Source: Nitrospiraceae bacterium
GTDB taxonomy: Bacteria; Nitrospirota; Thermodesulfovibrionia; UBA6902
Direction of reading: 5' to 3'
Assembly: GCA_003599505.1 (NCBI GenBank)
Contig: QZKO01000067.1
Coordinates: forward strand, 37,114-101,113
Length of the DNA: 64,000 bases
In this document: piece after piece, positions 1 through 64,000 of the stretch
How positions within the stretch are numbered: the first letter of the stretch is position 1
Layout of the letters: the number at the start of each line of letters is the position of its first letter
Made by a program: the position numbers and the translations under genes
The notes under the pieces: model-generated
The model's database searches: none
Told to the model about the DNA's origin: nothing
What the model saw: only the letters and a program-made list of their open reading frames with translations

Positions 1-237
1 ATGCATGAGTATTTTCGCGCCTGTCCCTTTCCTGATATCGCCTGCGGCCCCGACATGATCAAAGTGGGCGTGGGTCAATATCACGGCGCTTACTTCAAGG
101 CCGTGTTCCTTTATTTCATCGAGGATCCTGTCGGGCTCGTCTCCGGGATCAATAACAATTGCCTGTTTTGTTTTCTTGTCACCCACGATATAACAGTTTT
201 CCTGAAGCGGCCCTACAACAAGCTTTTTAAGTATCAT
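1..237 (-). CDS. MBL-fold metallo-hydrolase (glyoxalase II-like), runs off the window start
   Basis: Not in ORF track; manual translation from ATG at 237 gives MILKKLVVGPLQENCYIVGD...VILTHAHFDHVGAAG with the HxHxDH motif. Confidence 0.85.
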   Translation of the reverse strand, partial: MILKKLVVGPLQENCYIVGDKKTKQAIVIDPGDEPDRILDEIKEHGLEVSAVILTHAHFDHVGAAGDIRKGTGAKILMH

Positions 238-282
238 AATAAACTCTCCCTTCAATTAAATTCGAAGCACAAAATACGGGTC

Positions 283-1854
283 TTATCCTTTCTTCTTCCG
301 CTCCCTGTACATCCTCACCAGATACTTAAGCTCCTCACTCCCAAGCAGATGCATGATTAAAAAATATACTGTCAGATAAAGCGCCGTCACTCCCGCCAGC
401 GCTCCTGCTTTTTCCGCGATCATACCGCTTTGTGTCCACATATCTCCCCTTATGATGGACCAGCCCATCAGTCCCGTGACAGCGGAAGCCGCGGATATTT
501 TCATAAAAGACCCCGCTATCTTCCTCCCGTCGATGCTGCCGAGTTTTTTCCTCAGCATGAAGAAAAGCACGCAGAAATTTACCGACGCGGCAGCGGCATT
601 GGCAAGGGCGAGGCCGCTGTGCTTCATAGGGCCCAGCAATACCAGGCTGAGCGCGATGTTTGTTATCATCGCGATGACCGCTATTTTCACGGGCGTCTTC
701 GTGTCCTGCATGGAATAAAAGCCTGCCGTTACGATCCGGACGCCGACTATGGCCCATATCCCGAAGGAATAAAAAAGCAGCGCGTCCGCGGTCCCGAGGG
801 TCGCGGCGTATTCAAACCGGCCTCTCTGAAAAAGTATATTCACTATCGGCCCTCTCAGGGCTATCAGCCTCGCCATTGCCGGAACGGTCATGAAAAAAAG
901 CATCCTCAGGGCAAAAGAAAAATCACTCCTCAGATTATCGATTTCTCCTTTTGCCGCGTGCGACGAGAGGGCCGGAAGGACCGCCATCCCCATGGCCACG
1001 CCGAATATCCCCACAGGGAACTGGATGAGCCTCATTGAATAATAAAGATATGTGATGCTTCCCTCCTGAAGGTATGACGCGAGGATGGTGCTGATAAAGA
1101 TGTTGATCTGCGTGACGGCCATTCCCATAGTCGCGGGAAGGACAAGCAGGGACATTTTTTTCAGTCCGGGATGGCTGAAGCCATATTCGGGTTTCAGAGA
1201 GTATCCGTTCCTGAAAAAAGAAGGGAGCTGAAACGCGAACTGTACAAACCCGCCGAGGGCCACCCCTATGGCAACGGCGGCAATAGGCTGTTCAATCCTG
1301 TAAGCGAGCAGGAGGACGACGGCAATTGTAACAATGTTCAGTATCGCCGGGGCGAGAGCGGGGACAAAGAATATCCGCCTCGTGTTCAGGGCCCCCATTA
1401 CAAGGGCCGCAAGACTTACAAAAAGAAGAAACGGGAACATGGTCCTCGTCAGCATGACGGTCAGGGAAAATTTTCCGGGCGTCTTGAGAAAACCGGGCGC
1501 TATCGCGGTGACTATCGCCGGCGCGAAAATGATCCCGGCGATACAGATCGCGCCGACAATGATCAGTATGGCGGTAAAAGTGGTTCTCACGAGCCTCTTC
1601 GCCTCTTCCGCTCCGTGTTTCGTCTGATATTCGGTCAGCACGGGTATAAACGCGGATGACATGGAGCCCTCGGCAAAAAGCTCCCTTAAAAGGTTCGGGA
1701 TCCTGAAGGCGACAAAAAAAGTGTCGGAAAGCCCTGTGGCTCCGAATAACACGGCCAATATCATGTCTTTCACATAGCCGAGTATCCTGCTTATGAAAGT
1801 CGCCGCCGACATCAGCCCCGCGGCCTTTGTTATGTTACGTTTTTCATCCATCAC
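283..1854 (-). CDS. murJ: Lipid II flippase MurJ (MviN)
   Basis: 523 aa multi-TM; SRILGYVKD, AFRIPNLLRELFAEGS, QFPVGIFGVA motifs. Confidence 0.95.
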   Translation of the reverse strand: MMDEKRNITKAAGLMSAATFISRILGYVKDMILAVLFGATGLSDTFFVAFRIPNLLRELFAEGSMSSAFIPVLTEYQTKHGAEEAKRLVRTTFTAILIIVGAICIAGIIFAPAIVTAIAPGFLKTPGKFSLTVMLTRTMFPFLLFVSLAALVMGALNTRRIFFVPALAPAILNIVTIAVVLLLAYRIEQPIAAVAIGVALGGFVQFAFQLPSFFRNGYSLKPEYGFSHPGLKKMSLLVLPATMGMAVTQINIFISTILASYLQEGSITYLYYSMRLIQFPVGIFGVAMGMAVLPALSSHAAKGEIDNLRSDFSFALRMLFFMTVPAMARLIALRGPIVNILFQRGRFEYAATLGTADALLFYSFGIWAIVGVRIVTAGFYSMQDTKTPVKIAVIAMITNIALSLVLLGPMKHSGLALANAAAASVNFCVLFFMLRKKLGSIDGRKIAGSFMKISAASAVTGLMGWSIIRGDMWTQSGMIAEKAGALAGVTALYLTVYFLIMHLLGSEELKYLVRMYRERKKKG

Positions 1855-1886
1855 TCGAACCCTCGAACCCTTGAATCCTCGAACCC
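1854..1886 (+). repeat. 8-bp tandem microrepeat (CCTCGAAC)n upstream of murJ
   Basis: CTCGAAC CCTCGAAC CCTTGAAT CCTCGAAC CC; related copy at 20334-20356. Confidence 0.8.
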
Positions 1887-1986
1887 AATGAAAACATGGT
1901 TGACTTTAACATATAGTTAATGTTAAAAAATATAACATTTTTCCTGAAATTAATTTCAAATATTAATATCTGAAGGAGGGCAGTCA

Positions 1987-2283
1987 ATGCCGGCAAAAGC
2001 AGCGCCCAAAAGAAGCAAATCGGTCCTCAAGAGGGCCCGGCAGTCCAAAGTAAAAACTCTCGTAAATAAATCCGAAAAGAGCATGCTGAAGACCCTTTCA
2101 AAGAACGTTGAGCAGGACGTGGCGAACAAGAATGCCGGGGCCGCGCAGACCGCGCTTAAAAAGGCTGTTTCCGCTATCGACAAAGCCGCAAAGAAAGGGA
2201 TAATACACAGGAATACGGCGTCAAGAAAGATCTCCCGGCTCACAAAGCTCGTCAATTCCATGACTTCTTCTGAAGCAGCTTAA
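1987..2283 (+). CDS. rpsT: 30S ribosomal protein S20
   Basis: Basic 98 aa; IDKAAKKGIIHRNTASRKISRL signature; GGAGG RBS. Confidence 0.97.
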   Translation: MPAKAAPKRSKSVLKRARQSKVKTLVNKSEKSMLKTLSKNVEQDVANKNAGAAQTALKKAVSAIDKAAKKGIIHRNTASRKISRLTKLVNSMTSSEAA

Positions 2284-3205
2284 TAAGCAGCGTCTCGAGC
2301 ACAAGCTCCGGTCTTCCGGACTTCTTCATTCCCAGGTCCGCTTCATGCAGGTTCCGGAAAATACGGAAGAAATCCTCTTCCTTAAATGAGGGCAGGTATT
2401 TTCCCAATGCTTTGAATGTCGACTCCTTCATTTTCGCGGGCCGTTTGCCCTTATTTAACCACAGCGAATAGAACTGTTTGTAATGCCAGTTCAAGGTCCC
2501 GAGTATGACGGGAAGCTCATAACTGCCGCTGTTTGAAATTAAATTCTTCAGAATCCTGAAGGCCCTGGAGCTCTTTCCCGCTGTAAGCGAGTCTACAAGC
2601 TCAAAGGTCGTAAACTCCCTCATCATGCTGACCGAGGAAACGACATCCCTGCCGCTGACAGCGCCGCGCCCCAGAGACGTCAGTTTCTCAAGTTCCATCA
2701 TCAGCAGCCCGGGCTCATATCCTAAATACTCTATCAATGAATCGACCGCGTCGTTTGTTAAACGTATCCCCTTTCCGGCCGCAGCCTGTTTCAGCCATGC
2801 CGGTATGTCGCTGTCCCTTATGTTGAGAGAATAAACTTTCCGCAGGTCCATGGAGGACGCGGGGGCTTTTTGAGAAAGCACCACCATGCAGGTCGTTTCC
2901 GCGGGCCCCTTAAAATATGGGAGCAACGCCTTGACAGCCTGCGCCGGGAACGCGTGAAAATCCTTTACTGCTACCAGCCGTCTTGAAGACATGAACGGGA
3001 GGGTTGAAGCGGCGTTTATAATCTCCTGCGGCGTCGCGGAGGGATAAAAAACGTCATAATTGAATTCCACCGGGGCCCCGGCAATGACGGTCCCGATAAT
3101 CTTCGAAAGCGCGTTTTCAAGAAAACAGCCTTCTTCGCTCCAGAGAAAATACAGGGGGGCCGGAAGACCGTTCTTGATTTCCCCGAGAAGCGCCTTATTT
3201 AGCAT
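2252..3205 (-). CDS. holA: DNA polymerase III delta subunit
   Basis: TLPFMSSRRLV, LMMELEKL motifs; position after leuS-lptE; likely start ATG 3205 rather than 3292. Confidence 0.85.
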   Translation of the reverse strand: MLNKALLGEIKNGLPAPLYFLWSEEGCFLENALSKIIGTVIAGAPVEFNYDVFYPSATPQEIINAASTLPFMSSRRLVAVKDFHAFPAQAVKALLPYFKGPAETTCMVVLSQKAPASSMDLRKVYSLNIRDSDIPAWLKQAAAGKGIRLTNDAVDSLIEYLGYEPGLLMMELEKLTSLGRGAVSGRDVVSSVSMMREFTTFELVDSLTAGKSSRAFRILKNLISNSGSYELPVILGTLNWHYKQFYSLWLNKGKRPAKMKESTFKALGKYLPSFKEEDFFRIFRNLHEADLGMKKSGRPELVLETLLIKLLQKKSWN

Positions 3206-3749
3206 AGGCAAGTATGGTCCGGGCCACCAGCTCTTTCGCGATCTCGCTGCACGCCTTTTCCACGGCCCTTTCCTTGAGAGCGGCGCTTTCACTCACGGTC
3301 CCGGTGGATTGAAAAGTTATCTTTATGGGAGAAGCCATAGACCTGAACTCGGTGACCTTCTCCCTGTCCGTCAGCTTAATGTCGACCTGCAAAATAACAG
3401 ACTGCTCCTTTATCCTGTCATCAACCGCTCCTATGGCCCCAAGCTGGAAAGTGGTGACCGTGGCCTCGAGCTCGACGTCTCCTCCCGCTGCCCTGACCTC
3501 GATTCCCTGATTGATAAACTCTTCTGAAAGGGCGTTGTGCATCTTCTCTTCAAGCCGGGGCTCATAAGTTTTATTCTGGACCTGCTTAATCGTAATGGAA
3601 TGAAACGACAGGGGTATCGAGCCGATCATGTGATAACCGCAGGAGGAGGCAATAAGCAGTAAGCAGTAAGCGGTAAGCAGCAGTAGGGGCAATTCATGAA
3701 TTGCCCTTACGCCTTTTCCGGATTCCTGCTTTTGGACCTTGAATTTCAT
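3195..3749 (-). CDS. lptE: LPS assembly lipoprotein LptE
   Basis: Lipobox SSCGY, leuS-lptE-holA synteny; N-terminus partly encoded by REP and heptamer repeats. Confidence 0.8.
3653..3710 (+). repeat. (TAAGCAG)4 heptamer run plus REP-like palindrome inside lptE
   Basis: TAAGCAG TAAGCAG TAAGCGG TAAGCAG (3653-3680); GTAGGGGCAATTCATGAATTGCCCTTAC (3683-3710), 28-bp palindrome with one mismatch. Confidence 0.9.
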
Positions 3750-6226
3750 ATTACTATATTCACAAGCCTGCCTTGAACAACCACGACCTTCTTCAACGTC
3801 TTGCCGTCAAGGTGTTCCCTCACCTTTGGTTCGGAAAAGGCCTTTTCTTTTACCGCTTCGTCGTCAAGCCCGGCAGGGATCATGACCCTTCCTCTGACCT
3901 TCCCGTTTATCTGGACCACAAGCTCGGTTTCTTCTTCTTTCGCGATCTCCTCATCCCATGAAGGCCAGGGCTGTTTCAGCAGGCCTTCTTTCCCCCCGGT
4001 CTGCCGCCAGAGCTCTTCCGCGACATGCGGGGCAAAAGGAGAAAGGAGAACAATCGCCTGTCTCATACTCAGGCCCAGGACTTCGAAATCCTTTTCCCCT
4101 GACGGATTAAACGACGATATCTCATTGATCAGTTCCATCAGCGCCGCAATAGCGGTATTGAAATGGTAGTCCTTTTCAATGCTGCCGGTGACTTTTTTTA
4201 TCGTCTGGTGCGTCTTCCTTAAAAGGCTGATGGCTGAAGGCTGAAGGCTGAAAATTTCCTCAATTTTGAATTTTGAATCTTGAATTTTGAATTTGTTGTT
4301 ATACACAAGTCCCCATACCCTGTTCAAAAACCTGTACGCGCCTTCCACCCCCTGGTCCGACCATTCGAGGTCCCTCTCCGGGGGCGCGGCGAACATGCAG
4401 AATACCCTCACCGTGTCAGTGCCGTATTTATTAATGAGGAAATCCGGGTCCACTACATTGCCCTTTGACTTGGACATCTTGGCGCCGTCCTTGATTACCA
4501 TCCCCTGTGTGAGCAGGCTTGTGAAGGGTTCATCTGTTTCTATGAGACCGATGTCCCTGATGACTTTCGTAAAAAAGCGTGAGTACAGCAGATGGAGAAC
4601 GGCATGCTCAATCCCCCCGATATACTGGTCGACCGGCATCCAGTATCGCAGGGGCGATTCATGAATCGCCCCTGCTGACCGCTGACCGCTGATCGCTGAA
4701 TTCAAATCAACCTTTGCGTTCCCGCCGAGACAATAAGCTATGAAATACCATGAAGAGTCCACAAAGGTATCCATGGTGTCTGTTTCCCTTCTCGCGTCTT
4801 TTCCGCAGCGGGGACATTTTGTATCAACAAAACTTTTTACTTCAAGCAATGGAGAAACTCCCTTGCCCGTGAAAACGACATCCTGGGGCAGTATGACCGG
4901 AAGCTCGTTTTCCGGGACCGGCATGATGCCGCAGGAATCACAATAGACTACCGGTATCGGGGTCCCCCAGTATCTCTGGCGCGAGATGCCCCAGTCTCTC
5001 AGCTTGTAATTGACAACCCTCTTGCCCAACTCTTTTTGTTCAATGTAATCTGCGATCTTTTCTCTGGCTTCTCTGGAAGGCAGACCGGAGAATTGAGATG
5101 AATCAACAAGGATGCCGTCTTCTTCAAAGGCCCCCTCCCTTGACCCCTCGCCCCTTGCCCCTTGCCACTTTTCTATAACTACCTTCACAGGCAAATCATA
5201 TTTCTTCGCAAATTCAAAATCCCTCTGGTCATGCGCTGGCACGGCCATGACCGCGCCTGTTCCATATTCCATGAGGACAAAATTTGCAACCCATATGGGG
5301 ATATGGTCCCCGGTCAGGGGATTTTCAGCGTAATGACCGGTAAACACCCCTTCCTTTTGCTCCGGGTCTTCAGAAAGAGATGCTATCTCCCTTCTTGTAT
5401 TCTCATCCTTCACCAGTCCTTCAACAAGAGGATGCATCTTCGCCACGCTCATAAACGTCGCTCCATAGAGCGTATCCTGTCTTGTGGTAAAAATCCTTAC
5501 AGTCCTGTCAGTGCCGACGATTTTAAAATCAACTTCCACTCCTTCGCTGCGCCCTATCCAGTTCCGCTGCATGGTGACGACCTTTTCCGGCCAGCCGCCC
5601 AGTTTATCAGCGTCTCTCAGGAGCTCTTCAGCATAGCCGGTGATTTTAAAGAACCACTGTTCAAGCTCCTTCTGAATGACTGTGTTGTCGCAGCGCCAGC
5701 ACTTTTCGTCTATAACCTGCTCATTGGCAAGGACGGTTTCACAGGAAGGACACCAGTTGACAAAAGAGGCCTTCTTATAAGCGAGACCGCGTTCAAGCAT
5801 TTTCAGAAAGAACCACTGGTTCCACCTGTAATATTCAGGTTTGCATGTCGTTACTTCCCGCGCCCAGTCATAGCTCAAGCCCATCTTTTTCAACTGGCCC
5901 TTCATGTAGTCGATATTTTCAAACGTCCATTTCGCGGGAAGCACGCCGTGCTTTATAGCTGCGTTTTCAGCCGGAAGCCCGAAAGCGTCCCAACCCATCG
6001 GATGCAATACATTGAAGCCGCGCATCTTCTTGTATCTGGCAATGACATCTCCGATAACATAGTTCCGCACATGCCCCATATGTATCCTGCCGGAAGGATA
6101 AGGGAACATCTCGAGGCAGTAGAATTTCGGCAGACTGTGGTCTTCCCTTACAGAAAACAGTCCCTCTTTTTCCCAGTGCTCCTGCCACTTCTTTTCTATC
6201 TCTTTCGGATTATATTTCTCTTCCAA
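3746..6226 (-). CDS. leuS: Leucine--tRNA ligase
   Basis: HMGH and KMSKS motifs, CP1 editing domain; TTG start at 6226 preceded by GGAGG. Confidence 0.98.
4225..4294 (+). repeat. Two heptamer runs inside leuS: (GGCTGAA)4 and (TTTTGAA)4
   Basis: 4225-4252 and 4264-4294; encode [25 protein letters not shown]. Confidence 0.9.
4648..4701 (+). repeat. REP-like palindrome plus (GCTGACC)4 heptamer run inside leuS
   Basis: GCAGGGGCGATTCATGAATCGCCCCTGC perfect 28-bp palindrome (4648-4675), then GCTGACC GCTGACC GCTGATC GCTGAAT. Confidence 0.92.
5137..5166 (+). repeat. (CCCCTTG)4 heptamer run inside leuS
   Basis: CCCTTGA CCCCTCG CCCCTTG CCCCTTG; encodes [10 protein letters not shown]. Confidence 0.85.
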
Positions 6227-6292
6227 ACACTGCCTCCTGCATCTCCCCATTCATTCAGATTGGTTTGTATTTTACCATACGGTATTTTTTTC

Positions 6293-6323
6293 TTGACAAC
6301 CATAGCACAGGTTATGGTATAAA
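6293..6323 (+). promoter_or_regulatory. Sigma70-type promoter, divergent from leuS
   Basis: TTGACA (6293-6298) and TG-n-TATAAA (6315-6323); 19-bp spacer is long. Confidence 0.55.
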
Positions 6324-6325
6324 TG

Positions 6326-6481
6326 TTCAGCGTGGCACAATAACAGTCCGGCTGTTTGCAGTTGAGAAAAGGGGCATGGTGAATATCTTCAGGCGTCAAT
6401 TCCGCACAGACAGCTTTAACATTTTATCTGAAAATTGCATATAAGCAAGAGGGCGAGTCCTGAAACTCGCCCTCTTTTTTT
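6326..6481 (+). ncRNA. Candidate structured small RNA or leader
   Basis: Between promoter and terminator; pairings TTCAG/CTGAA, GCTGTTTG/CAGACAGC, AGTTGA/TCAATT; family not identified. Confidence 0.35.
6447..6481 (+). terminator. Intrinsic terminator
   Basis: 12-bp stem AAGAGGGCGAGT / ACTCGCCCTCTT, 6-nt loop, T tract. Confidence 0.85.
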
Positions 6482-6517
6482 ATATTAAAGATAAATAATT
6501 CCATTCATGGAGGGGAC

Positions 6518-6979
6518 ATGGCAGGAAAAAAATATCTTATCTGTTTTTTTGCATTTATACTCACCCTTACCGGAACATCTTACGCGGGCAATGTAACCGT
6601 ATTCGGCCCGGCGCAATACACGACGACACAGGGTGGGTCCGACGTATTTACGGACACATTTTCTGCTGTAGCCGGTGAAGCTTTTCTTGTCGTACGGAAC
6701 GGGGACATGACCGGGACCGGGAGAACAAACAACGCGGCAAGCAGCGCACGGGTCTATATAAACGGAGCTGAAATTTTTTCTCCCGATGATTTCAGCCGGA
6801 ATAATCTATTGAAATCATCCATTAATGTCAGAGGCCGCAACACAGTATCAGTAGAGCTGAACGGCGGTGAAGGCCGGTATCTGACCATAGAGATAACCCA
6901 GCAGGTCCCCATGTATCTGCAAGAAGACCGGCAAAAGAAGCGCGAAAATACTGTTTGTTGCGATTTCGAATACAGATAA
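6518..6979 (+). CDS. Secreted hypothetical protein (beta-rich)
   Basis: GGAGG RBS, signal peptide ending SYA; C-terminus looks low-quality, possibly truncated. Confidence 0.6.
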   Translation: MAGKKYLICFFAFILTLTGTSYAGNVTVFGPAQYTTTQGGSDVFTDTFSAVAGEAFLVVRNGDMTGTGRTNNAASSARVYINGAEIFSPDDFSRNNLLKSSINVRGRNTVSVELNGGEGRYLTIEITQQVPMYLQEDRQKKRENTVCCDFEYR

Positions 6980-7021
6980 GCAAGCGCCCTTATACGGGCG
7001 CTTCCATGATCGTTTGTCCCT

Positions 7022-8029
7022 ATGAAATTTACCTTGAAACTATTATCAATAGTATTAACAAATCTTCTTCTTTTTCTGCTGGTTATTGCCATGACAGAAG
7101 GAATTTTCCGGATAGCCGGTATTCCATATAGTAAAGTTAAATATATCCCCGACGAAAATTCCTTTGCCCGTTTTGACCAGGAACTGGGATGGTCCTATAT
7201 CCCCAATAAATCATCGATACATAATACAGAACATATAGCAAAACCTGTATATTTCGAGGAAAACGGGTTTCGGGCGCCTTATCCGGGTTTTGAATTTGAC
7301 TATTCAAAACCGTCAATATTGTTTATTGGAGATTCCTTTACCATGGGGCATGGTTTGACATACGAAGAAAGTTTTGTAGGCAAATTCAGCGCTACTATTA
7401 AAGGGACGCCGTTTCAGGCAGTTAATTTGGGAGTGCAAGGTTATGGATCAGATCAGGCGCTGCTTGCCCTGAAGAGACATTTGCACAAGTTCAATACGAA
7501 AGCTGTTGTGTACACTTATATCGAAGATCATCTATTAAGAAACGGCAATTATGATCGCGCCATGCTGGTGCCTACGGCCGAGTTTTTGGGAACCAAACCT
7601 CAATTTGCGCTGACCGTCGGCAAAAAACTTTATCTTTCAAAAAAGCCGCTGCTATATAAGGATTATTTTCGCTCATATTTAATTGATTTCCTGAAAATGA
7701 GGGTTGGTAAGCTGACAGGCTCTTTTCCTCCCCATCCTGCGGACTTAACCAGGGCAATCATTTATGAGATGAAGAAATTCAGTATTGAACACGATGCTGA
7801 TTTCGTTGTTCTTAACTGGAGACAAGTTCATAATAATTATGATGACTTGTGCCGTGATCTGGTGAATGTCGATGTCATCGATACACTTGAGGGAGCTCCT
7901 GACGGCTGGAAGGAAATGGTACTTTATGGGGGCATTCACCCAAATGCAGAGGCAGGTGATCATGCGGCCCGGTTATTATTTAATTATTTCAGAGCAAAAG
8001 ACCTTATCCGGGAAGATTCGGCAAGGTGA
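7022..8029 (+). CDS. SGNH/GDSL hydrolase family protein
   Basis: FIGDSFTMG, NLGVQGYG, GIHPNAE blocks; N-terminal TM. Confidence 0.75.
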   Translation: MKFTLKLLSIVLTNLLLFLLVIAMTEGIFRIAGIPYSKVKYIPDENSFARFDQELGWSYIPNKSSIHNTEHIAKPVYFEENGFRAPYPGFEFDYSKPSILFIGDSFTMGHGLTYEESFVGKFSATIKGTPFQAVNLGVQGYGSDQALLALKRHLHKFNTKAVVYTYIEDHLLRNGNYDRAMLVPTAEFLGTKPQFALTVGKKLYLSKKPLLYKDYFRSYLIDFLKMRVGKLTGSFPPHPADLTRAIIYEMKKFSIEHDADFVVLNWRQVHNNYDDLCRDLVNVDVIDTLEGAPDGWKEMVLYGGIHPNAEAGDHAARLLFNYFRAKDLIREDSAR

Positions 8030-8187
8030 AATATCGCGCAATTTCGCCTCACGGCGGCTCATTTATACTTAATAAATGTTATAGTTTCCACAACTAACCA
8101 TCCAAAATTACCTAATAATAACCATTGGATTTTAAATCTGATTAAGTGCTATACTACCACTTAATTTTTTTCCTCAAGGAGACATTT

Positions 8188-10467
8188 TTGACATTAACCG
8201 GCAGACTTCATGCACGCAGAATCCTGACCTTTTTTTTTCTCGCGGCATTATTTTCCCTTATAACCATTCCCCGGGTTTCAGCAGAGTCCGGACCTGTCAT
8301 CAACTCTATAGAATTGAAGGGAAACAGGAAGATCGGCAGCGAAACGATACACGCCAGAATAAAAAGCAGGGCCGGGGAGCCCTTTTCAAAAGATACCGTC
8401 CGGGAAGACATAACACGCCTGTATACCCTGGGTTACTTTGACGATATCAGGGTTGAAATCGATTCGTTCGAAGGCGGCGTCAGTCTCATTTTCATCATTA
8501 CTGAAAAACCGTCCATAACCGCCATTGATTTCCAGGGGAACAAAGAATATGAAGTCAAAGACCTGAAAGAAAAGATAGCCATAACCCCCGGCGCGATCGC
8601 CGACCTGACTTTGATAGCCGACAATGCCCTGAAACTGGCGTCTTTCTATCAGTCCGAAGGATACTGGCTCGTGAAAGTGCTTCCGGTCCTCAGGGAGATC
8701 TCAAAAGATTCAGTGGCCCTCACCTACCAGATCGACGAAGGACCGAAAGTCATAATCGGAGATATAACGGTAGAAGGTAATAAGGCCGTACCGGGAAAAG
8801 AAATCCTTAAGGTCATGAAGACAAAAGAGAGAGGCCTTTTCTCATTCATAACCGGTACAGGCATTTATCAAAAGGAAGAGATAGTCGCGGACCTCCGCAG
8901 GATCAGGGAGCTGTATCAGAACAAAGGCTTTATCTATGCCGCTGTTTCAGAACCGGAAATCACCCTCAGTCCCGACAGGAAAAAGCTCTCCATAAAAATT
9001 TTTATCTCGGAAGGAGACCGGTATAAAGTCGGCGAGCTGAAGGTTGCGGGCAACAGGGTATTCTCTTCCGGTGAACTGCTCCCCGACATGAAAACCGCTT
9101 CCGGACAGGTCTTCAACAGAAGCGCCTTAAGGTCCGACATTGACGGACTGATAGACCGTTATATGGAAAAGGGCTACGCGCAGGCGGACATCAATCCGCT
9201 TATCGACGTCGACGCCGGAAACAGGATTGCCAATATCACCCTGTCCGTAACCGAAGGAGAAATATTCCGGATCGGCAGGATAGAGATCTCGGGCAACACA
9301 AAGACCCGTGATAAGGTGGTCAGGAGAGAAATAAGGCTTGACGAAGGAGACGTTTTCAACAAGAAACTTCTGAAGAGGAGTTACCAGAGGATAAACAACC
9401 TCAACTTCTTTGAAACTGTCGATATTACCCCTTACCCGCGTCCACAGGAGAACCTCATCGACCTTGACGTAAAGGTAAAGGAAAAATTGACGGGCATGCT
9501 CAGCATCGGCGGCGGCTACAGCTCCGTTGATAAATTTATGGTCATGGGAGAGATAACGCAGGGGAACCTTTTCGGGAAAGGTCTTTATCTCAAATTCAAG
9601 GCCGACCTGAGCGCAAGGAGGTCGAATTACAATATCTCCCTGAGAGACCCCTGGTTCATGGACCAGCCCGTATCAGCGTCAATCAGTCTTTTTAACGAGT
9701 CTTTCGAATATCCGGATTATGACAAAAAGTCCACGGGCGGCACTATTGGTTTCGGGAAAGAAATCTCGGAATACGTCGGGGGGAATATTACATACAACAT
9801 TGAAACAGTTGAAATTACGGATGTATCCGACACCGCGTCATCCCTCATCAGGGAACAGGAAGGCAGAAAGCTCACCAGCAGCATAAGCCCTTCGATATGG
9901 AAAGATACCCGTGATAATTACATAGACCCCTCAAACGGTTACAGACACGCGCTTTACACGACCTTCGCGGGTCTCGGCGGCGACAATTACTATGTAAAAG
10001 GGCTGGCTGATTCGGTATGGTATTTTCCGCTGAAATGGAATACCGTATTCGGTTTCCGGGGACGTCTCGGCTACGCAACGGGCTTTGCGGGAGAAGAGCT
10101 TCCCCTGTATGAAAGATTTTATGTAGGCGGAATCAATACGGTAAGGGGGCTCGGGTTCGGCGAAGGGGGACCGAGAAACGAGGAAGGAGAAAAGGTCGGC
10201 GGCAATCTTGAAATGATATTCAACGCCGAATATATCTTCCCTCTTGTAGAGGATATCAGGCTCAAAGGGGTGGTCTTCTTTGACTACGGCAGCTCCTTTG
10301 ATAAAAATGATAAATTTTCCCTGAGTGATATGCGGGGCACAACCGGCTTCGGCTTCAGGTGGATTTCTCCTTTCGGACCTCTAAGGCTGGAATGGGGGTT
10401 CAACCCTGACCCGAGAGATGATGAAAGCAGAAGCAAACTCGAATTCTCATTGGGAGGATTCTTTTAG
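8188..10467 (+). CDS. bamA: Outer membrane protein assembly factor BamA
   Basis: POTRA repeats, RFYVGGINTVRG loop 6, terminal Phe; probable TTG start 8188 after AAGGAG; bamA-skp-lpxD synteny. Confidence 0.95.
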   Translation: MTLTGRLHARRILTFFFLAALFSLITIPRVSAESGPVINSIELKGNRKIGSETIHARIKSRAGEPFSKDTVREDITRLYTLGYFDDIRVEIDSFEGGVSLIFIITEKPSITAIDFQGNKEYEVKDLKEKIAITPGAIADLTLIADNALKLASFYQSEGYWLVKVLPVLREISKDSVALTYQIDEGPKVIIGDITVEGNKAVPGKEILKVMKTKERGLFSFITGTGIYQKEEIVADLRRIRELYQNKGFIYAAVSEPEITLSPDRKKLSIKIFISEGDRYKVGELKVAGNRVFSSGELLPDMKTASGQVFNRSALRSDIDGLIDRYMEKGYAQADINPLIDVDAGNRIANITLSVTEGEIFRIGRIEISGNTKTRDKVVRREIRLDEGDVFNKKLLKRSYQRINNLNFFETVDITPYPRPQENLIDLDVKVKEKLTGMLSIGGGYSSVDKFMVMGEITQGNLFGKGLYLKFKADLSARRSNYNISLRDPWFMDQPVSASISLFNESFEYPDYDKKSTGGTIGFGKEISEYVGGNITYNIETVEITDVSDTASSLIREQEGRKLTSSISPSIWKDTRDNYIDPSNGYRHALYTTFAGLGGDNYYVKGLADSVWYFPLKWNTVFGFRGRLGYATGFAGEELPLYERFYVGGINTVRGLGFGEGGPRNEEGEKVGGNLEMIFNAEYIFPLVEDIRLKGVVFFDYGSSFDKNDKFSLSDMRGTTGFGFRWISPFGPLRLEWGFNPDPRDDESRSKLEFSLGGFF

Positions 10468-10533
10468 CTGTAAGCGATAAGCTGAGTTGTTTGCTGCTGC
10501 TTACAGCTTATCGCTTATGGCTTATAGCTTATT
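10467..10533 (+). repeat. Inverted pair of heptamer runs between bamA and skp
   Basis: GCTGTAA GCGATAA GC ... GCTTACA GCTTATC GCTTATG GCTTATA GCTTATT. Confidence 0.85.
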
Positions 10534-10554
10534 ACGATTTTAAAAGGAGGTTGT

Positions 10555-11091
10555 ATGAAAAAAACAGTCCTGGCATTCAGTATCGTTCTGCTATTTGCGC
10601 TCGGCGTCCAGGCAGCGGAGATGAAGATCGGTTATATGGATTTATACAAAGCACTGAACGAATCGGCGCGCGGGACAGAGGCCAAAAAAACGCTCGAAGA
10701 CCTGATAGAGTCCAAGAAGAACGCTATAGGGAAGGTCGCCGCTGAAATTGAAAAAATCCAGGCAGAGATCGAAAAGCAGGCCTCAATCCTTACGCCGGAG
10801 TCAAGAAAAGACAAGGAAGAACAGAGGGAAAAACTGCGCAGGGAGTACCAGCGGATGGCACAGGATTCCCAGGAAGAACTGAAGAAAAAAGAAACAGACC
10901 TTACGCAGGAGATACTTAAAGAACTTGCCGAACTCACTCAGAAAGTCGGTGAAGAAGACGGTTATTCGGTAATTTTCGAAAAATCTGAAAGCGGCATCAT
11001 GTACATACCGGAAAAGTTCGACATCACGGACAAGGTAATTAAAAGATATAACGAAATGTCGAAGACGGAAAAGAAGGGCGACAAGAAATAG
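10555..11091 (+). CDS. skp: Periplasmic chaperone Skp/OmpH
   Basis: Signal peptide, KIGYMD start, coiled coil, DITDKVI end. Confidence 0.9.
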
Positions 11092-11100
11092 GCAACCTCT

Positions 11101-11129
11101 GTAGGGGCGACCCGCCGGGTCGCCCCTAC
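11101..11129 (+). repeat. REP-like palindrome with GTAG foot
   Basis: GTAGGGGCGACCC-GCC-GGGTCGCCCCTAC, perfect 13-bp arms. Confidence 0.9.
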
Positions 11130-11141
11130 TCTAAACCCTAT

Positions 11142-12143
11142 ATGAAACTCAAAGAACTGGCGGACATCATTGGCGGGGAAATTTCAGGTAATCCTGATGT
11201 TGAAATTACCGGGGCAGCCGGCATAAAAGAAGCGGGAGGGAGTGATATCACTTTCCTTGCGGGCAAAAAATATCTGAACGATCTTTTAAGCTCAAAGGCC
11301 GCGGCGGTAATTATAAAGGACGACATACCCGGTCTGTCAGCTACCCGGCTCCTGTCCGGCAACCCGTATTTTACTTTCGCGAAGGCATTGGAGACGCTCT
11401 ATGGAAAACCTCCTGTCCCCGCGGGCGTCAGCGACGGGGCCTTCGTATGCGAAAATGTGAGCTTCGGAAATAAGGTAACAATATATCCCGGAGCTTATAT
11501 AAGCAGCGGGGCTGTGCTCGGGTCGCGTGTTATGATATATCCCGGGGTGTATATCGGTGAAGGTTCCACAATAGGAGACGACTCCCTGGTGTACCCGAAC
11601 GTGACGATAAGGGAAAAAGTCAGAATAGGCAGAAAAGTAATAATTCACGCGGGCGCCGTCATAGGCGCTGACGGTTTCGGTTATGTGTTCGAAAAAGGAG
11701 CGCATTACAAAATCCCCCAGATAGGCGGAGTGATAATTGAAGATAACGTTGAAATAGGCGCTAATGTTACCATCGACAGGGCGACAACAGGGAACACCGT
11801 CATAGGCGCCGGAACAAAAATAGACAACCTCGTCCAGATAGCCCATAATGCCAGGATAGGCAAAAACTGTATAATAGTTGCACAGGTCGGTATAAGCGGG
11901 AGCGTTGAAATGGGCAATGGGGTTGTGCTTGCAGGTCAGGCCGGCGTAAAAGACCATGTGAAAATCGGCAACGGCGTTATCATCAGCGCTCAGTCCGGGG
12001 TTACGGGAGATGTCCCTGACGGGCAAATACACTCCGGAATGCCGGCCATCCCGCATAAGACCTGGCTCCGGGCGCAGAGCATTTACGCGAAACTGCCGGA
12101 ATATATCAGGCGTCTGCAGGAGCTTGAGAAGAAGGTTAAATAA
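11142..12143 (+). CDS. lpxD: UDP-3-O-acylglucosamine N-acyltransferase
   Basis: Hexapeptide repeats; [17 protein letters not shown]. Confidence 0.97.
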
Positions 12144-12162
12144 GGTAAGGAGGTATAAATCC

Positions 12163-12603
12163 ATGATGGACTGTCGTGAAATTCAGAAGGTCCTGCCGCA
12201 CAGGTTCCCCTTTCTTCTGGTCGACAGGATTGTTGAACTGACTCCCCGGAAAAAGGCGGTCGGGCTGAAAAACGTAACAATCAACGAGCCTTTTTTTCAG
12301 GGGCATTTCCCGGATTACCCTATTATGCCAGGCGTATTGATCGTAGAGGCCATGGCGCAGGTTGCGGGAATTCTGGCGTCGCAGTCAGGGGCCCAGGGGA
12401 ATACCGTATATTTCATGAGCATCGAGAAGGCAAAATTCAGAAAACCCGTCGTTCCGGGCGACCAGCTCCGTTTTGAGGTCAGCGTCCTTCAGCAGAGAAA
12501 CAATGTGTGGAAATTCGCCGCTGAAGCGCGCGTCGACGACAAGCTTGCCGCTGAAGCCGAATTCACGGCAATGGTATCGGAAGGGGAGATGAAAAATGTC
12601 TGA
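12163..12603 (+). CDS. fabZ: 3-hydroxyacyl-ACP dehydratase
   Basis: LPHRFPFLLVD, FFQGHFP, PGVLIVEAMAQ; ATG 12163 after AGGAGG. Confidence 0.97.
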   Translation: MMDCREIQKVLPHRFPFLLVDRIVELTPRKKAVGLKNVTINEPFFQGHFPDYPIMPGVLIVEAMAQVAGILASQSGAQGNTVYFMSIEKAKFRKPVVPGDQLRFEVSVLQQRNNVWKFAAEARVDDKLAAEAEFTAMVSEGEMKNV

Positions 12604-13375
12604 ACCGAAAATTCATCAGACCGCAATCGTATCACCTGACGCGATAATCTCGGAAGGGGTTGAAATAGGCCCTTACAGCGTTGTCGGCGATAACGTTAAA
12701 ATCGGCAGGAACACAAAACTCATCTCGCATGTGGTAATTGAAGAAAGCGAGATCGGGCAAAACTGCCGCGTATATCCCTTTGCCACAATAGGTCTCCCTC
12801 CGCAGGACATGAAATACAGGGGAGAAAAAACAAAGGTTAAAATCGGAGACAATAACATCCTGAGAGAATATATAAATATTCATCGCGCCTCTGTTGGCGG
12901 AGAGGGCGCGACGGTAATCGGCAACGATAATTTTCTCATGGCTTATGTCCATATCGCGCATGACTGCAGGATCGGCAATAATATTATTATGGCAAACGCT
13001 ACAACCCTGGCAGGGCATGTTGTGGTGGAAGATTTTGTATTCATCGGCGGTCTGGTAGCGGTCCATCAGTTTGCAAGGATCGGGGCCTATTCCATGATAG
13101 GCGGCTTCAGCGCGATCCCGCAGGATATCCCCCCTTACACGACAGCGGCCGGAGAAAGGGCCAGGCTTTACGGTCTGAACACTGTCGGCCTGAAACGACG
13201 CGATTTCACCGATACGACAATCAGCGACCTGAAGAAGGCGTACAGGATACTCTTCCGCAGCAAACTCACTCTCAAGGATGCTATTGATAAGGTAAGGCAT
13301 GATTTAGGCAGGTCCGAGGAAGTCAAAAAACTCGTTGAGTTTATCGAAAAAAATAAAAGGGGTATATGCAGGTAA
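12596..13375 (+). CDS. lpxA: Acyl-ACP--UDP-GlcNAc(3N) acyltransferase
   Basis: PQDMKY, MAYVHIAHDC, GLNTVGL motifs. Confidence 0.97.
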   Translation: MSEPKIHQTAIVSPDAIISEGVEIGPYSVVGDNVKIGRNTKLISHVVIEESEIGQNCRVYPFATIGLPPQDMKYRGEKTKVKIGDNNILREYINIHRASVGGEGATVIGNDNFLMAYVHIAHDCRIGNNIIMANATTLAGHVVVEDFVFIGGLVAVHQFARIGAYSMIGGFSAIPQDIPPYTTAAGERARLYGLNTVGLKRRDFTDTTISDLKKAYRILFRSKLTLKDAIDKVRHDLGRSEEVKKLVEFIEKNKRGICR

Positions 13376-14235
13376 AAACAGGGGCCAGGGGCCAGGGGCA
13401 AGAAGCCAGGGACGGAAAAGGCGTTCCCCCCCTCCTTGCTGTCATTGCCGGAATGGGGAAGCTTCCGGCTGCCCTGGCAACGGAGGCAAAAAAAATGGGT
13501 TACAGGGTCACGGGGATCGCGCTGCAGCCTCCAGCCGACGAATCGCTCAGCGCCTGCGTGGATGACTTCCACAAAATCAGCATCGGCCGTTTCGGCGGCC
13601 TGATAAGCCTCCTCAGGAAATTATCCGTCAGGGACGCGGTAATGGCCGGAAAGGTCCCGAAGGGACTTCTTTACAGGCACAGAATAGTTCCTGACATTAA
13701 GGCCGTCAGGCTGCTTTTTTCTTTAAGGGACCGTTCGGATGATACTATAATGAACGCGGTAGTAGAAGAGCTTGAGAAGCACGGCATCAAGATCCACAAA
13801 ACCACCGAATTCACCGGTAACCTGCTTGCGCCGGAGGGAGTAGTAACGCACAAAAAGCCTTCAAGAGATGAATTGAAAGACATCGAATTCGGCTGGAGGA
13901 TCGCCAAAGAAATGGGGCGCCTGGACATAGGGCAGACCGTCGTTATAAAGGACATGGCTGTAATGGCGGTTGAAGCTATTGAGGGGACGGATGAAGCGAT
14001 TAAAAGAGGCGGCGGCCTTGCCGGCAAAGACGCGGTGGTTGTAAAAGTAAGCAAGCCGGATCAGGACATGCGTTTTGACGTGCCTGTTGTCGGAACCGAT
14101 ACGCTTCACTCCATGAAAGGCGCCGGGGCAAAGGCGCTGGCTGTGGAAGCGGGAAAGTGCATCATTGTCGACAAAGAAATGTTTATTAAAGAAGCGGACA
14201 GAATGGGAATCGTTGTTGTCGGGGTGAAAAAATGA
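13366..14235 (+). CDS. lpxI: UDP-2,3-diacylglucosamine pyrophosphatase LpxI (DUF1009)
   Basis: DIGQTVV, AVEAIEGTD, QDMRFDVP motifs; follows lpxA. Confidence 0.9.
   Translation: MQVKTGARGQGQEARDGKGVPPLLAVIAGMGKLPAALATEAKKMGYRVTGIALQPPADESLSACVDDFHKISIGRFGGLISLLRKLSVRDAVMAGKVPKGLLYRHRIVPDIKAVRLLFSLRDRSDDTIMNAVVEELEKHGIKIHKTTEFTGNLLAPEGVVTHKKPSRDELKDIEFGWRIAKEMGRLDIGQTVVIKDMAVMAVEAIEGTDEAIKRGGGLAGKDAVVVKVSKPDQDMRFDVPVVGTDTLHSMKGAGAKALAVEAGKCIIVDKEMFIKEADRMGIVVVGVKK
13381..13411 (+). repeat. (GGGGCCA)4 heptamer run in the lpxI 5' end
   Basis: GGGGCCA GGGGCCA GGGGCAA GAAGCCA GGG. Confidence 0.8.
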
Positions 14236-14241
14236 AGGGTG

Positions 14242-14322
14242 ATAGGCAATGGGCTATGGGCTATAGGAAGAAACCCTTGCGCGCCTTTTTTTCCTATCGC
14301 CTATAGCCTATTGCCTCTTGCC
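14242..14322 (+). repeat. Inverted pair of heptamer runs after lpxI
   Basis: ATAGGCA ATGGGCT ATGGGCT ATAGG ... CCTATCG CCTATAG CCTATTG CCTCTTG CC. Confidence 0.85.
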
Positions 14323-14386
14323 TTACTGATACGGTGAAATACTATGCTGAAACAGACTTGCTCGAGGAGGAGGGGTTTTTAAAGGT

Positions 14387-15301
14387 ATGATCAACGTTGC
14401 AGTCATAGGCGTAGGTTCGATCGGAAAGCATCACGCGAGGATATTCTCCGGCATGGAAGGCGTAAGGCTCGCCGGCATTGTTGACGCGGATTTTCCCAGG
14501 GCCGTGGAATTCGCGCAAAAATATCAATGCGGGGCGTTTAACGACCATCTGAAAGTTATGGACCTGGTGGACGCGGTAAGCATCGCGGTGCCCACCACCT
14601 TTCACTTCGGGACGGCAATGGACTTTCTCGAACATAATAAACATATACTTGTCGAGAAACCGGTTACCACGACCCTCGAAGAGGCTGAAGCGCTTATTAA
14701 AGAAGCCGGGAAAAGAAACCTCATCCTGCAGGTCGGGCATCTTGAGAGGTTCAACGCGGGGGTTTCCCTCATAAGCTCCATGGTGGACAAACCCCGGTTT
14801 ATAGAATCCCGGCGTCTTTCTCCTTTTTTAGGCAGGGGCACTGATGTGGACGTAACCCTTGACTTAATGATACACGACATAGATATAATACTCAGTTTGG
14901 TTAATTCCGGGATTTCGGACATCCGCGCTACAGGGGCGAGAGTGCTGACTGAAAATATAGACGTGGCCCACGCGTGGATCGAATTTGAAAACGGCTGTAT
15001 CGCGGAGGCTGTGACGAGCAGGCTGGCGGATGAAAAGGTCCGGCAGTTGAAGGTCTTTCAGCACAATTCCTGGCTGAATCTCGATTATCAGAAACAGGAG
15101 TTGACATGTTTTACAAGACGCGACGGCAGCGCGGAAAAAGAGGTACTGAAGCCTGAAGAAAAAGAGCCCTTAAAAGAACAGCTCATTTCGTTTATCGAGT
15201 GTGTCAAAAAAGGGACCCGGCCCCTCGTATCGGGACATGAAGGCAGGGACGCGCTGAAGGTGGCGCTTAAGATATCGGAGCTGGTTAATCAAAGGATATA
15301 A
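14387..15301 (+). CDS. Gfo/Idh/MocA oxidoreductase, GnnA-like
   Basis: GxGxxG, EKP, VGHLERFN, DLMIHDID motifs; inside lpx cluster. Confidence 0.85.
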   Translation: MINVAVIGVGSIGKHHARIFSGMEGVRLAGIVDADFPRAVEFAQKYQCGAFNDHLKVMDLVDAVSIAVPTTFHFGTAMDFLEHNKHILVEKPVTTTLEEAEALIKEAGKRNLILQVGHLERFNAGVSLISSMVDKPRFIESRRLSPFLGRGTDVDVTLDLMIHDIDIILSLVNSGISDIRATGARVLTENIDVAHAWIEFENGCIAEAVTSRLADEKVRQLKVFQHNSWLNLDYQKQELTCFTRRDGSAEKEVLKPEEKEPLKEQLISFIECVKKGTRPLVSGHEGRDALKVALKISELVNQRI

Positions 15302-15326
15302 AGATAAACACAATGAACGATAACAT

Positions 15327-16463
15327 ATGATAAACATAACGAACAATAAAACAGTCATCCCCATGCTCGACGTCAAGGCCCAGCACGAGCCTCTCAAGGA
15401 AGAAATAAAGCAGGCGCTGAAAGACATCCTCGACAGCGGACAATTTATTCTCGGGCCGAATGTCAGGTCCTTTGAACAGGAAACAGCGTCATACCTCAAT
15501 GTAAAGAATGCCGCCGCGCTTGCGTCGGGCACAGACGCCCTGTATCTCAGCCTCAAGGCCCTCGGCATAAAAGAAGGCGATGAAGTCATCACAACGCCTT
15601 TCACGTTTATCGCGACTGCCGAGGCGATAACCTATGTCAACGCAACCCCGGTCTTTGTTGATATTGACAGATATACATTAAACATAGACGTATCAAAGAT
15701 AGAAGAGAAGATAACAGCGAAAACCAGGGCCGTCATCATAGTCCATTTGTTCGGACAGCCCGCCGACATGGATGAGATTATGGATCTGGCCCGTAAATAT
15801 AATCTGAAAGTAATCGAGGACTGCGCGCAGGCCTTCGGCGCGAGATATAAGGGGAAAGCTGCCGGCTGCATAGGCGACGCCGGTTGTTTCAGTTTTTACC
15901 CAAGTAAAAACCTGGGGGCTTACGGCGACGGCGGCATGATGATAACAGACCATAATGAAGTGTTTGAAAAAGTCAGGCTGCTGCGCAATCATGGGACCGT
16001 GGCCCCTTACCGTCACGGTTTCATAGGATATAACAGCAGGCTTGATGAAATCCAGGCGGCGATACTGAGAATAAAATTAAGACATATCGATGAATATAAC
16101 CGGAAGCGCGGCAATCTCGCCCGTATCTATACATCGGTCCTGAGCGGAGCTGTTCAATGCCCCGTTGAAATGACGGACCGGTCTCATGTCTATCATCAGT
16201 ACACGATCAGGACCCCGCTCAGGGACAAAGTCTCAGCCGCCCTGAAAAACAGCAATATCTCATCAGTTGTCTACTACCCTCTTCCGCTTCATTTACAGGA
16301 GGCTTTTCATTATCTCGGATACAGGAAAGGCGATTTGCCCGAGAGCGAAGCCGCCGCTGACGAAGTCCTCTCAATCCCGATCTATCCTGAACTCGAGCCT
16401 GATAAGGCGGAGATGATCTCAGAGGCAATCCTCCAGGCAGTAAGACACGGGGACGCAGGTTAG
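15327..16463 (+). CDS. DegT/DnrJ/EryC1/StrS aminotransferase, GnnB-like
   Basis: IEDCAQAFGA, SFYPSKNLGAYGDGG (PLP Lys), NSRLDEIQAA. Confidence 0.9.
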   Translation: MINITNNKTVIPMLDVKAQHEPLKEEIKQALKDILDSGQFILGPNVRSFEQETASYLNVKNAAALASGTDALYLSLKALGIKEGDEVITTPFTFIATAEAITYVNATPVFVDIDRYTLNIDVSKIEEKITAKTRAVIIVHLFGQPADMDEIMDLARKYNLKVIEDCAQAFGARYKGKAAGCIGDAGCFSFYPSKNLGAYGDGGMMITDHNEVFEKVRLLRNHGTVAPYRHGFIGYNSRLDEIQAAILRIKLRHIDEYNRKRGNLARIYTSVLSGAVQCPVEMTDRSHVYHQYTIRTPLRDKVSAALKNSNISSVVYYPLPLHLQEAFHYLGYRKGDLPESEAAADEVLSIPIYPELEPDKAEMISEAILQAVRHGDAG

Positions 16464-16645
16464 CGTCCGTCGATCTTCTCATCAAGCAAACTTATAATTC
16501 TATAAACTGTTTTTTTATTGATTTTATGAGGCAAGTCCTTTAAAATAAGACGCCTGTTACAAAATAAAACGTCAGTGCTGCAAATTGAAGCGCTCAGCAA
16601 GTCGATAAGTTCTTTACATATAAAATTTACAAGAAGGAAGGTTGT

Positions 16646-17629
16646 GTGATGTTAACCAGAATAAAGAAATATCCCGGGGCGCTTTCTCTTTTAATAATAG
16701 TTGTATGTTGCATCCTGATGTCAGGGGCTGTGTTTGTGTATGCTTCAATGGAACCCGCACCCCCTCCTCCCACGGTTTCCGATACCGCATGGTGGGTGTG
16801 GCCTCTGGGGTTATTTGTTTTCACCTTTGTGCTCGGGATTGTGGCGGTCCTCGGGGGAGTTGGAGGCGGCGTCCTGTATGTGCCTATTGTCAGCGGCTTC
16901 TTTCCTTTCCATCTTGATTTTGTGAGAGCGACAGGCCTGCTGGTTGCGTTATCCACTGCCCTGGCGGCCGGACCGGGACTTCTCAAGAGAAACCTTGCCA
17001 GCCTCAGGCTTTCCATGCCCCTGGCGCTGATCGCTTCAGCCGCTGCAATAGCAGGCGCGATGATAGGTCTTGCGCTGCCGACAAATCTGGTCCAGACACT
17101 CCTTGGAGCAACAATATTAGGGATAGTCTTCATCCTGCTCCTCGCAAAAAAATCCGACTTTCCTAATGTGCCGAAACCTGACGCGCTGTCCTCCGCATTG
17201 GGAATAATGGGAATATATCATGAGGAATCGCTCGGGAAAGACATTGAATGGCATGTCCACAGGACCCCGCAGGCCTTGTTCCTTTTTGTCGTAATAGGCC
17301 TTATGGCCGGCATGTTCGGTCTCGGCGCGGGATGGGCAAATGTACCGGTCCTGAATCTCCTCATGGGCGCGCCGTTAAAGGTATCTGTTGCCTCGAGCGT
17401 ATTTCTGCTTTCAATAACAGACACTGCCGCTGCATGGGTTTTCATAAACAAAGGCGCTGTCCTGCCCCTCATGGTAGTGCCTTCAATTGTCGGGGTCATG
17501 CTCGGCTCAAGGATAGGGGTAAGGATCCTTGCGACGGCAAAACCAAAAGCTATTAAATGGATGGTCATCGGACTACTATTTCTGTCAGGTTTGAGGTCCT
17601 TGCTGAAGGGCCTTGGAATCTGGAATTAG
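16646..17629 (+). CDS. TauE/SafE family sulfite exporter-like permease
   Basis: GVGGGVLYVP and GLGAGWANVP glycine motifs, multi-TM. Confidence 0.85.
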   Translation: MMLTRIKKYPGALSLLIIVVCCILMSGAVFVYASMEPAPPPPTVSDTAWWVWPLGLFVFTFVLGIVAVLGGVGGGVLYVPIVSGFFPFHLDFVRATGLLVALSTALAAGPGLLKRNLASLRLSMPLALIASAAAIAGAMIGLALPTNLVQTLLGATILGIVFILLLAKKSDFPNVPKPDALSSALGIMGIYHEESLGKDIEWHVHRTPQALFLFVVIGLMAGMFGLGAGWANVPVLNLLMGAPLKVSVASSVFLLSITDTAAAWVFINKGAVLPLMVVPSIVGVMLGSRIGVRILATAKPKAIKWMVIGLLFLSGLRSLLKGLGIWN

Positions 17630-17639
17630 GAGGACAAAC

Positions 17640-18059
17640 ATGAACGATAATAAACCAAAGGCGTCTGAAGAACAATTGGTGTACGCAGATCTCCTCAGTA
17701 ACGGCGCATGGACCGGGATCGGCATCCTTGTAGTGACTTTTATAATTTATGTCAGCGGACTGCTGCCGAATATCGTAGAATTCGACAAGTTACAGACCCT
17801 CTGGAAATTGCGCGCCGCCGAATACATCCATGAGACAGGCGCGCCCACGGGTTGGGGATGGACCTCCCTGCTTAATAACGGAGATATGCTTAATTTCATC
17901 GGAGTTGCCGTGCTCGCTGGAATGACAATAGTATGTTATTTGAGAGTAGTTCCGATATTTGTCAGAAAAAAGGACACCGTCTATCTCGTCATAACTTTCC
18001 TGGAGCTTTTTGTACTTTTGCTTGCAGCATCAGGAATCCTGACGGCAGGAGGTCACTAA
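17640..18059 (+). CDS. DUF1634-like membrane protein
   Basis: PTGWGW, GDMLNF motifs; usual partner of TauE; ATG 17640 after AGGAGG. Confidence 0.7.
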   Translation: MNDNKPKASEEQLVYADLLSNGAWTGIGILVVTFIIYVSGLLPNIVEFDKLQTLWKLRAAEYIHETGAPTGWGWTSLLNNGDMLNFIGVAVLAGMTIVCYLRVVPIFVRKKDTVYLVITFLELFVLLLAASGILTAGGH

Positions 18060-18060
18060 A

Positions 18061-18954
18061 ATGGCACAGTATTGTCCTACGGCCAAACTTGAAAAATTTC
18101 TTTTATCGACAGACGCCTCTGAATTCAGCGAAGGCGCCATACGGGAGGCAATAAACCTTTCGAAAACATGTTCAGGCAAACTGTTTGCCATATCCGTAAT
18201 CGAGACAAATCCCGAATATGAGACACTCGCTCCCCAGCTTGTCGAAAAGGCTGAAAAAGAGACGAGGCGGCACCTTGAAGCAGTAAAGGCGCGCGCTTTG
18301 AAGGAAGGCGTTGACTGCGAGATAATTGCGCGACAGGGAGACGAGCCTTACAGATACATTGTCGAAGAGGCTGAGAAAATTAAAGCAGAGATAATAATCA
18401 TGGGAAGGCGCGGCAGGAAAGGTCTCAAGAGGCTCATGATGGGCAGTGAGACTGCAAGGGTCATAGGACATGCCCCCTGCAAAGTGCTTGTAGTCCCGAG
18501 GGCCGCAAGAGTTGAATTCAGGAATATTCTTGTGGCAACCGATGGTTCAAAGTTTAGTGAGGCAGCCGTGTCGGAAGCAATAAGCATCGCAAAACGCTGC
18601 GATTCAAATCTGATCGTCATCTCGGTTGTTCCTTCTGAAGCAGGATCGCCTTTTGATATTGTCCATTCTGAAATGCATAAAGGGACCGTCTCTGACAAGG
18701 AATTTCAGGAAGCTGAAAAAAATGTAAAGAACGTAAAAACACTCGCTGAAGAAAACGGCGTCAGGGTCAAAGGATTCATCCTCTCAGGCAGACCCTATGA
18801 AGCAATAATCGAGACCGCAAAAGAGAATAAGGCCGACCTTATAGTAGTCGGCAGTCACGGCAGGACCGGACTTGCAAAAGTCTTTATGGGGAGCGTGACC
18901 GAAAGGGTCATCGGTCTTGCAGAATGCGCGGTACTGGTCGTGAAAGCCAAGTAA
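18061..18954 (+). CDS. Tandem-domain universal stress protein
   Basis: Two USP domains with MGRRG...MGSET and GSHGRTG...MGSV. Confidence 0.92.
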   Translation: MAQYCPTAKLEKFLLSTDASEFSEGAIREAINLSKTCSGKLFAISVIETNPEYETLAPQLVEKAEKETRRHLEAVKARALKEGVDCEIIARQGDEPYRYIVEEAEKIKAEIIIMGRRGRKGLKRLMMGSETARVIGHAPCKVLVVPRAARVEFRNILVATDGSKFSEAAVSEAISIAKRCDSNLIVISVVPSEAGSPFDIVHSEMHKGTVSDKEFQEAEKNVKNVKTLAEENGVRVKGFILSGRPYEAIIETAKENKADLIVVGSHGRTGLAKVFMGSVTERVIGLAECAVLVVKAK

Positions 18955-18962
18955 GTAATGTC

Positions 18963-20321
18963 CTAATTTTCCAGCCCGTACTTCTTCAGCTTTCTCCACA
19001 ACGACACCCTGTCGATGCCGAGAATTTCGGCTGCAACGGTCCTGTTGCCGCCAACCTCCTTCAGGACCCAACGGATATAAGACATCTCCTGCTCTTCAAG
19101 GGAGGGGATATTCCCTTCCTTTTTCCTGAAAGTCCTGATACTCAGCTCCTTCAGGTCTTCCGGAAGATGCGCCATTTCAATCGTACTGCTGTTTGAGAGG
19201 GCGACCCCTCTCTCAATAATATTTTCAAGTTCACGCACATTCCCAGGAAAATCATAATTCATCAGCACAGCCAGTACATCCTGAGATATATCACTGATAT
19301 CCTTTTTCATGAGGGCCGCGTATTTTTTGAGGAAATAGTAACTCAAGAAAGGGATGTCGTCTTTCCTTTCAGAAAGCGGCGGGATGCGGATAGAAACAAC
19401 ATTCAGCCTGAAATACAGGTCCTGCCTGAAATTGCCGCTTTTTATGGCATCGCTTATATCCCGGTTCGTCGCGGCTATGAACCTGACATCCACCTTGAGC
19501 GGCTTTGTCGCGCCGACCCGTAAAACCTCTTTTTCCTGGATGACCCTTAACAGCTTTACCTGCATGGACGGCGGCATCTCGGTTATCTCATCAAGGAGCA
19601 AGGTCCCGCCTGATGCCATTTCGATGAGCCCTTTCTTTTCCGCAGTAGCTCCGGTAAACGCGCCTTTTTCATGACCGAACAGCTCATTCGACAAAAGCTC
19701 CTTTGTAAAGGCCCCACAGTTGACGGCGAAGAACGGTCCTTCAGCCCTTGCGCTGTTGAAATGGATATAACGCGCGAACATTTCTTTTCCGGTCCCGCTT
19801 TCACCGCCCAGGAGGATATTGCAGTCAGTCGGCGCGATCTGACGGGACGTCTCAAGCAGCCTCTGCATATGAGGGTCCTGGGTGATGACCTTGACCCTGC
19901 CTTCAAATTTTTCAAGCTGCTCCCGCAGTTGCGCGTTCTCTTTTTTCAGCTTTACTTTCTCAATCGCCTCTCTGACCACCCTTCTCACCTCGTCAAGTTT
20001 GAGCGGTTTGGCGATGTAATCGTAAGCCCCCTTCTTTATTGCCTGTATGGCGGTCTGCACAGTGGCATATCCCGTTATCATGATTACCTCTGTATCAGGA
20101 TAAAGCTCCCTGCATTTTTTTAATATCTGCATACCGTCGACCTTTTCCATCTTCAGGTCCGTGAGCACGACGTCGACCCCCTGTTCTTCAATCAGCTTCA
20201 GCGCCTGCTGTCCCTTAGAGGTCCCCGTGACTGCGTATCCTTCCTTTTGCATTGCATTTACCAGACTTCTGAGCGAGATCGGCTCGTCGTCGACAATCAG
20301 TATTTTGGGCTTGTGTTCCAT
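18963..20321 (-). CDS. Sigma54-dependent response regulator (NtrC family)
   Basis: REC, GESGTGKE, GAFTGA, LLLDEI, FPGNVREL, Fis HTH; likely start ATG 20321. Confidence 0.95.
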   Translation of the reverse strand: MEHKPKILIVDDEPISLRSLVNAMQKEGYAVTGTSKGQQALKLIEEQGVDVVLTDLKMEKVDGMQILKKCRELYPDTEVIMITGYATVQTAIQAIKKGAYDYIAKPLKLDEVRRVVREAIEKVKLKKENAQLREQLEKFEGRVKVITQDPHMQRLLETSRQIAPTDCNILLGGESGTGKEMFARYIHFNSARAEGPFFAVNCGAFTKELLSNELFGHEKGAFTGATAEKKGLIEMASGGTLLLDEITEMPPSMQVKLLRVIQEKEVLRVGATKPLKVDVRFIAATNRDISDAIKSGNFRQDLYFRLNVVSIRIPPLSERKDDIPFLSYYFLKKYAALMKKDISDISQDVLAVLMNYDFPGNVRELENIIERGVALSNSSTIEMAHLPEDLKELSIRTFRKKEGNIPSLEEQEMSYIRWVLKEVGGNRTVAAEILGIDRVSLWRKLKKYGLEN

Positions 20322-20549
20322 CGTGTTTTTTTTCCTGAACCCTCGACCCCTCGACCATAGACCCTTATTCTGTAACATCTTACCATCCTTAATTGCAATT
20401 TGCAACATCACCCCCTCCAATGCAACAGTTTCGGATTCTCTCTATATTCGGTCTGTTAATTCAATCGCGATGCATTTTGCAATACTGCATAATACAAGTC
20501 CGGTTTCAGGAACATCGTGATTTCATGATGATATGTCTTTCTTTCATCC

Positions 20550-20565
20550 TGGCATGAATATTGAT
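20550..20565 (+). promoter_or_regulatory. Sigma54 -24/-12 promoter candidate
   Basis: TGGCAT-GAATA-TTGAT versus consensus TGGCAC-N5-TTGC; divergent from the activator gene. Confidence 0.65.
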
Positions 20566-20621
20566 AAAACAGACATCCGGAAGGTATGAAAAATTCCGAT
20601 AATCTTAGAAAGGAGGCTTAT

Positions 20622-20783
20622 ATGAAAAAGTTTCTGAAAAAATTAGAGACCGTTTATGCTGCGGCAGCGTTCGCGGAGGCCGGAGAATTCGAAACGGCAA
20701 GGGAGATGCTGAAAGAAGAAAAAAGAATAAAAAAGCGGGACATCGCAAAGCCCAGACCGCGGAAACAGTTAAGGGCGGATTGA
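20622..20783 (+). CDS. Small protein with AAAFAEAGE motif
   Basis: ATG 20622 after AGGAGG; motif repeated in the next gene. Confidence 0.75.
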   Translation: MKKFLKKLETVYAAAAFAEAGEFETAREMLKEEKRIKKRDIAKPRPRKQLRAD

Positions 20784-20786
20784 ACG

Positions 20787-21263
20787 ATGAAAAAGCGTCT
20801 GAAAGAATTGGATGATACATTTGCCGCCGCTGCCTTTGCCGAGGCAGGAGAGTTTGAGACCGCAAAACAGATACTCAAAGGCAGAAAAAAGGTATTGCTT
20901 ACGCTCACCGGCAGGGAAAGCGACCTGAAGTCATTCCGGTACGCTCTTAACATCTGCAAGCGTATAGACGCGGAGCTCGAAATACTTCATGTCAGTCGAA
21001 GCATCGGGACACTTAAACTGCTGAAGCAATTCCAGGATGAACCTGGAGCGGAAAAGACCGGTTTCAGGATAATCGAAGGCATCGGCTGTCTGAAGGAAGC
21101 CATTATCGGCCATACCGAAAAGAGCCCGGACATCCAGTTTGTCGTGGTTGAATCATCCGAAGCGCTCAATATGGACTGCACTAAAAATGAGAGGGTCCTT
21201 TCGAAGGCGTGGAAAAATTTAAAATGCCCCCTGGTGCTGGTTTCAGAGGCGTCAGGAGCATAG
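20787..21263 (+). CDS. AAAFAEAGE-motif protein with degenerate USP-like domain
   Basis: Same N-terminal motif, then VLLTLTG...YALNICKRIDAELEILHV. Confidence 0.75.
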   Translation: MKKRLKELDDTFAAAAFAEAGEFETAKQILKGRKKVLLTLTGRESDLKSFRYALNICKRIDAELEILHVSRSIGTLKLLKQFQDEPGAEKTGFRIIEGIGCLKEAIIGHTEKSPDIQFVVVESSEALNMDCTKNERVLSKAWKNLKCPLVLVSEASGA

Positions 21264-21297
21264 CTATCTACAAAATAAAATCGTTAAGGAGGAAAAC

Positions 21298-21549
21298 ATG
21301 TCACACAGCAATGTCAAAAAGAAGCCCGTCGGGAAGATGCTGCTGATGGGCGTCATATCGGCGGCGCTTTACGTGCTGCTGCTGTTAAAGCAGGACGTTA
21401 TTATCAGTTATATCGGTCAGGGCGGAGTGTATGCAATCTTGCCGATAATAACGGCATTCATATTTTCTTATGTTCACGGGTCATTCACAGGCGATTTCTG
21501 GACGGTCATGGGAATAGAGGCCGCGAAGAAGAAGAAGGAGGTAAAATAA
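21298..21549 (+). CDS. Small 2-TM membrane protein
   Basis: RBS; two hydrophobic helices; FSYVHGSFTGDFW. Confidence 0.75.
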   Translation: MSHSNVKKKPVGKMLLMGVISAALYVLLLLKQDVIISYIGQGGVYAILPIITAFIFSYVHGSFTGDFWTVMGIEAAKKKKEVK

Positions 21550-21550
21550 C

Positions 21551-22639
21551 ATGCAGGATATAGCTCAGGCAGCGACAAATTTTGTAGATCTTGAGTCATG
21601 GAACCTTATTTACCTCTTTCTCGTCGGCTTTGTCGGCGGCCTTGTAAGCGGATTCATAGGTTCAGGCGGGGCCTTCGTGCTCACACCGGCAATGATGAGC
21701 ATGGGCGTTCCCGGACTTGTTGCAGTCGCAAGCAATATGTGCCACAAGTTCCCCAAGGCGCTTATAGGCTCCCTCAAACGCGCAAAGTACGGACAGGTTG
21801 ATGTTAAACTGGGGATCGTTCTCGGCATATCCGCGGAGGCCGGAGTCCTTTATGGAGCGCATATTCAGGAGGGTATAAAGAAGTCATTCGGTGAAGCGGG
21901 TTCAAACCTGTACGTCAGCGCGGCTTTTGTAATAATCCTTGCCATAGTAGGCGGTTTTGTTCTGCTGGATGCCTGGAAGACTTACAGATCCGGCAACGCA
22001 CAGGAAGAAGAAAAGGCGACAAAACTTGCAAAGTGGGTGCAGTCAATCAACATCCCCGGCACGATGGTTTATTTCAAGTGCCTGAACGCCCGGATATCCG
22101 TCCTGTTCACCATACCTCTGGGCTTTGCGACAGGCATGCTGGCTGCAACAATAGCTGTGGGCGGCTTCATCGGCGTTCCTGCGATGATTTACGTTCTCGG
22201 CGCCCCCAGCCTCATGGCTTCAGCTACCGAGCTCGTAATCGCCTTTGTAATGGGTCTCGGTGGTTCGTTTAAGTACGCCCTGAGCGGGTTGGTCGATATC
22301 CGTCTTGCAATGATCATACTTGCAGGCTCGCTCTTCGGGATTCAGTTAGGCGCAATAGGAACGACCTATGTAAAACCGTTCATGATAAAAGTGGTCATGG
22401 GCGTAATCATGGTTATCGTCCTTTTCAGCCGCGCCCTGATGGTGCCGGTGTACATGTCCCAGCTTCATCTTATCGATGAAATCAGCGCCGGTTCGGCAGC
22501 GCTGCTGAAAAATGTAAGTTTCGGTATAATGATCTTCGCCCTTGCATTGGGAGCGTTTATAGTCCTGAGAGCCATGTGGCAGGGACGCAGAGCGGAGCAG
22601 TCGGCCGCGCGCGCGGCGTTTGAACATGGTGAAGCTTAA
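21551..22639 (+). CDS. TauE/SafE family permease (second paralogue)
   Basis: GFIGSGGAFVLTP, AVGGFIGVP motifs. Confidence 0.85.
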   Translation: MQDIAQAATNFVDLESWNLIYLFLVGFVGGLVSGFIGSGGAFVLTPAMMSMGVPGLVAVASNMCHKFPKALIGSLKRAKYGQVDVKLGIVLGISAEAGVLYGAHIQEGIKKSFGEAGSNLYVSAAFVIILAIVGGFVLLDAWKTYRSGNAQEEEKATKLAKWVQSINIPGTMVYFKCLNARISVLFTIPLGFATGMLAATIAVGGFIGVPAMIYVLGAPSLMASATELVIAFVMGLGGSFKYALSGLVDIRLAMIILAGSLFGIQLGAIGTTYVKPFMIKVVMGVIMVIVLFSRALMVPVYMSQLHLIDEISAGSAALLKNVSFGIMIFALALGAFIVLRAMWQGRRAEQSAARAAFEHGEA

Positions 22640-22641
22640 CT

Positions 22642-23496
22642 ATGGGATTGTACCGAAAAATACTCGTGGCCTTTGACGGCTCGGAATCAAGCGTGAATGC
22701 CCTTCATCAGGCATTCACGCTTGCCAATGACGAGAAGAGCTGGATAACCGTGGCAACGATAGTGCCTTCTTACGAAGGCGACCTGGACCTTACCGGTGTA
22801 AAGGACATACACAAGACACTGCGTCACACCGGAGAGGAAATGCTTTTTAGGGCAAAAGCGATTGCCGAAAAGGAGCGGGCGTTTATAAAAACCCTTCTCG
22901 AAGAAGGTCCGCCCTATGAAAAACTGGTGGACATCGCAGAAGCGGAAAATGCAGGGATCATCGTTATGGGAAGACAGGGGAAGTCACGTCTTGAGCGGGC
23001 TTTTGTGGGAAGCGTCACGGCCCGTGTTATCGGTCACGGCACAAGAGACGTCCTGGCCGTGCCTGAGAACGAGTCCCTCGGATGGAAGAAGATCCTTCTC
23101 GCGACCGACGGATCGAAGTATAGTGACGCCGCTGCCCAAAAGGCGATAGAGTTCGCGAAATCGTATGGCGGCGAGCTCAGGGCCATTTCAGTGGTCGACG
23201 TGCCGACTGAATTTTATGCGGAGGCCCCGAAAGCGGTAGAAGACCTGATCAGAAAAGCAAAAGAGTTTGTCGCGTCAATAAAGAAGACGGCTGAAGCCTC
23301 AGGTATTGTGACCGAAACCTTTATCGGCGAAGGCGAAGCATATCAGGTAATAACCGATTTTGCAAAAAAAGAAAATGCGAGTGTGATCCTCATGGGAAGT
23401 CACGGACGGACCGGTTTCAGGAAGGTCATCATGGGAAGCGTGACTGAAAAAGTTATCGGTTACGCCCCATGCCCTGTTCTGATTGTTAAATCCTGA
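22642..23496 (+). CDS. Tandem-domain universal stress protein
   Basis: Two USP domains. Confidence 0.92.
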   Translation: MGLYRKILVAFDGSESSVNALHQAFTLANDEKSWITVATIVPSYEGDLDLTGVKDIHKTLRHTGEEMLFRAKAIAEKERAFIKTLLEEGPPYEKLVDIAEAENAGIIVMGRQGKSRLERAFVGSVTARVIGHGTRDVLAVPENESLGWKKILLATDGSKYSDAAAQKAIEFAKSYGGELRAISVVDVPTEFYAEAPKAVEDLIRKAKEFVASIKKTAEASGIVTETFIGEGEAYQVITDFAKKENASVILMGSHGRTGFRKVIMGSVTEKVIGYAPCPVLIVKS

Positions 23497-23559
23497 CATC
23501 CCGACACTGACTCTATCCTCATGTCTTCAAAATAATGTATCATTAGAGACCGGTAATTT

Positions 23560-25269
23560 ATGCAATTAAAAATATGGCATAAGATGATCATCGGCATCTC
23601 CATCCCCGCGCTTATCACGTTAACAGGAGGTTTTTTCACGTACGCGTATATCAATGACGTGAAACTCAGGCATGGTTTTGTCGAGATAGCGGATGACCTG
23701 AGGGATCGGGTGCTTGAAGTCAGACGAAGCGAGAAAAATTTCGTGCTCCATAAAACAGAGGAGTATTACAACTACTGCAACGACGGGATAAATATACTTA
23801 ATCGCTCTCTGAACGGTATATCGCCGGAAATCGCTGAACAGGTCGGGAAGAATGATTTTTCATTCCTTCGTGATTCCCTTAAGGCATATTCAGGACTTCT
23901 GATCGACCTGCTGGGGCATTACCGGCAGGAAGATATATTTATTGAAAAAGTAAGGGATGAAGGAAGAAAGCTGGAGGCTTTCGTCAAAACGGAAAAACAC
24001 GCCCCGGAGCTCTCGATAAACTTTGTCCTGGATCTCAGACGCCTTGAAAAGGACTATATGCTGTTCCGAGACACGGCGTCCTTTAACAGGATGAATGATG
24101 CGCTTTCAGAAGTCAACAGCCTCGTACCTTCTTGCCCGGACTGCGCGCGGTATCCGGAAGCGATCAATGATCTCATTTCAGTTTACAACAAAATAAACGC
24201 TATGGAGAACGACCTGCTGATTGCCGGCAGGGGGATCGAAGACACGACAAACAGGATAGCGCAGAGCGAACGGCAAAAGGTAAATGCCTTTTTCACATCC
24301 ACGCAGCGGTTTTTGATGATCGTCCTTATTCTGTTTTGCACACTGATCCCTCTGTTCGTATACCAGACCGCCTCGTATGTCGTAGCGCCGATAAAACGGC
24401 TCGCTGATATCACACGGAAAATTTCAGAAGGCGATATGACATTGAGGGCGCCGATCAAAGAACATGATGAAACGTACACCCTTGCGGTATCGTTCAACAG
24501 GATGCTGGACCATCTGCAGCTCACCCGCAGTTCTCTGGAAAAAAGCCTTGAGCTCCTCCATGAAAAGCACGTGGAAGTGGAGAAGCGCGCGTCCCTCGGG
24601 TTCCTTGTTTCGGGGGTCGCCCACGAGCTTAACAACCCTCTCAACAATATCTCCCTCACAGCGGAAACAATGAAGGAAGACCTTCAGGAGCTTTCCACTG
24701 AAGAACTCAGGGAGCATATCCAGGATATTATCTCACAGAGCGAGCGCGCCAAACACATCATCGAAGAGCTCCTTGACTTTGCGGGCACGCGGAAATCTAC
24801 CGCCATGGAGAAGCTGGATATCATCAATGTGCTTGCGGAATCCATCAACCTTGTCGCGAACCAGTTGAAGGTCTCGCACATACATCTGAAAAAAGACATT
24901 CATAAAACCCCCGTCTTCATAAAAGGCAACCAGAGCAAGCTCGAAGAAATATTTGTCAACATCATGGTAAACGCCATCCACGCCATGAAAGAATCCGGGA
25001 CTCTTTCCATCTGCGCCAAACCGGACGAAAAAGAGAAATCCATCACCGTTGAAATAAGCGATACGGGATGCGGGATACCGAAGAAATATCTAAATAATAT
25101 TTTTGAGCCTTTTTACACCACCAAGCAGTCGGGCCTGGGGACCGGACTCGGTCTGGCCGTAACCCGCAGTCTTGTTGAAAAGCATTCCGGCGATATCGAT
25201 GTCAGGAGCAAAGTCGGCGAAGGCACGACCTTTACGGTAAGATTTCCGCTATACACGGAGACAGACTGA
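23560..25269 (+). CDS. HAMP-domain sensor histidine kinase
   Basis: Two TMs, HAMP, AHELNNPL H-box, N/G1/F/G2 boxes. Confidence 0.95.
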   Translation: MQLKIWHKMIIGISIPALITLTGGFFTYAYINDVKLRHGFVEIADDLRDRVLEVRRSEKNFVLHKTEEYYNYCNDGINILNRSLNGISPEIAEQVGKNDFSFLRDSLKAYSGLLIDLLGHYRQEDIFIEKVRDEGRKLEAFVKTEKHAPELSINFVLDLRRLEKDYMLFRDTASFNRMNDALSEVNSLVPSCPDCARYPEAINDLISVYNKINAMENDLLIAGRGIEDTTNRIAQSERQKVNAFFTSTQRFLMIVLILFCTLIPLFVYQTASYVVAPIKRLADITRKISEGDMTLRAPIKEHDETYTLAVSFNRMLDHLQLTRSSLEKSLELLHEKHVEVEKRASLGFLVSGVAHELNNPLNNISLTAETMKEDLQELSTEELREHIQDIISQSERAKHIIEELLDFAGTRKSTAMEKLDIINVLAESINLVANQLKVSHIHLKKDIHKTPVFIKGNQSKLEEIFVNIMVNAIHAMKESGTLSICAKPDEKEKSITVEISDTGCGIPKKYLNNIFEPFYTTKQSGLGTGLGLAVTRSLVEKHSGDIDVRSKVGEGTTFTVRFPLYTETD

Positions 25270-25274
25270 AATCC

Positions 25275-25664
25275 ATGGAAAACAAACTCCGCATCATGAT
25301 CGTTGATGATGAGCCTATCGTCGGAAAAAGACTCAAGCGGCTGTTTGAAAAAGAAGGCTTTGAGGTCGGGACCTGTACCAGGGGTTCTGTTGCAATTGAA
25401 GAGCTGAAAAGAAAACATTTCGACATTGTGATTACTGATCTCATGATGGGAAATGTTGACGGCATGAAGATTCTGGAATTTGTCAAAACGAACCACCATG
25501 TCACCCGGGTCATAATCATCACCGGTTTCGGCAAGAAGGAGACTGCTGCCGAGGCCTTCAGCAAAGGCGCCTTCGCTTTCATTATCAAGCCCTTTAAAAT
25601 TGATGAGCTCAGGGAAGTTGTCAGGAAGGCCTGCGCGGGATTAAAGGCCAAGAGCGCCTCCTGA
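25275..25664 (+). CDS. Single-domain response regulator
   Basis: IVDD, TDLMM, ITG, IKP. Confidence 0.93.
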   Translation: MENKLRIMIVDDEPIVGKRLKRLFEKEGFEVGTCTRGSVAIEELKRKHFDIVITDLMMGNVDGMKILEFVKTNHHVTRVIIITGFGKKETAAEAFSKGAFAFIIKPFKIDELREVVRKACAGLKAKSAS

Positions 25665-25688
25665 TTGATTAAATACTTTAATTGACGC

Positions 25689-27695
25689 TTACGGCAGGAC
25701 CTTGTCCACAATCTCTTCGATCCTGCTTGCGAACAGTATCTCGATCCCTTCCCTGATCTCCCCGGGAATACCGTCAGATTCTATTTTATTCTTGAGCGGC
25801 AGGATTACGGTCTTTACCTTCGCCCTTTTTGCGGCAAGTATTTTTTCCCTGACGCCGCCGACAGGCAGGATACGTCCGCTCAGGGTAAGCTCTCCGGTAA
25901 CCGCCACATCTCTCCTTGCGGGCCTGCCGGTAAGGAGGGAAACAAGGGCCAATGCAATGGTCGTCCCCGCTGAAGGCCCGTCCTTCGGTATGGCGCCTGC
26001 AGGGACGTGTATGTGGACGTCATGGCCTTCAAAAAAGTTTTCGGGGATGCCGAATGCCGGCGCGTTGCTGCGGATGTAACTAAGCGCAGTCTGCGCCGAT
26101 TCACGCATCACGTCTCCGAGGGAGCCGGTCAGGATTATCTGCTGCCTCCCCTTCATTGTCGCGGCCTCAATGAATATGATATCGCCTCCCACCTCCGTCC
26201 ATACAAGCCCTGTTGTGACGCCCGGCCTGTTCTTCCCTTCCGCGATTTCAAAGTAATATCTTCGCGGCCCCAGAAATTTTTCAATTGCAGCGGGAGTTAT
26301 CATCACTGCTTCGGCTTTCCCGTGCTCCTGCACATAATCCTTTGCGATCTTCCGGCATATCGCCGAGATCTCCCTGTTTAAATTCCGTATACCCGCCTCA
26401 TATGTATATTCCTGGATAATCCTGTAAATTGCGTCTTCGGTAAATCCGGGCGGGTTATCGGTCAGGCCCGTTTCCCTTATCTGCCGGGGGACCAGAAACC
26501 GGGACGCGATGTTCACCTTCTCTTCTTCCGTGTAGCCGGAGAAACGGATTACCTCCATCCGGTCTCTCAGGACATCGGAAATATTTTCGGCAATGTTGGC
26601 AGTAATAATAAACATAACGTTTGAAAGGTCAAAAGGGACGTCAAGATAATGGTCTATGAAGTTCGCGTTCTGCTCGGGGTCCAGCGCCTCAAGCAGGGCC
26701 GCGGCTGGGTCTCCCTTTGAATCATTCCCTATCTTGTCCAGCTCGTCAAGTATTATCAGTGGATTGGACGAGCCCGCCCTGCGGATTTCCTCGATGATCC
26801 TCCCGGGCATGGCCCCCGCGTAAGTCCTTCTGTGCCCCCTGATCTCGGCCTCGTCCTTTACTCCTCCCAGTGAGATGCGTACGAACTTCCTTCCGAGGGC
26901 GCGCGCGACAGACCGTCCGAGAGAGGTCTTGCCTGTTCCCGGAGGGCCTGAAAAGCAGAGCACCGGTCCTTTTGTTTCCCGCTTAAAACTCTTTCTGTCC
27001 AGCGCCTGTTTCACCACTGATTTAACGTCATCGAGACTGAACGGCTTCGCGATATAATGAAAGGCCCCGTGTTTCATGGATTCCACGGCGCTGTCCACTG
27101 TTGCGTATCCCGTAATCATGACCACCGCTGTATCAGGATGCCTCGTCTTCGTCCTTTTCAGTATCTCCATGCCGTCTATATGCTCCATTTTAAGGTCGGT
27201 GAGTATGACGTCAAAGCCGGATGCTTCAATCCTCTTCATGGCTTCAACACCGTCCGGAGCAGTGACCACTGTGTAATTCTCCTTTGTCAGCGCATGGGTC
27301 AGATTCCTCCTGACTATCTCCTCATCATCCACTACCAGTATCCTCGGCCTCCTGTTCATCTTCAGATTTTTGACCGCGAGATATTCCAGTATCCTTTCCT
27401 TGATCTTCTGTAATCCGTAGTGGTCTTCATCGAGGGTCCCTGCCGCCCTTTCAAGGTCCAGGTTGTCGTCGGTTTTTCTGTTCCACGGGAGGGAGACAAG
27501 GTATTCAATGTATGTAACCCCGATTGTGTATTCAGCGGTAGCGGGGCCCATCTTCTGCAGCAGGCCGAGCTCCCTGACTGCTATCTGCTCCGCGGGTGAA
27601 GGCATCCGGGCGTTCCTGATCTTTTCCTGCAGCTCTTCCAACACCGCGTCAGTCTTTGTGTCTTCCGGCTCCTCTGACTTCCCGAAGAATTTCAT
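25689..27695 (-). CDS. lon: Lon protease lacking the N-domain, with an internal REC domain
   Basis: GPPGTGKT, ILDELDK, KDGPSAG and REKIL catalytic dyad; REC at about 26994-27350; ATG 27695 after GGAGG. Confidence 0.92.
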   Translation of the reverse strand: MKFFGKSEEPEDTKTDAVLEELQEKIRNARMPSPAEQIAVRELGLLQKMGPATAEYTIGVTYIEYLVSLPWNRKTDDNLDLERAAGTLDEDHYGLQKIKERILEYLAVKNLKMNRRPRILVVDDEEIVRRNLTHALTKENYTVVTAPDGVEAMKRIEASGFDVILTDLKMEHIDGMEILKRTKTRHPDTAVVMITGYATVDSAVESMKHGAFHYIAKPFSLDDVKSVVKQALDRKSFKRETKGPVLCFSGPPGTGKTSLGRSVARALGRKFVRISLGGVKDEAEIRGHRRTYAGAMPGRIIEEIRRAGSSNPLIILDELDKIGNDSKGDPAAALLEALDPEQNANFIDHYLDVPFDLSNVMFIITANIAENISDVLRDRMEVIRFSGYTEEEKVNIASRFLVPRQIRETGLTDNPPGFTEDAIYRIIQEYTYEAGIRNLNREISAICRKIAKDYVQEHGKAEAVMITPAAIEKFLGPRRYYFEIAEGKNRPGVTTGLVWTEVGGDIIFIEAATMKGRQQIILTGSLGDVMRESAQTALSYIRSNAPAFGIPENFFEGHDVHIHVPAGAIPKDGPSAGTTIALALVSLLTGRPARRDVAVTGELTLSGRILPVGGVREKILAAKRAKVKTVILPLKNKIESDGIPGEIREGIEILFASRIEEIVDKVLP

Positions 27696-27893
27696 GTAAA
27701 CCAAGCCTCCGGCGGTCCGCTGAAGAACCGTTCAAGGGGGATGCCGCCCTCTCCTATAAGTAAAACTGAAGCATCGGGATATTTCATCCGGAACCTGTTA
27801 ATGCCTGCTCTGCCCCTGACAGTTCCGCTCTTTACTTCAAGCGCCCATGTTGAAGCCCCCTTGGTCACGATAAAGTTTACTTCAAAGCCAACA

Positions 27894-27926
27894 AATACTC
27901 AATGATTGAGTATTATTACTCAATGA
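27894..27926. promoter_or_regulatory. Palindrome/direct repeat in the lon-nhaA divergent region
   Basis: AATACTCAAT-G-ATTGAGTATT plus second TACTCAATGA at 27917. Confidence 0.45.
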
Positions 27927-28272
27927 CTAAACAGGGCAGTTCTTCCACTACGGCGCCAGGCCTTGTATAAGTTAACGTCATTTTTCTGTGACCAGTCAGT
28001 TACAAGTTATGACTGTTTGTCATTCCGGCTTGTCCGGAATCGAGTTGCGCGAAGGATTCCCGATTACTACCTCGGTAATGACGATCCTTATGATATTTCC
28101 GGGTCTATGACAAAACATGTTCCTTTATTTATGAACTCATTAGTAACTTCCCATATAATCTGTTAATCTTGTATACTTTGAAAACTGACATCTGATAAAC
28201 ATCAGATGAAAGTTAACGCTCACGCAACACGATGAGCAACCCGCAGCTTCTATTAGGAGATGATAAGACAGA

Positions 28273-29421
28273 TTGAAAAGACGAATTAACCTCCTGCGTG
28301 AATTTTCCATACCGCTGTTTACCGGCGTGGTAGCGGCCCTCATCTGGGCCAACTACGGTCCCGAAAGTTACCATCACTTTATCCATGGACCTTTCATCGG
28401 GCCCCTCAGCTTTCACTTCATGACTAACGATATTTTCATGGTCTTTTTTTTCGGTATCGCTGCGGTTGAAATAACCCAGAGCTTCATGCCGGGCGGAGAC
28501 CTCAACCCAGTCAAAAAGGCAGTGAACCCGCTCATGGCGACCCTGGGCGGCGTGCTCGGGCCCGCGATCGTATACCTGGCGCTGAACCATTTTATCGGCT
28601 CTGAGGAGCTTCTCAGGGGCTGGGGGATCCCGACGGCAACAGACATCGCTTTCGCGTGGCTTGCGGCGCGCCTGGTCTTGGGGAGAAACCATCCGGCGAT
28701 TTCCTTTCTGCTTCTCCTTGCGGTAGCCGACGACGGGATAGGCCTTGCCATCATCGCAATCTTTTATACCGATCCGGCCTTGCCGGTCAAGCCCCTGTGG
28801 CTTATTTTGACATTCGGCGGCATGCTCGCCGGTTACGGGCTGCGCAGGCTGCGTGTCCGTTCATACTGGCCCTACTTGCTGTTCGGGGGCGGACTTTCCT
28901 GGGGCGGGTTGTTTAACGCCCACCTCCATCCGGCGCTGGCGCTTGTCTTCATCATCCCTTTCCTCCCTCAAGCGAGGAAGGAGAAAATGCACCTGTTCGA
29001 CGAAGACCTGGCGGACCATTCCACCATCGCCCAATTTGAGCATGAATGGAAGATCATCGTGGACTTCGGCTTGTTCATGTTCGGGCTCGCCAATGCAGGA
29101 GTCGAATTCTCCAGTATCGGGACCGCGACATGGCTTGTCGTTGCCGCGCTGTTTATGGGAAAGACCGCCGGGATATTTTCTATGGGCGTCATTGCCGAAA
29201 AACTCGGTTTCCCCCTGCCGCATAAAGTGAAAAAGAAGGAGCTTTTTGTGGTCGGGATCATCAGCGGATTAGGCTTCACCGTCGCGCTATTCGTTGCCGG
29301 GCAGGCCTTTGTCGACCCTGTGCTGAAAGGCGCGGCAAAGATGGGGGCCATGTTGAGCTGTTTGTCCGGGCTTGTTGCCTTCGTTGCTGGTAAGACTCTG
29401 AAGATCCAGAAAATCCATTAA
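28273..29421 (+). CDS. nhaA: Na+/H+ antiporter NhaA
   Basis: GWGIPTATDIAF, LAVADDGIG, FGLANAGV; TTG start. Confidence 0.9.
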   Translation: MKRRINLLREFSIPLFTGVVAALIWANYGPESYHHFIHGPFIGPLSFHFMTNDIFMVFFFGIAAVEITQSFMPGGDLNPVKKAVNPLMATLGGVLGPAIVYLALNHFIGSEELLRGWGIPTATDIAFAWLAARLVLGRNHPAISFLLLLAVADDGIGLAIIAIFYTDPALPVKPLWLILTFGGMLAGYGLRRLRVRSYWPYLLFGGGLSWGGLFNAHLHPALALVFIIPFLPQARKEKMHLFDEDLADHSTIAQFEHEWKIIVDFGLFMFGLANAGVEFSSIGTATWLVVAALFMGKTAGIFSMGVIAEKLGFPLPHKVKKKELFVVGIISGLGFTVALFVAGQAFVDPVLKGAAKMGAMLSCLSGLVAFVAGKTLKIQKIH

Positions 29422-29461
29422 CCGACTCTGGTTCGTCATGCCCGAGGTTTTAGTCGTAAGG

Positions 29462-30253
29462 TTATTGCTTTCCCTTAATAAACGGTATCGCGAGCAACTG
29501 CGCCAGGCCAAGCTCCTTCGGGTCCCTGAAGTTTGCAAGCCCTATATTCATATCGATATGACCCTTGTCCGGCTGGGCTTTATACGTTTTGAAAATCCGG
29601 TCCCACCACGGCAGGTTGAAGCCGAAGTTGCTGTTATATTCATTGATAATGACGGAGTGATGGACCCGGTGCATATCAGGCGTAACAACGAACAACCTGA
29701 GCGCCCTGTCCAGTCCGGGAGGGAACTTAACATTACTGTGGTTGAACATCGAGGTCGCGTTCAGCAGCACTTCAAACGCCACCACCGACCAGGGCGGAGC
29801 GCCGATTATTATAACCGATACGATTTTGATCCCCATGGACAGGACAATTTCTCCCGGATGAAAGCGCGTGCCTGTGGTCACGTCAAAATCGAGGTCCGTA
29901 TGGTGCATCCGGTGAAACATCCACAACGGCTTCATGTAATGGACGGCGACATGCTGAAGATATATGATGAGATCGAGAACTATTACCGATATGACGCCGG
30001 CCGTGAGTACCGGGACCCCTATGTTGTTGAATATCCCCCAGCCGCGCTCCGCGCTCAGCTTTGCCACATCGAATGCCATCAGGGGGAAGATCAGCCGGAC
30101 CGCGGCGCTGTCGATAAAAGTTATGGAAAGGTTATTGAACCACCGCGCGGCCTTTGAAGTCTTTAAAACACGCCTCGGAGCAATCAGCTCAAGGACCGCC
30201 ATCACGGCAAATACCCCGAAGAAAAAACCGAGCCTGATATAAATCTCATTCAT
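29462..30253 (-). CDS. Sterol desaturase / fatty acid hydroxylase family
   Basis: His boxes YLQHVAVH, HRMHH, MFNHSN, HRVHH; likely start ATG 30253. Confidence 0.9.
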   Translation of the reverse strand: MNEIYIRLGFFFGVFAVMAVLELIAPRRVLKTSKAARWFNNLSITFIDSAAVRLIFPLMAFDVAKLSAERGWGIFNNIGVPVLTAGVISVIVLDLIIYLQHVAVHYMKPLWMFHRMHHTDLDFDVTTGTRFHPGEIVLSMGIKIVSVIIIGAPPWSVVAFEVLLNATSMFNHSNVKFPPGLDRALRLFVVTPDMHRVHHSVIINEYNSNFGFNLPWWDRIFKTYKAQPDKGHIDMNIGLANFRDPKELGLAQLLAIPFIKGKQ

Positions 30254-30258
30254 GTGTG

Positions 30259-31242
30259 GGGTCAGGCTTGCTTTCATGCATTTAATTTCCTTATTACCCT
30301 TTGAACTATTTTCCCTTCTTCCCTGTTCTCAGAGGTCTTGCTCCATCGCGATAATACCGACAAATCCCTTTTTAATTCACTCTGCAATTCCACCAGCCGA
30401 TATCCCGATTCCCTGCATGCCCCGGCAAATATGACCCTTGCCGACTTTACTGCGTTCCCCCTTCCGCGTGACTTTATTTCTTCTTGTGAAACGCCGGTTT
30501 CCTCTAAGACTGCTGCAAATACCTCTTTAAGGGGCGGCTTCCTGACCCGTTTGTCCAGATTATCCACTTCCTCCGCTACTTTCTCTATAAACTTTTCATC
30601 TCCAATAATCTGCTGACCCACGGCCTTGTATACTGACCCGTCACTTTTTATCCCGATTGCAACATCCACAAAATCCCTGTACAGCTTCCGCGCCTCCGAC
30701 GGCCTCTCTGAAAACATTCGCAATACCTTGTCCGTTTCAACAACCCCTTTATTACCGTCCAGGTATTCACGGTGGCTGCTCCATTTGTACTCCTGCGGCT
30801 TCTCTACCAGCTTCGCCCGCACCGGATTTAAGTGTATGTATCGGACCAGGCTTAACAGATATATGTCCCTGTCACAAAGATATGCCTTGTATCTCCCCTG
30901 AAAAAGATGCCCTGTTTTCTTATATCTTTGATTAAAGTACCGCGTATACGTAAAGCTGATTACCTGCATTATCCTCGATATCGGCGTCTTCGGTGTCTCC
31001 ACCAACAAATGCACGTGATTTGTCATCAGCGTATAGGCATATATTATAAACCCATGCCGCCTCCTGTATCTTTCTACAAGTTCAAGATACTTGAATCTGT
31101 CTTTTTTATCTTTAAATATCGCCTGTCGCTGATTGCCACGCACTATTACGTGATAAAATGCTCCGGGATACTCTATTCGCGGTGGTCTCGCCATTGTGAA
31201 CTAATTTTAGCTGTCTCATCTGCACGTTTGCAAGCCTGACCC
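30259..31242 (-). mobile_element. RAYT-like element with terminal inverted repeats
   Basis: GGGTCAGGCTTGC (30259-30271) / GCAAGCCTGACCC (31230-31242), extendable to about 22 bp with RTGCA; encloses only the transposase. Confidence 0.8.
30274..31194 (-). CDS. Y1 HUH transposase (REP-associated/IS200-like) with C-terminal HTH extension
   Basis: YHVIVRGN, MTNHVHLL (HUH), GHLFQGRY, RYIHLNPVRA, YKWSS. Confidence 0.93.
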   Translation of the reverse strand: MARPPRIEYPGAFYHVIVRGNQRQAIFKDKKDRFKYLELVERYRRRHGFIIYAYTLMTNHVHLLVETPKTPISRIMQVISFTYTRYFNQRYKKTGHLFQGRYKAYLCDRDIYLLSLVRYIHLNPVRAKLVEKPQEYKWSSHREYLDGNKGVVETDKVLRMFSERPSEARKLYRDFVDVAIGIKSDGSVYKAVGQQIIGDEKFIEKVAEEVDNLDKRVRKPPLKEVFAAVLEETGVSQEEIKSRGRGNAVKSARVIFAGACRESGYRLVELQSELKRDLSVLSRWSKTSENREEGKIVQRVIRKLNA

Positions 31243-31273
31243 TATACGCTCTATACGCTCTGACCCTATACGC
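31237..31273 (+). repeat. Short tandem repeats overlapping the right TIR
   Basis: TGACCCTATACGC at 31237-31249 and 31261-31273 with CTATACGCTC between. Confidence 0.85.
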
Positions 31274-31276
31274 CTA

Positions 31277-31296
31277 CAAGTGCGTTTTGTTATCTG
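31277..31296 (-). other. Truncated attC left half (R'' box)
   Basis: Minus strand CAGATAAC-AAAAC-GCACTTG just after the last cassette gene; same R'' as the full attC. Confidence 0.5.
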
Positions 31297-31318
31297 ATGT
31301 TTTACATATTCGTTGTCC

Positions 31319-31750
31319 CTATTTTTTCTCTATTCTCCTTTGTTCAATATCTTTGCTGTAATCGTCTATTGAACGAAGAATATCTCCAGTTATATCAGGA
31401 TGTCCAAAAAAGAAAAGCTTGCCTCGCTTGGCTGTATCGACATAGACTTTAGTTCTGTCTTCTGCTATCGGCTCTAACCATATTGAAACTTTAGAACCAG
31501 TCGCCCAGTATGTACCTGGAAATCCTCCGGCTGAAATAAAGCCCTCAATATATGAATCGCCAGCTTTTTCAATATCTACATTATAAGTCACAATTACATC
31601 GAGAACTATTTTACGGGCTTGTTGAATAGGATGTTCTAATACAATACTCTGTGATTCCGATTTTACAAGCGGTAAACATCCAATGTGACACAATAATAAT
31701 GTTGCAACTATAATAAATCTTTTAAATTGTAAGAAATTAATTATTTTCAT
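31319..31750 (-). CDS. Hypothetical lipoprotein (cassette cargo)
   Basis: ATG 31750; hydrophobic leader ending HIGC; AT-rich. Confidence 0.7.
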   Translation of the reverse strand: MKIINFLQFKRFIIVATLLLCHIGCLPLVKSESQSIVLEHPIQQARKIVLDVIVTYNVDIEKAGDSYIEGFISAGGFPGTYWATGSKVSIWLEPIAEDRTKVYVDTAKRGKLFFFGHPDITGDILRSIDDYSKDIEQRRIEKK

Positions 31751-31757
31751 AGCCGTC

Positions 31758-32252
31758 TCATTTTGCCGGCGTTCTGAACCTGAAAGGCGTGTTGCTGACT
31801 GAAGTTCTGCCAGTCGCAATGCCGATTGTATAAATAACCGTCTCGTCAAAGGTACTCCAGTCACTAACAGACGACCCTCTACGTTTCCGGACTGACCAGT
31901 AGTAAAGTGTATCGTATTCGAGCGGCCTCTCAAGCTTATGAAAGTTATCTTTTAAATTCTCAACATAATATACTTCGTTACCCCAGCTAATACTACTCTC
32001 TGGATAAGCAGATGCTGCTTTTACTTCTTCTATATTTGGCTTCCATATAGAAAAATCAAAGGTAGTACTATCTTCCACTGCTGCTTCCCATTTGAAGTCA
32101 GGTTGAAGTGAATCAACATTTACTGGTGTCATTTGAGGTAACAATAAACTATTTTTAGGGGCAATTGGCTTTATTCCGCTATAATGACGCATTGCAGGCA
32201 TACAACTTGCGACAAGAGTAAAGAAGAAACAAAGAATAATCACTTTTTTCAT
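31758..32252 (-). CDS. Hypothetical lipoprotein (cassette cargo)
   Basis: GGGAGG RBS; LVASC lipobox. Confidence 0.75.
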   Translation of the reverse strand: MKKVIILCFFFTLVASCMPAMRHYSGIKPIAPKNSLLLPQMTPVNVDSLQPDFKWEAAVEDSTTFDFSIWKPNIEEVKAASAYPESSISWGNEVYYVENLKDNFHKLERPLEYDTLYYWSVRKRRGSSVSDWSTFDETVIYTIGIATGRTSVSNTPFRFRTPAK

Positions 32253-32302
32253 TTTGTTTCCCTCCCTTCAGTTACCATTAAAAGTTTTGAGAAATCGAAG
32301 CA

Positions 32303-33349
32303 TTATTTGTTTTCTTTAATATTAATTATTTTGTATTCATTATTAGCTCTGACGTTATAGACACATGCAATACCTTCTATTGCCCGCGCCCAACATCTTC
32401 TATTAGTATCTACTTTGAATGATTCAATAACTTCGCTGTTGGTTGCGTTTGATATTTTAATAAGTCGGATATCTTCTGCTTTAAAAATAAAATGTATCTG
32501 CCTTCTCGCCGACAGCTTAACAGGTTGATGATTGTCCAAATAAAAGTAAATGTCATTATTCAAAGAATTATCAACCAATAAAGAAAATTGATCCTTATGC
32601 GGATTAGCATCCGTAATCTCATAAACCAAGTCAAATACAACTTCTAATAATGCAAGAATTCTGTAAAGTATTTTGGCAAGTATTGGAATACGCGGAAGTA
32701 AGCTATATATCCCATTGAGAAAATTGTGATAAAAAATCCCTTTCCCTTCTATGAAGTGCATACCGTTAGACTTTGTTGGTATTTTTTGAATAACCATATC
32801 CGCGACTGGTCCTAATGAGCCTGATGTTGCTTCAACATAGCCTATTGGTATATCTTCCGTCTCTATTAAAGGTGAAGGATTAAAATCATCAAGTGTAAAA
32901 AATGGTGGCCGTAAAAAGAAGAACCGTTTATTCTTTATTTCTAATTGATCAGATATATTGTCAAAATCGATTTGTTCTCCTTGCAATTCTGTTTTTCCCG
33001 CTTTTGCGGCGTACTCAACTGGAGGTGGTGAGCTTTTGGATGAAATTAGAGAAGGGAGGAACTTAATTGTTGAATAACCAACAATTCCAATAATTCCAAA
33101 TACAATCAGCACAAAAACAACCATAGAAGAACTCATTATAATAGTTTCTACTTTTTCCCATCTTTTTCTTTTTCGTTTAAGTTGCTCAGATTGTTCAAAA
33201 GCTTTTATTGTAGTTTCACGTTGATTCTCAATAGTTTCATTTTGACACATATCTTTTAAAGAACATACTAAGCATTTGTCGCTTTTGTATCTTTCATAAA
33301 ACCGACTATAGCAATCTGGCTTTTCCTGAGTTTCTTTCTCATGACTCAT
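32303..33349 (-). CDS. Hypothetical membrane-anchored protein
   Basis: GGAGG RBS immediately after ATTATCTG boundary; N-terminal Cys cluster, one clear TM. Confidence 0.75.
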   Translation of the reverse strand: MSHEKETQEKPDCYSRFYERYKSDKCLVCSLKDMCQNETIENQRETTIKAFEQSEQLKRKRKRWEKVETIIMSSSMVVFVLIVFGIIGIVGYSTIKFLPSLISSKSSPPPVEYAAKAGKTELQGEQIDFDNISDQLEIKNKRFFFLRPPFFTLDDFNPSPLIETEDIPIGYVEATSGSLGPVADMVIQKIPTKSNGMHFIEGKGIFYHNFLNGIYSLLPRIPILAKILYRILALLEVVFDLVYEITDANPHKDQFSLLVDNSLNNDIYFYLDNHQPVKLSARRQIHFIFKAEDIRLIKISNATNSEVIESFKVDTNRRCWARAIEGIACVYNVRANNEYKIINIKENK

Positions 33350-33418
33350 AATGCACTACCTCCATACAGATAATGCGGCGCTGCTCAACTGCTGCATTCT
33401 CCCCGTAGCGAAGCGGAG

Positions 33419-33552
33419 GGGAGAACGATAAGCTCACTGACGAGTGCCAAGAAGCACGTCAAAGAGCATGAAACCGATTTGATAATCATAAGTCATAATC
33501 AGTCTGTAAAAGCGTCCTGTGGCACTCGTTCACGTGCAGCGTCAGGTTATCT
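33419..33552 (-). other. Integron attC recombination site (134 bp)
   Basis: Minus strand R'' AGATAAC, 5 bp, L'' GCTGCAC, inner stem AACGAGTGCCA/TGGCACTCGTC, L' GTGAGC, 5 bp, R' GTTCTCC; starts 5 bp after a stop codon. Confidence 0.8.
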
Positions 33553-33556
33553 GCTG

Positions 33557-34543
33557 TTACTTATATCCTAACTTTACTTCTGTCCCGTCTGGCAAAATTA
33601 CTTTGCCCTTCCCACGCAGATAAACATAGCCGTATGATTCAATAATTCCGAAATTAAGCCTATCGGATTTATCACCTTCGTTAAGAAAATTATAATTTCC
33701 TATTCTTACACTACCGTATATTTCATGAATACTACCATTACCCAAAGGAGCGGTTATATCTGCCTGAGATTCAGGGACTTCTTTTTGGTATATGATGTAT
33801 ATTGGTTTATTAAAAGCATCGAACCTATCAAACATTGCTCCTAATAACCGAGGGTTCATACCAGCCTGCTTTATGAGTTCCTTAACTGATTCACGTGATG
33901 CTAATGTAACATTATCTACAGATTTTGAATTATTTACTCTGGAAACACAGTTAACCAAATTAAAACAGGCAGCCATCATTTCACTTGATAGAGGGATTTC
34001 TTTTATGAAGAATCTGTTTCCTAAACCATTTTTTTTAATATCTTCAATAGTAGTTGGGGGATTTGCCTCGGTCTCTAATTTATTTATAGACTCATTTGGA
34101 GAGATGGCCGGGTTTGTTTGAGCAAGCTTTTCGAATAAAATGACGTCATATTTGAGCATTGCTTTTCTCGTTTTTATATCCACAGACTTTGACTCTTTAT
34201 CAGATGTGATCAATTTTACTTTCCACCCTTCGCCTCTAAAGTCATTTGTGATTGTAGTTGCAATTATACTTGTACCCCGCGATTCTTTTATGGGATCAAC
34301 AAGTAAACCATATTTTTTTGCGTCACTATATTTCACAAAAAAACTATTATCTGGATATTCAACTAATGTTAATTCTATCCCTTTAATAATCCAGGTTCCA
34401 TCATTCGCCACTGTTGAGCTCATAATGCCTTCACTGATCGTACCAATAAATTTATTCTCAGTTTGTTCTGTTTGTTCAGCATAACCAGCAGTACTTAAAA
34501 CGATTATTAAAACAACTATCAAATCTATTGTTTTTTGTATCAT
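33557..34543 (-). CDS. Secreted hypothetical protein (cassette cargo)
   Basis: AAGGAG RBS, signal peptide ending AGYA; ends directly at attC. Confidence 0.75.
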   Translation of the reverse strand: MIQKTIDLIVVLIIVLSTAGYAEQTEQTENKFIGTISEGIMSSTVANDGTWIIKGIELTLVEYPDNSFFVKYSDAKKYGLLVDPIKESRGTSIIATTITNDFRGEGWKVKLITSDKESKSVDIKTRKAMLKYDVILFEKLAQTNPAISPNESINKLETEANPPTTIEDIKKNGLGNRFFIKEIPLSSEMMAACFNLVNCVSRVNNSKSVDNVTLASRESVKELIKQAGMNPRLLGAMFDRFDAFNKPIYIIYQKEVPESQADITAPLGNGSIHEIYGSVRIGNYNFLNEGDKSDRLNFGIIESYGYVYLRGKGKVILPDGTEVKLGYK

Positions 34544-34788
34544 ATTAATATTCTCCTTTTCCTTTTAGAAAACAAATCCCAAATAAAATCATCGTGCTAA
34601 TGATACCAACTACGCTTAGACTCAAAGGCATTGGGCCGCCTCCTTTTGAACATCCTGAAGAATATAGATAATTTTACTATTAACACTGTTCCTATTAAAG
34701 AACAAATACCTCCACAAATTTTTGCAAATAATGACATTCCTATCCCCCCTTTCTTTGTCAGCAATGGGCAACTCGTTTATAAAAGGTT

Positions 34789-35268
34789 TTATTTATTCTC
34801 TTTTCTAAAAATATAGTCATCGGCAATACCTGTCTTCTCATTAACTAAAACCAATAACATATCAGTTTTAGTCTCCATATCTTGTTTACCAATAATTGGA
34901 ACAGTTACCATTTGTCCTTCCATCTTGGTAAAGGTATAACCATAAATCCGATGGTCTTCTGTAATTTTATGCTTTGATGAAAACAAGTCAAAAGAGGGGT
35001 ATACAAACTGAGGGGCCATCATGCCAACCATAGCTCCTTGTTTTGATGATGCTGCTTCCTCGCCTTGTTTTTGTATAACATTAGGAATACCAAACCACTG
35101 GATAATATCTTCTTTCGTGGTTTTGCCGGGTTGAATCATTTTAACCATATCTTCTTTTATTGGTGTTCCCATTTTGAACGACTGCCCCATAAACATACAT
35201 CCTGCTAAAAACAGGATGGTAACGAAAATGCACAAAAGAAATCCGTTAATCTTTGATTCTCTTTTCAT
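34789..35268 (-). CDS. Hypothetical lipoprotein with SmpA/BamE-like motif
   Basis: FLAGC lipobox; IQPGKTTKEDIIQWFGIP. Confidence 0.7.
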   Translation of the reverse strand: MKRESKINGFLLCIFVTILFLAGCMFMGQSFKMGTPIKEDMVKMIQPGKTTKEDIIQWFGIPNVIQKQGEEAASSKQGAMVGMMAPQFVYPSFDLFSSKHKITEDHRIYGYTFTKMEGQMVTVPIIGKQDMETKTDMLLVLVNEKTGIADDYIFRKENK

Positions 35269-35712
35269 AACATATTCTCCTTTCTTGCATACATCAAACC
35301 TAATAAAGTACGTCTTGGCACAGCACTAAAATTTTCTTTGCATGAATTACATATAACATCTTGCATAGCTGTTCCCATAACAGCCCTCCTTTTCATGCCC
35401 TCAGTGAGCAGATAACGAGTCTGTAGAATAAGTCTCCGGCCCGAAAAATCAATTTGATTTTGGGAATCATAAACCCTTGCTTCACCCAAGATCGTTCAAT
35501 ACAGTGCATTCTGAGCATCCGTTTTTTTGCTCAACCTCTCGCAATTTTTCAGAGAGGCCTTTTTCTACAGCTTCAACGATATCTATACTACGCAGTAGGA
35601 ATAGTAAAAAGAACCCGGAATTCGCTGATAGAAAATTATAAACTTCCCTGTGGCCGTTTGTCACGAAAAAAATACAAAAGGAGGTAACCGCTCAGTCACG
35701 TGGGGGACAATA

Positions 35713-35801
35713 CCCCCCCCTTTTGGCAAAGGGGGGCGAGGAGGGATTTTTTCAATACATTCTATAAAATCTCCCCTAACCCCTCTTTTTCAAAGAGGGG
35801 G
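35713..35801. repeat. Inverted dyad of CCCCCCTTT-N-AAAGGGGGG hairpins (REP/MITE-like)
   Basis: CCCCCCCCTTTTGGCAAAGGGGGG..GGGATTT / AAATCTCCCCTAACCCCTCTTTTTCAAAGAGGGGG. Confidence 0.75.
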
Positions 35802-35875
35802 ACCTTCACACACACCCTCCACTGAAGGGTTACAGTTGCGCGGGCGCGCAATTAGACGGATCTTCTACGGCGGCT

Positions 35876-36400
35876 TTATTCTTCAAGCTGGACCCTTATA
35901 TACGCCTTCTTTCTCAGCTCCCCGATATGCTCAACGATCTTCTCTTTTAACTCCGTGTCAATAAGGCGGTCTTCTATTTTGTCTTTGACTTCATAGAATT
36001 CCTCCTCACCGAACTCTTGCCTGTTCCGGGTGTAATATGATTCGATCTCTTCAATCGGTATATGGATAAACGCCCTTATGCTCCTCTCGATGTATTCTTT
36101 CACAAGCGCGGCGTCATTTCTCCTTTCCGCGATGTCCCGTGTTCCTCCGGGCATCAGTCTTTTTGCCTGGTCCAGAAGCAGCGCCCTGTCTATCATGCCG
36201 TTCAGGACTTTTTCCCCGGTTACTCCGGGATCGGACTTTCTCGCGGCCTGAAGCTCCTCATCGTATTCGCTCAGCAGGATCAGCCGGTTATTCACTATCG
36301 CTACTATCCGGTCCAGGACCTCAGCGTAGCTATTAGCGGTCAGCAACCAACTGACAGCAATCAGCAACAGAATCAAAATTAATATTTTCAGGTTCTTCAT
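35876..36400 (-). CDS. SurA N-terminal-domain protein
   Basis: EVLDRIVAIVNNRLILLSE; C-terminal LRKKAYI; signal peptide overlaps heptamer run at 36328-36367. Confidence 0.8.
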   Translation of the reverse strand: MKNLKILILILLLIAVSWLLTANSYAEVLDRIVAIVNNRLILLSEYDEELQAARKSDPGVTGEKVLNGMIDRALLLDQAKRLMPGGTRDIAERRNDAALVKEYIERSIRAFIHIPIEEIESYYTRNRQEFGEEEFYEVKDKIEDRLIDTELKEKIVEHIGELRKKAYIRVQLEE

Positions 36401-36437
36401 TCTCCTTTAACTCCAAACTCTAAACTTGCAACTTTCC

Positions 36438-36462
36438 GGGCGGGTTTAAAACCCGCCCCTAC
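36438..36462 (-). repeat. REP-like palindrome with GTAG foot
   Basis: Minus strand GTAGGGGCGGGTTTTAAACCCGCCC. Confidence 0.8.
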
Positions 36463-36485
36463 CCCCTTTGCCCTACACGCTAATC

Positions 36486-39191
36486 CTAAAACGCATGTCC
36501 GAAGCTGTAATGGATCTCTCCTGAGCTCTCCCCGGGCTCCCTGTTCATTTTGCGTCCATAGTCCACCCTGAAAGGCCCTACAGGCGTTCTGTATCTCAGG
36601 CCGATCCCGGCCGTATATTTCAGTTCATCTTTTATGTCTTCAAATAATTGCCATACGTTGCCGGCGTCCAGAAAAGTCACCAGACCAAACCCTTTCCCGA
36701 GGGCGACCCTGAATTCTCCGTTCATAAGCGCGAAGATATTCCCGCCGGTCGGGGTGTTGTTAATTCCCTTCGGCCCCAGAGTGTCGTTGCTGTACCCCCT
36801 TACCGTGGTCCTGCCCCCGAGGAAAAACCTTTCGACAAGGGGCAGCTCTTTTATATTGTCATAACTGAAAGCCGCGCCGCCCCGAAGGGAGAAGGCAAAG
36901 ACGACCTTTCTGGTCACGGGGAAAAACCAGGAGCTCTGGAACGTCCCCTTGATGAAATCGGTCTCCGACAATAACGCGCGTGAGGCGATTTTCAGGACAA
37001 TCCCGTGCAGGGAGCCTGTCGCAGGATCAAAAGGGTCGTCGCGCGTGTCATAGAATATCGAAGGTGAAACGCTCCCTATCGCTATAGTCCCGGTGTCCTC
37101 AGGGCTCAGCACCACTCCCGGCGCGACATCATGCGTGTCGACAAAGGAATATTCATAGTTCAGCGCGGCCTTCCACTTTTTCCTTATTTCCTTTTCAAGG
37201 CCCGCCACAAAGCTCACCCTGTCGATCTCAAACAGCGTCTCATTGGTATCGATGTTGACCGACCTCGTGTCCTCCCGGATCAGGAGCATGTTCAGCGGCA
37301 CGTCGGGTTTATTCAGGAACCTCGGTTCCCTGAAACTTAATACTAACCTCTTCTCCACGGAGCTCGCTTCCGCCCTGAACCCCGCCTGCCTGTTATAGCC
37401 GCCGATATTGCGGTAGGTTATATCCAGCGCTCCCCTGAATTTTTCATAGTCGCCGTAGCCGAGGCTCACCTCCACGGAGCCGGCCTTCCCTTCTTTCAGG
37501 GAGACGAGCAGGTCTCTCTTAAGCTCGTCCTCTCCGGACGCCTCAGGCTCAAGGGACTCGATCGACACCTCGTTGAAAATACCGAGTTTGTAAAGCCGCT
37601 GTTTTATATTCAGCAGCTCTTCATAGTTGAATGTGTCTCCTTCCTTGACCGTGAATTCACGGTCGATTATCTTGGTCTTTGTCTTCCGGTTCCCGCGGTA
37701 GATGATCTTTCCTGTAACTGAAGGTTTGCCCTCTGTTATACTGAAAGTCAAAAAAGCGTTGTCATCTTCAATTATGCTCTCTACTTCCACGCGCGCGTCA
37801 ATGTAACCGTGTCTGCCGTAGAGTGAGAGGACCCTGTATCTGGCGTCCCCGATATCGACAATGTTATACGGGGCCTCCTCCTGAAGCTGCAGCGCGTCCT
37901 TTATTTCAGAAGCGCCGATACGCGCGTTGCCGGAAATCCCTATCTTCCTGATTCTTGTCTGCCCCCCTTCGCTTATCTTAATAGTCAGGTCCGCCTCGCT
38001 GCCGTCCGCCCGGAGCTCCTTCTCTGTTCCGGTTACGTCGGCCTTAAGATAACCGAGCGCATTATAAAATCTGACGATCGATTCCCCGGCAGACTCAAGG
38101 AGCGTATCGTCATAAGGTTTATCTTCCTGGAGCGGGACAATGCTTTTCAGGACTTCGGATGAAATACTGTTTCCCTCAAAGGTTATATTCCTGAGGATGA
38201 CCCTTTTGCCCTCAAAGAAAATAAAGGTGACCTTTACGACGTCGTCTTCAGTCTCTATCCCCGCGGCTATCTGGACATGAAAATATCCCCTGCTTAAATA
38301 TACGTTCCGCATGCGGTCCAGCGCCTCCTGTACGGTCTCGTCCGTCACCCCCTGGTCTTCATAGAAAGGGACTTCTTCCCTGAGCTTCTTTTCGCCGACG
38401 GAATTATTGCCCTTAAAGTACAGCTCCACCCTCCGGCCTTTTCTGACGGGGATTATGAGTCTTCCGTCGATGAGCTCGTACGGTCCGACCTCCGGACGAA
38501 TATAATCCTGTTTTCTGAAATAATCCTCCAGTCTCTTCATGTCCCGGTCCAGGATGTCCCTGTTTAAAATATCTCCTTCCGAAATCCTCAGTAACTCCCT
38601 CGCGTCATCAGGCGTTTCAATGGTTTCTATAATAAGGGGGCTCCCTTCATCAATATGGACGCGCAGGCTGACCTCGGACGTTATTTCTGTTTTCTCCGCT
38701 GAAACGGTTACAGAGGCGGCAGGGAACCCTTCCCTTACGCAGAAATCGAGCAGGTCTGTCTTTGCCTTCTCCAGATACTCCTCCCTGAAATCTTCTCCTT
38801 CTTTATAGGGAAGGACCTTTTTAATTTTCTTCCCGGATATATTACTGTTTCCTTCAACCAGAATATTTTTAACAAGCGGGATTTCATCGACGATGTATTT
38901 CAGCATGATCCCGTCTTCATAAGGGGCTGATACAGCCTTTATATCGTAGAAAAGGCCCTTTTCAAAGGCCCTCCTGATGCCGTTCCTCAACGCTTCTCTG
39001 TCGAGGACAGCGCCCTTTTTGAAACATATAATGTCTGTCAGCTCCTTTTCAGGCATCCGGGTCAGGCCTTCCACCTCAATCGCCTTTATTATTTCAGGGG
39101 AATCCTGGGCGAAAGCCGGAAAGGAAACAAGACACAGGAGTGTCAGAATGCAGAATATAATAAGCCTGTCAATGTGTCTGTAATCCGTCAT
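36486..39191 (-). CDS. Second Omp85 family protein (TamA/BamA-like, many POTRA domains)
   Basis: POTRA repeats, RFFLGGRTTVRGY, YRTPVGPFRVDYG, terminal Phe; adjacent to tamB; likely ATG 39191. Confidence 0.88.
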   Translation of the reverse strand: MTDYRHIDRLIIFCILTLLCLVSFPAFAQDSPEIIKAIEVEGLTRMPEKELTDIICFKKGAVLDREALRNGIRRAFEKGLFYDIKAVSAPYEDGIMLKYIVDEIPLVKNILVEGNSNISGKKIKKVLPYKEGEDFREEYLEKAKTDLLDFCVREGFPAASVTVSAEKTEITSEVSLRVHIDEGSPLIIETIETPDDARELLRISEGDILNRDILDRDMKRLEDYFRKQDYIRPEVGPYELIDGRLIIPVRKGRRVELYFKGNNSVGEKKLREEVPFYEDQGVTDETVQEALDRMRNVYLSRGYFHVQIAAGIETEDDVVKVTFIFFEGKRVILRNITFEGNSISSEVLKSIVPLQEDKPYDDTLLESAGESIVRFYNALGYLKADVTGTEKELRADGSEADLTIKISEGGQTRIRKIGISGNARIGASEIKDALQLQEEAPYNIVDIGDARYRVLSLYGRHGYIDARVEVESIIEDDNAFLTFSITEGKPSVTGKIIYRGNRKTKTKIIDREFTVKEGDTFNYEELLNIKQRLYKLGIFNEVSIESLEPEASGEDELKRDLLVSLKEGKAGSVEVSLGYGDYEKFRGALDITYRNIGGYNRQAGFRAEASSVEKRLVLSFREPRFLNKPDVPLNMLLIREDTRSVNIDTNETLFEIDRVSFVAGLEKEIRKKWKAALNYEYSFVDTHDVAPGVVLSPEDTGTIAIGSVSPSIFYDTRDDPFDPATGSLHGIVLKIASRALLSETDFIKGTFQSSWFFPVTRKVVFAFSLRGGAAFSYDNIKELPLVERFFLGGRTTVRGYSNDTLGPKGINNTPTGGNIFALMNGEFRVALGKGFGLVTFLDAGNVWQLFEDIKDELKYTAGIGLRYRTPVGPFRVDYGRKMNREPGESSGEIHYSFGHAF

Positions 39192-39198
39192 TTCTGAT

Positions 39199-42100
39199 TT
39201 ATTTAAACTCAAACCTGAACTTTACGTCTCCCCCTACGCTGCCTATCTCGTCTTTTGACCCTACAAGGGAAATATTTTTATCGACCCTGTATTCAAGCCT
39301 GATGACGCTCTCCTCCGTTGTCCCGACCGATGTAGAATATATAACGAACAATTTATCTTCAAGGAGGCGCTTCCCCACGGTCACTTTCGGCGCCACCGCT
39401 CCGGCAGTAGTGGTGCCCGGCTCTATCCTGAACCGCTCAAAGCCGGTGATGCCCCTGAACTTCTCCTGCACCACATCCTGAAGCCCGCCTGTCAGTATCG
39501 AAGCGGCCTCACTCGCGGCAATGCCGCTTTCAATGCCTCTTGAATCCCTCGTTGCCTGTCCGAACGTCAGGAGGTTGAGTATCTCCATCTCGCTTAGGGG
39601 GGGGTCCGAAAAAAGGGCCAGGGTAAATTTGTCCGCGGTCCCGTCAAGGTTCAGCTTTATATAATATTCGCCGGTATACGTCTCGGCAAGGAGATGGAAG
39701 ACTGGGGTAAACTTGGCCGGGTCGATAAAATCCACATTGCTGCCCTCAAGGATTTTGAATTCGCTGCTTCTGAAATATATGGTCCCCTCACGGGCTTCGA
39801 CCCTGCCGATAAGTCCTGGTCTTGTTACGTTCCCCGTGAGTGTGACGGCTATTTGTACCGGCGCCCTGGCGGTGTTGTTATCGATAATTATATTGTCGGC
39901 CCCTGCAATGTGTACGTTCAATTCAGTGTCCTTCAGGAAGGCCGGGTAACGCACGGGCTCCCTGCTTATCTCCCTGAGGTTGACAAGCCACTTGTTCCAC
40001 TCTATGTCCTTCCCGTACCGCGCCTTCTTTATATCGACATTCCCGGACAGAGCGGAGCCTTTTTCCGAGGTCTCATAAAAAAGCCTGCCGTCCATAACGG
40101 CGCTGACCTTCTCAAGGGGTTTTATATTAATTCCCGCAAACGTGGAAGAAAGGAAAACCCTCTTGACCGAGACCCCCTTGAGGTACCCGATGCCGGACAT
40201 GATTATGCTGCCGCCTCCGAAGCCGGCCTTTACGGAATCAAATATGAACCTGTCTTTTTTAAGAAAAACGGTACCGTTCAGCGGCCCCGCCTTATAGGGG
40301 TATTCAGTGAGGGACAGGACCGCGTCATTCAAATTTACTTCCCCGCCGATATCGGGGGAGTCCCAGGGACCTGTTATATCGGCGGAAAAATCACCCTGCC
40401 CTTTTATGGACACAAGTTTGTCGGACAATATTTTCAGCGGGGCCAGATTCAGGTTCCCCTTCACTTTTATGTCGAGCTGCTCATCGGGCTTCAGCGCCCC
40501 GGAGGCAGTCAGTTTTACATGGTCTCCCTCCAGCGAAAATGATTTAATCGCGAAGTTCCGGTCCGCGAGCTCCAGGACCAGATCGCCTGCATTCCTGAAG
40601 TTGTATCCGTATAGGGTGCAGCTCAGGTAACCGAACCTTGACAGCAGCGAAACCCTGCCGCCCTCGCCTTTTATCCTGACCTTCCCCTCGAGGGAAAGCG
40701 CCAGGTCCTCAGGAGGAGTTTTAAAAAGACCCGACAACAGGAAATCGTAACTCCCTTCACGCACGTCGACATCCACGCTCCACCTTTTCTCAGGGGACAT
40801 AAAGGCCTTTGCGCCGGCAGTGACCTGGCCGTTCATGAAGGTCCCGCGCGCTGTAAAATCTTTCTCCTTCAGTCTCCCTTCTATTTCTCCCTTGCCTGTT
40901 TTAACGCCCCTGAACGTGCCTTCATGCAACTGCGCTGAAAACCTGATGTCCGGTTTTTCAAACGTCCCTGACCCTTCGACGGCAATACCGGAGACACCGC
41001 CGATAGACAGGCCGTGAAACAGATTGATATCGGACAGGTCGACCCTGTCGGAAGAAACAGAAAGGCTGAATTTCCCGTCAAAGAAAAGCTTGCCTTTAGC
41101 GTTAATCAGCGAACCGCCTTTTTGCGCGGTGATCGGGTAAAATTCCATATGCTCCGGCTGCATGACGGTCTTAACTGCGACTTTGTCAAAACGTTGTCCG
41201 TAGACTAAGCCGTCCCGGACCACAATATCTCCTTTGGCTGTATAATTCCCTGTGTCTCCTTCAAACGAGACAGTCCCGCTTGCAGAGCCTGATACGGGAA
41301 TGTCCCGATACAGCTCCGTAATAAACGGCTTCAGTCCCGCGTCTTTTAATACGGCCTTTGCCTTGTAATATGGCGCCTTAAAGGAAAACAGCCCTTCCGC
41401 TTTCCTGAATTCAATTGTCCCGGCAGCCTCATAGGACGCTTTCCCATCTGTAATGTTTATCGCCGGCGCCGTGAGGGAGCTTGTTCTGTAAATCAGGTCC
41501 GCGGACGCGCGCGTAAACTTCAGGCCATGGATATTGCCGGGGCCGGCCTCGAGACGCCCGGATATTTCAGGGTCATGAAGGTCCCCTTTCATTCTGCCTT
41601 TAAATGTCACGGGAGCGGTAAATTTCGTATAATACGGGTCCGTCAGGTCGGATATGTCCCTGCTGTCAAGCCGCGTATCAAGGCTTATCAATTTATCCCT
41701 GAGGTCTATATAGCCGTTGAGTAAAAGGTCCGAGGACTGAGTGGAGAGAACAGTGTCCTCGAGCATGAGGACCCCTTCTTTTAAATGGAGACCGCATTTT
41801 ATTTTATTCAGCCTGTCAGGCAGGTCCCCTTCCTTCACTGAAGTGTTAAGATAATCCGCCCTGGCCCTGACCTCGATATCCTCTCCGTGATTATGCGTCA
41901 GAAGAAAATGTCCGCTTATTTCCCCGGCGGGAAATGGAGGCTCCCATTCTATAAACCTGAAAAATTCCCGGCTGCCGACGCGGGTGATGTCCGCATCGAC
42001 CATGTAGTCGCCATGAGGCAGTGAAACAGACGCCTTCCCTTCCAGCTCCCCTTCATAAGCGCGCGCCCTGAAATTGCTCAGGGTAAATTTCCGGTCCCCG

Positions 42101-43158
42101 TATCCGACGTCCCCCGAGAGGTCGTCTATCCGGAGGCCGCCAAGCGTCGCGTCCCGGAGTTTCGCGGTCCCGCTGCCGGAAAGCTCAGGGAAGATCCCGG
42201 TAATCTTCCCCTTTACTGAAAGCGCGCCGGTGATATCTTCATCTACCTTTACCAGCTCCATCAGCGTTTCAAGATGGAAGCTGCTGTCTGTTTCCAGGTC
42301 AACGGCAAAGCGCGGCTTTTTCGACTCATTATCCATAGTCATGCCGACCCTGCCTTTAAACGATAATATCCCCTCTTTACCCGCTGTCAGATCAAAAAAC
42401 TTCTGTAACACATCTTCACGTATCTCGGCCTTCCCCGACAAACTGCCCTCTTCCGGATTCCCTTCGGGACCAAGACGCATTTCCCCTTTTGCCCGGAGAT
42501 ATGATTCCGAAGATTTTATGTCGATCCCCGCTATGTCTATACTGCCGTCTTTTATTCTCACTTTTCCGCCGATTTCTCCCCGGATTTCGGCAAGCCCGGG
42601 GGATTTTACAACCGCTTCGTTAACGCGCAGCCAGGCTGAGATATCGTTTTTTGTCGCCATTTCAAAAAAGACGCCGCTTCCCGACAGGGACATTCCTTTT
42701 GCGTTTTTTATATCGAACATTCCGTCCGTCAGCTCCACATTCCAGAGGCTGACCCGGTATTTCTGTTCACTGTCGCCGGACATGCTTTTCCTGATGTTGC
42801 CGATGACCCTCCTGATATCTTCCTCGTCCGACTGAAGGCCGGGCTCCTTGAAAGTCAGTTTCCTGATCCTGATTTCTTTTGAAAGCAGACCGAGCAGGTC
42901 GATGTACACCCTGCTTTTCACAATCCGCAGGAGCAGGTTGCCGTCGCCGTCAAATACCTTCAGCCCCTTGGCCTGGACGTAAAACGGCAAGAGGTTGATG
43001 ACGGCTTTATCTATAAGCACCCTTTCCCCTGTTACATTTTCAAGCGCCGGTATGATGAGTCTTTTTGTGTAATTCGAGAGATACGGCCCCCTCAGGAGGA
43101 AGAAAAGGACCGCGAACGCGAGGATTGCGCCGATGGTTATGGTCAATCTCTTTTTCAT
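39199..43158 (-). CDS. tamB: Translocation/assembly module TamB (DUF490)
   Basis: 1319 aa, N-terminal anchor, C-terminal VTVGKRL...LEYRVDKNISL...DVKFRFEFK. Confidence 0.85.
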   Translation of the reverse strand: MKKRLTITIGAILAFAVLFFLLRGPYLSNYTKRLIIPALENVTGERVLIDKAVINLLPFYVQAKGLKVFDGDGNLLLRIVKSRVYIDLLGLLSKEIRIRKLTFKEPGLQSDEEDIRRVIGNIRKSMSGDSEQKYRVSLWNVELTDGMFDIKNAKGMSLSGSGVFFEMATKNDISAWLRVNEAVVKSPGLAEIRGEIGGKVRIKDGSIDIAGIDIKSSESYLRAKGEMRLGPEGNPEEGSLSGKAEIREDVLQKFFDLTAGKEGILSFKGRVGMTMDNESKKPRFAVDLETDSSFHLETLMELVKVDEDITGALSVKGKITGIFPELSGSGTAKLRDATLGGLRIDDLSGDVGYGDRKFTLSNFRARAYEGELEGKASVSLPHGDYMVDADITRVGSREFFRFIEWEPPFPAGEISGHFLLTHNHGEDIEVRARADYLNTSVKEGDLPDRLNKIKCGLHLKEGVLMLEDTVLSTQSSDLLLNGYIDLRDKLISLDTRLDSRDISDLTDPYYTKFTAPVTFKGRMKGDLHDPEISGRLEAGPGNIHGLKFTRASADLIYRTSSLTAPAINITDGKASYEAAGTIEFRKAEGLFSFKAPYYKAKAVLKDAGLKPFITELYRDIPVSGSASGTVSFEGDTGNYTAKGDIVVRDGLVYGQRFDKVAVKTVMQPEHMEFYPITAQKGGSLINAKGKLFFDGKFSLSVSSDRVDLSDINLFHGLSIGGVSGIAVEGSGTFEKPDIRFSAQLHEGTFRGVKTGKGEIEGRLKEKDFTARGTFMNGQVTAGAKAFMSPEKRWSVDVDVREGSYDFLLSGLFKTPPEDLALSLEGKVRIKGEGGRVSLLSRFGYLSCTLYGYNFRNAGDLVLELADRNFAIKSFSLEGDHVKLTASGALKPDEQLDIKVKGNLNLAPLKILSDKLVSIKGQGDFSADITGPWDSPDIGGEVNLNDAVLSLTEYPYKAGPLNGTVFLKKDRFIFDSVKAGFGGGSIIMSGIGYLKGVSVKRVFLSSTFAGINIKPLEKVSAVMDGRLFYETSEKGSALSGNVDIKKARYGKDIEWNKWLVNLREISREPVRYPAFLKDTELNVHIAGADNIIIDNNTARAPVQIAVTLTGNVTRPGLIGRVEAREGTIYFRSSEFKILEGSNVDFIDPAKFTPVFHLLAETYTGEYYIKLNLDGTADKFTLALFSDPPLSEMEILNLLTFGQATRDSRGIESGIAASEAASILTGGLQDVVQEKFRGITGFERFRIEPGTTTAGAVAPKVTVGKRLLEDKLFVIYSTSVGTTEESVIRLEYRVDKNISLVGSKDEIGSVGGDVKFRFEFK

Positions 43159-43164
43159 ATTAAT

Positions 43165-44370
43165 CTACTCATATCTCAACGCATTAATGGGGTCCAGGGA
43201 GGCTGCACGGCGCGCTGGATAGACCCCGAAAAATATGCCCACCCCGGCGGAAAAGAAGAACGCCACCAGCACCGCCCACAGGCTCAGCTTTGTCGGCAGG
43301 AATGTTATGAAGACAGGGATCAGCAGGCTTAAGGCGGAGCCTAAAAAAATTCCGGTCAGTCCCCCGGCCATACTGAGAACAACCGCCTCCGCCATGAACT
43401 GTAACAGGATGTCCCTTCTTTTCGCGCCGACGGCCTTGCGCAGGCCTATCTCGCGCGTCCTTTCCTTGACCGAAACGAGCATGATATTCATAATACCTAT
43501 TCCTCCCACAATAAGGGAAACGGAGGCGATGCCCGCCAGGACAGCGGTCATGATCCTGAAGACCTTCTCCATGACGTTGAGCATCTCGTCCTGGCTCAAT
43601 ATGGTAAAATCCTCCTCGCCGGCATGTTTCCTGATCAGGGTGTCTCTGATGTCCTTCTTCGCATTCGGGATATCGCTTTCATTCCTCACCTTCACTGTAA
43701 TATTGAACAGCGCGTCGGTATCGAAAATATCCATTGCCGCCGTAACAGGCACGAATACGATGTCGTCGATATCAAAACCGAGGGTAACGCCCTTGGGAGC
43801 CATAAGCCCTACTACACGGAATTTGCTTTCCCCTATTGTAAGAAGCGAGCCGAGAGGGTTGGCGTCTCCGAATATCTCCCGTTTTACCGTCCTGCCCATG
43901 ACGACGACGTGCCTTCTCAGGTCGACTTCGGATTCATTAATAAAACGCCCGCTGTCGATTGAAAGATTTCTCGCGGCAAAGTAATTCTCGGTCACTCCGA
44001 CCACATATGAATTCCGGTTCCTGTTTTTATGCTTTATCAGGGAAGTCCCCACAAGGACGGGAACGGAGTACTCAATGGAGCGCGACCGCCTCTTTATCAT
44101 CAGCGCGTCATCATAGGAAAGTTTTCTCACAACGCTTGTGCCCATATGCGTGCCGCCTTCCTTCGCTGTCCTGCCCGGCACCACAACGAGTATGTTCGAG
44201 CCGAGCCCGCTGAACTCGTCCCTGATATATTTTCTGGCGCCTTCTCCGATAGATACCATAAGTATCACGGCCGTCACGCCGATGATTACGCCGAGGACTG
44301 TAAGAAACGCCCTGCCCCTGTTGATAAGGAGCGTTTCACGCGACATTTTTAAAATTTCAACGAGGTTCAT
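43165..44370 (-). CDS. MacB/FtsX-like ABC permease
   Basis: GGIGIMNIMLVSVKERTREIGLRKAVGA; YPARRAASLDPINALRYE. Confidence 0.93.
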   Translation of the reverse strand: MNLVEILKMSRETLLINRGRAFLTVLGVIIGVTAVILMVSIGEGARKYIRDEFSGLGSNILVVVPGRTAKEGGTHMGTSVVRKLSYDDALMIKRRSRSIEYSVPVLVGTSLIKHKNRNRNSYVVGVTENYFAARNLSIDSGRFINESEVDLRRHVVVMGRTVKREIFGDANPLGSLLTIGESKFRVVGLMAPKGVTLGFDIDDIVFVPVTAAMDIFDTDALFNITVKVRNESDIPNAKKDIRDTLIRKHAGEEDFTILSQDEMLNVMEKVFRIMTAVLAGIASVSLIVGGIGIMNIMLVSVKERTREIGLRKAVGAKRRDILLQFMAEAVVLSMAGGLTGIFLGSALSLLIPVFITFLPTKLSLWAVLVAFFFSAGVGIFFGVYPARRAASLDPINALRYE

Positions 44371-44400
44371 TACTCATTACTCATTGTTAATTACTCATTA
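44370..44400 (+). repeat. (TTACTCA)4 heptamer run at ATPase/permease junction
   Basis: TTACTCA TTACTCA TTGTTAA TTACTCA TTA. Confidence 0.8.
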
Positions 44401-45059
44401 TAAACAACCCCGTCATGGATTGTTATAACACGCTTTGCTTCCCCGGCGATCTCCGTTTCATGGGTAACAAGGATAATGGTAATGCCCTCTTCGTTCAGTT
44501 TCCTGACGATATCCATAATCTCCATGCCTGAACGGCTGTCGAGGTTCCCTGTCGGCTCATCGGCGAGCAGCACCTTCGGCTGCATTACGAGCGCGCGCGC
44601 GATAGCAACCCTCTGCTGCTCTCCGCCGCTGAGCTCCGCAGGCGTATGGTCCTTCCTGCCGGCAATGCCGACCTTTTCGAGCATTTCCACTGCCAGCGCC
44701 TCGCGTTTATCTTTAGGGATATTAGCGTAAAGCATTGGGATTTCAACGTTTTTACATGCGCGATACCTCGGCAGGAGATTGAAGGTCTGAAAAACAAAAC
44801 CGAATCTCCCGTTTCTCAGTCCCGCTAATTCATCGTCGGATTTGGCCTTGATATCAGAGCCTTCAAAAAGATAGGTCCCCGAGGTCTGTCTGTCAAGACA
44901 TCCGATTATGTTCAGGAGGGTAGATTTTCCCGACCCGGAACGGCCCATTATCGCTACAAAATCCCCTGCCCCTACATCAAGGTTAACGCCCTTCAACACC
45001 TCAAGGGAAATCTTCCCTGACAGGTAACTCTTCCTGATATCTTTAAGGCTGATTAACAA
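44391..45059 (-). CDS. ABC transporter ATP-binding protein (MacB/LolD-like)
   Basis: GRSGSGKST, LSGGEQQR, LLADEPTGNLD. Confidence 0.95.
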   Translation of the reverse strand: MLISLKDIRKSYLSGKISLEVLKGVNLDVGAGDFVAIMGRSGSGKSTLLNIIGCLDRQTSGTYLFEGSDIKAKSDDELAGLRNGRFGFVFQTFNLLPRYRACKNVEIPMLYANIPKDKREALAVEMLEKVGIAGRKDHTPAELSGGEQQRVAIARALVMQPKVLLADEPTGNLDSRSGMEIMDIVRKLNEEGITIILVTHETEIAGEAKRVITIHDGVVYNE

Positions 45060-46128
45060 CGCTTATTCTCATCCCCTCCCTGAACCCCGGAATGTCGGGC
45101 GTAAAAATTACAGTCTCACCTTCTGTCAACCCTTTCCTGATTTCTGTAAAATTCCAGTTATACAGTCCGGCGCTGACCTTTCTCTTTTTTGCCTTCCCCT
45201 GTTCATTGACATACACGAATTGTTCTCCCCTCTCTTCCATGACCGCCTGTGAAGGTATTACAAGGACGTCTGCCGCTAACCCGGTCACAATTTCCACGTC
45301 GGCCGACATACCGGGTTTCAGGACCACATCCCCCCCGGGTCTTGAGACCCTCACCTCGAAGGTCCTTGTTTCCTGTTTCGCGCCTGTTACAATCGGTGAT
45401 ATCCTTGTTACTTTTCCGGAAAATATTTTTTCCGGATAGGCGTCCATGGTAATCCTTACGTCCTGCCCGAGCGCGACCCCGCCGACATCGGCTTCATCCA
45501 CCGGCACGGAGACGTAAAGTGAATCAGGGTCTACAACAGCCGCGATCTTCAGGCCTGTCGATACTGTATCGCCGACATCGACAAACCTTTCAGCGACTAC
45601 CCCGCCTGCCGAGGTTTTCACGAAAGAATAATCGTACTGCAACTGAAACGCGTCCCTTGTCGCCTTCGCGCTTTTGAGAGCGGCCCCTGAGAAGCGCAGC
45701 CTGGTCTCCACATCCTCAAACTGCTGCCTGGTTATGAGATTTTCCTTATAGAGGGATTCCTTTCTTTGATATTCCGTCATCACCCCTGAGAGGTTCACCT
45801 CGGCCTGGGTCAAATCCGCCTCCGCTTTCCTGAGGTCGGCCAGGACCCCTGATTCATCCAGCGTTGCGACAAGGCTGCCCGCCCTGACGCTGTCACCCTC
45901 TTCAAAATAAAGGCGCGTTATCATGCCGCTGCGCTGAGCGGTAACGCTTACCTCTGTTACAGACCTGATTACTCCAGTGGAAGTGCCTGTTACAGTGGTC
46001 TCAATATTCTGCCTTTTAACCGGCGCCCCTTTTACTTCAACAGGGCTGAGCGTTTTTTTATAGATAAAGAACCCTGAAACGCCGATTAATACAATCAGTA
46101 TCCACAGCCCGGGTTTTCTGAAAATAAT
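45043..46128 (-). CDS. Membrane fusion protein (MacA/HlyD-like); frame extends 68 codons upstream of first ATG
   Basis: Lipoyl-like and coiled-coil segments; upstream in-frame TM anchor; GAGGAGG 5 nt before ATT at 46128; in-frame TGA at 46147-46149. Confidence 0.8.
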   Translation of the reverse strand: MIFRKPGLWILIVLIGVSGFFIYKKTLSPVEVKGAPVKRQNIETTVTGTSTGVIRSVTEVSVTAQRSGMITRLYFEEGDSVRAGSLVATLDESGVLADLRKAEADLTQAEVNLSGVMTEYQRKESLYKENLITRQQFEDVETRLRFSGAALKSAKATRDAFQLQYDYSFVKTSAGGVVAERFVDVGDTVSTGLKIAAVVDPDSLYVSVPVDEADVGGVALGQDVRITMDAYPEKIFSGKVTRISPIVTGAKQETRTFEVRVSRPGGDVVLKPGMSADVEIVTGLAADVLVIPSQAVMEERGEQFVYVNEQGKAKKRKVSAGLYNWNFTEIRKGLTEGETVIFTPDIPGFREGMRISVVNQP

Positions 46129-46257
46129 CGGATCCTCCTCGCGCTGTCACCCGACAACTTGCAGATGATCGCTTTTTTTGTCTATAATCCTACACTCAAA
46201 AAGCGCTAAATGTTATAATACCTGACCCTGTGGATAAGGGTCAATTTAAGGTTACAG

Positions 46258-46318
46258 GCTATAAGCTGTAAGCTGTTAGTTGTAAGCCAATAGCTAATAG
46301 CTTACAGCTTATAGCTAA
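46258..46318 (+). repeat. Self-complementary run of about 9 heptamers just upstream of the tRNA
   Basis: GCTATAA GCTGTAA GCTGTTA GTTGTAA GCCAATA GCTAATA GCTTACA GCTTATA GCTAA. Confidence 0.88.
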
Positions 46319-46325
46319 GAAATGA

Positions 46326-46401
46326 GGGCGGTTAGCTCAGCTGGGAGAGCACCACGTTCGCAACGTGGGGGTCGAGGGTTCGAATCCCTTACCGTCCACC
46401 A
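46326..46401 (+). tRNA. tRNA-Ala (CGC)
   Basis: 76-nt cloverleaf, anticodon arm CCACG-TTCGCAA-CGTGG, G3:U70 pair, TTCGAAT, encoded CCA. Confidence 0.97.
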
Positions 46402-46485
46402 TTCCCCCCTGTCATTTTTCCCCTTGCCGTTTAACGCAGGTTTGCTTAAAATTATGCATAGCCTGTCAAGAGGGGGGAGCATATT

Positions 46486-47001
46486 GTGCAAGAAAAGCTT
46501 CGTCAATGCATCATAGTTGATGTTGAAACAACCGGCCTTGCGCCGCACAGGGGAGACAGGGTAATAGAAGTCGGCGCGCTCAGGTTTGCCGACAATGATG
46601 TCGCCGGAGAGTTTCACAGTCTCGTGCGTATCCGGAAGCAGATTCCAATTGCCGCACAGCTTGTTCATGGAATAAGCAGTGAAATGCTCAAGGGCCAGCC
46701 TGAAGCAGACGAGGTCTTTCCGGCGCTGAAAAAGTTTATCGGTAAATCCACGCTTGTCGCCCACAACGCGCAGTTTGATGTCAACTTCTTGCGATACGAG
46801 TTTTCTTACCTTGGCCTCAATCTGGATAATCCGTATGAATGCACTCTCGAACTGAGCAGGATACATTTCCCACAGCTTCGAAATCATAAACTCGAAACAG
46901 TCTATCGTCATGTTTCAGGAAAACAGCCTGATGGACAAAGTCACAGGGCGTTGGCTGATGCCAGGATGGTGGCGGAGATATGGAAAAGGCTGAGAGTTTG
47001 A
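46486..47001 (+). CDS. DEDDh 3'-5' exonuclease (DnaQ-like)
   Basis: VDVETTG, HNAQFD, HRALAD. Confidence 0.92.
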   Translation: MQEKLRQCIIVDVETTGLAPHRGDRVIEVGALRFADNDVAGEFHSLVRIRKQIPIAAQLVHGISSEMLKGQPEADEVFPALKKFIGKSTLVAHNAQFDVNFLRYEFSYLGLNLDNPYECTLELSRIHFPQLRNHKLETVYRHVSGKQPDGQSHRALADARMVAEIWKRLRV

Positions 47002-47114
47002 AGAGTTCTAATGGTTTAGGGAGTTAAACTGCCGGGCATATGGCAGGGGTTTGTGGTATGGTGGGGATGGAAAAACAAAAGATCGTGTTTAAAAGGGAGA
47101 AAGAGGGATAACAT

Positions 47115-47641
47115 ATGGGGACATCAGAAATCATTCCGCAGGAAGTTGTAGAAAGCAAAATACTATTCATCAGAGGAAAGAAGGTAATGCTGGACAGGGA
47201 CCTTGCAGCGCTTTACGGGATGAGACAAGGACATTAAATCAGGCTGTCAGAAGGAATATAAAGCGCTTCCCTGAAGACTTTATGTTTCAGCTAACAAAAG
47301 AAGAAATAGAAAATTGGAAATCACAAATTGTGATATCCAATAAAGAGAAAATGGGATTAAGAAAAACGCCTTACGCCTTCACTGAGAACGGAGTGTCTAT
47401 GCTGTCCAGCGTCCTCAGCAGTGAACGCGCGATCACAGTAAACATCCAGATCATGAGGACATTTACAAAAATCCGGGAGATGCTCATAGCCCATAAAGAT
47501 CTCGCTAAGCGGCTCGACGAGCTTGAAACGAGATATGACGCTCAGTTTAGGATTGTATTTGATGCCATCAGGCAATTGATGTCTACGCCGGAGACGAAGA
47601 AGCGGAAGATCGGGTTTAATAGGGAGAGGGAAGAGAGTTGA
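47115..47641 (+). pseudogene. ORF6N-domain DNA-binding protein, frameshifted
   Basis: IRGKKVMLDRDLAALYG then a 1-bp loss near 47220; continues ETRTLNQAVRRNIKRFPEDFMFQL; flanked by 9-bp repeat runs at 46994-47029 and 47635-47700. Confidence 0.85.
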
Positions 47642-47925
47642 TGGAGTTAAACTTTTTAACTCTAAGAACTCAATGAGCTCATTAAACTCTATGAACTCTT
47701 ATTTTAGATATTGGGTTAAGGCGGAGAAGGATGGGCCGGGGTATCATCTTTTGCCGTATCACTGTCTGGATGAGAAATGCTGATAATTTACAGAAATAAT
47801 TCAGAAGGATTATTGTATACTTACTGACATGCACATATGCCTTATGCAGGTAAGTGAGTGTGGGGATATCGGGTTATCAATAAAAGTACTCACAAATTAT
47901 TCGACGGCATTTAAGGGAGGCATCT

Positions 47926-48879
47926 ATGAGCGACAAGAAAGGAAAATCCTACCTTACGATTCGTTTTGAAGGTCCGGAAGTAAGACCAGGTCGCATGCGG
48001 CTTGATGACTTTATCCAGGCAGCGCGGGAGTTTTCTGCTTGCGCAAAGCGTGTCGCGCTTGCACTCCAGAATACACCCAGCACGACTGAAGGAAGACGTC
48101 CGAAAGACGTTACAGATTCGTTATCTCTTGATTTGGTGGCCTTCACAGAGGGCAGCCCGGCTGCTGTGGCGCATATGGAGCGTTCACAGGATCAGATACA
48201 AATTGATGATATGGATGTTGGAGAACGGGCATACCGATTATTGCTTGAAGGCTTTGACGCAGTCGGAGCAGACAGCGACACCTTGCCGGAAGGATTCGAC
48301 CTTGGCGTTCTTTTGAAGATACGCGATATGGGAAGACTTTTTAATAAAGGGGTAACCCGCATCGACTTTCAATTGAATCACAGCCGGAATCCGGTGAAGG
48401 CGACCTTTGATCCGTCAAGGCATAACCGGGTCCGCCAGCGCATTGAGCGTCCCGAAGCACAGAAAATCACTCTTCAAGGCAGGCTGTTAATGGCTGATTT
48501 TAAGGAGACCGGGCGTCAGATACGAATTCACCCCTCAATCGGGCAGCCGGTCATATGTCAGTTCGCGGAAGATATAAGCGCCGAGGTGGAGGAGTGCATC
48601 CGGGGTTTTGTCCGGGTGACCGGTAAAATGGTATATCACGAATCTGGAGCTCCCAAGTGGCTCGAACTTACTGATATAGAGCGGGTAGAGGCCCCTTCTG
48701 ATGCTATGGCGGTCCAGGAAGCAGGCTGGACATACGACTTTTGGGAAAGTCTGACAGCGCAGGAATATGCCCGAAGGCAGGGAGTAACACCGGTTGCTGA
48801 TACGGCGATTCTCTACGGTGAGTTCGCGCCGGAAGATTGGGAAGGATTCGATGAGGCGCTGGAAAGCTGGCGTACATAA
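47926..48879 (+). CDS. Hypothetical protein upstream of PIN toxin (putative partner/antitoxin)
   Basis: GGAGG RBS, 317 aa, acidic C-terminal tail EDWEGFDEALESW. Confidence 0.75.
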   Translation: MSDKKGKSYLTIRFEGPEVRPGRMRLDDFIQAAREFSACAKRVALALQNTPSTTEGRRPKDVTDSLSLDLVAFTEGSPAAVAHMERSQDQIQIDDMDVGERAYRLLLEGFDAVGADSDTLPEGFDLGVLLKIRDMGRLFNKGVTRIDFQLNHSRNPVKATFDPSRHNRVRQRIERPEAQKITLQGRLLMADFKETGRQIRIHPSIGQPVICQFAEDISAEVEECIRGFVRVTGKMVYHESGAPKWLELTDIERVEAPSDAMAVQEAGWTYDFWESLTAQEYARRQGVTPVADTAILYGEFAPEDWEGFDEALESWRT

Positions 48880-48903
48880 CACCGGGCGGATTGAGGGACA
48901 ATC

Positions 48904-49305
48904 ATGCTTGTAGATACAAATATAGTTTCTTATTTTTTCCGGAAAGATACGAGGGCGGCGTTTTATGAGCCGCATGTGAAGGGTAAGACCCTGTTCATTT
49001 CTTTCATAACAGTAGCGGAACTCTATAAGTGGCCGCTTGAAAGAAATTGGTCTGACGAGAACAAACAGAGACTCATTCAATATATGAGAAGTTACGCTGT
49101 CCTTCCCTTTGATGACCAGTTGGCATGGAAGTGGGCTGAATTGACAGTGGCTGCAAAAAAAGCCGGTAACGAATTGTCGTGGGCTGACTCATGGATAGCT
49201 GCTACCGCCCTCCGTCATAATCTGCCGCTTGTTACACATAATGGGAAGCATTTCGGGAAGGTGCCTGGGGTTACCCTCATATCCGAAAATCGTGAGAATG
49301 TCTGA
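48904..49305 (+). CDS. PIN-domain (VapC-like) ribonuclease
   Basis: LVDTNIVSY, TVAELY, ADSWIAATA, LVTHN. Confidence 0.92.
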   Translation: MLVDTNIVSYFFRKDTRAAFYEPHVKGKTLFISFITVAELYKWPLERNWSDENKQRLIQYMRSYAVLPFDDQLAWKWAELTVAAKKAGNELSWADSWIAATALRHNLPLVTHNGKHFGKVPGVTLISENRENV

Positions 49306-49379
49306 GGAATTGACGATTACTTAAATATGAGTTAAGAGCCTTACCAGTTCTTTACGACTATATCTTACCTATTGATACA

Positions 49380-51815
49380 ATGAAAAATAAAAACAGCACA
49401 CATCAGCCGGAGGCGTTTTCAAGAATCCTAATTGATCGTGCTCTTACTGACAGCAATTGGGATTTACTGAATCCTCAGCAAGTCCAGTTCGAACATCATA
49501 CGCCCACCGGCAGAGCTGATTACCTTTTGAAAGATAACATAGGCCGTGTTTTGTGTGTCCTTGAAGCAAAACGCGAGGACTTAGACCCTTATGACGCGAA
49601 GGAACAGGCACGCGGCTATGCTGAAAATCGCAACGCGCCGTTTGTTATCCTGTCCAATGGCCGTGAACATTGGTTCTGGAATCTCCAACGCGCTGAACAT
49701 CAGGATGCATATCGCATCGAGCGACTGCCTTCTCAGAAGGATCTGGAGCGGGTGCGTCTTAAGAATTTACAACCACCACGGGAGCTTCGGTCAGAGGTTG
49801 TAACCCCTGACTATCTCTATCGCCTGAGACCTGATTTGAAGTTGCGCGGTTATCAGATTAACGCTATGGAGGCTATTGCTGACCTTTACGATAAGGAAGG
49901 ACGGCGCAAATTCCTTCTTGAAATGGCCACTGGCACAGGAAAGACTTTGCTCTGCGCTGCACTGATCCGGAGATTTCTGGCAACCCGCAACGCTGAACGT
50001 GTACTGTTCATCGTTGACCGCATTGAACTGGCAAAACAGACGATGGAGGATTTCAATATCGTCCTCGGCGAGTATAAGCCGGTCATCTACAAGACAGCTC
50101 GCCGCACCGGAGAATTGCTGGGGTCTTCTGTTGTTGTGGCCACGATCCAGTCACTCATGACTGATCGTCGCTACCGGCAGGAATTTACCCCGTTCTACTT
50201 TGATCTTGTTATCAACGATGAGGCGCACCGGTCAATCTACGGAGATGCCCGCGAAGTCGTCCAGTTTTTTCAGGCTACCCGAATCGGTCTGACCGCTACG
50301 CCTAAGGCATACCTGAAGAACGTGGACATTCAGCAACTTGCTCAGGAAAACCCGAAGACCCTTGAGGCCCGGCAGTTGCGGGACACCTATCATTATTTCG
50401 GATGTGAGCCTGGCGAGCCGACCTTCCGTTATGACATCATTGACGCAGCCAAAGACCCCGAAGGGCCGTTTCTCTGTACGCCCAAAATCGTGGATGTTCG
50501 CACTGACATTACTACGAAGTCCCTTGAAGAGGCCGGCTGGACTGTCACGGTAGACGAGAAGGAAGAGAACTATAAGATTCAGGATTTGGAGCGAAAGATA
50601 TTTACGCTGCATCGGAATCGAGTGATGTGCGAAGTATTCCTTCGTGAAAGTCAAAAGGCCCCGGATGGCAATGTCGGCAAGTCCATTATATTTGCCGTTA
50701 ACCAGTCCCATGCCACAACATTAACGAAAATTTTGAATGTGATTAAGCCCGGCATAGCTTTAACGATCACTTCGCGTATTTCTGATTCATCCTCGCTGGC
50801 AAAGGAATTCCGCGACGGCAAACGTTCTGAACGTATCGCCGTTTCCGTGGATATGCTTTCAACCGGATACAACTGTCGCGACCTGTTGAATGTTGTGCTT
50901 ATGCGGCCAGTCTTTTCGCCGACTGAGTACATTCAGATCAAGGGACGAGGGACAAGGCGATATACTTTTGTCATCGGCAATACGGAGTATGAAAAGAGAT
51001 GGTTTTTCCTTCTCGATTTCTGCGGTGTAGCTGAGTACTTTGAAGAGAAATACGATTATTCCATTCCGCTTGTAGTGCCCCGGCCTCGCGGCGGCTCCTC
51101 CGGATCATCAGGTGGTGTTCGTTATCCGCTTCCAGAGGCCACATATGGGCAGGGTAATATAAATGATCCTGGCCCGGACGATGGTCAGCAATATAGCCAT
51201 AGATCAATCCCCATATGGGAAGGGACGGATCTGGTAGTCAGCCAGGAAGTGCGAATAGTCGGGCCAAACGGCGAAAAGGTTGATGTCATGACCTTCAGAG
51301 GATCGTTCGAACGCGACCTCAAGGAGTTTGCCACATCCGATGATGAGCTTTCTCAGGCAGTGGAGATTGAGGATGATGACGTGATAGAAACGGTCATGCA
51401 GGAGCGATTTTACCACAAGCCTGAAATGTTCTATTCGCCGGACAAACTGGTCGTCGCCTATGGCGTGCCTGCTCCCACACCGGCCTTTGTGTATAACGCG
51501 CTTGGCAAAAAGCCTTTGCCGAGCAAGGAGCAGATTGTATCCGACACTGTGGAATCCATTGCCGCACGTTTCAATCTTCGGTACAGCGAGCAGAAATGGC
51601 TGAATGCTACAGCAGAACTCGTGGCCGATGACCGGGGCGCGCTCGACAAGCTTATGAGTGGTGATTTCTCAATATTCAGCGGAAGCCAATTCACAAGGCT
51701 CGGGGGGGTGCAGGCACTTGCGAAGTTTAATGAACGGGACGCCGTGTTCGAGGCGCTTCGTCAGTCCAGCCTGATTAAACAATCAAGATTAGCTTCCGCA
51801 AGCCGGGCGCGTTGA
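49380..51815 (+). CDS. hsdR: Type I restriction enzyme R subunit
   Basis: ADYLL..EAK nuclease, MATGTGKT, DEAH, GLTATP, QIKGRGTR. Confidence 0.88.
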   Translation: MKNKNSTHQPEAFSRILIDRALTDSNWDLLNPQQVQFEHHTPTGRADYLLKDNIGRVLCVLEAKREDLDPYDAKEQARGYAENRNAPFVILSNGREHWFWNLQRAEHQDAYRIERLPSQKDLERVRLKNLQPPRELRSEVVTPDYLYRLRPDLKLRGYQINAMEAIADLYDKEGRRKFLLEMATGTGKTLLCAALIRRFLATRNAERVLFIVDRIELAKQTMEDFNIVLGEYKPVIYKTARRTGELLGSSVVVATIQSLMTDRRYRQEFTPFYFDLVINDEAHRSIYGDAREVVQFFQATRIGLTATPKAYLKNVDIQQLAQENPKTLEARQLRDTYHYFGCEPGEPTFRYDIIDAAKDPEGPFLCTPKIVDVRTDITTKSLEEAGWTVTVDEKEENYKIQDLERKIFTLHRNRVMCEVFLRESQKAPDGNVGKSIIFAVNQSHATTLTKILNVIKPGIALTITSRISDSSSLAKEFRDGKRSERIAVSVDMLSTGYNCRDLLNVVLMRPVFSPTEYIQIKGRGTRRYTFVIGNTEYEKRWFFLLDFCGVAEYFEEKYDYSIPLVVPRPRGGSSGSSGGVRYPLPEATYGQGNINDPGPDDGQQYSHRSIPIWEGTDLVVSQEVRIVGPNGEKVDVMTFRGSFERDLKEFATSDDELSQAVEIEDDDVIETVMQERFYHKPEMFYSPDKLVVAYGVPAPTPAFVYNALGKKPLPSKEQIVSDTVESIAARFNLRYSEQKWLNATAELVADDRGALDKLMSGDFSIFSGSQFTRLGGVQALAKFNERDAVFEALRQSSLIKQSRLASASRAR

Positions 51816-51832
51816 TAAAGGAGATTTGATTC

Positions 51833-53343
51833 ATGGTCACACCTCAAACCACATCCACAAAAACAAACGGCTCCAATTTCTATTCGTCCGGCCTTCGCCA
51901 AAAGATTGACCAGCTTATGAATATTCTCTGGGCAGGAGGCGTCAACAATCCCATGGACTCCATAGAGCAGCTTTCGTATCTCATTTTTCTCCGCTTGCTG
52001 AGCGAACGCGATGAATTAATGGCCTCTATGGACAAGAAATACACCCGGATCTTTTCCGGACAGTGGGCGCGCTATGCCTGGGGCAACTTCGTGACCCTAA
52101 CCGGAGACCCCCTCTTCAATGCTGTCCGTGATGCCATCGAGAAGTTTCATGAGCTTCCGGGTCTCTAGAGACAGGCAAGCTGCTTTTTAATCGCGCCACT
52201 TTGAAAATTTACGAACGTCCGACCTTACGTGCAGTCATTCAGGCCATTCACGAGATGGACCTTGCCGTTCATGAGGGCGGAGACATCAAGGGCGACATGT
52301 ATGAATATCTTCTCAGCAAACTCGCGCAATCCGGCACTAACGGACAATTCCGCACACCACGTCATATTATTGATCTCATAGTTACCCTGGTTGACCCCAA
52401 GCCCGGCAAACGCATCTGCGACCCTGCCTGCGGCACGGCGGGATTTCTGATCTCGGCTTACAATCACATACTGAGAAATAACACGAAGCCTGCTGATCTG
52501 TCCCGTGGATTGGTTGATGGCGGCAAGCTAAAGCCCGCTCAATGGAAATTCATGGAGGAGCACGCCTTTACCGGGTTTGACAACGATGCAAACATGGTCA
52601 AGATAGCGATACTCAATTTGTACCTGCACCAGCTTGAGAAAGCACACATCGAGTTTCATAACCCTCTGACGACTACCAAGGGCGGGCAATATCCAGGACA
52701 GCTTTTTGACGTTATCCTCGCCAATCCGCCCTTTGCCGGAAAGATACAAAAGGAGAGCATCCTTGCCGACATAGGGCTTGAAACACGAGACACTGAACTA
52801 CTCTTTCTCAAATGGTTCATGGACCATCTTGCGAACGGCGGCAGGGCTGGTGTTATTGTCCCGAATGGAGTACTCTTTGGTTCAGGCAAGGCAGACAAGA
52901 AGGTGCGGGAACTATTACTCACAACCTGTGATCTTCAGGCCGTTATTGCCTTGCCGTCTGGTGTCTTCAAACCCTATTCCGGCGTCGGCACTGCTATCTT
53001 TATCTTTGAAAAAGGTGGCCCGACAGAGTCAGTCTGGTTCTATGAACTTACTGCAGACGGTTTATCTCTGGACGATAAGCGAACACAAATCGAAGCAAAT
53101 GACATTCCGGATCTCATCGCCAAGTGGCCGAAACGTGAAGAGGGGCCAAATAGCTTCAATGTGCCGATTGATCGCATTCGAGATGATGGGCTGAGGCTTA
53201 TGATAGGACATTACAAGCCTGATATGTTGGATGCGGTACTGCACGACGCTCCGGAGAAAATTTTGGCAGACATCATTCACCTTGAATCGGAGATCACTGC
53301 GCGAGCTAATATCTTATTGAAAAAGTTGGATTCTGACAAATGA
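51833..53343 (+). pseudogene. hsdM: Type I R-M methyltransferase, frameshifted
   Basis: GQFRTPRH, DPACGTAGF, NPPF; 1-bp loss at about 52166 creates TAG; frames rejoin as LPGLSETGKLLFN. Confidence 0.88.
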
Positions 53344-54491
53344 GCCGTTGGCCGCAAAAACCTCTGCTGGAAGTTGCCAGGCTGACCCGCGGCACTGAGC
53401 CGGGCAGTGTAAGTTACACAGATTCTTCGCGAGGTGTTCGCTTCCTACGAGTAGGGGACATCACTGGAAAAACTAATAATCCTGTTTACACTGACGCAGC
53501 TCGGCCCGTATTGGTCACAGAGACCGATGTCCTGCTCGCCATAGACGGTTCACCGGGATACGTAAGCACGGGGCACAGAGGGGCTATTAGTTCCGGTCTT
53601 CGCAAAGTCGAACCCATTGATCCGAACAAAGTCTCACTGGACTGGCTTCGGTATTCGCTTATGTCGCCGGATATCCAGCACACAATTTGCAAGTATACAA
53701 ATGGTGTGACAATCCTGCATGCCTCGTCTGCTATTCCCCATGTCAGCATTCCCATTCCGCCTTTATCTGAGCAGAAGCGCATCGTTGCGCTATTGGATGA
53801 GGCTGATCAGTTGCGATGACTACGGGCCGAAGCTAATGAGCGAACAGCACGTGCCATCTCTGGACTATTTTCGACATTGTTTTCCGAAAGCCGTGCAACA
53901 GAAAGTTGCTGGCCTGTAATAACTATGGGGGAACTTTTCTCGCATGTAAGTGGTGCAACGCCATCTACTGAGAACCCAGATTTCTGGTCTGGTGCGATTC
54001 CCTGGGTTAGTCCAAAGGACATGAAGTCATCCGAAATTTATGACTCATCTGATCATATTTCGAATGCAGCGCTAAAATCGTCGCGGTTACGGCTCTTGCC
54101 TAAAGACATAGTGCTCATCGTTATAAGGGGCATGATCCTCGCTCACACGTTTCCTGTCGCAATCGCACGCGTTCCGGTAACAATAAATCAGGACATGAAA
54201 GCGTTATTGCCTTGTGCGGAGATTGAGCCTGATTATCTCCACTGGCTGCTAAAGGCAAATGCTCCAAAGATTCTTTCCCTTGTTTCTACCGCAGGTCATG
54301 GCACGAAACGCCTTGAAATGGCCTCGCTACTCGGCTTAGCGATTTCTGTTCCGCCTAAGTCGTTACAGCAGGAGTTTTCCGCCTATGTTTCACAAGTGCG
54401 CATACTTGAGGCTACACAGGTTGATAGCCGACGGCGACTTGAAGATCTATTCCAATGCTTACTTCACCGCGCCTTTCAGGGTGAGCTATGA
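53340..54491 (+). pseudogene. hsdS: Type I R-M specificity subunit with one in-frame TGA
   Basis: IPIPPLSEQKRIV and VPPKSLQQEF repeats; TGA at 53817-53819, both halves in one frame. Confidence 0.85.
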
Positions 54492-55281
54492 GCGGCAGTC
54501 TGCGCAATCATTGGGGATATACGCCTGAAGAAATCTGGGAGCCATTGGCCGCACGTGATAACGCTCCACCCGATTTGTTTAACGATCTTTATGAAGCTGC
54601 TGAGGGCTTTCTCGCCTTGCCGACAGCGGAACCTCTGTTTGAAGAAATCCAGAATGATGCCGTCAAAGCACACACCGCTTTTTGTGCCCTGAACGGTTCT
54701 GATTTTCGTGACGAAACTGCAATCGTGGAATTTCTGGAGACTGCATATGACGTTATTGTTGATTATGACGTCCCCGGAGACCCTGAAATTTTCAAACAAC
54801 TCTTGAGGCAATTTATAACCAAATATACCTTCGTTATCGCCTCGACGACCCCTTCAAGTTGCGCTTTCTGCTCCCGGGTTCGTTTTCAAACCTTTATTCC
54901 GAACTTCAGCGGCTGAATTCTACAAACGGCCATTTAAGCGGACTTCTTCAAGACTTCGAACACGCCTTCGACCGCTATGCCCGCAGTCAGGATGCAGCCG
55001 ACCTCAAAACCTGTATCGCTAAAGCAAGCAACTACGCCGAGGGCTTGGCGTCCACAACTCATGGCACCCCCGGAACGTTGGGCGCTCTTTGCAATCAAAT
55101 CGGCGATTGGCCGCATGACAAGGTAAAAGAGTCACTGCAAAGTCTTTATAAGTTTTGTTCTGATTATCCGGGCATAAGACATGCTGGCAGTCCCAGCGGT
55201 ATGAGGCGTGACTTGTCGTCAAAAGATTCAACCTTGATCTGTCTCCTTCTCCTCGGCTCCGGTGTTGGCAGGGGTTCGTGA
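54488..55281 (+). pseudogene. Abi/HEPN-like hypothetical protein, frameshifted and probably 3'-truncated
   Basis: 1-bp loss near 54827 (KY-N-LRYRLDDP); LYKFCSDYPGIRH motif; family assignment tentative. Confidence 0.55.
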
Positions 55282-55462
55282 TACACAGGAAGAAGCATTA
55301 AAGTTACTTGTCGGTGAAGAACCGCTCGAATCCTTCACCCGTCAAGAGGAAGTTGAAACCTTTACAGACGGTCGGGACTCTTTACCGGATCAGCCAGTCT
55401 CATTTGCTTCTGATCGAAGGATGTTCTCGCCAAGAAGAGTGAGGATGCTTCATGGACGTTAG
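55280..55462 (+). pseudogene. Possible Cas5e C-terminal remnant
   Basis: DQPVSFASDRRMFSPRRV resembles the Cas5e end; lies directly before the cas6e remnant. Confidence 0.45.
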
Positions 55463-55478
55463 TGCAGGTGGGATACAG

Positions 55479-55532
55479 ATCGGCCCCACCAAAGCCTTTG
55501 GCTGCGGGCTTATACTGATTAGGAGGGCATGA
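55479..55532 (+). pseudogene. Cas6e C-terminal remnant
   Basis: IGPTKAFGCGLILIRRA-stop, the Cas6e glycine-rich loop. Confidence 0.8.
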
Positions 55533-55657
55533 GGTCGTGACAATTTGTCACAGACTGTGCCGTCGTGGTCGATAAAGGGCAGGTACAAATTGTACCCCCC
55601 CTTTTTTGAAGTTCAGTCGTCGACAGAATGTCTACAACTTACGGAGGAGCATTGGTA

Positions 55658-56438
<781 letters not shown>

Positions 56439-56501
56439 GATTTTGTCGGTAGATTTTTGCTCTTTGAAAACTGACTTATAATTTACCAGGTTATCAGAAG
56501 C

Positions 56502-56694
56502 ATGTTCCCCACACACGTGGGGATGAACCGGCGAAGACCCGTACACACAGGAATATATGAGAATGTTCCCCACACACGTGGGGATGAACCGGACAGACCA
56601 AAAGTGGTAATCGTTTTACTATTATGTTCCCCACACACGTGGGGATGAACCGAGATTTTTTCCATCCCGAATAGGCAACGGAAAATGTTCCCCC
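56502..56694 (+). CRISPR. Type I-E CRISPR array: 3 full repeats, 1 truncated repeat, 3 spacers
   Basis: 29-bp ATGTTCCCCACACACGTGGGGATGAACCG at 56502, 56563, 56624; partial ATGTTCCCC at 56685; 32-bp spacers; AT-rich leader 56439-56501. Confidence 0.97.
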
Positions 56695-56818
56695 TACAAG
56701 TGTTGCAAGTGGTCCGATACTCTGCTATATTTTCAATTAAGATCTAAAAAGTAATTTCTTATCGTCTTTGGACGCGGACTTTGGCGACCGAAGGACCAAT
56801 AATGAAAGGACAAGCGTA

Positions 56819-58093
56819 ATGAAAAAAGTGTGTTTACGAATATTGACATGCACGCTGCTCCTGTCGCTTATGCTGCCTGCCGCGGGCTTTGCCCAGTATA
56901 CTGAAGCCTCCACGACATTCAGGGAGGAAGAACTGGAGCAGATGCTGGCGCCTGTTGCGCTGTATCCGGATACCCTTCTGATTCAGATATTGATGGGCGC
57001 TACCTATCCTCTCGAGATAGTGGCCGCGGCGCGGTGGGTGCAGGACAACCCGGATATTAAGGGGGACGAGCTGGCAGCGGCCCTGGAGCAAAAGGACTGG
57101 GACCCGAGCGTAAAGTCCCTGGTGAACTTCCCCTCTGTGCTCGCCGTTATGAATGACAAAATCGAGTGGACGCAGAAACTGGGTGACGCCTTCCTCGCCA
57201 GGGAGGAACAAGTCATGGACACAGTCCAGAAGCTCAGGCAGAAGGCGTACGCACAGGGGAACCTGAATGACTCGAATGAACAGAAGGTCATCGTCCGGGA
57301 GAAGGTGATAGTGATTGAACCGGCGGGTCCGGAGGTGATCTATGTGCCTTATTACGATCCGTTCGTGGTGTTCGGCCCGTGGTGGTACCCGGCATTCCCG
57401 CCGTTTTTCTTCCATCCACACAGTTTTTTTATAGGCCACCGCGTCATTTTTTTCAGCTCCCCCATATTCATCGGGGCGCCATGGGGGTTTGCCTTCGGGA
57501 TATTTGATTGGCCACATCGTCATGTTTTCATAAACGTCCACAAACACGTCACTGTAAACAGATTCATAGATCGCAACAGGTTTATCAGAGAATTCAGATT
57601 AGGGCATGACGGCACAGGCCGATGGCAACATGATGCAAGACACCGGAGAGGCGTGATTTACAGGGAAAGGACCACTCGCGAGAGATTCAGACAAGTGGAA
57701 AGACCGGGTGCGGAGGAGCGAAGGGATTTTCGGGGACGTTTTCCGGACGTGAGGACAAGGTCCCCGCTGCTTGATGATCGCGGTGTGACCCGGCCCGGAG
57801 ATGATTCCGGACGTGGCCGTCCCGACCGGGACAGAGAGCGTCCTGCCGGGGAATCAATAAGACAGACTCCTCAGCGCGAGGTTGTGCGGCCAGGCAGGCG
57901 ACCTGACGCATTTGAGGGTATCGAACGCGGCGGAGACGACGCAAGGATCAGCGGTGATCGGGGACGGAGGAGTCGTGAGACCAGAAGCGCCCCTGCTGTC
58001 GGCAGGGATGGAGATGGGCGAAGAGACGATGGAGACAGACGGAGAGGCCGTGGCAGCGGAGATGGAGGCAGCGGTGATGGTCGCCGGAGATAA
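56819..58093 (+). CDS. DUF3300 domain protein
   Basis: LEQMLAPVALYPDTLL, WDPSVKSL, IYVPYYDP; Arg/Gly/Asp-rich tail; ATG 56819. Confidence 0.88.
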   Translation: MKKVCLRILTCTLLLSLMLPAAGFAQYTEASTTFREEELEQMLAPVALYPDTLLIQILMGATYPLEIVAAARWVQDNPDIKGDELAAALEQKDWDPSVKSLVNFPSVLAVMNDKIEWTQKLGDAFLAREEQVMDTVQKLRQKAYAQGNLNDSNEQKVIVREKVIVIEPAGPEVIYVPYYDPFVVFGPWWYPAFPPFFFHPHSFFIGHRVIFFSSPIFIGAPWGFAFGIFDWPHRHVFINVHKHVTVNRFIDRNRFIREFRLGHDGTGRWQHDARHRRGVIYRERTTRERFRQVERPGAEERRDFRGRFPDVRTRSPLLDDRGVTRPGDDSGRGRPDRDRERPAGESIRQTPQREVVRPGRRPDAFEGIERGGDDARISGDRGRRSRETRSAPAVGRDGDGRRDDGDRRRGRGSGDGGSGDGRRR

Positions 58094-58096
58094 CAT

Positions 58097-59119
58097 ATGA
58101 CACCAGGATCATGTCTTATAAACACGTGTGGAGGAAATGATATGACTCAGGGAATATATAAAATGAAAAGGGGCACCGTGAAATTCGGCGTCGCGCTTAT
58201 TATGGTCTTGCTGCTGGCGCTTGCAGCGGGCTCCCCTGCTCAGGAAGGCGGAAAAGTGCCGCAGCAAAAGACCTTCCCTTCTGTTGAAGACGCGGTAAAG
58301 TCCATGATCGACGCTGTCAGATCGCATGATGAAAAGGCGATGACAGCCGTATTAGGGCCTGACAGTAAGGATGTGATATCATCCGGCGACGAGGTGGCGG
58401 ACCGTGAAGGTCGTGAGCGGTTTATCAAAGCTTATGAGGAAAAGAACAGGGTTGAGATGGTGAGCGACGTGAAAGCAGTGCTTTATTTGGGTAAGAATGA
58501 CTGGCCCATGCCGATCCCCATAGTGAAAGATGGGCAGGGATGGTACCTTGACACGAAGGAGGCAAAAGAAGAGATACTGGACCGCAGAATCGGCCGTAAT
58601 GAACTGAGCGCCATCCAGGTGAGCCTGGCCTATGCGGACGCGCAATATGAATATGCCTGCCAGGACATCGATGGGGACGGCCTGTTTGAATATGCGCAAA
58701 AGTTCGAAAGCGATCCGGGCCGGAAAAATGGCCTGTACTGGGAGACAAAAGAAGGTGAGGAGCCAAGCCCGTTAGGGCCGTTTATCGCAAATGCCATAGA
58801 GGAAGGTTACGGGGAAGGCAAGCCGCCCGCAATGCCCGCTCCGTATTACGGATACTTCTACAGGATACTGAAGGCCCAGGGAGAGAACGCGCCGGGCGGC
58901 GCATTTGATTATGTTGTCAAGGACAAGATGATAGGCGGATTTGCTTTGGTAGCTTACCCGGCCCGTTATGGTATCTCAGGGATTATGACTTTCATCGTGA
59001 ACCAGGATGGTGATGTATACCAGAAAAATCTTGGTGAGGATACAACAACTATCGCTGAGGCAATGAAGGTATTTGATCCGGATAAAACCTGGATAAAGGC
59101 GGAAGTGAAGCAAAAATGA
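58097..59119 (+). CDS. DUF2950 family protein
   Basis: WPMPIPIVK, RRIGRNELSAI, PYYGYFYRIL, YGISGIMTFIVN; true start may be further downstream. Confidence 0.88.
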   Translation: MTPGSCLINTCGGNDMTQGIYKMKRGTVKFGVALIMVLLLALAAGSPAQEGGKVPQQKTFPSVEDAVKSMIDAVRSHDEKAMTAVLGPDSKDVISSGDEVADREGRERFIKAYEEKNRVEMVSDVKAVLYLGKNDWPMPIPIVKDGQGWYLDTKEAKEEILDRRIGRNELSAIQVSLAYADAQYEYACQDIDGDGLFEYAQKFESDPGRKNGLYWETKEGEEPSPLGPFIANAIEEGYGEGKPPAMPAPYYGYFYRILKAQGENAPGGAFDYVVKDKMIGGFALVAYPARYGISGIMTFIVNQDGDVYQKNLGEDTTTIAEAMKVFDPDKTWIKAEVKQK

Positions 59120-59191
59120 ACCGGCGTTATTGTACTTAAATCACCCTCTCGTCTATAATACCGAATAACATATTATTATCAGGGAGCTTTC

Positions 59192-59503
59192 ATGGACATC
59201 AATCTTCCCGAGCTTGAAAACATCCGTAAAAAATGCGCGGAGCTGGACAACGAATTAGACGCCTTCTTCCGTTCAATAAAGGGAATCAGGGCCATGAGCG
59301 ATTCTTTTCCTGAGGTCCCGGTCAGACTGAAGGAGAACAAAGCGGAGATCGAGAACCTGAAGAAGGAAATGAAAGGCATGGAGAAAAGACTGCGGGAGCT
59401 GTTCTTCACAAAGCTTGAAAGACAGAAATATATTATCCTCTCGATGCTGGCCGTGATGATCGCCGGCGCCGTCTTTTTTTTCTTTTATCTCAATCCATTT
59501 TAG
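59192..59503 (+). CDS. Small coiled-coil protein with C-terminal TM
   Basis: GGGAG RBS, heptad pattern, hydrophobic end. Confidence 0.65.
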   Translation: MDINLPELENIRKKCAELDNELDAFFRSIKGIRAMSDSFPEVPVRLKENKAEIENLKKEMKGMEKRLRELFFTKLERQKYIILSMLAVMIAGAVFFFFYLNPF

Positions 59504-59608
59504 CCACTTACCCCTCCCCGGTCCTCTCCGGTCGGTTTGCCTATCGAAACGCATTTTCGTATAATATCAACCTGAATTTATGAATTTACATCCGGAGGAC
59601 AATATCTC

Positions 59609-60391
59609 TTGAATATCATCGTCTGCATAAAACAGGTCCCGGACACGGCAGAGATCAGGATCAACCCTGAAACAAACACCCTTATGCGTGAAGGCGTTCC
59701 AAGCATTATAAACCCCTTCGACCTTCACGCGCTTGAGGCGGGACTGCAGATAAAAGAAAAGATCGGCGGCAAGGTGGTTGTGCTCACCATGGGACCGCCG
59801 CAGGCTGAAACAGCCCTGAGAGAAGCGATCTCAATGGGCGCTGATGAGGCGGTGCTCCTTTCGGACAGGGCCTTTGCCGGCTCTGATACATGGGCCACAT
59901 CATATACTCTCGCGCAGGCTGTCAGGAAACTCGGGGCCGATGTCATCTTTTGCGGAAAGCAGGCGATTGACGGCGACACCGCGCAGGTCGGGCCGGAAAC
60001 AGCGGAATTCCTGGGCATCCCCCATATCTCGTATATCAGGAAGATAGAAGAAATAAAAGATAATTATATCAGGGCGCAGCGGCTCATGGACGAAGGATAT
60101 GATATTGTAGAGTCTTCGCTGCCTGTGCTGCTCACTGTCGTCAAGGAATTAAACCAGCCGAGGATGCCTTCCTTAAAAGGCAAAATGGCCGCGAAAAAAG
60201 CAGAGATTAAAAAGATGGGCAAAGATGACATCCAGGCGGATGAAAACAATATCGGATTAAAAGGCTCTCCTACCCAGGTAAAGAAAATCTTCGCGCCTGA
60301 AATAAAGGCTGAAAGAAAGATGCTGGATGGGACTCCCGAGGAGCAAGCCGATGCGCTTGTTCAGGAATTGAGGAAATTTAAATGCCTGTAG
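59609..60391 (+). CDS. etfB: Electron transfer flavoprotein beta subunit
   Basis: IVCIKQVPDT, INPFDLHALE, GKQAIDGDTAQVG; TTG start. Confidence 0.95.
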   Translation: MNIIVCIKQVPDTAEIRINPETNTLMREGVPSIINPFDLHALEAGLQIKEKIGGKVVVLTMGPPQAETALREAISMGADEAVLLSDRAFAGSDTWATSYTLAQAVRKLGADVIFCGKQAIDGDTAQVGPETAEFLGIPHISYIRKIEEIKDNYIRAQRLMDEGYDIVESSLPVLLTVVKELNQPRMPSLKGKMAAKKAEIKKMGKDDIQADENNIGLKGSPTQVKKIFAPEIKAERKMLDGTPEEQADALVQELRKFKCL

Positions 60392-61581
60392 TCGTAAGAG
60401 TTGATAAATGCACCGGCTGTGAAACGTGCCTGGCCTCCTGCCCCTTTGACGCCATCGTGATTAAAGAAGGTAAGGCTTTTATCAATGAATATTGCAATTA
60501 CTGCAAGACCTGCGTCTCGGTATGTCCCGAAGGGGCGATAGTAGAGACAGAAGACAGCGGTCAGCAGTCAGCGGTCAGCGGTCAGCTTAAAGATTACAAA
60601 GATGTGCTGATTTTCGCTGAGCAGAGAGAAGGGAAGGCGGCCCCTGTCGCGTTTGAGCTTCTCGGCGCCGGCAGGAGGCTTGCGGACGAGCTCGGCGCGA
60701 AATTACTCGCCGTGCTTCCGGGCGCAGGCGAATCCGAAGCAAAAGAGCTGATCAGGTGGGGCGCCGACAGGGTATTCGTGTGCGATGACTCCCGTCTCCT
60801 GAAATTCAACGATGACGCATATGCTGATATTCTCACAAAGGTAATCAGCGAACAAAAGCCTTCTATCGCGCTTGCCGGAGCAACACCCGTTGGAAGGTCG
60901 TTTATCCCGCGCGTGGCCGCAAGGTTAAGGACCGGTCTGACGGCGGACTGCACATCGCTTGAAATAGACAGGGACTCGGGCAATCTCCTCCAGATACGCC
61001 CGGCGTTCGGCGGCAATATTATGGCAACGATCCTGTGTCCAGATTACAGGCCGCAGATGGCGACAGTAAGACCCCGCGTGATGAAAAGAGGCGTATACGA
61101 TGAAAACAGGGCCGGTGAAATCATAAATATTCAGATGGATAAAATCCCTTCAAGGACGAAGGTCCTGGACACCGTCAGGGAAGTATCGGAGATCAGCGTC
61201 AACCTCCACGAGGCGGAATTTATAGTAGCGGGAGGAAGAGGCGCGGGCGGTGAAAAAGGTTTTAAACTGCTTGAAGAGCTCGCGCAGGCCCTGGGCGGGG
61301 TTGTCGGCGCGTCAAGGGCCGCGGTCGACGAGGGATGGATTTCATACAGCCATCAGGTAGGACAGACCGGCAAGACGGTAAACCCGAAAATATATATCGC
61401 CTGCGGCATTTCAGGGGCCGTCCAGCATCTCGTCGGAATGCAGTCGTCGGATATTATCATCGCCATCAATAAGAACCCCGAAGCCCCTATCTTCAATGTG
61501 GCAACATACGGCATTGTCGGGGACCTGTTCGAGATAGTGCCGATGCTGACAAAAAGGGTTAAGGAAATAAAAGGCGCGTGA
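60382..61581 (+). CDS. etfA: Electron transfer flavoprotein alpha subunit with N-terminal ferredoxin domain
   Basis: Two CxxCxxCxxxCP motifs; GLTADCT, QVGQTGKTV, GISGAVQH. Confidence 0.95.
   Translation: MPVVVRVDKCTGCETCLASCPFDAIVIKEGKAFINEYCNYCKTCVSVCPEGAIVETEDSGQQSAVSGQLKDYKDVLIFAEQREGKAAPVAFELLGAGRRLADELGAKLLAVLPGAGESEAKELIRWGADRVFVCDDSRLLKFNDDAYADILTKVISEQKPSIALAGATPVGRSFIPRVAARLRTGLTADCTSLEIDRDSGNLLQIRPAFGGNIMATILCPDYRPQMATVRPRVMKRGVYDENRAGEIINIQMDKIPSRTKVLDTVREVSEISVNLHEAEFIVAGGRGAGGEKGFKLLEELAQALGGVVGASRAAVDEGWISYSHQVGQTGKTVNPKIYIACGISGAVQHLVGMQSSDIIIAINKNPEAPIFNVATYGIVGDLFEIVPMLTKRVKEIKGA
60555..60586 (+). repeat. (CAGCGGT)4 heptamer run in the etfA interdomain linker
   Basis: CAGCGGT CAGCAGT CAGCGGT CAGCGGT CAGC, encoding SGQQSAVSGQL. 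Confidence 0.88.
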
Positions 61582-61590
61582 TCAGGCTGC

Positions 61591-62694
61591 TCATCTCCCG
61601 ATAGCCACAGCAAAAGCTCTAAAACCAACATTAATGGCCTCGCCAACCACGGTTTGTGTTTCGGTGTTGATCACATACACATCATACGCCGAACAAACAT
61701 AAGCGTATTTCCCGTCCGGGGTGAATGCAATACCGGCAGTACCGAAAATTGCAGTACCGGCAATTACTACATTCTTGATATACACACTATTCACTACCTC
61801 ATCTGTCTGAGTGTCTATGATATTAATATACCCTGTGACTCCAGAAGATGCATATACCCATCTGCCGTCCGGCGAAACGGCAATCCCACTTCCGAAACGA
61901 TTATTTACTGTATCTATCAGAGTCACTTCGGAAGGGTCTTTTAAATTCACTTTGATAACGTCTCCAAGCGACGACGCATACAGATAATTACCGTCAGGAG
62001 ACATAGCCAGGCCTCCAGACGGATCACCTCCAACCTTTAATGGCTCAATCATAAATTCATCGTTAGGCATGATATAAACAGCGGTAATATAACCTACAAC
62101 CATACCTTGCTGTTGTGGGTATAGTGAATATGATCCGGTGGATAGATAGATCGCAGTCTTGTCCGGAGTCACCACAACGTCTCGTGGGGCTCCAAATTCA
62201 CCACCCTGCGAGGGGATAAGAGGAACTTCCACTGCTTCCTCTTTTATTGCATCAATAATTGTAAGGACTGGATTAATAGAGGTCGAAGCAAGAAGGATAT
62301 ACTGGCCATCCAGCGTGATATCGATGCCATTTGCACCTGGTCTCGCCTGATAACCGTCTATAGCTTTATTGGTAGTGTTATACCGTAACACATATCCAGA
62401 CCAATACTCAGAGAAATAGACAAAACCACCGTCAGGCGACACTGCAATACCGAGATAATCACCGACTCCATCCCAAATACGTGTAACTTTACGAGTGTCG
62501 TGGTCGATAGATGCTACCCCGTTAATTCCTGAAACATATACCTTCATGCCGGCATTCTGCTCGATCCCACTCTGTCCCGATTCGCTGGCGCCGTTACTTC
62601 CACCACCGCCGCCTCCGCCGCATGCCGACAATAATACAATTAACAATCCAGTTAACAATACTTTGAAAGTAATTTCCAAATTATTCTTTTTCAT
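61591..62694 (-). CDS. YVTN/YncE-like beta-propeller lipoprotein
   Basis: LSAC lipobox, Gly linker, repeated GIAVSPDG..Y blades. Confidence 0.85.
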   Translation of the reverse strand: MKKNNLEITFKVLLTGLLIVLLSACGGGGGGGSNGASESGQSGIEQNAGMKVYVSGINGVASIDHDTRKVTRIWDGVGDYLGIAVSPDGGFVYFSEYWSGYVLRYNTTNKAIDGYQARPGANGIDITLDGQYILLASTSINPVLTIIDAIKEEAVEVPLIPSQGGEFGAPRDVVVTPDKTAIYLSTGSYSLYPQQQGMVVGYITAVYIMPNDEFMIEPLKVGGDPSGGLAMSPDGNYLYASSLGDVIKVNLKDPSEVTLIDTVNNRFGSGIAVSPDGRWVYASSGVTGYINIIDTQTDEVVNSVYIKNVVIAGTAIFGTAGIAFTPDGKYAYVCSAYDVYVINTETQTVVGEAINVGFRAFAVAIGR

Positions 62695-63025
62695 GATCGT
62701 CTTCCTCCTGAATTAAACAACAAAAAACGTTCACATGGTAATGACGCTATGATTCCTTCTCCTGTATCATTAATTCCGGCCAGGTTTCTGCCACTGCGGG
62801 AGTATGCGTTTAGCGATTCCCTGATGATTCAGGGCAGAATATTTTTCTTTAAATTGCTCGATGTCCTGATTGAAATTATCAATAATTCTGACATCAAAGG
62901 TTCCTGTTCCAAATCCCGACCACTGCGATCAATTTGAGATACGGGAATAATCAATCTATTCCTCCTTCCTTGATAGAGTCAAAGACGAACAACATTATAT
63001 ACTGAACTTGTATTATCGATAAAAA

Positions 63026-64000
63026 CTACTGACTTACTTTGGTTAACGAAACATCGCCTTTGCCACTGCACGATATTATCCCGGTCGGATGCCACCAGAA
63101 CCAGCTTACTTTGCCTGATCCGGAACTGTCAGAGTAAATGTCGAAGCTGACATTCATCTTGGTTACTCCGCCGTTTTCAGGAAAGGTTGAAGAAATGTTA
63201 TAAGTAGTCCCGCCGGCTCTTCCTGCTCCAACATACTGTTCAGCGGTCATTCTCCCTGAGATCACATTTCCTGTCTGCGTCCCCGTAAATGTGCCGGTTT
63301 CATCGGCATCAGCAGGACAGCCGTATCCGATATTGTTAAATGTAGAGTAGTACCAAACCCCGGAAATATTGAATACTGGAGGAACATTGTTGGCATATTT
63401 AACTATCGCTTCACCGCTGCCTTGCGGCATGCCGTAGTATGCGATATGCACCCGGTCAGAAGTATCCAGAGCCAGAGAAGTATTCCTTCCGGTTGAAGAA
63501 AAACTATAATCTGTATCTACCCAGGTCACTACCCACGCGCCTGTGGTGTTAGTTGCATATTTCAAGAGCCCGTTATCAGAGAAATCATAATAGCTTATAT
63601 GTACCTTGTCCCGGGAATCGACGGCGATAGCGCTATGCGAGCCGGATGAGCCTTCCATGTCGACTGTTGATATAACCCACGTCCCTGAAACATTTGAGGC
63701 ATATTTTAGATCGGAGTTATCTTTATCATAATAGCTTATATGTAATTTATCCCGGGAGTCGATGGCCATAGAGCAATACTCACCAACTTTTCCATCATTA
63801 TCAATTGTAGTAAGTTCCCAAACTCCGGAAGCATTGGTGGCATAGCGTAGGTCACCCCCGTCAGCATCCGTAATATTCTCAGAAGCTTCAAAGAACGCTA
63901 TATGAACCTTGTCATTTGAATCGACGGCAATTGCGGTATCCGCCCTGACACTCTTAGTGCTCAGTAACTGGTTTTTAAGAGGAGCAATGTCTTTTGTCAC
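63026..64000 (-). CDS. Repeat-containing extracellular protein (5' end outside window)
   Basis: Four repeats of AxDSxDKxHIxY...YAxNxxGxW. Confidence 0.75.
   Translation of the reverse strand: MTKDIAPLKNQLLSTKSVRADTAIAVDSNDKVHIAFFEASENITDADGGDLRYATNASGVWELTTIDNDGKVGEYCSMAIDSRDKLHISYYDKDNSDLKYASNVSGTWVISTVDMEGSSGSHSAIAVDSRDKVHISYYDFSDNGLLKYATNTTGAWVVTWVDTDYSFSSTGRNTSLALDTSDRVHIAYYGMPQGSGEAIVKYANNVPPVFNISGVWYYSTFNNIGYGCPADADETGTFTGTQTGNVISGRMTAEQYVGAGRAGGTTYNISSTFPENGGVTKMNVSFDIYSDSSGSGKVSWFWWHPTGIISCSGKGDVSLTKVSQ

Follow-up and report, generated by a model that had tools for sequence, protein, structure and literature searches.

Short heptanucleotide tandem arrays at gene junctions and within conserved genes of a Nitrospiraceae bacterium

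Results

Tandem heptad arrays lie between genes and in frame within essential genes

We analysed a 64,000-nucleotide stretch of DNA from a Nitrospiraceae bacterium (GCA_003599505.1 QZKO01000067.1:37114-101113), hereafter the window, with positions counted from its first letter. Short tandem repeats were found both in intergenic positions and in frame within essential genes, as listed below.

1854 to 1886, minus strand: 8-mer array GGGTTCGA, 4.1 copies (murJ sense), abutting the murJ start codon; the sole genuine 8-mer array
3649 to 3680, minus strand: heptad array CTGCTTA, 4.6 copies (sense), coding the signal-peptide hydrophobic core of the lipoprotein LptE
3683 to 3710, no strand: GTAG-type REP palindrome in frame in lptE, adjoining the 3649 array; a separate kind of element
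3746 to 6250, minus strand: leuS gene, with four arrays across three loops
4223 to 4252, minus strand: heptad array TTCAGCC, 4.3 copies (sense), LeuRS loop 3, 11-residue peptide
4262 to 4294, minus strand: heptad array AAAATTC, 4.7 copies (sense), LeuRS loop 3, 11-residue peptide
4649 to 4674, no strand: REP-like palindrome in frame, LeuRS loop 2 (AGAIHESPL), abutting the 4674 array
4674 to 4699, minus strand: heptad array GGTCAGC, 3.7 copies (sense), LeuRS loop 2
5137 to 5170, minus strand: heptad array CAAGGGG, 4.7 copies (sense), LeuRS loop 1, 11-residue peptide; loop length as in non-carriers
10461 to 10532, plus strand: inverted heptad pair TAAGC+NN / GCTTA+NN, lying between bamA (stop codon) and skp (ribosome-binding site); predicted hairpin in RNA (-36 kcal/mol, z = -5.0)
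13379 to 13411, plus strand: heptad array CAGGGGC, 4.7 copies, at the lpxA/lpxI overlap, inside the called LpxI N-terminal extension
14245 to 14323, plus strand: inverted heptad pair GGCTATG / CCTAT+NG, lying between lpxI and a GFO/IDH oxidoreductase gene; predicted hairpin (-50 kcal/mol, z = -7.9)
36328 to 36365, minus strand: decayed heptad array AGCNNNN, 6 copies, coding the signal-peptide core of a SurA-like protein
44367 to 44400, minus strand: heptad array TAATGAG, 4.9 copies (sense), spanning an ABC ATPase stop codon and a permease start codon
46258 to 46318, plus strand: inverted pair of GCTTA+NN-family heptads a short way upstream of tRNA-Ala; 27-bp hairpin, almost perfect (-41.7 kcal/mol, z = -8.3)
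47635 to 47699, plus strand: inverted GAGTT / AACTC cores at 7-9-nt spacing, downstream of an ORF6N-domain gene; only a weak period-9 row in TRF
60555 to 60586, plus strand: heptad array CAGCGGT, 4.6 copies, in the ferredoxin/ETF-alpha domain linker (EtfA), coding DSGQQSAVSGQ; unit class as at 4674

TRF returned 16 period-7 rows in the window, and eleven of these entries (3649, 4223, 4262, 4674, 5137, 10499, 13379, 14293, 44367, 46258/46285 and 60555) reached at least 3.7 copies. Our own detector, with a cut-off score of 12 or more, identified 10 heptad arrays in the window against 0.0 in 30 dinucleotide-preserving shuffles, while the other periods from 2 to 13 yielded zero arrays at this score. 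Thus the original prediction that period 7 is special was borne out; the result it had named as refuting, the lack of an excess of 7 over periods 5, 6 and 8, is not what the window shows, as only 7 passes. Among short periods, 7 was also the dominant one in the leuS neighbourhoods of other genomes (773 kb and 963 kb). Both TRF and our detector placed the units head-to-tail in tandem. The period-7 copy number by TRF was 2.1-4.9, typically four to five and never nine, so that the proposed range of three to nine units per locus did not hold. The proposal of additional 8-mers and 9-mers stood for the array at 1854; beyond it and one imperfect run of 9-mers, these are for the most part repeats of some two copies. 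The repeats at 20340 and 31242 carry about two copies each, the one at 46994 falls under the TRF threshold and the one at 47635 is the weak row listed above. In the shuffle comparison the two-copy repeats at 20340, 30042 and 31242 were near chance level.

Approximately half of the arrays are translated in frame within conserved genes. Six translated arrays were counted: LeuRS has four, and the LptE signal peptide and the EtfA linker have one each. The three leuS sites expected at the outset were confirmed as three loops, and the expectation that coding copies give rotating-frame peptides was correct. The intergenic arrays are mainly inverted pairs, which are predicted to form strong hairpins at gene junctions (z from -5 to -8), and arrays were found in both orientations relative to transcription. 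Overall, the arrays occupy fixed, permissive sites, namely spacers between cistrons, leaders abutting start codons, signal peptides, a linker between two domains and three variable loops on the LeuRS surface. In phase-variable contingency loci, altered repeat numbers turn dispensable surface or restriction-modification genes on or off; the arrays here do not fit that pattern, being placed in leuS, lptE and etfA and at operon junctions, and TRF detected none in the window's type I restriction-modification genes.

Units fall into genome-specific families

The units had been described as unrelated, which failed on inspection: they fall into genome-specific families such as GCTTA+NN, TCAGC+NN and CCTAT+NG. 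GCTTA+NN occurs at 3649, 10461/10499 and 46258/46285, GCTGACC at 4674 and 60555 with a degenerate copy at 36335, and CAAGGGG-like units at 5137, 13379 and 50939, while CCTAT+NG is present as an inverted pair. Distant loci within one genome shared units in 26 pairs against 5.9 expected (P<0.001). Mismatches were concentrated at a small number of neighbouring positions within the unit (P about 0.01), giving a pattern of a core plus a variable spacer, and neighbouring variant units resemble unit duplications, for example two TGTCACT followed by two TGTTACT. The GAGTTNNGAGTT motif was not enriched in the window. The TTTTGAA/TTCAAAA unit of the 4262 array is common to the window and Nostoc PCC 7120; (TTCAAAA)4 and its scrambled control (ATCATAA)4 each gave at least 120 matches in public genomes, numbers from which relative frequencies cannot be compared. 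What these matches do show is that many different heptad units occur widely in public genomes, in a lineage-specific way.

Array length showed a ceiling. Copy numbers of 4.x were found in 10 of 11 window arrays and 23 of 34 clade arrays, and only two reached five copies or more; unlike the clade, samples from cyanobacteria and from Bacteroidota/Verrucomicrobiota had long copy-number tails (Fisher p about 0.001). Five units correspond to about 32-35 nt. Frame constraint was rejected as the lone cause of the 4.x mode, because intergenic arrays likewise cluster at 29-35 nt.

Array positions are shared with relatives while their sequences differ

We compared the window with four relatives (L082-L085), whose LeuRS identity is 82-92%. 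These carry arrays at matching sites, but with other units and copy numbers. LeuRS loops 1-3, the lptE signal peptide and the leuS-lptE junction hold arrays in several of the four, the bamA-skp junction holds one in L085 too, and the lpxI-gfo junction forms a hairpin with repeated arms in L085 and L407. Array positions are orthologous across 15-18% LeuRS protein divergence. The lptE array has 4.6, 4.6, 5.4, 7.4 and 6.6 copies in the window, L082, L083, L084 and L085, respectively, with the unit ACTGCTT in L084 and ACTTCTT in L085. L084 and L085 are about 92% identical both in DNA and in LeuRS protein, and the majority of their large differences fall at array sites; one 8-mer site has 1.6 copies in L084 versus 4.25 in L085. 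Array types in LeuRS loop 3 disagree with the LeuRS tree, L084 resembling L083 and L085 resembling L082. Among carriers of a loop-1 array, five of eight keep the normal loop length of 19-20 aa, and in L085 a REP palindrome abuts the loop-1 array. Near-identical locus pairs from other phyla (L054/L120 and L033/L039) displayed only generic single tandem duplications, and the arrays are spread patchily across phyla. A metagenome scan with LeuRS identified no close relative, the top match being 63%.

Judged by sequence comparison, the arrays are old in position and fast-changing in sequence, since relatives carry them at matching sites with differing units and L084 and L085 differ mostly at array sites. 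The other result named at the outset as refuting, that the tracts are ancient conserved coding sequence, therefore holds for the age of the positions and not for the sequences, which are not conserved between relatives. The comparison showed that array sequence is replaced far more quickly than the DNA on either side, and that all units of one array change together, indicating concerted evolution.

Discussion

The arrays belong to the known class of bacterial heptanucleotide repeats, as they display tandem 7-nt units, a period-7 excess, several dispersed families and unit numbers that vary between related genomes. The nearest known case is that of the cyanobacterial STRRs, for which no mechanism is established, and the original prediction was right on both points. 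STRRs of heterocystous cyanobacteria were reportedly described by Mazel et al. in 1990. The STRR1-3 units are CCCCAGT, TTGGTCA and CAACAGT, none of which matches a consensus unit of the window. In Rickettsia, palindromic elements are tolerated in frame within genes, as are the arrays here. With regard to other published systems, the arrays share with the STRRs of Nostoc dispersed heptamers in a few genome-typical families, often beside start codons (PMC4692102, 10.1101/2022.06.06.494920), whereas the cyanobacterial arrays reach 8 to 21 copies at sampled loci and the host here is an anaerobic Nitrospirota lineage. The TAACTGA repeats of marine Beggiatoaceae are also intergenic heptamers, in two to six copies directly upstream of start codons and with a mechanism unknown there too (PMC4679880), but one unit dominates each genome, in contrast to the many units and in-frame coding arrays of the window. 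Xanthomonas GGGAATC repeats are intergenic heptamers, some in inverted stem-loop pairs, which lie between the same genes across species with varying length and sequence; they differ in being a single G-rich, quadruplex-forming family of which only 7-11% overlap ORFs (PMC4692102).

The description of the arrays as a candidate undescribed system was thus overstated, as an excess of bacterial heptanucleotides has been in the literature since 2007. As the survey of Mrazek, Guo and Shah (2007) is relayed in two later papers (PMC4679880, PMC4692102), heptanucleotides are over-represented and are, among long SSRs, the commonest class in many bacteria, polymerase slippage was proposed as the cause, and coding repeats were mainly multiples of three. 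On that account, those SSRs and the window arrays have in common an excess of 7-nt units, many unit types per genome and carriers scattered over the phylogeny, and they differ in that the window arrays stay under five units, are about half translated and, where intergenic, are mostly inverted hairpin pairs.

We propose, with a probability of about 0.5, that the arrays are an STRR-like heptanucleotide simple-sequence class, a trait across a Thermodesulfovibrionia-type Nitrospirota clade, which is turned over in a 7-nt register, through slippage or template switching, and filtered by frame and tolerance. Taking the 7-nt register as given, units would arise and become uniform through strand slippage or intra-array template switching as the DNA is replicated or repaired. 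In coding DNA a change would survive only if it netted a multiple of three bases, which would permit gains or losses of three units, a loss offset by a gain, or conversion that keeps the length, and would therefore let arrays overwrite loops rather than lengthen them. Strand-switch copying of an array may give rise to inverted pairs, which would remain at gene junctions as stable hairpins in RNA or DNA and could there influence translation or the stability of the mRNA. Against the earlier preference for a generative mechanism over ordinary slippage, the fast concerted turnover at fixed sites fits slippage or template switching. However, simple slippage does not predict the five-unit ceiling, the vocabulary shared between loci or the in-place replacement of loops; nor does it predict loop 3 types that depart from the LeuRS tree, or clustered mismatches.

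Several of these features are where a dedicated trans-acting system that maintains or writes the arrays would gain its support, and we regard such a system as rather unlikely but worth weighing. It might be a single-strand binder in a 7-nt register, with a footprint of the cold-shock or OB-fold type and the arrays as selected sites, or an enzyme or ectopic conversion that homogenises arrays genome-wide. The genome-specific unit vocabulary, the lineage-specific vocabularies in public genomes, the ceiling at about 32-35 nt, the core-plus-variable-spacer pattern, the operon-junction sites kept while their sequence changes, the loops replaced at unchanged length and the patchy distribution over phyla are all consistent with it. 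Furthermore, each CspB protein is reported to bind a single heptamer (PMC4679880), and a heptamer-binding partner has been postulated in Nostoc (10.1101/2022.06.06.494920). However, no candidate gene was found, a single sequence-specific binder is unlikely because arrays within one genome have different units, arrays occur in either orientation relative to transcription, and a binding role is not obviously needed for the arrays that code for LeuRS loops. More doubtful still is the specific form in which a dedicated 7-nt-register process replaces patches of about 32-35 nt where they stand and makes the arrays of a genome uniform by ectopic conversion or templated writing, possibly through an HUH-type enzyme or a single-strand binder with a heptad footprint. 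If true, such a process would account for the ceiling, the vocabulary, the core-plus-spacer pattern, the length-neutral loop replacement and the patchy spread over phyla.

We find it distinctly improbable that the arrays, and above all the inverted pairs, are non-autonomous mobile elements of the REPIN or MITE type spread by RAYT (an HUH Y1 transposase) or a similar enzyme, with the 5-nt cores perhaps serving as iterated target or cleavage motifs. The window does encode a RAYT (30274-31194; NF047646, 81 bits versus a cutoff of 80) and L082 carries a Y1 gene. The hairpin doublets are of REPIN-like size, and REPINs are likewise hairpin-forming doublets dispersed between genes (PMC3116915). Several loci share one unit family, and both in-gene REP palindromes of the window abut arrays, as does the one in loop 1 of L085. 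However, the inverted repeat that flanks the RAYT gene is another one, GCAAGCCTGACCC, which does not recur as heptads and is itself no heptad unit. The heptad hairpins lack the GTAG foot of REPs, and the GTAG REPs of the window (3683, 11101-11129 and 36455) are separate. The arrays likewise have no master sequence, terminal repeats or target duplications, and their arms are internally periodic. Same-unit arrays have nothing common in their flanks beyond the array, array positions are orthologous over the LeuRS divergence given above, and in relatives arrays occur without REPs and REPs without arrays. No tie was found to the HUH/REP-linked synthesis that had been suggested, nor to the RAYT of the window.

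Finally, chance, assembly artefact or ordinary conserved coding sequence has next to no probability as an explanation: the window does come from a metagenome contig and its two-copy repeats are near chance, to which this reading applies at most, but for the four-to-five-copy arrays it is already refuted, as shuffles yield about 0 arrays, the arrays keep essential genes in frame, and independent assemblies of relatives have arrays at matching sites with sequences that are not conserved.

Why bacterial tandem repeats favour 7-base units has been an open question since the STRR description of 1990 and the survey of 2007. The clade provides clean comparative material, with arrays at fixed, alignable sites in the universal LeuRS and at operon junctions, so that array birth, turnover and limits are measurable against a protein-coding ruler. 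Essential proteins here accommodate frame-rotating repeats as the coding sequence of loops, linkers and signal peptides, which bears on the origin of new peptide segments. If the ceiling and the shared vocabulary reflect a dedicated system, this would represent a novel type of mechanism for genome maintenance or RNA binding.

Tandem arrays of the window mostly have a period of seven

TRF reported 16 period-7 rows in the window, 11 of them at 3.7-4.9 copies. Using our own match/mismatch scoring over periods 2-13, we found that ten heptad arrays passed a score of 12, against a mean of 0.0 in 30 dinucleotide-preserving shuffles. No array of any other period from 2 to 13 passed this score in the window, and the period-14 rows were heptad arrays counted again. 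The special status that the original prediction gave to period 7 therefore holds. That prediction had also counted 8-mers and 9-mers as arrays, which is right for the 8-mer at 1854 (4.1 copies), but the others were two-copy or below threshold. The sequence at 47635-47699 was found to be GAGTT/AACTC in inverted arrangement, and the stretch at 36328 a decayed AGCNNNN array.

Arrays occupy coding sites and gene junctions

The window comes from a JGI metagenome contig of 101 kb. The nearest matches to its LeuRS are those of uncultured Nitrospirota/Thermodesulfovibrionia (72-73% identity among GTDB species representatives, 79% among the best protein-database matches); the host is not a cyanobacterium. 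Gene calls placed murJ, rpsT, holA, lptE, leuS, two small genes and bamA-skp-lpxD-fabZ-lpxA-lpxI-gfo-degT in the first 16 kb. Six arrays in the window are translated (four in leuS, one in the LptE signal peptide and one in a ferredoxin/ETF-alpha linker), and the arrays outside the coding sites listed here all lie at gene junctions. Four loci are inverted array pairs, with hairpins predicted by folding.

Heptad arrays and related repeats of the window
5137: leuS, loop 1, 11 residues
4674: leuS, loop 2, 10 residues
4262: leuS, loop 3, 11 residues
4223: leuS, loop 3, 11 residues
3649: LptE, 13 residues in the hydrophobic core of the lipoprotein signal peptide
60555: linker between ferredoxin and ETF-alpha domains, encoding DSGQQSAVSGQ
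36328: decayed array that codes for the core of the signal peptide in a SurA-like protein
13379: within the N-terminal extension of LpxI as called
1854: 8-mer array adjoining the murJ start codon
44367: TAATGAG x4.9, including both the ABC ATPase stop codon and the permease start codon
10461/10499: inverted pair, -36 kcal/mol, z = -5.0
14245/14293: inverted pair, -50.1 kcal/mol, z = -7.9
46258/46285: inverted pair, -41.7 kcal/mol, z = -8.3
47635-47699: inverted pair, -21.3 kcal/mol, z = -3.6

Alignment with orthologues mapped the leuS arrays to three hypervariable LeuRS loops. Among 163 LeuRS genes compared, eight carry a loop-1 array, and in five of these the loop keeps its standard 19-20 aa. 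Loop-3 carriers exceed non-carriers by just ~2 aa, and lengthening in carriers is confined to loop 2. LeuRS arrays mostly replace loop sequence instead of extending the loops.

Several other features were observed in the window. An AT-rich island (32001-36000; 36.5% G+C vs ~49% elsewhere), with ORFs of 348 and 328 aa lacking a Pfam match, is possibly acquired DNA. A type I restriction-modification system (49380-54491), which contains no heptad arrays, comprises hsdR, hsdM and a specificity gene in two ORFs (53340-53819 and 53877-54491). The region 56130-56653 has a lone cas2 of type I-E style (PF09707), with no further cas genes nearby, followed by a CRISPR-like mini-array of three repeats at 61-nt spacing. 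The DUF3300 gene (56768-58093) carries 21-nt and 15-nt tandem repeats at its 3' end (58007-58080), which, in contrast to the heptads, are in frame with unit lengths that are multiples of three. A minus-strand ORF (63026-64000) holds a 67-nt segment in three diverged copies (63573-63942), 141-162 nt apart, probably a repeated protein module.

Array positions are old and their contents change fast

We fetched four relatives (L082-L085). With the loops excluded, their LeuRS shares 82-85% identity with that of the window (92% between L084 and L085). Their arrays occupy the array sites of the window with different units.

Array units at matching sites
Loop 1: window CAAGGGG; L082 AGGGTCA; L083 CAGAAGA; 8-mer AGCGCGGA in L084 (1.6 copies) and L085 (4.25 copies)
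Loop 2: window TCAGCGG; L082 NNACTCT; L083 AATCAGC; L084 AACTCAA
Loop 3: window AAAATTC + TTCAGCC; L082 AGTNACA + CGTCACT; L085 GTAACGG + TCACTCG; 8-mer AGTGCAGA in L083 and L084
lptE signal peptide: window CTGCTTA x4.6; L082 TGTYACT x4.6; L083 CTTCTTA x5.4; L084 ACTGCTT x7.4; L085 ACTTCTT x6.6

Some relatives also carry arrays at the leuS/lptE junction and in the murJ leader, and L085 at the bamA/skp junction. At the lpxI/gfo junction, three genomes have a hairpin with periodic arms built from three units: GGCTATG (window), GTGTCCG (L085) and GCGCAAAG (L407, a further genome). L084 and L085 align over 11.5 kb at 92% DNA identity; most 60-nt alignment windows below 80% identity are array sites or intergenic DNA, and high identity is regained immediately at the array flanks. 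Their lptE arrays differ by an identical G/T change in every unit, which excludes independent substitutions and demonstrates concerted evolution. Since the same sites carry arrays with other units in relatives, array positions are old, while sequences and copy numbers change fast. The proposed comparison of orthologous loci thus recovered arrays at matching sites but with differing unit sequence and copy number, and the original counter-case, ancient conserved coding sequence, is true of the positions but not of what fills them. The loop-3 array types are discordant with the LeuRS tree (L084 with L083, L085 with L082), for which short-patch recombination, retained polymorphism or convergence could account.

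Around murJ, insertions in L085 (14360-14600 and 16040-16300) and L082 (10960-11150) share a segment, GGGAATGACG / CCAGTCTTTTCAGTAAGTTCTGGATG, and look like a MITE-like element.

Copy number, vocabulary and mismatches depart from simple slippage

Ten of the 11 window arrays of at least three copies have 4.x copies. Counts at 3.x, 4.x and five or more copies were 9, 23 and 2 in loci of the Nitrospirota clade, 32, 32 and 27 in cyanobacterial loci (fetched via another unit), and 57, 38 and 30 in a Bacteroidota/Verrucomicrobiota-rich set (4.x vs five or more across sets, Fisher p ~0.001). Coding arrays peak sharply at 4.x (30/44). A frame rule could explain part of this peak, because a seed of 1.3-1.9 copies plus three units gives 4.3-4.9 copies; it is incomplete, because intergenic arrays also cluster, at 21-26 nt and 29-35 nt.

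The units had been taken as unrelated, which the counts contradict: among 93 arrays, 43 same-class pairs were found vs 5.1 expected, and 26 pairs of arrays >200 nt apart in one genome had units within one mismatch, vs 5.9 by label permutation (P<0.001). The vocabulary is non-random. It is also lineage-specific in public genomes among the matches listed (at least 120 rows each), which were mostly Nostocales for (TTCAAAA)4 and mostly Bacteroidota and Verrucomicrobiota for the scrambled unit (ATCATAA)4. Mismatches within arrays fall at fewer, adjacent unit positions than expected by chance (P ~0.01), giving a core-plus-variable-spacer look (GCTTA+NN, TCAGC+NN, AACTC+NN).

Capped copy number, non-random vocabulary and clustered mismatches are not predicted by simple slippage. 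We propose, with a probability of about 0.5, that arrays turn over through slippage or template switching, with reading frame and tolerance acting as filters. A factor dedicated to the heptad register is possible, though we consider it unlikely.

REP palindromes and arrays share sites

Mobility of the RAYT type could draw on a RAYT gene at 30274-31194 (NF047646, 81 bits vs cutoff 80), which has a Y1 domain and a weak Pfam match to the DnaA C-terminal HTH. However, this gene is flanked by 27-nt inverted copies of GCAAGCCTGACCC (arms 30254-30280 and 31221-31247), which is not a heptad unit. GTAG-type REP palindromes (GGGGCRATTCATGAATYGCCCC) occupy in-frame positions in lptE (3683-3710) and leuS (4649-4674), both adjoining an array; others are intergenic (11101-11129 and 36455-36462). 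Matching LeuRS loops of relatives hold REPs whether or not an array is present (L085 and L002, a Nitrospirota locus, each in loops 1 and 2), and arrays also occur without REPs. We consider RAYT-type mobility of the arrays improbable, and we read REPs and arrays as putatively separate guests of shared permissive sites. Chance or an assembly artefact is hardly credible.

A short CTATACGCT repeat adjoins the right arm of the RAYT inverted repeats. L085 has a near-identical REP in the matching LeuRS loop, and L002 has REP-like palindromes in loops 1 and 2.

A lineage variant of a known repeat class

Our survey of leuS neighbourhoods of named genomes identified arrays with at least 3.4 copies in Nitrospirota (L002-L005), Nitrospinota (L016), Syntrophobacteraceae, Syntrophaceae and other Desulfobacterota (L010, L014, L029, L032, L036), Omnitrophota (L041) and an unclassified bacterium (L048), and none in the sampled Firmicutes loci. 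In many prokaryotes, heptanucleotides are reported to be the commonest class of long SSR, and slippage of the polymerase was put forward to explain this (Mrazek et al. 2007, as described in PMC4679880 and PMC4692102). Examples are TAACTGA in Beggiatoaceae (PMC4679880), GGGAATC in Xanthomonas and GGGGAYT in Nostoc (PMC4692102), and (TTTTGAA)3-4 upstream of 21 genes in Nostoc PCC 7120 (10.1101/2022.06.06.494920), the same unit as in array 4262. A full-text search found no papers joining heptamers with Nitrospirota.

Rather than an undescribed system, the window arrays belong to this known, mechanistically unexplained class. Arrays of the Nitrospirota lineage are capped below five units, often occupy conserved genes in frame, form hairpin pairs at operon junctions and combine fixed sites with fast concerted turnover. 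The lineage thus shows a distinct variant of the class.

Follow-up and report, generated by a model that had tools for sequence, protein, structure and literature searches.

The closest described counterparts of the elements reported here are the REPs of subclass 2.4 REP-associated tyrosine transposases (RAYTs or TnpAREP; RAYT group 4), which are double-foot elements with 5' GT[AG]G and 3' C[TC]AC feet and at least three G-C basal pairs, and which also occur as in-frame copies that leave genes unbroken, including copies within tnpAREP (Quentin, Siguier, Chandler, and Fichant, 2018, PMC6006769). Single GTAG and CGTC REPs translated within housekeeping genes, including those for tRNA synthetases, have been listed in Proteobacteria, Cyanobacteria, Chloroflexi, and the PVC group; many of these intragenic copies lie near N-termini, the authors infer tolerance in loops, and the shorter Rickettsia palindromic elements (RPEs) RPE-4 and RPE-6 are CGTC-tagged (Di Nocera, De Gregorio, and Rocco, 2013, PMC3733652). 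RPEs are palindromic repeats that sit in frame in still-functional genes, as do the elements described below. RPE-1 is ~100-150 bp long and restricted to Rickettsia. We do not class our element as an RPE, as it is 28 bp long, has a GTAG foot that RPEs lack, shows no sequence similarity to them, and resides in a Nitrospirota host. In cyanobacteria, hairpin repeats of ~21-27 nt are reportedly nested in tandem heptamer arrays (STRR), mainly in non-coding DNA, and a link to a RAYT is not known to be part of that description; abundant heptamer arrays are common to those hosts and ours.

Here, we analyze two near-identical palindromes that lie in frame in lptE and leuS within a 64-kb stretch of Thermodesulfovibrionia (Nitrospirota) DNA, hereafter the window. 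Like subclass 2.4 REPs, they have the characteristic feet and basal pairs and leave their genes unbroken; they differ from the published cases in their host, in their heptamer-array neighbors, in one copy with GCAG/CTGC feet, and in the absence of a subclass 2.4 enzyme from the window. The survey of Di Nocera et al. (PMC3733652) reported neither an association with heptamers nor turnover at the same site among near-identical genomes. An earlier note on this DNA had held that coding REPs were known mainly from Rickettsia, but in-frame GTAG REPs in tRNA synthetases and RAYTs have already been published (PMC3733652, PMC6006769), and thus the kind of event is known and the host is new. The newer part of the finding is the location of the copies. 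In our judgment, both palindromes are probably copies of a widespread double-foot GTAG REP whose cognate enzyme type is a subclass 2.4 RAYT, and they persist at permissive segments of the two proteins.

REPs in frame in lptE and leuS

The lptE copy, GTAGGGGCAATTCATGAATTGCCCTTAC on the coding strand, begins 39 nt past a start codon whose ATG overlaps the leuS stop codon (ATGA). Its translation, VRAIHELPL, corresponds to V14-L22 of precursor LptE and falls in the n-region of a lipoprotein signal peptide with its lipobox cysteine at C37, and the segment before this cysteine is nine residues longer than in the related sequence L001. One arm of this REP has decayed by one base, giving GTAG...TTAC feet, and its predicted RNA fold has an energy of -11.9 kcal/mol (z -3.2). 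The leuS copy, GCAGGGGCGATTCATGAATCGCCCCTGC on the coding strand, folds more stably (-22.3 kcal/mol, z -7.5) and encodes A526-L534 (AGAIHESPL) in a surface loop directly before a conserved 11-residue segment. LeuS matches E. coli LeuRS (3ZGZ/4AQ7; E = 2.7e-271) and is 72-74% identical to other Nitrospirota LeuS proteins; 13 residues at this loop are missing from E. coli LeuRS and from short-loop relatives, and residues 520-530 have a pLDDT below 50 in the predicted structure. Alignment with homologs thus bears out the earlier note's expectation that the two peptides are lineage-specific. Its observation that each coding copy is fused directly to a run of heptamers also holds, and leuS contains four such arrays in frame in addition to its REP.

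Features of the window. Positions are those of the 64-kb stretch; heptamer units are given for the coding strand where so marked.
Feature	Position	Strand	Remarks
lptE	3195..3749	-	Pfam LptE PF04390, E = 5.7e-11; ORF intact
lptE heptamer array, TTACTGC (coding strand)	3647..3682	-	hydrophobic core of LptE signal peptide
lptE double-foot REP, 28 bp	3683..3710	-	A-T subtype
leuS, leucyl-tRNA synthetase, 834 aa	3746..6250	-	intact ORF
Two adjoining leuS heptamer arrays, TTCAGCC and AAATTCA (coding strand)	4223..4294	-	encode ~residues 653-675
leuS REP, 28-bp perfect palindrome	4648..4675	-	G-C subtype; GCAG...CTGC foot
leuS heptamer array, GCGGTCA (coding strand)	4672..4699	-	encodes S518-S525
leuS heptamer array, CAAGGGG	5137..5170	-	encodes ~residues 363-373
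Intergenic perfect double-foot REP, other subtype, GTAGGGGCGACCCGCCGGGTCGCCCCTAC	11101..11129	.	feet GTAG...CTAC
Y1 (HUH) transposase, DnaA_C-like tail	30274..31200	-	motifs NHVH / FQ / YIHLNP = TnpAREP subclass 2.1
Intergenic single-foot REP, GGGCGGGTTTAAAACCCGCCCCTAC, with heptamer-like run	36410..36462	.	REP = 36438-36462; foot ...CTAC only

The two coding copies differ at five positions: the changes at 2/27 and at 9/20 are compensatory pairs, and the remaining one yields a G-T pair. We considered and rejected derivation of one copy from the other by compensatory evolution in place. Both variants are standing subtypes in metagenomes, which contain A-T as well as G-C at positions 9/20 and feet of the GTAG as well as the GCAG type; because such subtypes are seen throughout the family, variants that preserve the palindrome need not have arisen in place.

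Four members of the family occur in the window, and shuffles of the window give one to five hairpins of any kind. Two intergenic relatives had been proposed: the one at 11101 is a perfect double-foot REP with the most stable fold (-27.1 kcal/mol) and no adjoining heptamer array, whereas the one at 36438 stands as a hairpin but has one foot rather than two, with an AACTYYA heptamer-like run (36410-36437) fused to its footless side. All window REPs have a GGGGC/GCCCC stem base, hence at least three basal G-C pairs, and fold into short stable hairpins (-11.9 to -27.1 kcal/mol; z -3.2 to -7.5). GTAG-type feet are found in the family overall, with both present at 11101, one arm decayed in lptE, one foot at 36438, and a paired GCAG...CTGC variant in leuS. 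A further occurrence of GTAGGGGC at 44968 was rejected as a REP, as it is ordinary coding sequence inside an open reading frame.

Could the coding copies reflect chance or misassembly? A 28-mer common to many taxa can mislead metagenome assemblers, but both open reading frames are intact and in frame with conserved flanks, and four independent assemblies of relatives (L201, L205, L206, and L207) have this REP at an identical codon position. Moreover, no shuffle of the window matched either palindrome or reproduced the pattern. We regard an artefact or a chance palindrome as extremely unlikely.

A dispersed REP family and its RAYT

The earlier note's suggestion that the palindromes are REP-like members of a dispersed family was confirmed well beyond the window. 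The sequence GTAGGGGC[A/G]ATTCATGAAT[T/C]GCCCCTAC has exact matches in more than 120 metagenome contigs, whose GC contents span 35-71%; the consensus can also be written GGGGC[A/G]ATTCATGAAT[T/C]GCCCC, with GTA...TAC feet in most metagenome copies, whereas feet of the leuS type (GCAG...CTGC) recur in only a few of 128. The two variable stem positions co-vary, with a mismatch in only 3 of ~130 metagenome copies. A full-text literature search found no paper containing the REP sequence, and its matches to GTAGGGGC were unrelated primers.

Several observations link this family to subclass 2.4 enzymes in other genomes. First, at loci L082 and L200, the REP both flanks and sits in frame within Y1_Tnp / NF047646 genes that have the subclass 2.4 motifs (NHIH...WQ...YIxNNP). 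Second, VGAIHE[LS]PL follows the HUH motif in 83 of 120 homologs of the L200 enzyme, and the RAYT homologs carrying the REP are named from several phyla. Third, double-foot REPs, including copies in frame within tnpAREP, are the published property of subclass 2.4 (Quentin et al., 2018, PMC6006769). No subclass 2.4 RAYT was found within the 64-kb window, where the sole Y1 gene has subclass 2.1 motifs. We considered this gene as the cognate enzyme and dropped it because of its motifs and DnaA_C tail and because its flanks carry a 13-bp inverted repeat (TIRs) instead of REPs; subclass 2.1 is also listed as lacking REPs (PMC6006769). It is probably not the enzyme acting on the window REPs. We infer that a RAYT moved the window copies in the host genome.

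In the canonical GTAG form, stop codons close two of the three frames, one through the TAG of the foot and another through the TGA within the central TCATGA. With a single stop-free frame and a self-reverse-complementary sequence, a canonical coding copy reads (V/A)GAIHE(L/S)PL in both orientations. Metagenomic copies inside long open reading frames use the stop-free frame in 15 of 15 cases, and copies are depleted from open reading frames overall (12% compared with 56% at random positions).

Turnover at the leuS and lptE sites

Presence and absence of REPs vary among close relatives. Across 118 LeuS sequences, the loop is found in four states (short, heptamer-coded, or occupied by either of two REP types), and the tree implies at least 15 changes between them. 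The heptamer-coded state, whose counterpart in the window is the GCGGTCA array, accounts for 76 of the 118, and every sequence with an R1 REP is nearest to heptamer-only sequences. Comparison of these sequences indicates that the heptamer array is the older and widespread state of the leuS loop and that the REP is a later occupant. The closest relatives of the window have no REP at either site, and the TTACTGC unit occupies the same lptE position in L201 and L206, there without a REP. Both sites, the lptE signal peptide and this loop of leuS, are repeat-occupied, fast-changing segments in this Nitrospirota clade.

One pair of genomes shows this turnover most directly. L201 and L202 are ~95% identical outside a few patches and differ exactly at the leuS loop, with the REP present in one and absent from the other; L202 carries the same REP in a different leuS loop. 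This presence/absence difference between close genomes is a mark of mobility. The change is a replacement patch of ~90 nt that includes ~30 nt of flank, however, and not a clean insertion. As a recombination patch, the difference between L201 and L202 is not direct evidence of de novo transposition into leuS or lptE.

The REPs at the leuS site also change more slowly than their surroundings. L205 and L206 are identical over the 28 nt of the REP (0 differences) and differ at 17 of 104 flanking sites, and the four orthologous REP alleles have diverged about half as fast as their flanks (0.07 compared with 0.13 per site), which hints at some maintenance at the DNA level. Such conservation would be expected if the hairpins were selected functional elements, acting in RNA through ribosome pausing or leuS-lptE translational coupling, or in DNA as sites for gyrase or another protein. 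The strength of the leuS mRNA hairpin (-22 kcal/mol), the position of the lptE copy just after the overlapping start and stop codons, and the paired changes that preserve the palindrome in variants are all in keeping with this idea. Against it, the closest relatives manage without a REP at both sites, unrelated repeats occupy the same sites in sister genomes, and the L207 copy is decaying, with three changes that break pairing. We consider a selected function very improbable and favor permissive sites, with the encoded peptides presumably neutral with respect to function.

The R1 and R2 REPs share the same end nucleotide, just before TAYTGG. This common end could reflect targeting of the site or conversion of one REP to another in situ, as opposed to random hits filtered by selection.

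Heptamer arrays beside the REPs

The earlier note proposed that REP and heptamer run form a single composite mobile unit that adds peptide segments to proteins. Fusion to heptamer-type runs is indeed seen in both coding copies and in one intergenic copy, and the metagenome locus L178 has a similar REP with a TGAnnGC run. Outside this lineage, however, only 3 of 128 copies adjoin an array and 125 do not; the three window copies that do so adjoin different units (TTACTGC, GCGGTCA, and AACTYYA); and arrays without a REP are found in relatives, both at lptE in L201 and L206 and in the 76 heptamer-coded LeuS loops. These results largely refute the composite unit, to which we give very little credence. 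The adjacency of REPs and heptamers reflects shared permissive or hot sites rather than one mobile unit.

A related idea would add to our explanation and not compete with it, namely that the arrays serve REPs as specific landing pads or help to adjust the frame. REPs might insert by preference in or next to arrays, as they would if slipped single-stranded units made good Y1-transposase targets, and slippage by one unit (7 = 1 mod 3) could offset a 28-bp insertion (28 = 1 mod 3), leaving in-frame survivors beside arrays. The two coding REPs in the window both touch arrays (0.02 expected; P = 0.0005), the 36438 hairpin does so where no reading-frame filter operates, and the 3 array-adjoining metagenome copies exceed the 0.8 expected (P = 0.04). 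At the leuS loop, where the heptamer state is older and widespread, two REP types and other hairpins arise repeatedly inside it; the window allele has three heptamers and a 28-nt REP where L203 has four heptamers, a net difference of +21 nt. Small hairpin repeats are also said to be nested in the heptamer arrays of cyanobacteria. By contrast, enrichment is weak outside this lineage, the 11101 REP lacks an adjoining array, the L201-type REP allele keeps no heptamers, and L203, whose units have a different sequence, does not represent the allele directly preceding insertion. In coding DNA, moreover, sites that are permissive to both kinds of repeat explain the adjacency without any targeting. 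A landing-pad role is possible but doubtful.

Discussion

In the explanation we favor, REPs are short single-strand DNA hairpin elements whose cognate enzyme would be a subclass 2.4 REP-associated tyrosine transposase, and copies in essential genes would persist only where extra disordered residues are tolerated. In lptE, the permissive segment would be the signal-peptide n-region, presumably cleaved from the mature protein; in leuS, it would be the surface loop. Because these segments are already made of length-variable heptamer arrays in the Thermodesulfovibrionia clade, REPs that survive there would end up fused to heptamers, and related strains would exchange REP-bearing and heptamer-only alleles as short recombination patches.

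One exact 28-bp REP is common to contigs of 35-71% GC and also forms part of the coding sequence in genes of its own transposase family, and a Nitrospirota lineage tolerates it within two essential genes. For annotation, the peptide (V/A)GAIHE(L/S)PL is a sign of coding sequence derived from a REP rather than a protein motif. The L201/L202 pair shows rapid turnover of insertions at fixed permissive positions, where heptamer arrays are otherwise found, and it offers a natural system for studying how REPs choose targets, how 28-bp insertions come to be in frame, and how heptamer repeats originate and move.

Repeats also occupy other loops of leuS. At residues ~363-373, an R1 REP is present in L202 and other GTAGGGGC hairpins are present in L002, L201, and L205; the arrays at 4223-4294 are kept in the closest relative, L203, and other relatives have different heptamers or octamers there. 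A broader proposal, less likely than not, is that Thermodesulfovibrionia have codon-exact open slots in a few segments of essential genes, here the lptE signal peptide and three or four loops of leuS, and that small repeats continually rewrite them, among them arrays of heptamers or octamers, GTAG REPs of several subtypes, and C/G-rich hairpins. Arrays would then serve both as landing pad and as frame adjuster, and, through the feet that they share, one REP could overwrite a second at the same junction. If true, this would be an undescribed lineage-wide mechanism in which a single-strand DNA transposase system is coupled to microrepeat arrays, and in which protein loops are diversified without breaking essential genes.

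As a separate observation, made on one sequence, the leuS heptamers show extended pairing with the downstream codons for YWMPVD.

REPs translated within two essential genes

The leuS and lptE genes form a translationally coupled pair (minus strand, 3195–6250), and the lptE ATG overlaps the leuS stop codon. As the earlier note proposed, near-identical palindromes lie in frame in both ORFs, each intact, and both palindromes are fused to heptamer runs. A joint pattern for the two palindromes matched no other site in the window and had no match in 100 shuffles. The lptE copy is translated as V14–L22 (VRAIHELPL), within the positively charged n-region of the LptE lipoprotein signal peptide (lipobox cysteine C37), and the leuS copy as A526–L534 (AGAIHESPL), immediately N-terminal to a conserved segment. 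Of the five differences between the copies, four fall into two pairs that preserve the stem: positions 2/27 change from T-A to C-G and positions 9/20 from A-T to G-C. Both elements are genuine REPs translated within two essential genes. The relatives noted between genes at 11101 and 36438 are both real, but the latter has only one foot.

Features of the window
Feature	Position	Strand	Remarks
leuS	3746–6250	minus	intact, 834 aa
lptE	3195–3749	minus	intact, 184 aa, Pfam LptE
Palindrome GTAGGGGCAATTCATGAATTGCCCTTAC	3683–3710		in lptE
Palindrome GCAGGGGCGATTCATGAATCGCCCCTGC	4648–4675		in leuS
Heptamer array	3647–3682		touches lptE palindrome
Heptamer array	4672–4699		touches leuS palindrome
Further leuS heptamer arrays (3)	4223–4252, 4260–4294, 5137–5170
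Related intergenic hairpin	11101–11129
Related intergenic hairpin	36438–36462		single foot; AACTYYA run fused on footless side
Y1 gene	30274–31200		only one in window; motifs NHVH / FQ / YIHLNP; DnaA_C-like tail

A cross-phylum REP linked to Y1 transposases

At least 120 public metagenome contigs matched the REP pattern GGGGC[A/G]ATTCATGAAT[T/C]GCCCC. Among the matches listed, contig GC ranged from 35 to 71%, nearly all copies had GTA...TAC feet, the two degenerate stem positions co-varied (3 mismatched copies in ~130), and a few copies had paired foot variants such as GCA...TGC, the form of the window leuS copy. In three of the matching contigs (L082, L122, and L200), the REP lay beside ORFs that are related to small Y1 (HUH) transposases and match Pfam Y1_Tnp. 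Those of L082 and L200 have NHIH, WQ, and YIxNNP motifs, and L082 has two tandem, REP-flanked transposase genes, one of which also holds a REP in frame. The L200 gene, too, has the REP within its reading frame. The L200 ORF scored 51 bits against the NCBIfam "REP-associated tyrosine transposase" model, under its 80-bit cut-off. VGAIHE[LS]PL followed the HUH motif in 83 of the 120 best homologues of the L200 enzyme (33–94% identical; source names include Balneola, Bacteroidia, Spirochaetota, KSB1, and Marinimicrobia), a set chosen by shared 5-residue words and thus biased toward proteins with this peptide. The REP and the L200 and L082 enzymes agree with TnpAREP subclass 2.4 (RAYT group 4), whose double-foot REPs are described as occurring in frame within tnpAREP itself as well (Quentin et al., 2018, PMC6006769).

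GTAG REPs wholly within ORFs, for example in genes for tRNA synthetases and DNA repair, had already been listed, many of these REPs being near N-termini (Di Nocera et al., 2013, PMC3733652); in light of this, the earlier note's premise that coding REPs are known mainly from Rickettsia is outdated. The present case adds a new host and further instances to a known kind; what is new is the recognition of this exact 28-mer as a REP that crosses phyla and is linked to RAYT genes having subclass 2.4 motifs. The RAYT gene at L082:8721–9404 also has four tandem 18-nt half-REP repeats (ATTTTGAATTGCCCCTAC; translated NVGA[VI]Q) beside a full REP, which shows that tandem repeats can grow out of REP ends.

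In the frame that starts at its first base, the canonical element encodes V-G-A-I-H-E-L-P-L; frame 2 opens with TAG and frame 3 holds TGA. The element equals its own reverse complement, so the other strand reads in the same way. When a long open frame was defined as at least 50 codons on each side of a copy, such frames held 12% of copies versus 56% of positions drawn at random from these contigs among the matches listed, and thus the REP is mainly extragenic. All 15 metagenomic copies in long open frames, again among the matches listed, used the stop-free frame. Coding copies are a filtered minority.

Insertion sites in LeuS and LptE

The nearest LeuS proteins in species-representative genomes come from uncultured Nitrospiraceae / Thermodesulfovibrionia (72–74% identity). 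Homologue comparison bore out the suggestion that the peptides are lineage-specific insertions: the LeuS heptamer-plus-REP segment is a 13-residue extension specific to the lineage, relative to relatives and E. coli LeuRS (3ZGZ/4AQ7), and the LptE pre-cysteine stretch is nine residues longer than in the related locus L001. In an AlphaFold2 model of LeuS from 29 sequences (mean pLDDT 82.8), the insert segment includes residues 520–530, with pLDDT <50; the only other segments this low were the N-terminus and residues 584–598 around the KMSKS motif, and the heptamer-coded loop near residue 365 had a pLDDT of 58. Given the usual processing of lipoprotein signal peptides, the LptE residues encoded by the REP would be removed with the signal peptide.

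Separately, a Cys-rich insert (CxxH...CxxC) of ~31 residues precedes KMSKS in LeuS of L003, L005, L006, and L017 and is absent from the window, L001, L002, and L004 (alignment columns after QGMV), a presence/absence split inside the clade.

Heptamer arrays predate REPs in the leuS loop

Period 7 is specific in the window: ten tandem arrays have it, against a single array of period 9, and arrays of periods 5, 6, and 8 are absent. Adjacency of REPs and arrays (2 of 2 copies versus 0.02 expected) is far from chance in this genome. The earlier note took it to suggest a composite REP-plus-heptamer unit. This idea fails, as 125 of 128 copies outside the lineage had no adjacent array among the matches listed, the heptamer units beside the three window copies are all different, and in L201 and L206 the lptE signal peptide has its TTACTGC array but no REP.

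The adjacency is explained by the states of the LeuS loop before YWMPVDQY, which we scored in 118 related sequences. Twenty-six had a short, outgroup-like loop (S; e.g., LRYCSPKxxDKPxDxxAV), 76 a long heptamer-coded loop (H; e.g., NSELSTLNSKLS from AACTCTN units or SAISNQQSAIS from AGCAATC units), 5 an AIHE[LS]PL-type REP (R1), and 11 a second GTAG REP (R2; GTACGGGCGAGGTTACCTCGCCCCTAC, translated GEVTSPLQ). On a LeuS tree from columns filled in at least 90% of rows, at least 15 state changes were needed and each of the five R1 rows was nearest to heptamer-only rows, arguing that the heptamer loop is older and widespread and that REPs are later occupants. The window leuS keeps three GCGGTCA units upstream of the REP; in its closest relatives, L203 and L204, the site lacks a REP and holds four to five AACTCTN units, a net difference of +21 nt. 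Loss of one heptamer unit offsets one REP, because 28 and 7 both equal 1 (mod 3). That unit loss balanced REP gain here is suggestive only, L203 not being the direct ancestor allele. We propose a testable link between heptamer arrays and REP integration.

The unit AGCGGTC / CAGCGGT is arrayed both in leuS (4676–4699, minus) and, 56 kb away, in an unrelated gene (60553–60586, plus), so heptamer units are themselves dispersed families. CAAGGGG (5137–5170) and CAGGGGC (13379–13399) units resemble the REP 5′ arm (GTAGGGGCA / GCAGGGGC); the CAAGGGG array fills a leuS loop occupied by REPs in relatives and may derive from a REP arm, as a remnant or a stutter.

Turnover between close genomes

Across leuS-lptE-holA-rpsT, L201 and L202 are ~95% identical apart from a few patches (87% when the full alignment is counted), with four sharply bounded patches of difference within and just after leuS. 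First, loop 2, the site of the window REP, has a REP in L201 and AACTCYT heptamers in L202, and the divergent tract includes ~30 nt of upstream flank. Second, loop 1, the site of the window CAAGGGG array, holds the very same REP (GTAGGGGCGATTCATGAATCGCCCCTAC) in L202 and octamers plus another GTAGGGGC element in L201, where the reading frame is broken. Third, the loop near residue 285 has a 48-nt C/G-rich hairpin in frame in L202. Finally, the lptE 5′ regions have wholly different heptamer arrays (L201:4381–4553; L202:5521–5667). Such differences between genomes this similar indicate that the replacement of arrays greatly outpaces the accumulation of point mutations. Another new observation is that, in this clade, the leuS and lptE sites are segments that repeats occupy and that are rapidly exchanged.

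The rpsT-murJ intergenic regions also have completely different heptamer arrays (L201:6258–6416; L202:7371–7505). L201 leuS is called as two genes. Its loop-1 composite of GCGGAAGC octamers and GTAGGGGC elements introduces a stop and a frameshift (L201:2894–3023); either this essential gene is truly disrupted or the long-read assembly is in error there. The 48-nt L202 insert (NPPSPPFDKGGLGGF; L202:3823–3870) is of a second, C/G-rich hairpin family (CCCCCCTTTTGGCAAAGGGGGG type), which is intergenic in the window (35715–35736 and 35780–35800) and clustered downstream of leuS in L008.

The REP alleles of L201, L205, L206, and L207 have a common flank (ATAAATTTTACCACCAAATCAAAC), marking one allele lineage, spread by recombination or sorted among lineages; the window allele differs. 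G-rich foot-type hairpins found at close relatives' leuS loci (L202, L205, L206, L207, L002, and L003) are all inside leuS and, except for that of L003, in loop 1 or loop 2. R1 and R2 REPs end at the same nucleotide, two bases ahead of TAYTGG. This shared endpoint may stem from selection at the border of the conserved YWMP, from site-specific integration, or from replacement of one REP by another via shared feet. In four orthologous alleles, divergence was 0.07 per site for the REP versus 0.13 for the flanks; L205 and L206 REPs are identical over 28 nt, with flanks differing at 17 of 104 sites, and the L207 REP has three stem-weakening changes. These comparisons hint at REP homogenisation or constraint, mixed with clear decay.

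In L203 lptE, upstream arrays (GAGAAGT type) are the reverse complement of the signal-peptide-core array (CTTCTCA type), and a long hairpin would thereby hold the start codon in its loop. In L204, arrays likewise flank the lptE start but are not clearly complementary.

The window Y1 transposase

The window Y1 gene scored 81 bits against the NCBIfam RAYT model (cut-off 80) and is bracketed by a 13-bp inverted repeat (GGGTCAGGCTTGC / GCAAGCCTGACCC; 30254–31244), an arrangement termed a 'TIRtron' by Di Nocera et al. (2013, PMC3733652). Its motifs place it in subclass 2.1 by the table of Quentin et al. (2018, PMC6006769), who found this subclass without associated REPs. A subclass 2.4 gene may reside elsewhere in the host genome. 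CTATACGCT microrepeats follow the Y1 unit at 31242–31261.

Follow-up and report, generated by a model that had tools for sequence, protein, structure and literature searches.

The window, a 64,000-nucleotide stretch of the genome of a Nitrospiraceae bacterium, encodes a LonA-type protease in which an NtrC-type receiver domain is inserted ahead of the Walker A motif (REC-Lon). By its sequence, the protein is best classified as a specialised LonA paralogue and as an orthologue of the DVU3303-type protease of Desulfovibrio vulgaris, for which phosphorylation-gated proteolysis would be the leading and best-supported mechanism. In the full form of this explanation, a kinase shared with a neighbouring sigma54-dependent regulator would phosphorylate D167 of the receiver, switch on the ring or its ATPase and thereby direct proteolysis at a narrow range of clients, a reading to which we assign a probability of roughly 0.6. 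The gene occupies a minus-strand open reading frame (25689..27704) that forms a separate, convergently oriented transcription unit, and it likely starts at the ATG at 27695, a choice preferred because homologues open with MKFF... and a GGAGG lies ~10 nt upstream; this start gives the same coordinates as the earlier sequence-only reading. Its parts are as follows.

25689..27695, minus strand: REC-Lon coding sequence, 668 aa plus stop (open reading frame, Pfam, NCBIfam, AF2, Foldseek).
27642..27695, minus strand: N-terminal tail, residues 1-18, MKFFGKSEE..., conserved and predicted to be disordered.
27360..27641, minus strand: helical pre-ATPase region kept from LonA, residues 19-112 (3m6a and 7p6u alignments).
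26973..27359, minus strand: inserted NtrC-type receiver, residues 113-241, phospho-acceptor D167 (PF00072, 102 bits).
26301..26972, minus strand: Lon AAA+ module, with Walker A GPPGTGKT at 250-257, Walker B D317-E318, pore-loop Y292 and lid 408-458.
25692..26300, minus strand: Lon S16 protease domain with the S575 / K618 dyad (PF05362, 274 bits).

Pfam placed a response-regulator receiver at residues 119-228 (102.3 bits; gathering threshold 30.2), followed by AAA (246-386), Lon_lid (408-458) and Lon_C (466-667, 274 bits), and the whole protein scored above the cutoff of the TIGR00763 'lon' model (737.5 bits; cutoff 608) and below that of the E. coli-type model NF008053 (599; cutoff 891). When searched against the PDB with phmmer, B. 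subtilis Lon (3m6a) aligned in two blocks, with its residues 10-103 matching query residues 19-112 and its residues 104-529 matching 239-666, so that the receiver stands out as a clean insertion of ~126 aa after the ILEYLAV helix and before the beta-1/Walker-A strand. The sequence-only reading had reported a complete receiver between this helix and Walker A, and both searches bear it out. That reading also set the insertion within the AAA+ module, which holds under structure-based boundaries that count the ILEYLAV helix as part of the module and fails under Pfam boundaries, by which the receiver lies just upstream of the core. No Pfam match to the LonA N-domain was detected in REC-Lon, and the first ~240 LonA residues have no counterpart, the alignment beginning near residue 251 of full-length Lon, in agreement with the claim that the N-domain is missing. 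The ~95 residues of the pre-ATPase helical region that are kept, aligned also to residues 251-347 of 7p6u and ending in the ILEYLAV helix, indicate that the head is gone rather than the whole N-terminal part.

The residues expected of a working receiver and a working protease are conserved across 40 homologues spanning several lineages, among them Nitrospirota, Syntrophobacterales, Desulfobulbaceae and Desulfomonilaceae. Within the receiver, D123, D124, D167 (in TDLKM), T195 (in ITGY), K217 and the aromatic switch Y214 are invariant and K217-P218 is invariant or nearly so, which confirms the VVDD, TDLKM, ITGY and AKP motifs read from the letters. Walker A (250-257), D317-E318, pore-loop Y292 and K618 are likewise invariant and S575, within PKDGPSAG, is at least 90% conserved; the nucleotide-binding motifs and Ser-Lys dyad are thus intact, as had been noted, and ATP-dependent proteolysis is predicted. 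The N-terminal tail motif is found in 113 of 129 members of the family, with F4 at least 90% conserved among the 40 homologues, and residues 1-14 fall below pLDDT 50 in the AF2 model.

The monomeric AF2 model (pLDDT 83) comprises five pre-ATPase helices (17-29, 33-48, 54-68, 81-91 and 96-113), a (beta-alpha)5 receiver unit at 118-242 (pLDDT mostly 83-92) and a Lon core; Foldseek matched the model to LonA structures with TM-scores of up to 0.90. Domain and structure prediction, the check proposed with the first description of this gene, recovered both the receiver and the Lon domains. Helix alpha-5 of the receiver is modelled as a single extended helix (221-242) that stops two residues short of AAA+ beta-1. 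Junction lengths are the same in 129/129 members, 10 residues separating the helix from receiver beta-1 and 30 separating KPx from GPPGTGKT, and this constancy, together with the continuous alpha-5, fits a rigid mechanical coupling. The solved structures nearest to the receiver are those of NtrC1 receivers, and it shares 51% identity with the receiver of the sigma54-dependent regulator at 18963-20420, while Pfam detected neither the sigma54-interaction domain (PF00158) nor HTH_8 in REC-Lon.

The REC-Lon architecture recurs in more than 120 protein clusters at 66-86% identity, on contigs of megabase size (up to 3.6 Mb) and in an isolate grown in culture, Desulfobacter vibrioformis DSM 8776. In a Lon tree, all 22 REC-Lons fell on one side of a single branch (SH-aLRT 99) nested inside canonical LonA, with full-length LonAs as sisters, which points to a single gain of the receiver. 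At least one genome, a MAG, encodes a REC-Lon (L001) alongside a canonical LonA that retains the N-domain (L206). It had been proposed that the fusion might prove to be an assembly chimera absent from other genomes, and the D. vulgaris gene was indeed first annotated as 'ATP-dependent protease La, truncation'; however, the breadth of clusters, the isolate, the long contigs, the monophyly of the family, its conserved active sites and the absence of frame disruptions rule out both an artefact of assembly or gene calling and a Lon pseudogene in decay, which we regard as exceedingly improbable. The top matches of a representative search (889-1379 aa), considered as candidate sensor-Lon fusions, were in fact tandem-AAA+ Lons without a receiver. 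No public sequencing runs were listed for the REC-Lon gene.

The same gene set has been described in D. vulgaris Hildenborough, where DVU3303-DVU3304-DVU3305 were called a 'three-component system' and DVU3303 was presented as a response regulator 'containing a lon protease' that phosphorylation was hypothesised to activate (Rajeev et al. 2011, PMC3333781). There the Lon-bearing regulator is encoded beside the histidine kinase and the sigma54 regulator. Genetic study of this system found pairwise cofitness above 0.9 for all three genes (Trotter et al. 2023, PMC10102598); the D. vulgaris Lon gene is the first in its operon, so polarity of transposon insertions on the kinase and regulator could alone give such high values. 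Under the control of the sigma54 regulator is a divergent operon that encodes membrane and Usp-type proteins, an anion transporter among them, and orthologues were reported in Thermodesulfovibrio (PMC3333781, PMC10102598). The novelty implied for this fusion was thus overstated, since the family was described in 2011 (PMC3333781) and studied genetically in 2023 (PMC10102598), and the present gene is a further member of this conserved family, whose first report came from Desulfovibrio. The accompanying remark that such an enzyme had no biochemical characterisation stands, as our literature search found no biochemical study of the REC-Lon family. The match to DVU3303 rests on Desulfovibrionaceae relatives (L074 and L155) and the published descriptions, and Desulfovibrionaceae REC-Lons have the junction lengths of the window protein. 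Gene order differs, with REC-Lon standing apart and convergent in the window whereas DVU3303 heads the kinase/regulator operon, and the window has in addition a lone receiver gene, a further TauE/Usp module and open reading frames with a FAEAGE motif. The neighbouring features are given below.

16646..18954, plus strand: second module of TauE, membrane protein and tandem Usp.
18963..20420, minus strand: sigma54-dependent response regulator (REC-AAA+-HTH_8), DVU3305-type partner (Pfam, NCBIfam); true start likely the ATG at 20321.
20622..21263, plus strand: two open reading frames with a common AAAAFAEAGEFETA motif, a 53-aa peptide (20622-20783) without a Pfam family match and a Usp-like protein (20787-21263).
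21298..23496, plus strand: small membrane protein, TauE-family anion exporter and tandem Usp (Pfam), together a putative sigma54 regulon.
23560..25269, plus strand: membrane sensor histidine kinase (HAMP-HisKA-HATPase_c), candidate phosphodonor (Pfam).
25275..25664, plus strand: single-domain receiver directly 3' of the kinase (PF00072, 105.7 bits).

This neighbourhood is widely retained. Of 24 loci, 20 have a homologous histidine kinase together with a sigma54 regulator at most 10 kb from REC-Lon, TauE is syntenic in 17/24 and the small membrane protein in 15/24, and Usp genes, like TauE, are usually present. REC-Lon lies apart from any kinase in two loci of one Nitrospirota lineage (L001 and L002), and in two others (L060 and L063) a single REC-Lon sits amid two or three kinase/regulator modules. 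The lone receiver, possibly a third branch of the pathway or a phosphate sink, had no counterpart at the other loci examined. The FAEAGE motif, present in the Nitrospirota loci and in L006, is missing from L003 and L005 despite their full clusters. It was therefore rejected as a degron or partner common to all members and does not define the system. In the window, the sequences that precede REC-Lon, the TauE operons and the regulator gave sigma54 promoter matches at chance level and had no words of at least 10 bases in common that could mark a shared operator. A single near-consensus sigma54 site lies at 20550, with GA instead of GC at its -12 element.

Co-variation between the two receivers within genomes argues for a shared kinase. 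In alpha-1 and beta5-alpha5 columns, chosen from general knowledge of two-component specificity, REC-Lon and sigma54 receivers were 0.544 identical within the same genome and 0.489 across genomes, compared with 0.482 and 0.465 for the remaining columns; the difference of excess was significant by permutation (p = 0.006, n = 20 genomes), with relatedness controlled only against the rest of the domain. The alpha-1 helix of the sigma54 regulator co-varies with that of REC-Lon. The signal emerged only with 20 genomes and restricted columns, since whole-domain similarity in seven genomes showed no excess (0.460 within and 0.460 between) and the first test of specificity columns was suggestive (p = 0.07). 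The kinase at 23560-25269 is probably common to REC-Lon and the sigma54 regulator and, in this genome, perhaps also serves the lone receiver at 25275-25664, which would make the pathway branched and not exclusive to one kinase and one protease. The sequence-only reading had suggested a protease switched directly by phosphorylation from the neighbouring kinase; the synteny and the co-variation support such a kinase link indirectly, and the switching of the protease is an inference.

The AAA+/protease region of REC-Lon is 50-58% identical to that of representative canonical LonAs (endopeptidase La, MEROPS S16), a group that includes the enzymes of B. subtilis, E. coli and Meiothermus taiwanensis, with Walker motifs, pore loop, lid, Ser-Lys dyad and fold in common. 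REC-Lon differs in being without the ~240-residue N-domain (LON/PUA-like plus long-helix), the part that separates LonA from LonB and LonC, in having a 126-residue receiver before Walker A, and in a Walker A of GPPGTGKT rather than the GPPGVGKT of two aligned canonical LonAs and the LonA of the dual-Lon MAG (L206). Its N-terminal boundary is nearly identical to that of the engineered AAAP construct (MtaLonA 242-793), REC-Lon residue 19 corresponding to Thermus Lon 251, although AAAP is a laboratory truncation without a receiver and REC-Lon is natural and has one. AAAP keeps ATPase and peptidase activities and the degradation of disordered casein, and loses degradation of damaged folded proteins (PMC8087443). 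In NtrC, NtrC1 and DctD the receiver controls an AAA+ ring in cis, and the REC-Lon receiver is of this NtrC type with a long alpha-5 leading into the AAA+ module; unlike the NtrC family, REC-Lon has a Lon-clade AAA+ module, an internal rather than N-terminal receiver and no DNA-binding domain, and its predicted output is proteolysis rather than transcription. Receiver phosphorylation also governs proteolysis by ClpXP through CpdR and RssB, which act in trans by binding ClpX or its substrates, whereas the REC-Lon receiver is covalently built in and gave weak, generic receiver matches to the CpdR and RssB models (79.6, cutoff 180, and 78.2, cutoff 700).

In our explanation, REC-Lon has lost the LonA substrate-recognition N-domain and gained an NtrC-type receiver, wired in through the two fixed-length junctions. 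Under phosphorylation-gated proteolysis, the membrane kinase at 23560-25269 would phosphorylate both REC-Lon D167 and the sigma54 regulator at 18963-20420. Phosphorylation would alter the pairing of the receivers and the orientation of the long alpha-5 helix, which is predicted to run directly into beta-1 beside the nucleotide site, and this change may switch on ring assembly or the ATPase, as receivers do in NtrC-family AAA+ rings. Because the N-domain is missing, we propose that active REC-Lon would degrade a few unstructured or tagged clients tied to the TauE/Usp stress regulon rather than damaged proteins in general.

The same parts could be wired with the opposite sign, the unphosphorylated receiver permitting or stimulating proteolysis and the kinase shutting REC-Lon off, so that clients would be degraded only in the absence of signal. 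Receiver-controlled precedents for such logic exist, since unphosphorylated CpdR primes ClpXP and the regulatory state of NtrC1 and DctD is an unphosphorylated receiver dimer, and the architecture and conservation of REC-Lon are compatible with either polarity. However, inverse logic expects opposite effects of kinase and protease mutations, and D. vulgaris mutants of Lon, kinase and regulator are alike in fitness; this argument is weakened by possible operon polarity, and we consider the inverse switch unlikely. The receiver might instead act mainly as a phosphate sink or kinase-docking module that tunes the sigma54 regulator, with the protease constitutive or confined to turnover of itself or of the kinase complex. 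Sink receivers are common in branched pathways, the additional single-domain receiver right after the kinase implies that the pathway tolerates several acceptors, and the loci that place one REC-Lon among several kinase/regulator modules (L060 and L063) also accord with such a role. Yet a sink requires neither junctions invariant in 129/129 members nor strict conservation of Walker A/B, pore loop and Ser-Lys dyad, and loss of a sink should increase signalling, the reverse of what kinase and regulator mutations do, whereas the observed cofitness is positive, with the same caveat of polarity; this role seems decidedly improbable.

A bolder extension of phosphorylation-gated proteolysis, which we offer as a tentative and somewhat doubtful possibility, is that REC-Lon is the first AAA+ protease ring to be switched in cis by two-component phosphotransfer, its receivers replacing the N-domain scaffold and its clients drawn from its own regulon. 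If so, a single membrane kinase would have two targets, the sigma54 activator, which turns on the TauE/Usp/small-protein operon, and REC-Lon, whose phospho-dependent receiver pairing would substitute for the N-domain scaffold and close the active ring. The clients might then be the FAEAGE-motif peptides, the Usp-like proteins or the sigma54 regulator itself, and a single signal would time both transcription and proteolysis of the stress module.

Regulation of AAA+ proteases usually acts via adaptors, degrons or the level of expression. A receiver hard-wired into the Lon motor would link an environmental sensor to protein degradation directly and reversibly, a kind of control that we know from no Lon, Clp or FtsH protease, and the fixed junctions and natural N-domain-less core make this family a convenient system in which to study how signals reach the Lon ring. 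The existing D. vulgaris genetics make the hypothesis directly testable in a species whose module influences chlorate tolerance via the anion transporter. Sulfate reducers and Nitrospirota, among which REC-Lon is widespread, matter for sulfur cycling and corrosion.

The open reading frame of REC-Lon, a LonA-type protease with an inserted receiver domain, spans 25689..27704 on the minus strand in our ORF scan of the window. The ATG at 27695 was taken as the start because homologues begin MKFF and a GGAGG lies upstream, and the resulting 668-aa product matches the coordinates of the sequence-only reading.

Pfam domains of REC-Lon
residues 119-228, Response_reg
residues 246-386, AAA
residues 408-458, Lon_lid
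residues 466-667, Lon_C

REC-Lon passed the NCBIfam equivalog 'lon' (TIGR00763) with a score of 737.5 against a cutoff of 608. Alignment to solved structures paired residues 10-103 and 104-529 of B. subtilis Lon (3m6a) with REC-Lon 19-112 and 239-666, the two blocks indicating that the receiver is a clean insertion of ~126 residues, placed after the ILEYLAV helix and ahead of the Walker-A strand. Nothing in REC-Lon matched the first ~240 LonA residues in these alignments, whilst ~95 residues of the pre-ATPase helical region were retained. Pfam and the 3m6a alignment agree with the sequence-only reading, which had placed the receiver between the ILEYLAV helix and Walker A and the LonA N-domain as missing, and all the motif residues it named are present. 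Structure prediction, which it had also proposed, gave an AlphaFold2 model (pLDDT 83, pTM 0.70) that was LonA-like, with a TM-score of up to 0.90 against LonA structures. In this model receiver strand beta-1 follows four residues after the ILEYLAV helix (96-113), and receiver alpha-5 forms one long helix (221-242) that stops two residues short of AAA+ strand beta-1. The N-terminal tail MKFFKKSEE (residues 1-18; window 27642-27695, minus strand) is conserved and predicted to be disordered, with F4 at least 90% conserved and a tail-type motif in 113 of the 129 REC-Lon members; possible roles for the tail are as a degron, as a docking peptide or in autoinhibition by engaging the pore.

The concern that the fusion might be an assembly chimera was dispelled by its presence across many lineages, in a cultured isolate and on contigs of 0.6-3.6 Mb, and we regard it as real and conserved. 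A search of 5.8 billion proteins recovered more than 120 protein clusters, 66-86% identical and each combining PF00072 with PF05362; those carrying organism names were from Nitrospirota or Thermodesulfovibrionales MAGs and were labelled just 'endopeptidase La' or 'ATP-dependent Lon protease'. Among the matches listed from species-representative genome scans, the junction was also found in Syntrophobacteraceae, Desulfobulbaceae, Desulfomonilaceae, Desulfocapsaceae, Desulfonema, Desulfocurvus, other Desulfovibrionaceae and one Pseudomonadota-labelled MAG, with cultured Desulfobacter vibrioformis DSM 8776 also represented. Both spacings, 10 residues from the helix to receiver beta-1 and 30 from KPx to GPPGTGKT, were identical in 129 members, lengths not forced by the search pattern, since it permitted 5-30 and 15-45 residues. 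The 40 members aligned showed no variation at the receiver quintet (D123, D124, D167, T195, K217), Y214, Walker A, Walker B, pore-loop Y292 and K618, and almost none at S575. In a maximum-likelihood tree built from the AAA+/protease core (164 rows), 22 of 22 REC-Lons fell on the same side of one branch (SH-aLRT 99), implying a single gain, and their nearest relatives were full-length LonAs of 721-818 aa. MAG JACRGY01 encodes a canonical LonA that has the N-domain (L206) alongside its REC-Lon (L001), so REC-Lon is an extra, specialised paralogue in that MAG. The representative search also returned Lons of 889-1379 aa (P0121, P0122, P0126-P0130, P0133, P0137) in which two or three Lon-type AAA+/lid modules in tandem precede one protease domain; these outscored true REC-Lons because module scores were summed.

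The family has been described before, and this gene is a further member of a biochemically uncharacterised group; our full-text literature search found no biochemical or structural study of it. DVU3303 of D. vulgaris was described as forming a three-component general-stress system with DVU3304 (kinase) and DVU3305 (sigma54 regulator), whose targets are the membrane and Usp-type proteins DVU3298-3302; in Thermodesulfovibrio, Thioalkalivibrio and Dechloromonas, orthologues were noted adjoining the regulator (Rajeev et al. 2011, PMC3333781). The DVU3303-3305 genes are detrimental in chlorate, with pairwise cofitness >0.9, a phenotype tied to the target anion transporter DVU3299 (Trotter et al. 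2023, PMC10102598). DVU3303, first annotated 'ATP-dependent protease La, truncation', was compared by description, with Desulfovibrionaceae L074 and L155, which have the same junction and neighbours, as stand-ins. The earlier interpretation, of a protease that would be switched by phosphorylation from the adjoining kinase, is reasonable and in line with the 2011 proposal for DVU3303.

The gene block at 18963-25664 lies upstream of REC-Lon (at lower window coordinates) and is convergent with it.

Annotated neighbours of REC-Lon in the window
16646-18954, second TauE/membrane/Usp module
18963-20420, minus, sigma54-dependent response regulator
20622-20783, plus, 53-aa peptide
20787-21263, plus, Usp-like protein
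21298-21549, plus, small membrane protein
21551-22639, plus, TauE-family exporter
22642-23496, plus, tandem Usp protein
23560-25269, plus, HAMP histidine kinase
25275-25664, plus, lone single-domain receiver, active site complete, 5 bp past the kinase gene

Of 24 loci, 20 had a homologous kinase and sigma54 regulator within 10 kb of REC-Lon, 17 had TauE and 15 had the small membrane protein. The four loci without kinase and regulator comprised two short contigs and a Nitrospirota lineage (L001, L002). In these two MAGs, no kinase is linked to REC-Lon (71% identical), which is surrounded by unrelated genes, with a PIN-domain gene on one side, an ABC-F ATPase on the other, and dnaX/ybaB and a Schlafen-like helicase nearby. 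Loci L060 and L063 have a single REC-Lon amid two or three kinase-led modules (kinase, sigma54 regulator, TauE, Usp), the outer kinases of L063 having no regulator gene in view; this layout suggests a possible convergence of several kinases on the same protease. The other REC-Lon loci examined showed no counterpart of the lone receiver, and the pathway may therefore be branched three ways in the source genome.

The receivers of REC-Lon and the neighbouring sigma54 regulator are 51% identical, and across genomes similarity between the two families almost equals that within each. Kinase specificity in two-component receivers is usually set by helix alpha-1 and the beta5-alpha5 segment. At the columns chosen on that basis, a comparison of same-genome with cross-genome receivers in seven genomes was suggestive only (p = 0.07). 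With 20 genomes, identity was 0.544 within and 0.489 across genomes at the specificity columns, and 0.482 and 0.465 over the rest of the domain; the greater excess at the specificity columns relative to the rest had a permutation p = 0.006, relatedness being imperfectly controlled. This supports a single kinase serving both receivers, and the kinase-REC-Lon reading should be widened to include the sigma54 regulator.

The motif AAAAFAEAGEFETA is common to the two ORFs that open the putative sigma54 operon (20622-20783, 20787-21263), the N-terminal form ...AA(A/V)(A/T)FAEAGE(F)xTA(R/K)... occurring on small ORFs and Usp-like proteins; it matched no Pfam family. Matches to a profile of this FAEAGE motif fell in ORFs next to TauE/Usp operons, both in the window and in L006, L060, L062 and L063; these ORFs always headed such operons near REC-Lon, and the remaining fetched loci, ~45 canonical-Lon loci included, had no match. 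Its absence from Desulfobacterota L003 and L005, despite a complete cluster, rules it out as a universal part of the system; in some lineages the motif may be a marker of clients or partners. The sole sigma54 -24/-12-like site upstream of this operon, TGGCATGAATATTGAT (20550-20565, plus), reads GA at -12 where the consensus is GC, and sites of this quality are no commoner than chance within the window. At 27894-27926, ~200 bp upstream from where REC-Lon starts, a candidate operator consists of a perfect 10-bp inverted repeat, AATACTCAAT/ATTGAGTATT, overlapped by a direct repeat (TACTCAATGA, 10 bp, spacing 21 bp); these repeats are not common to the module's other promoter regions. Further along, an ORF at 30274-31194 (minus) encodes an IS200-like Y1 transposase domain together with a DnaA_C-type HTH, and the following stretch (32000-36000), with a G+C of 0.36-0.37 against ~0.50 elsewhere, may be acquired DNA.

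The best-supported reading of REC-Lon is a protease gated by phosphorylation, on a pathway that branches. That the phospho-acceptor site is conserved together with the full ATPase and protease machinery speaks for two working halves. The invariant, very short junctions, and an unbroken alpha-5 helix that runs on into the Walker-A strand, point to mechanical coupling and not to a loose tether. The receiver type and long alpha-5 resemble those of NtrC1 and DctD, in which receiver pairing controls AAA+ ring assembly. An inverse, CpdR-like logic for the switch and a receiver acting purely as a phosphate sink are both less favoured, as the positive cofitness in D. vulgaris counts weakly against each and towards activation by phosphorylation; the evidence is weak because DVU3303 heads its operon and polar insertions could mimic the pattern. 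An engineered LonA without the N-domain retains ATPase, peptidase and degradation of disordered casein and does not degrade damaged folded proteins (PMC8087443). By analogy, loss of this domain predicts that REC-Lon would have a narrow client range.

Follow-up and report, generated by a model that had tools for sequence, protein, structure and literature searches.

A probable remnant of an integron cassette array lying outside any integron

Integron cassettes found apart from an integron integrase have been described as CALINs, which are clusters of attC sites, and as SALINs, which are single attC sites (Cury et al. 2016; PMC9024848; Loot et al., bioRxiv 10.1101/2022.09.11.507474). By default, IntegronFinder 2 calls a CALIN from at least two clustered attC sites (PMC9024848), and in a RefSeq survey only two CALINs and no complete integron were reported for Nitrospirota (PMC9024848). 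Other mobile elements are known to target attC sites. ISKpn4 and ISPst6 are examples of the IS1111-attC group, IS110/IS1111-family elements for which one end of the attC site is the target (Tetu & Holmes 2008; Post & Hall 2009; Siddiquee et al. 2024, PMC11187229), and group IIC-attC introns have outward promoters that express downstream cassettes (PMC3001079).

We analyzed a 64,000-nt (64-kb) stretch of DNA, referred to here as the window, in which an AT-rich block at 31289-35416 is very probably a leftover piece of an integron cassette array, lying outside any integron and decaying. The block contains two multi-gene cassettes of ~2 kb each and one intact attC site, and it clearly exemplifies an already known type of element, not a new type. 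An earlier note had proposed an integrase-less, CALIN-like cassette array at this position; the proposal is supported by a covariance-model match, by an integrase-linked attC family, and by a rule governing cassette boundaries, and all coordinates given in that note are present in the sequence. The genome carrying the block is a groundwater Nitrospirota genome, a Thermodesulfovibrionia-type MAG.

The intact attC lies on the minus strand at 33420-33552 (133 nt), with R'' AGATAAC at 33552-33546, R' GTTCTCC at 33426-33420, and the crossover between G33426 and T33425. It was assessed with a family covariance model (R1) built from 42 attC copies from other genomes, with the window copy left out. 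Where a full attC had been proposed at 33552-33419, this family model (not the general model of IntegronFinder) recovered 33552-33420 over the full model length, with 112.9 bits and an E-value of 1.3e-34. The RNAalifold consensus of the family comprises a 4-bp R stem, a 5-nt unpaired spacer, a 3-bp L box, a 5-nt bulge and a 12-bp stem; eight of its pairs covary through compensatory changes, and TAAC/GTTA pairing is present in 42/42 copies. R'' of the window site, AGATAAC, is off the strict RYYY consensus, yet integrase-linked arrays of the same family commonly have this variant.

This attC family is highly conserved, with a length of ~132 nt, and a search by a 21-base pattern identified 63 loci. 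The family occurs in MAGs of Nitrospirota, Omnitrophota, Planctomycetota and Deltaproteobacteria, some related and some not, where the sites form same-strand arrays of up to eight copies with a median spacing of 848 nt. Divergently oriented integrases beside these arrays pass TIGR02249 at six or more loci (380-475 bits, cut-off 265). The attI region common to the integrase-linked loci, all in genomes other than that of the window, has direct repeats and ends ...TCTAATATCT G|TT, and cassettes encoding toxin-antitoxin and restriction-modification systems are abundant in the arrays. On these sequence comparisons, the element at 33552-33420 is a true attC, and its family serves the integron integrases of groundwater Nitrospirota and neighboring phyla.

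Cassettes in arrays of this family begin with TTNNNN that is the exact complement of their own R'' in 43/46 cases, a mean complementarity of 3.83 of 4 bases compared with 2.00 +/- 0.13 in shuffles. Both window cassettes score 4/4 (TTATCT / AGATAA). The earlier observation that the units open with TTATCTG and close with its complement is thus an instance of a rule followed throughout most of the family, where ~2/4 bases would match by chance. These boundaries involve an 8-mer, GTTATCTG, that occurs exactly three times in the 64 kb, at 31289-31296 (+), 33546-33553 (+) and 35409-35416 (-), and a 7/8 copy, CAGATAAT, at 33367-33374. By itself the 8-mer count is not significant (three or more copies in 20/100 shuffles). 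All four copies, including the 7/8 copy, are located at edges of the low-GC stretches, which have 33-39% GC compared with ~50%.

Cassette 1 (33426-35415, 1990 nt, minus strand) starts with TTATCTG after G35416 and ends with its own attC. On the same strand it encodes a 37-aa product with a CxxC motif (35265-35378), a 159-aa lipoprotein with a weak BamE-like match (34789-35268), predicted small membrane peptides (34545-34764) and a predicted 328-aa secreted protein (33557-34543); searches of its proteins against Pfam, NCBIfam and PADLOC returned no family. Over its 3' third and its attC, cassette 1 has 69% DNA identity to a cassette of an Omnitrophota array (L007/L023), which also holds toxin-antitoxin and restriction-modification cassettes, and the protein of the 3' part is 59% identical to its relative there over 189 aa.

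Cassette 2 (31289-33373, at least 2085 nt, minus strand) starts with TTATCTG after A33374 and ends with R'' AGATAAC at 31295-31289. On the same strand it is predicted to encode a membrane protein of 348 aa that crosses the membrane once and has a Cys-rich N-terminus (32303-33349), together with two lipoproteins, one of 164 aa (31758-32252) and one of 143 aa (31319-31750). A word-index search found no relative of the 348-aa protein, and 16 remote relatives were detected among 1.84 billion representatives. What remains of the second attC is a stub of ~15 nt (31282-31296, minus strand), consisting of CAGATAAC and the spacer AAAACGC, with the remainder of the site missing. The spacer is identical to that of another family copy, at L070 (ACCCAAC AAAACGC TGCACGTG). 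The stub yields no fold (z -0.10) and no covariance-model match, and the sequence past it contains REP-like repeats. Both units are therefore multi-ORF cassettes, as had been claimed, with two large and about three small ORFs in cassette 1 and three ORFs in cassette 2, and the minus-strand orientation reported for all genes of the block holds for all sizeable ORFs. Gaps between ORFs inside each unit measure 7-53 nt and are too short to hide a further attC, which rules out additional sites within the units.

The division into two cassettes stands, and the boundaries drawn in the earlier note are refined by recognizing 33425-33375 (52 nt) and 35576-35417 (160 nt) as separate small inserts outside the cassettes. 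The one at the head of cassette 1, module A, is an ORF-less segment of ~160 nt (GAAGCTGTAGAAAAAG...CTTATTCTACAGACTC; 35417-35577, minus strand) with GTT on both sides. It is 81% identical over 167 nt to L048 3875-3709, where the relative separates a family attC (...CTCTAC GTT) from the cassette that follows (GTTAGGT). When module A and one GTT are deleted, the junction returns to GTTATCT in the window and to GTTAGGT in L048. The ends of module A pair in its fold (z -2.15 for the window copy and -2.46 for that of L048); the module breaks the R'' rule and has no attC-model match. The simplest reading is a small, non-autonomous, MITE-like element inserted into the GTT core at this junction. Module B is a GC-rich segment of 51-52 nt (33375-33425, minus strand) formed by a hairpin, TTCTCCCC...GGGGAGAA, plus GCAGCAGTTGAGCAGCGCCGCA, and lies between G and TT of the attC R' core. 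Its deletion likewise gives GTTATCT, the exact partner of R'' AGATAAC. The ends of module B match both ends of a 125-nt double-hairpin element (L017 120-243; fold z -4.3) that is bounded by ATT and GTT as module B is, and its loop, TCCGCTTCGCTACG, recurs in a short attC of L040. By parsimony, we read module B as a collapsed small hairpin element or an empty mini-cassette.

At the head of the array, ~119 nt of an IS110/IS1111-family element, its transposase-proximal end, are present at 35578-35696 (minus strand), with 80% identity to L057 125-243. This remnant ends ...TAGTATAGATATC immediately before the first GTT, and the transposase gene is gone. When the window is aligned with L057, L077, L078 and L079, the sequences are invariant to TAGTATAGATATCGTT and then continue into different cassette starts. 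In the intact copy of the element, at L079, a transposase of 455 aa (PF01548+PF02371) is encoded immediately upstream. A complete IS110/IS1111 element has such a DEDD transposase gene (PF01548 + PF02371) between specific ends; the window has only the ~119-nt end, and a tblastn search of the window with the L079 transposase gave a sole match of 22 aa at 20681-20746, far from the array and not significant (E 0.48). The same transposase-less version is found in the window and at the start of contig L057, at the head of a long array. Family attC sites also host, in their R'', a second IS type whose end is GGAGGCCTTAATTAGTATC. At the tail, where the array is cut, the flank outside the cassettes (30259-31281, minus strand) consists of GCGTATAGGGTCAG REP-like repeats and a gene for a REP-associated tyrosine transposase (RAYT) at 30274-31194, identified by NCBIfam NF047646 (81 bits, cut-off 80) and Pfam Y1_Tnp. 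A 13-bp inverted repeat brackets the gene (30259-30271 / 31230-31242), and related RAYT units with GGGTCA-type inverted repeats occur inside arrays L026, L040 and L068; the L040 unit lies inside a cassette and leaves the attC untouched.

A complete integron has intI, attI and Pc beside its cassettes. The absence of intI from the window, already noted earlier, is upheld by tblastn with two integron integrases of the same attC family, which gave nothing at E < 0.4 in the 64 kb, and a tyrosine-recombinase motif scan of the 64-kb window found no integrase. The window array head has no significant similarity to the attI regions of complete integrons L042, L047, L064 and L066. When the locus is compared in relatives, the block is not syntenic, and the slot after the surA-like gene differs in L002, L003, L005, L074, L075 and L076. 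Two of these relatives have other integron-derived DNA in the slot: in L002, an AT-rich SIR2-like gene lies between G|TTAGGC and GCCTAAC, and in L074 an integron Pc/attI-side region lies 450 nt past the surA-like gene, matches three complete integrons at 71-73% identity (E 1e-15 to 1e-17) and has no intI in 12 kb. Because the array head is not significantly similar to the attI of complete integrons, descent from an integron at the window locus is suggested only by L074. The non-coding flanks of the window and L002 do not align, so no empty site can be reconstructed.

Formally, the locus is a SALIN or a borderline CALIN. The window has one full attC, the next best match to the family covariance model R1 scoring below 15 bits, and since only this site is intact the IntegronFinder default would class the locus as a SALIN and not as a CALIN. 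As in a SALIN, a single attC with associated CDS is found without another att site or intI in the 64-kb window; a second cassette with a truncated attC is present as well. Therefore, the word array rests on the boundary logic and the 15-nt stub.

All five ORFs of at least 143 aa in the two cassettes encode predicted exported, lipid-anchored or membrane proteins of unknown function, and the cargo would for this reason most likely alter the cell envelope. The best sigma-70-like match of the region, GTGACA-18-TATAAT at 35664-35635, is in the IS stump and points into the cassettes, and each cassette ORF has a predicted ribosome-binding site of its own. As far as consensus matches indicate, the cassettes are probably co-transcribed from this promoter-like site.

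Both cassettes were very probably once circularizable units that open 5' with G|TTATCT and close 3' with an attC whose R'' is AGATAAC; cassette 1 keeps its complete ~132-nt attC and cassette 2 only the first ~15 nt. Other mobile DNA has remodeled the array, leaving an IS110/IS1111 stump as its upstream end, a REP/RAYT unit adjoining its downstream end, and two small hairpin elements apparently lodged in GTT crossover cores; an IS110/IS1111-type end meets cassette starts in four other loci too. Movement would require IntI in trans, folding of the attC bottom strand, and cutting between G and TT. Because one attC site is intact, at most cassette 1 could still recombine, and cassette 2 would be fixed in place.

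Instead of being remains of a larger array or decayed integron, the cassettes could have been inserted directly at a chromosomal site by a trans-acting integron integrase (attC x attG), as in the SALIN route of Loot et al. Cassettes are commonly found in isolation, and genomic GWT sites can receive cassettes through IntI (bioRxiv 10.1101/2022.09.11.507474); in many family loci only one attC lies within 8 kb, even on some contigs of 260-270 kb, and the L002 slot holds a different single cassette. However, what precedes the first junction is an IS110-family end and not host DNA; this end recurs at cassette starts elsewhere and, in the same transposase-less version, heads the long array of L057, and L074 has an attI-side platform in the same slot. 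The inserts in both crossover cores and the truncated terminal attC also fit the erosion of an older array better, and we consider direct insertion unlikely.

Movement of the block as a composite unit by the neighboring RAYT or by the IS110-family element, with the attC a mere passenger, is far less probable still. A RAYT gene with 13-bp inverted repeats does adjoin the truncated end and an IS110-family end the opposite side, and RAYT units recur in arrays L026, L040 and L068, but the two flanking elements are mutually unrelated and are incomplete or single-ended here. Moreover, the GTTATCT / AGATAAC ends obey the integron rule of 43/46 cassettes, and in L040 the attC is left untouched by a RAYT unit that lies within a cassette. 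The least probable reading is an ordinary islet acquired by horizontal transfer, with short inverted repeats that arose by chance: perfect 10-bp inverted repeats do arise by chance in 1.5 kb of AT-rich DNA, and the 8-mer count carries no weight by itself, but the attC-model match (E 1e-34), the homology to attC sites of integrase-linked arrays and the boundary rule refute this reading. The preferred reading thus remains a decaying piece of a cassette array.

A broader and rather doubtful possibility is that the GTT crossover core of attC R' in these groundwater lineages is a dedicated landing site for an IS110/IS1111-family element (with guide RNA) and that modules A and B are its small, non-autonomous derivatives, landing there too. 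The stump without a transposase, in which the outward candidate promoter is near consensus, might then be a Pc-like head that keeps integrase-less satellite arrays expressed, and the slot after bamA-surA a recurrent home of such arrays in the clade (window, L002, L074).

The locus offers a base-by-base view of an integron array eroding into an orphan cassette cluster, with the signs of erosion found together: integrase and attI absent, one attC cut, IS and REP sequences at both ends, and small elements in crossover cores. Understanding of integrons as such is unchanged. The ~132-nt attC family and its integrases are documented here in Thermodesulfovibrionia-type Nitrospirota, a phylum scarcely represented in RefSeq-based integron surveys, and also in MAGs of co-occurring Omnitrophota, Planctomycetota and Deltaproteobacteria. 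An attC family common to several phyla points to cassette exchange between phyla in aquifers. The five predicted envelope proteins, which have hardly any relatives, make a cargo typical of the unexplored pool of cassette genes.

Compared with described systems, the window resembles CALINs and SALINs in having attC cassettes without intI within tens of kb, in being a small chromosomal locus, and in its transposable-element remains at the flanks, as proposed for decayed or rearranged arrays; with one intact attC and a 15-nt stub, it falls between both definitions. Sedentary chromosomal integrons (Vibrio VCR, attC of ~120-130 nt) likewise have long homogeneous attC sites, as the window family does (~132 nt, same-strand arrays), and they share with the arrays of that family toxin-antitoxin and restriction-modification cassettes and a divergent intI with attI. 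Unlike them, the family spans several phyla of groundwater MAGs rather than one genus, and the window is a fragment without the platform. As in the IS1111-attC group, the end of a DEDD-transposase element meets cassette recombination sites in a fixed orientation, here in five independent loci; in contrast to that group, the window element adjoins GTT of R' and the cassette start, not the R'' side, and only ~119 nt of it survive. Group IIC-attC introns are likewise attC-targeting mobile elements able to supply a promoter to Pc-less cassettes, whereas in the window the candidate promoter lies in an IS stump, not in an intron.

The window is part of the JGI contig Ga0104756_1000091 (metagenome 3300007352; 101 kb), which belongs to a MAG of Nitrospirota / Thermodesulfovibrionia type. 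Across 31.3-35.4 kb its G+C content is 33-39%, compared with ~50% in the surroundings, and all sizeable ORFs in this interval lie on the minus strand. The motif GTTATCTG is present three times in the 64-kb window, at 31289 (+), 33546 (+) and 35409 (-), and a 7/8 copy is found at 33367-33374. This count is unremarkable by number alone (it was matched in 20/100 shuffles); the composition boundaries coincide with the positions of all four copies, including the 7/8 copy. The GC profile, the ORFs and the GTTATCTG positions bear out, as written, the AT-rich block, the minus-strand genes and the repeat boundaries described in the earlier note.

The only close relative of the 328-aa protein encoded in this block is an Omnitrophota protein, 59% identical over its C-terminal 189 residues. 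The Omnitrophota contig (comparison locus L007, the same as L023) is a typical cassette array with CopG, NotI and methylase, and toxin-antitoxin genes. After each gene of this array lies a palindromic site that starts with nnnTAAC and ends with GTTnnnn, and window positions 33552-33420 align with two of these sites. A 21-base pattern from the shared attC part matched 63 loci among one-genome-per-species contigs, mostly from groundwater or subsurface Nitrospirota / Thermodesulfovibrionia MAGs, the remainder coming from Planctomycetota (including Brocadia), Omnitrophota and Deltaproteobacteria. The attC family comprises 47 distinct full copies of 131-136 nt. A family alignment and covariance model were built from 42 copies, with the window copy left out. 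In the consensus fold of these copies, the outer boxes R''/R' pair over 4 bp (TAAC/GTTA), followed by a 5-nt unpaired spacer, a 3-bp L box, a 5-nt bulge and a 12-bp stem, and compensatory changes are seen at 8 pairs. The model matches 33552-33420 of the minus strand with 112.9 bits (E 1.3e-34), placing a full attC where the earlier note had read one. Nothing else in the window scores >15 bits with this model, and a search of Rfam gave no relevant match. A 187-nt fold, pairing 33553 with 33367 as one long attC, was dropped because the homologues put R' at 33426-33420, leaving the intervening piece (module B) separate.

Many family attC sites in other loci (L009, L025, L031, L033, L050, L053, L054, L063) are truncated, with the 5' half alone kept: model positions ~2-60 or 2-105 are followed by unrelated sequence. 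In two contigs of one MAG (L061 53-184 and L062 7487-7618), the 5' halves of the attC are identical and the 3' halves differ, and the L061 arms no longer pair (ATCGAA vs TACTCG). Either the attC is recombinant, or the assembly is chimeric where the contig ends.

The family attC belongs to integrons. By model, co-oriented arrays of up to 8 copies are present in the fetched loci (L070, L046, L029, L024, L057, L030), with a median attC spacing of 848 nt (10-90% range, 720-1781 nt). A divergently oriented recombinase adjoins the first cassette in six loci, and all six score 380-475 bits on the NCBIfam model TIGR02249 'integron integrase' (cut-off 265); integrase fragments were detected by tblastn in three further loci. 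An attI region with direct repeats is common to four integrons and ends in ...TCTAATATCT G|TT. IntI crossover takes place between G and TT, so the first bases of a cassette are expected to complement its own R''. Of 46 cassettes with a family attC at either boundary, 43 agree with this expectation at each of the four variable bases, and the mean match is 3.83/4, compared with 2.00 +/- 0.13 when partners are shuffled. The attC that by eye most resembles that of the window belongs to the integron at L042, in MAG SURF_45, which comes from a sister sample collected at the same site; there the neighbors of IntI are core genes (DEAD-box helicase, type II secretion pseudopilins, rpoA).

Both units in the window lie on the minus strand and obey this boundary rule, as had been claimed from their TTATCTG starts and complementary ends. 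Cassette 1 (35415-33426, 1990 nt) carries a 37-aa CxxC ORF, a 159-aa lipoprotein, small membrane peptides, the 328-aa secreted protein and the intact attC; the cassette start, TTATCT at 35415, is matched by AGATAA at 33552. Cassette 2 (33373-31289) encodes a 348-aa membrane protein and two lipoproteins of 164 and 143 aa, and its start, TTATCT at 33373, is complementary to AGATAA at 31295. It ends in CAGATAAC and AAAACGC, which is the family spacer; the rest of its attC beyond this spacer is missing, with no fold and no family-model match. Within each cassette the ORFs are 7-53 nt apart, which leaves no space for an additional attC, and the multi-gene cassettes noted earlier are real. At ~2.0-2.1 kb, they exceed the 90th percentile of family attC spacing (1781 nt); even so, arrays of this attC family often include two-gene cassettes for toxin-antitoxin and restriction-modification systems. 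The cassette proteins have no above-threshold match in Pfam, NCBIfam or PADLOC. Among 1.84 billion representatives, the 348-aa protein has 16 remote, unannotated relatives, and single-sequence AlphaFold prediction for the 328-aa protein gave no usable structure (pLDDT 38). Three lipoproteins, one secreted protein and one single-pass membrane protein are predicted from the N-termini, and the envelope is where this cargo most likely acts.

Searching with tblastn (integron integrases as queries) and a motif scan found no intI-like sequence in the 64-kb window, in agreement with the earlier note. A search for public sequencing runs returned none. The CALIN-like reading is supported: the block is a cluster of integron cassettes without an integrase, and each of its two cassettes is multi-gene. 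Formally, the locus is a SALIN (single attC) with a second, attC-truncated cassette.

Small putative inserts lie at both cassette junctions. Module A (35577-35417, minus strand, 160 nt) has no ORF and is 81% identical to L048 3875-3709, which separates a family attC from the following cassette. In both places it is flanked by GTT on either side, and its removal together with one GTT leaves a normal junction, GTTATCT in the window and GTTAGGT in L048. Its ends are inverted and its folding is modest. We infer that module A is a small, non-autonomous element inserted into the crossover core; it fails the R'' rule, and a GTT-flanked insert suits it better than an ORF-less cassette. Module B (33425-33375, minus strand) sits between the G and TT of the window R'; were it absent, R' would be GTTATCT and pair exactly with R''. 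L017 contains a 125-nt double-hairpin element, also with ATT and GTT at its borders, whose two ends are matched by those of module B. Module B resembles a collapsed copy of a different small element.

The tail flank consists of REP-like GCGTATAGGGTCAG repeats and a gene for a REP-associated tyrosine transposase (RAYT; NF047646, 81 bits), followed by a fatty-acid hydroxylase gene. The RAYT protein (306 aa) has Y1_Tnp and DnaA-C-like HTH domains. Its gene, within 30259-31296, lies between the two copies of a perfect 13-bp inverted repeat, GGGTCAGGCTTGC, and the left one falls in the first codons of the annotated hydroxylase ORF. Extra GCGTATAGGGTCAG repeats lie on the right side of the unit. Related RAYT units with GGGTCA-type inverted repeats are contained in the cassette arrays L026, L040 and L068. 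Targeting of attC by RAYT is unsupported, because the L040 unit sits within a cassette.

At the other end, GC-rich hairpin repeats (CCCCCCTTTGCCAAAAGGGGGG type, 35700-35830) separate a surA-like gene (35876-36400) from the array head; such repeats recur across these genomes, in at least nine fetched loci, and adjoin intI in L066. The array head (35696-35578, minus strand) is 80% identical to L057 125-243, and three further copies come from metagenome contigs. All five loci share an invariant sequence as far as TAGTATAGATATCGTT, beyond which different cassette starts follow (TTGAAG, TTATCT, TTATCA, TTATCC, TTAGAC); the cassette after it in L078 obeys the R'' rule. In L079, the same type of piece forms ~113 nt upstream of a 455-aa IS110-family transposase (PF01548 and PF02371). 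From this arrangement the array head is, by sequence, the stump of an IS110/IS1111-family element abutting the cassette starts. An attI-like site is ruled out by L079, where the same piece is an IS110-family element end, and alignment of the window head with attI regions was no better than with shuffles. The region's best sigma-70-like match, GTGACA-18-TATAAT (35664-35635), lies in the stump and is directed into the cassettes, a predicted promoter by consensus match only. In L079, GTTAGAC is present on both sides of the intact element (221-227 and 1926-1932), pointing to a target duplication of 7 bp or else to a core shared at an attC R' site.

The history of the block can be approached through the slot between the surA-like gene, near bamA, and the hydroxylase gene. 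BamA-seeded scans of genome and metagenome contigs gave no close relatives, and the synteny comparison was built from protein search and contig look-ups. The nearest BamA relatives found are only 66-73% identical, so none of them is a sister strain. Among these relatives the slot content varies, and the block is not syntenic: L075 and L076 have a Ser/Thr kinase, and L003 and L005 other genes. In L002, the closest relative, a 35%-GC SIR2-like gene, within 13345-14420, is bounded by TGTTAGGCAT and ATGCCTAACA, and the unit ends, G|TTAGGC ... GCCTAAC, follow the cassette rule at 4/4 bases; no attC hairpin or family-model match follows R''. A 21-nt inverted repeat (19/21) links the ORF start (13424-13444) with 14400-14420, 25 nt after R''. 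Alignments of the window with L002 flanks, and of the L002 junction with attI, were no better than shuffles. L074 (BamA 71% identical) carries an integron promoter/attI-side region at 11849-12013, ~450 nt downstream of the surA-like gene, that is 71-73% identical (E 1e-15 to 1e-17) to that side of three complete integrons and in cassette orientation; no intI lies within the 12 kb of this contig, which ends inside the attI region. Thus, the slot held integron-derived DNA in at least three lineages.

Fresh insertion of the cassettes at a genomic attG site would follow a documented route (bioRxiv 10.1101/2022.09.11.507474), but is less favored here, since the IS stump, the truncated attC and integron-derived slot DNA in at least three lineages point to an older array. 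The same evidence favors erosion of a pre-existing array.

The main value of the locus is its clear record of array decay. It also opens the way to an attC family shared across phyla and to the IS elements that target its sites. Targeting of one attC end has already been described for members of the IS1111 group (PMC11187229). In four loci (L057, at 6780-6810, L009, L019 and L034), another IS110-family type, with the end GGAGGCCTTAATTAGTATC, occupies the R'' box of a family attC, which is classic IS1111-attC behavior.
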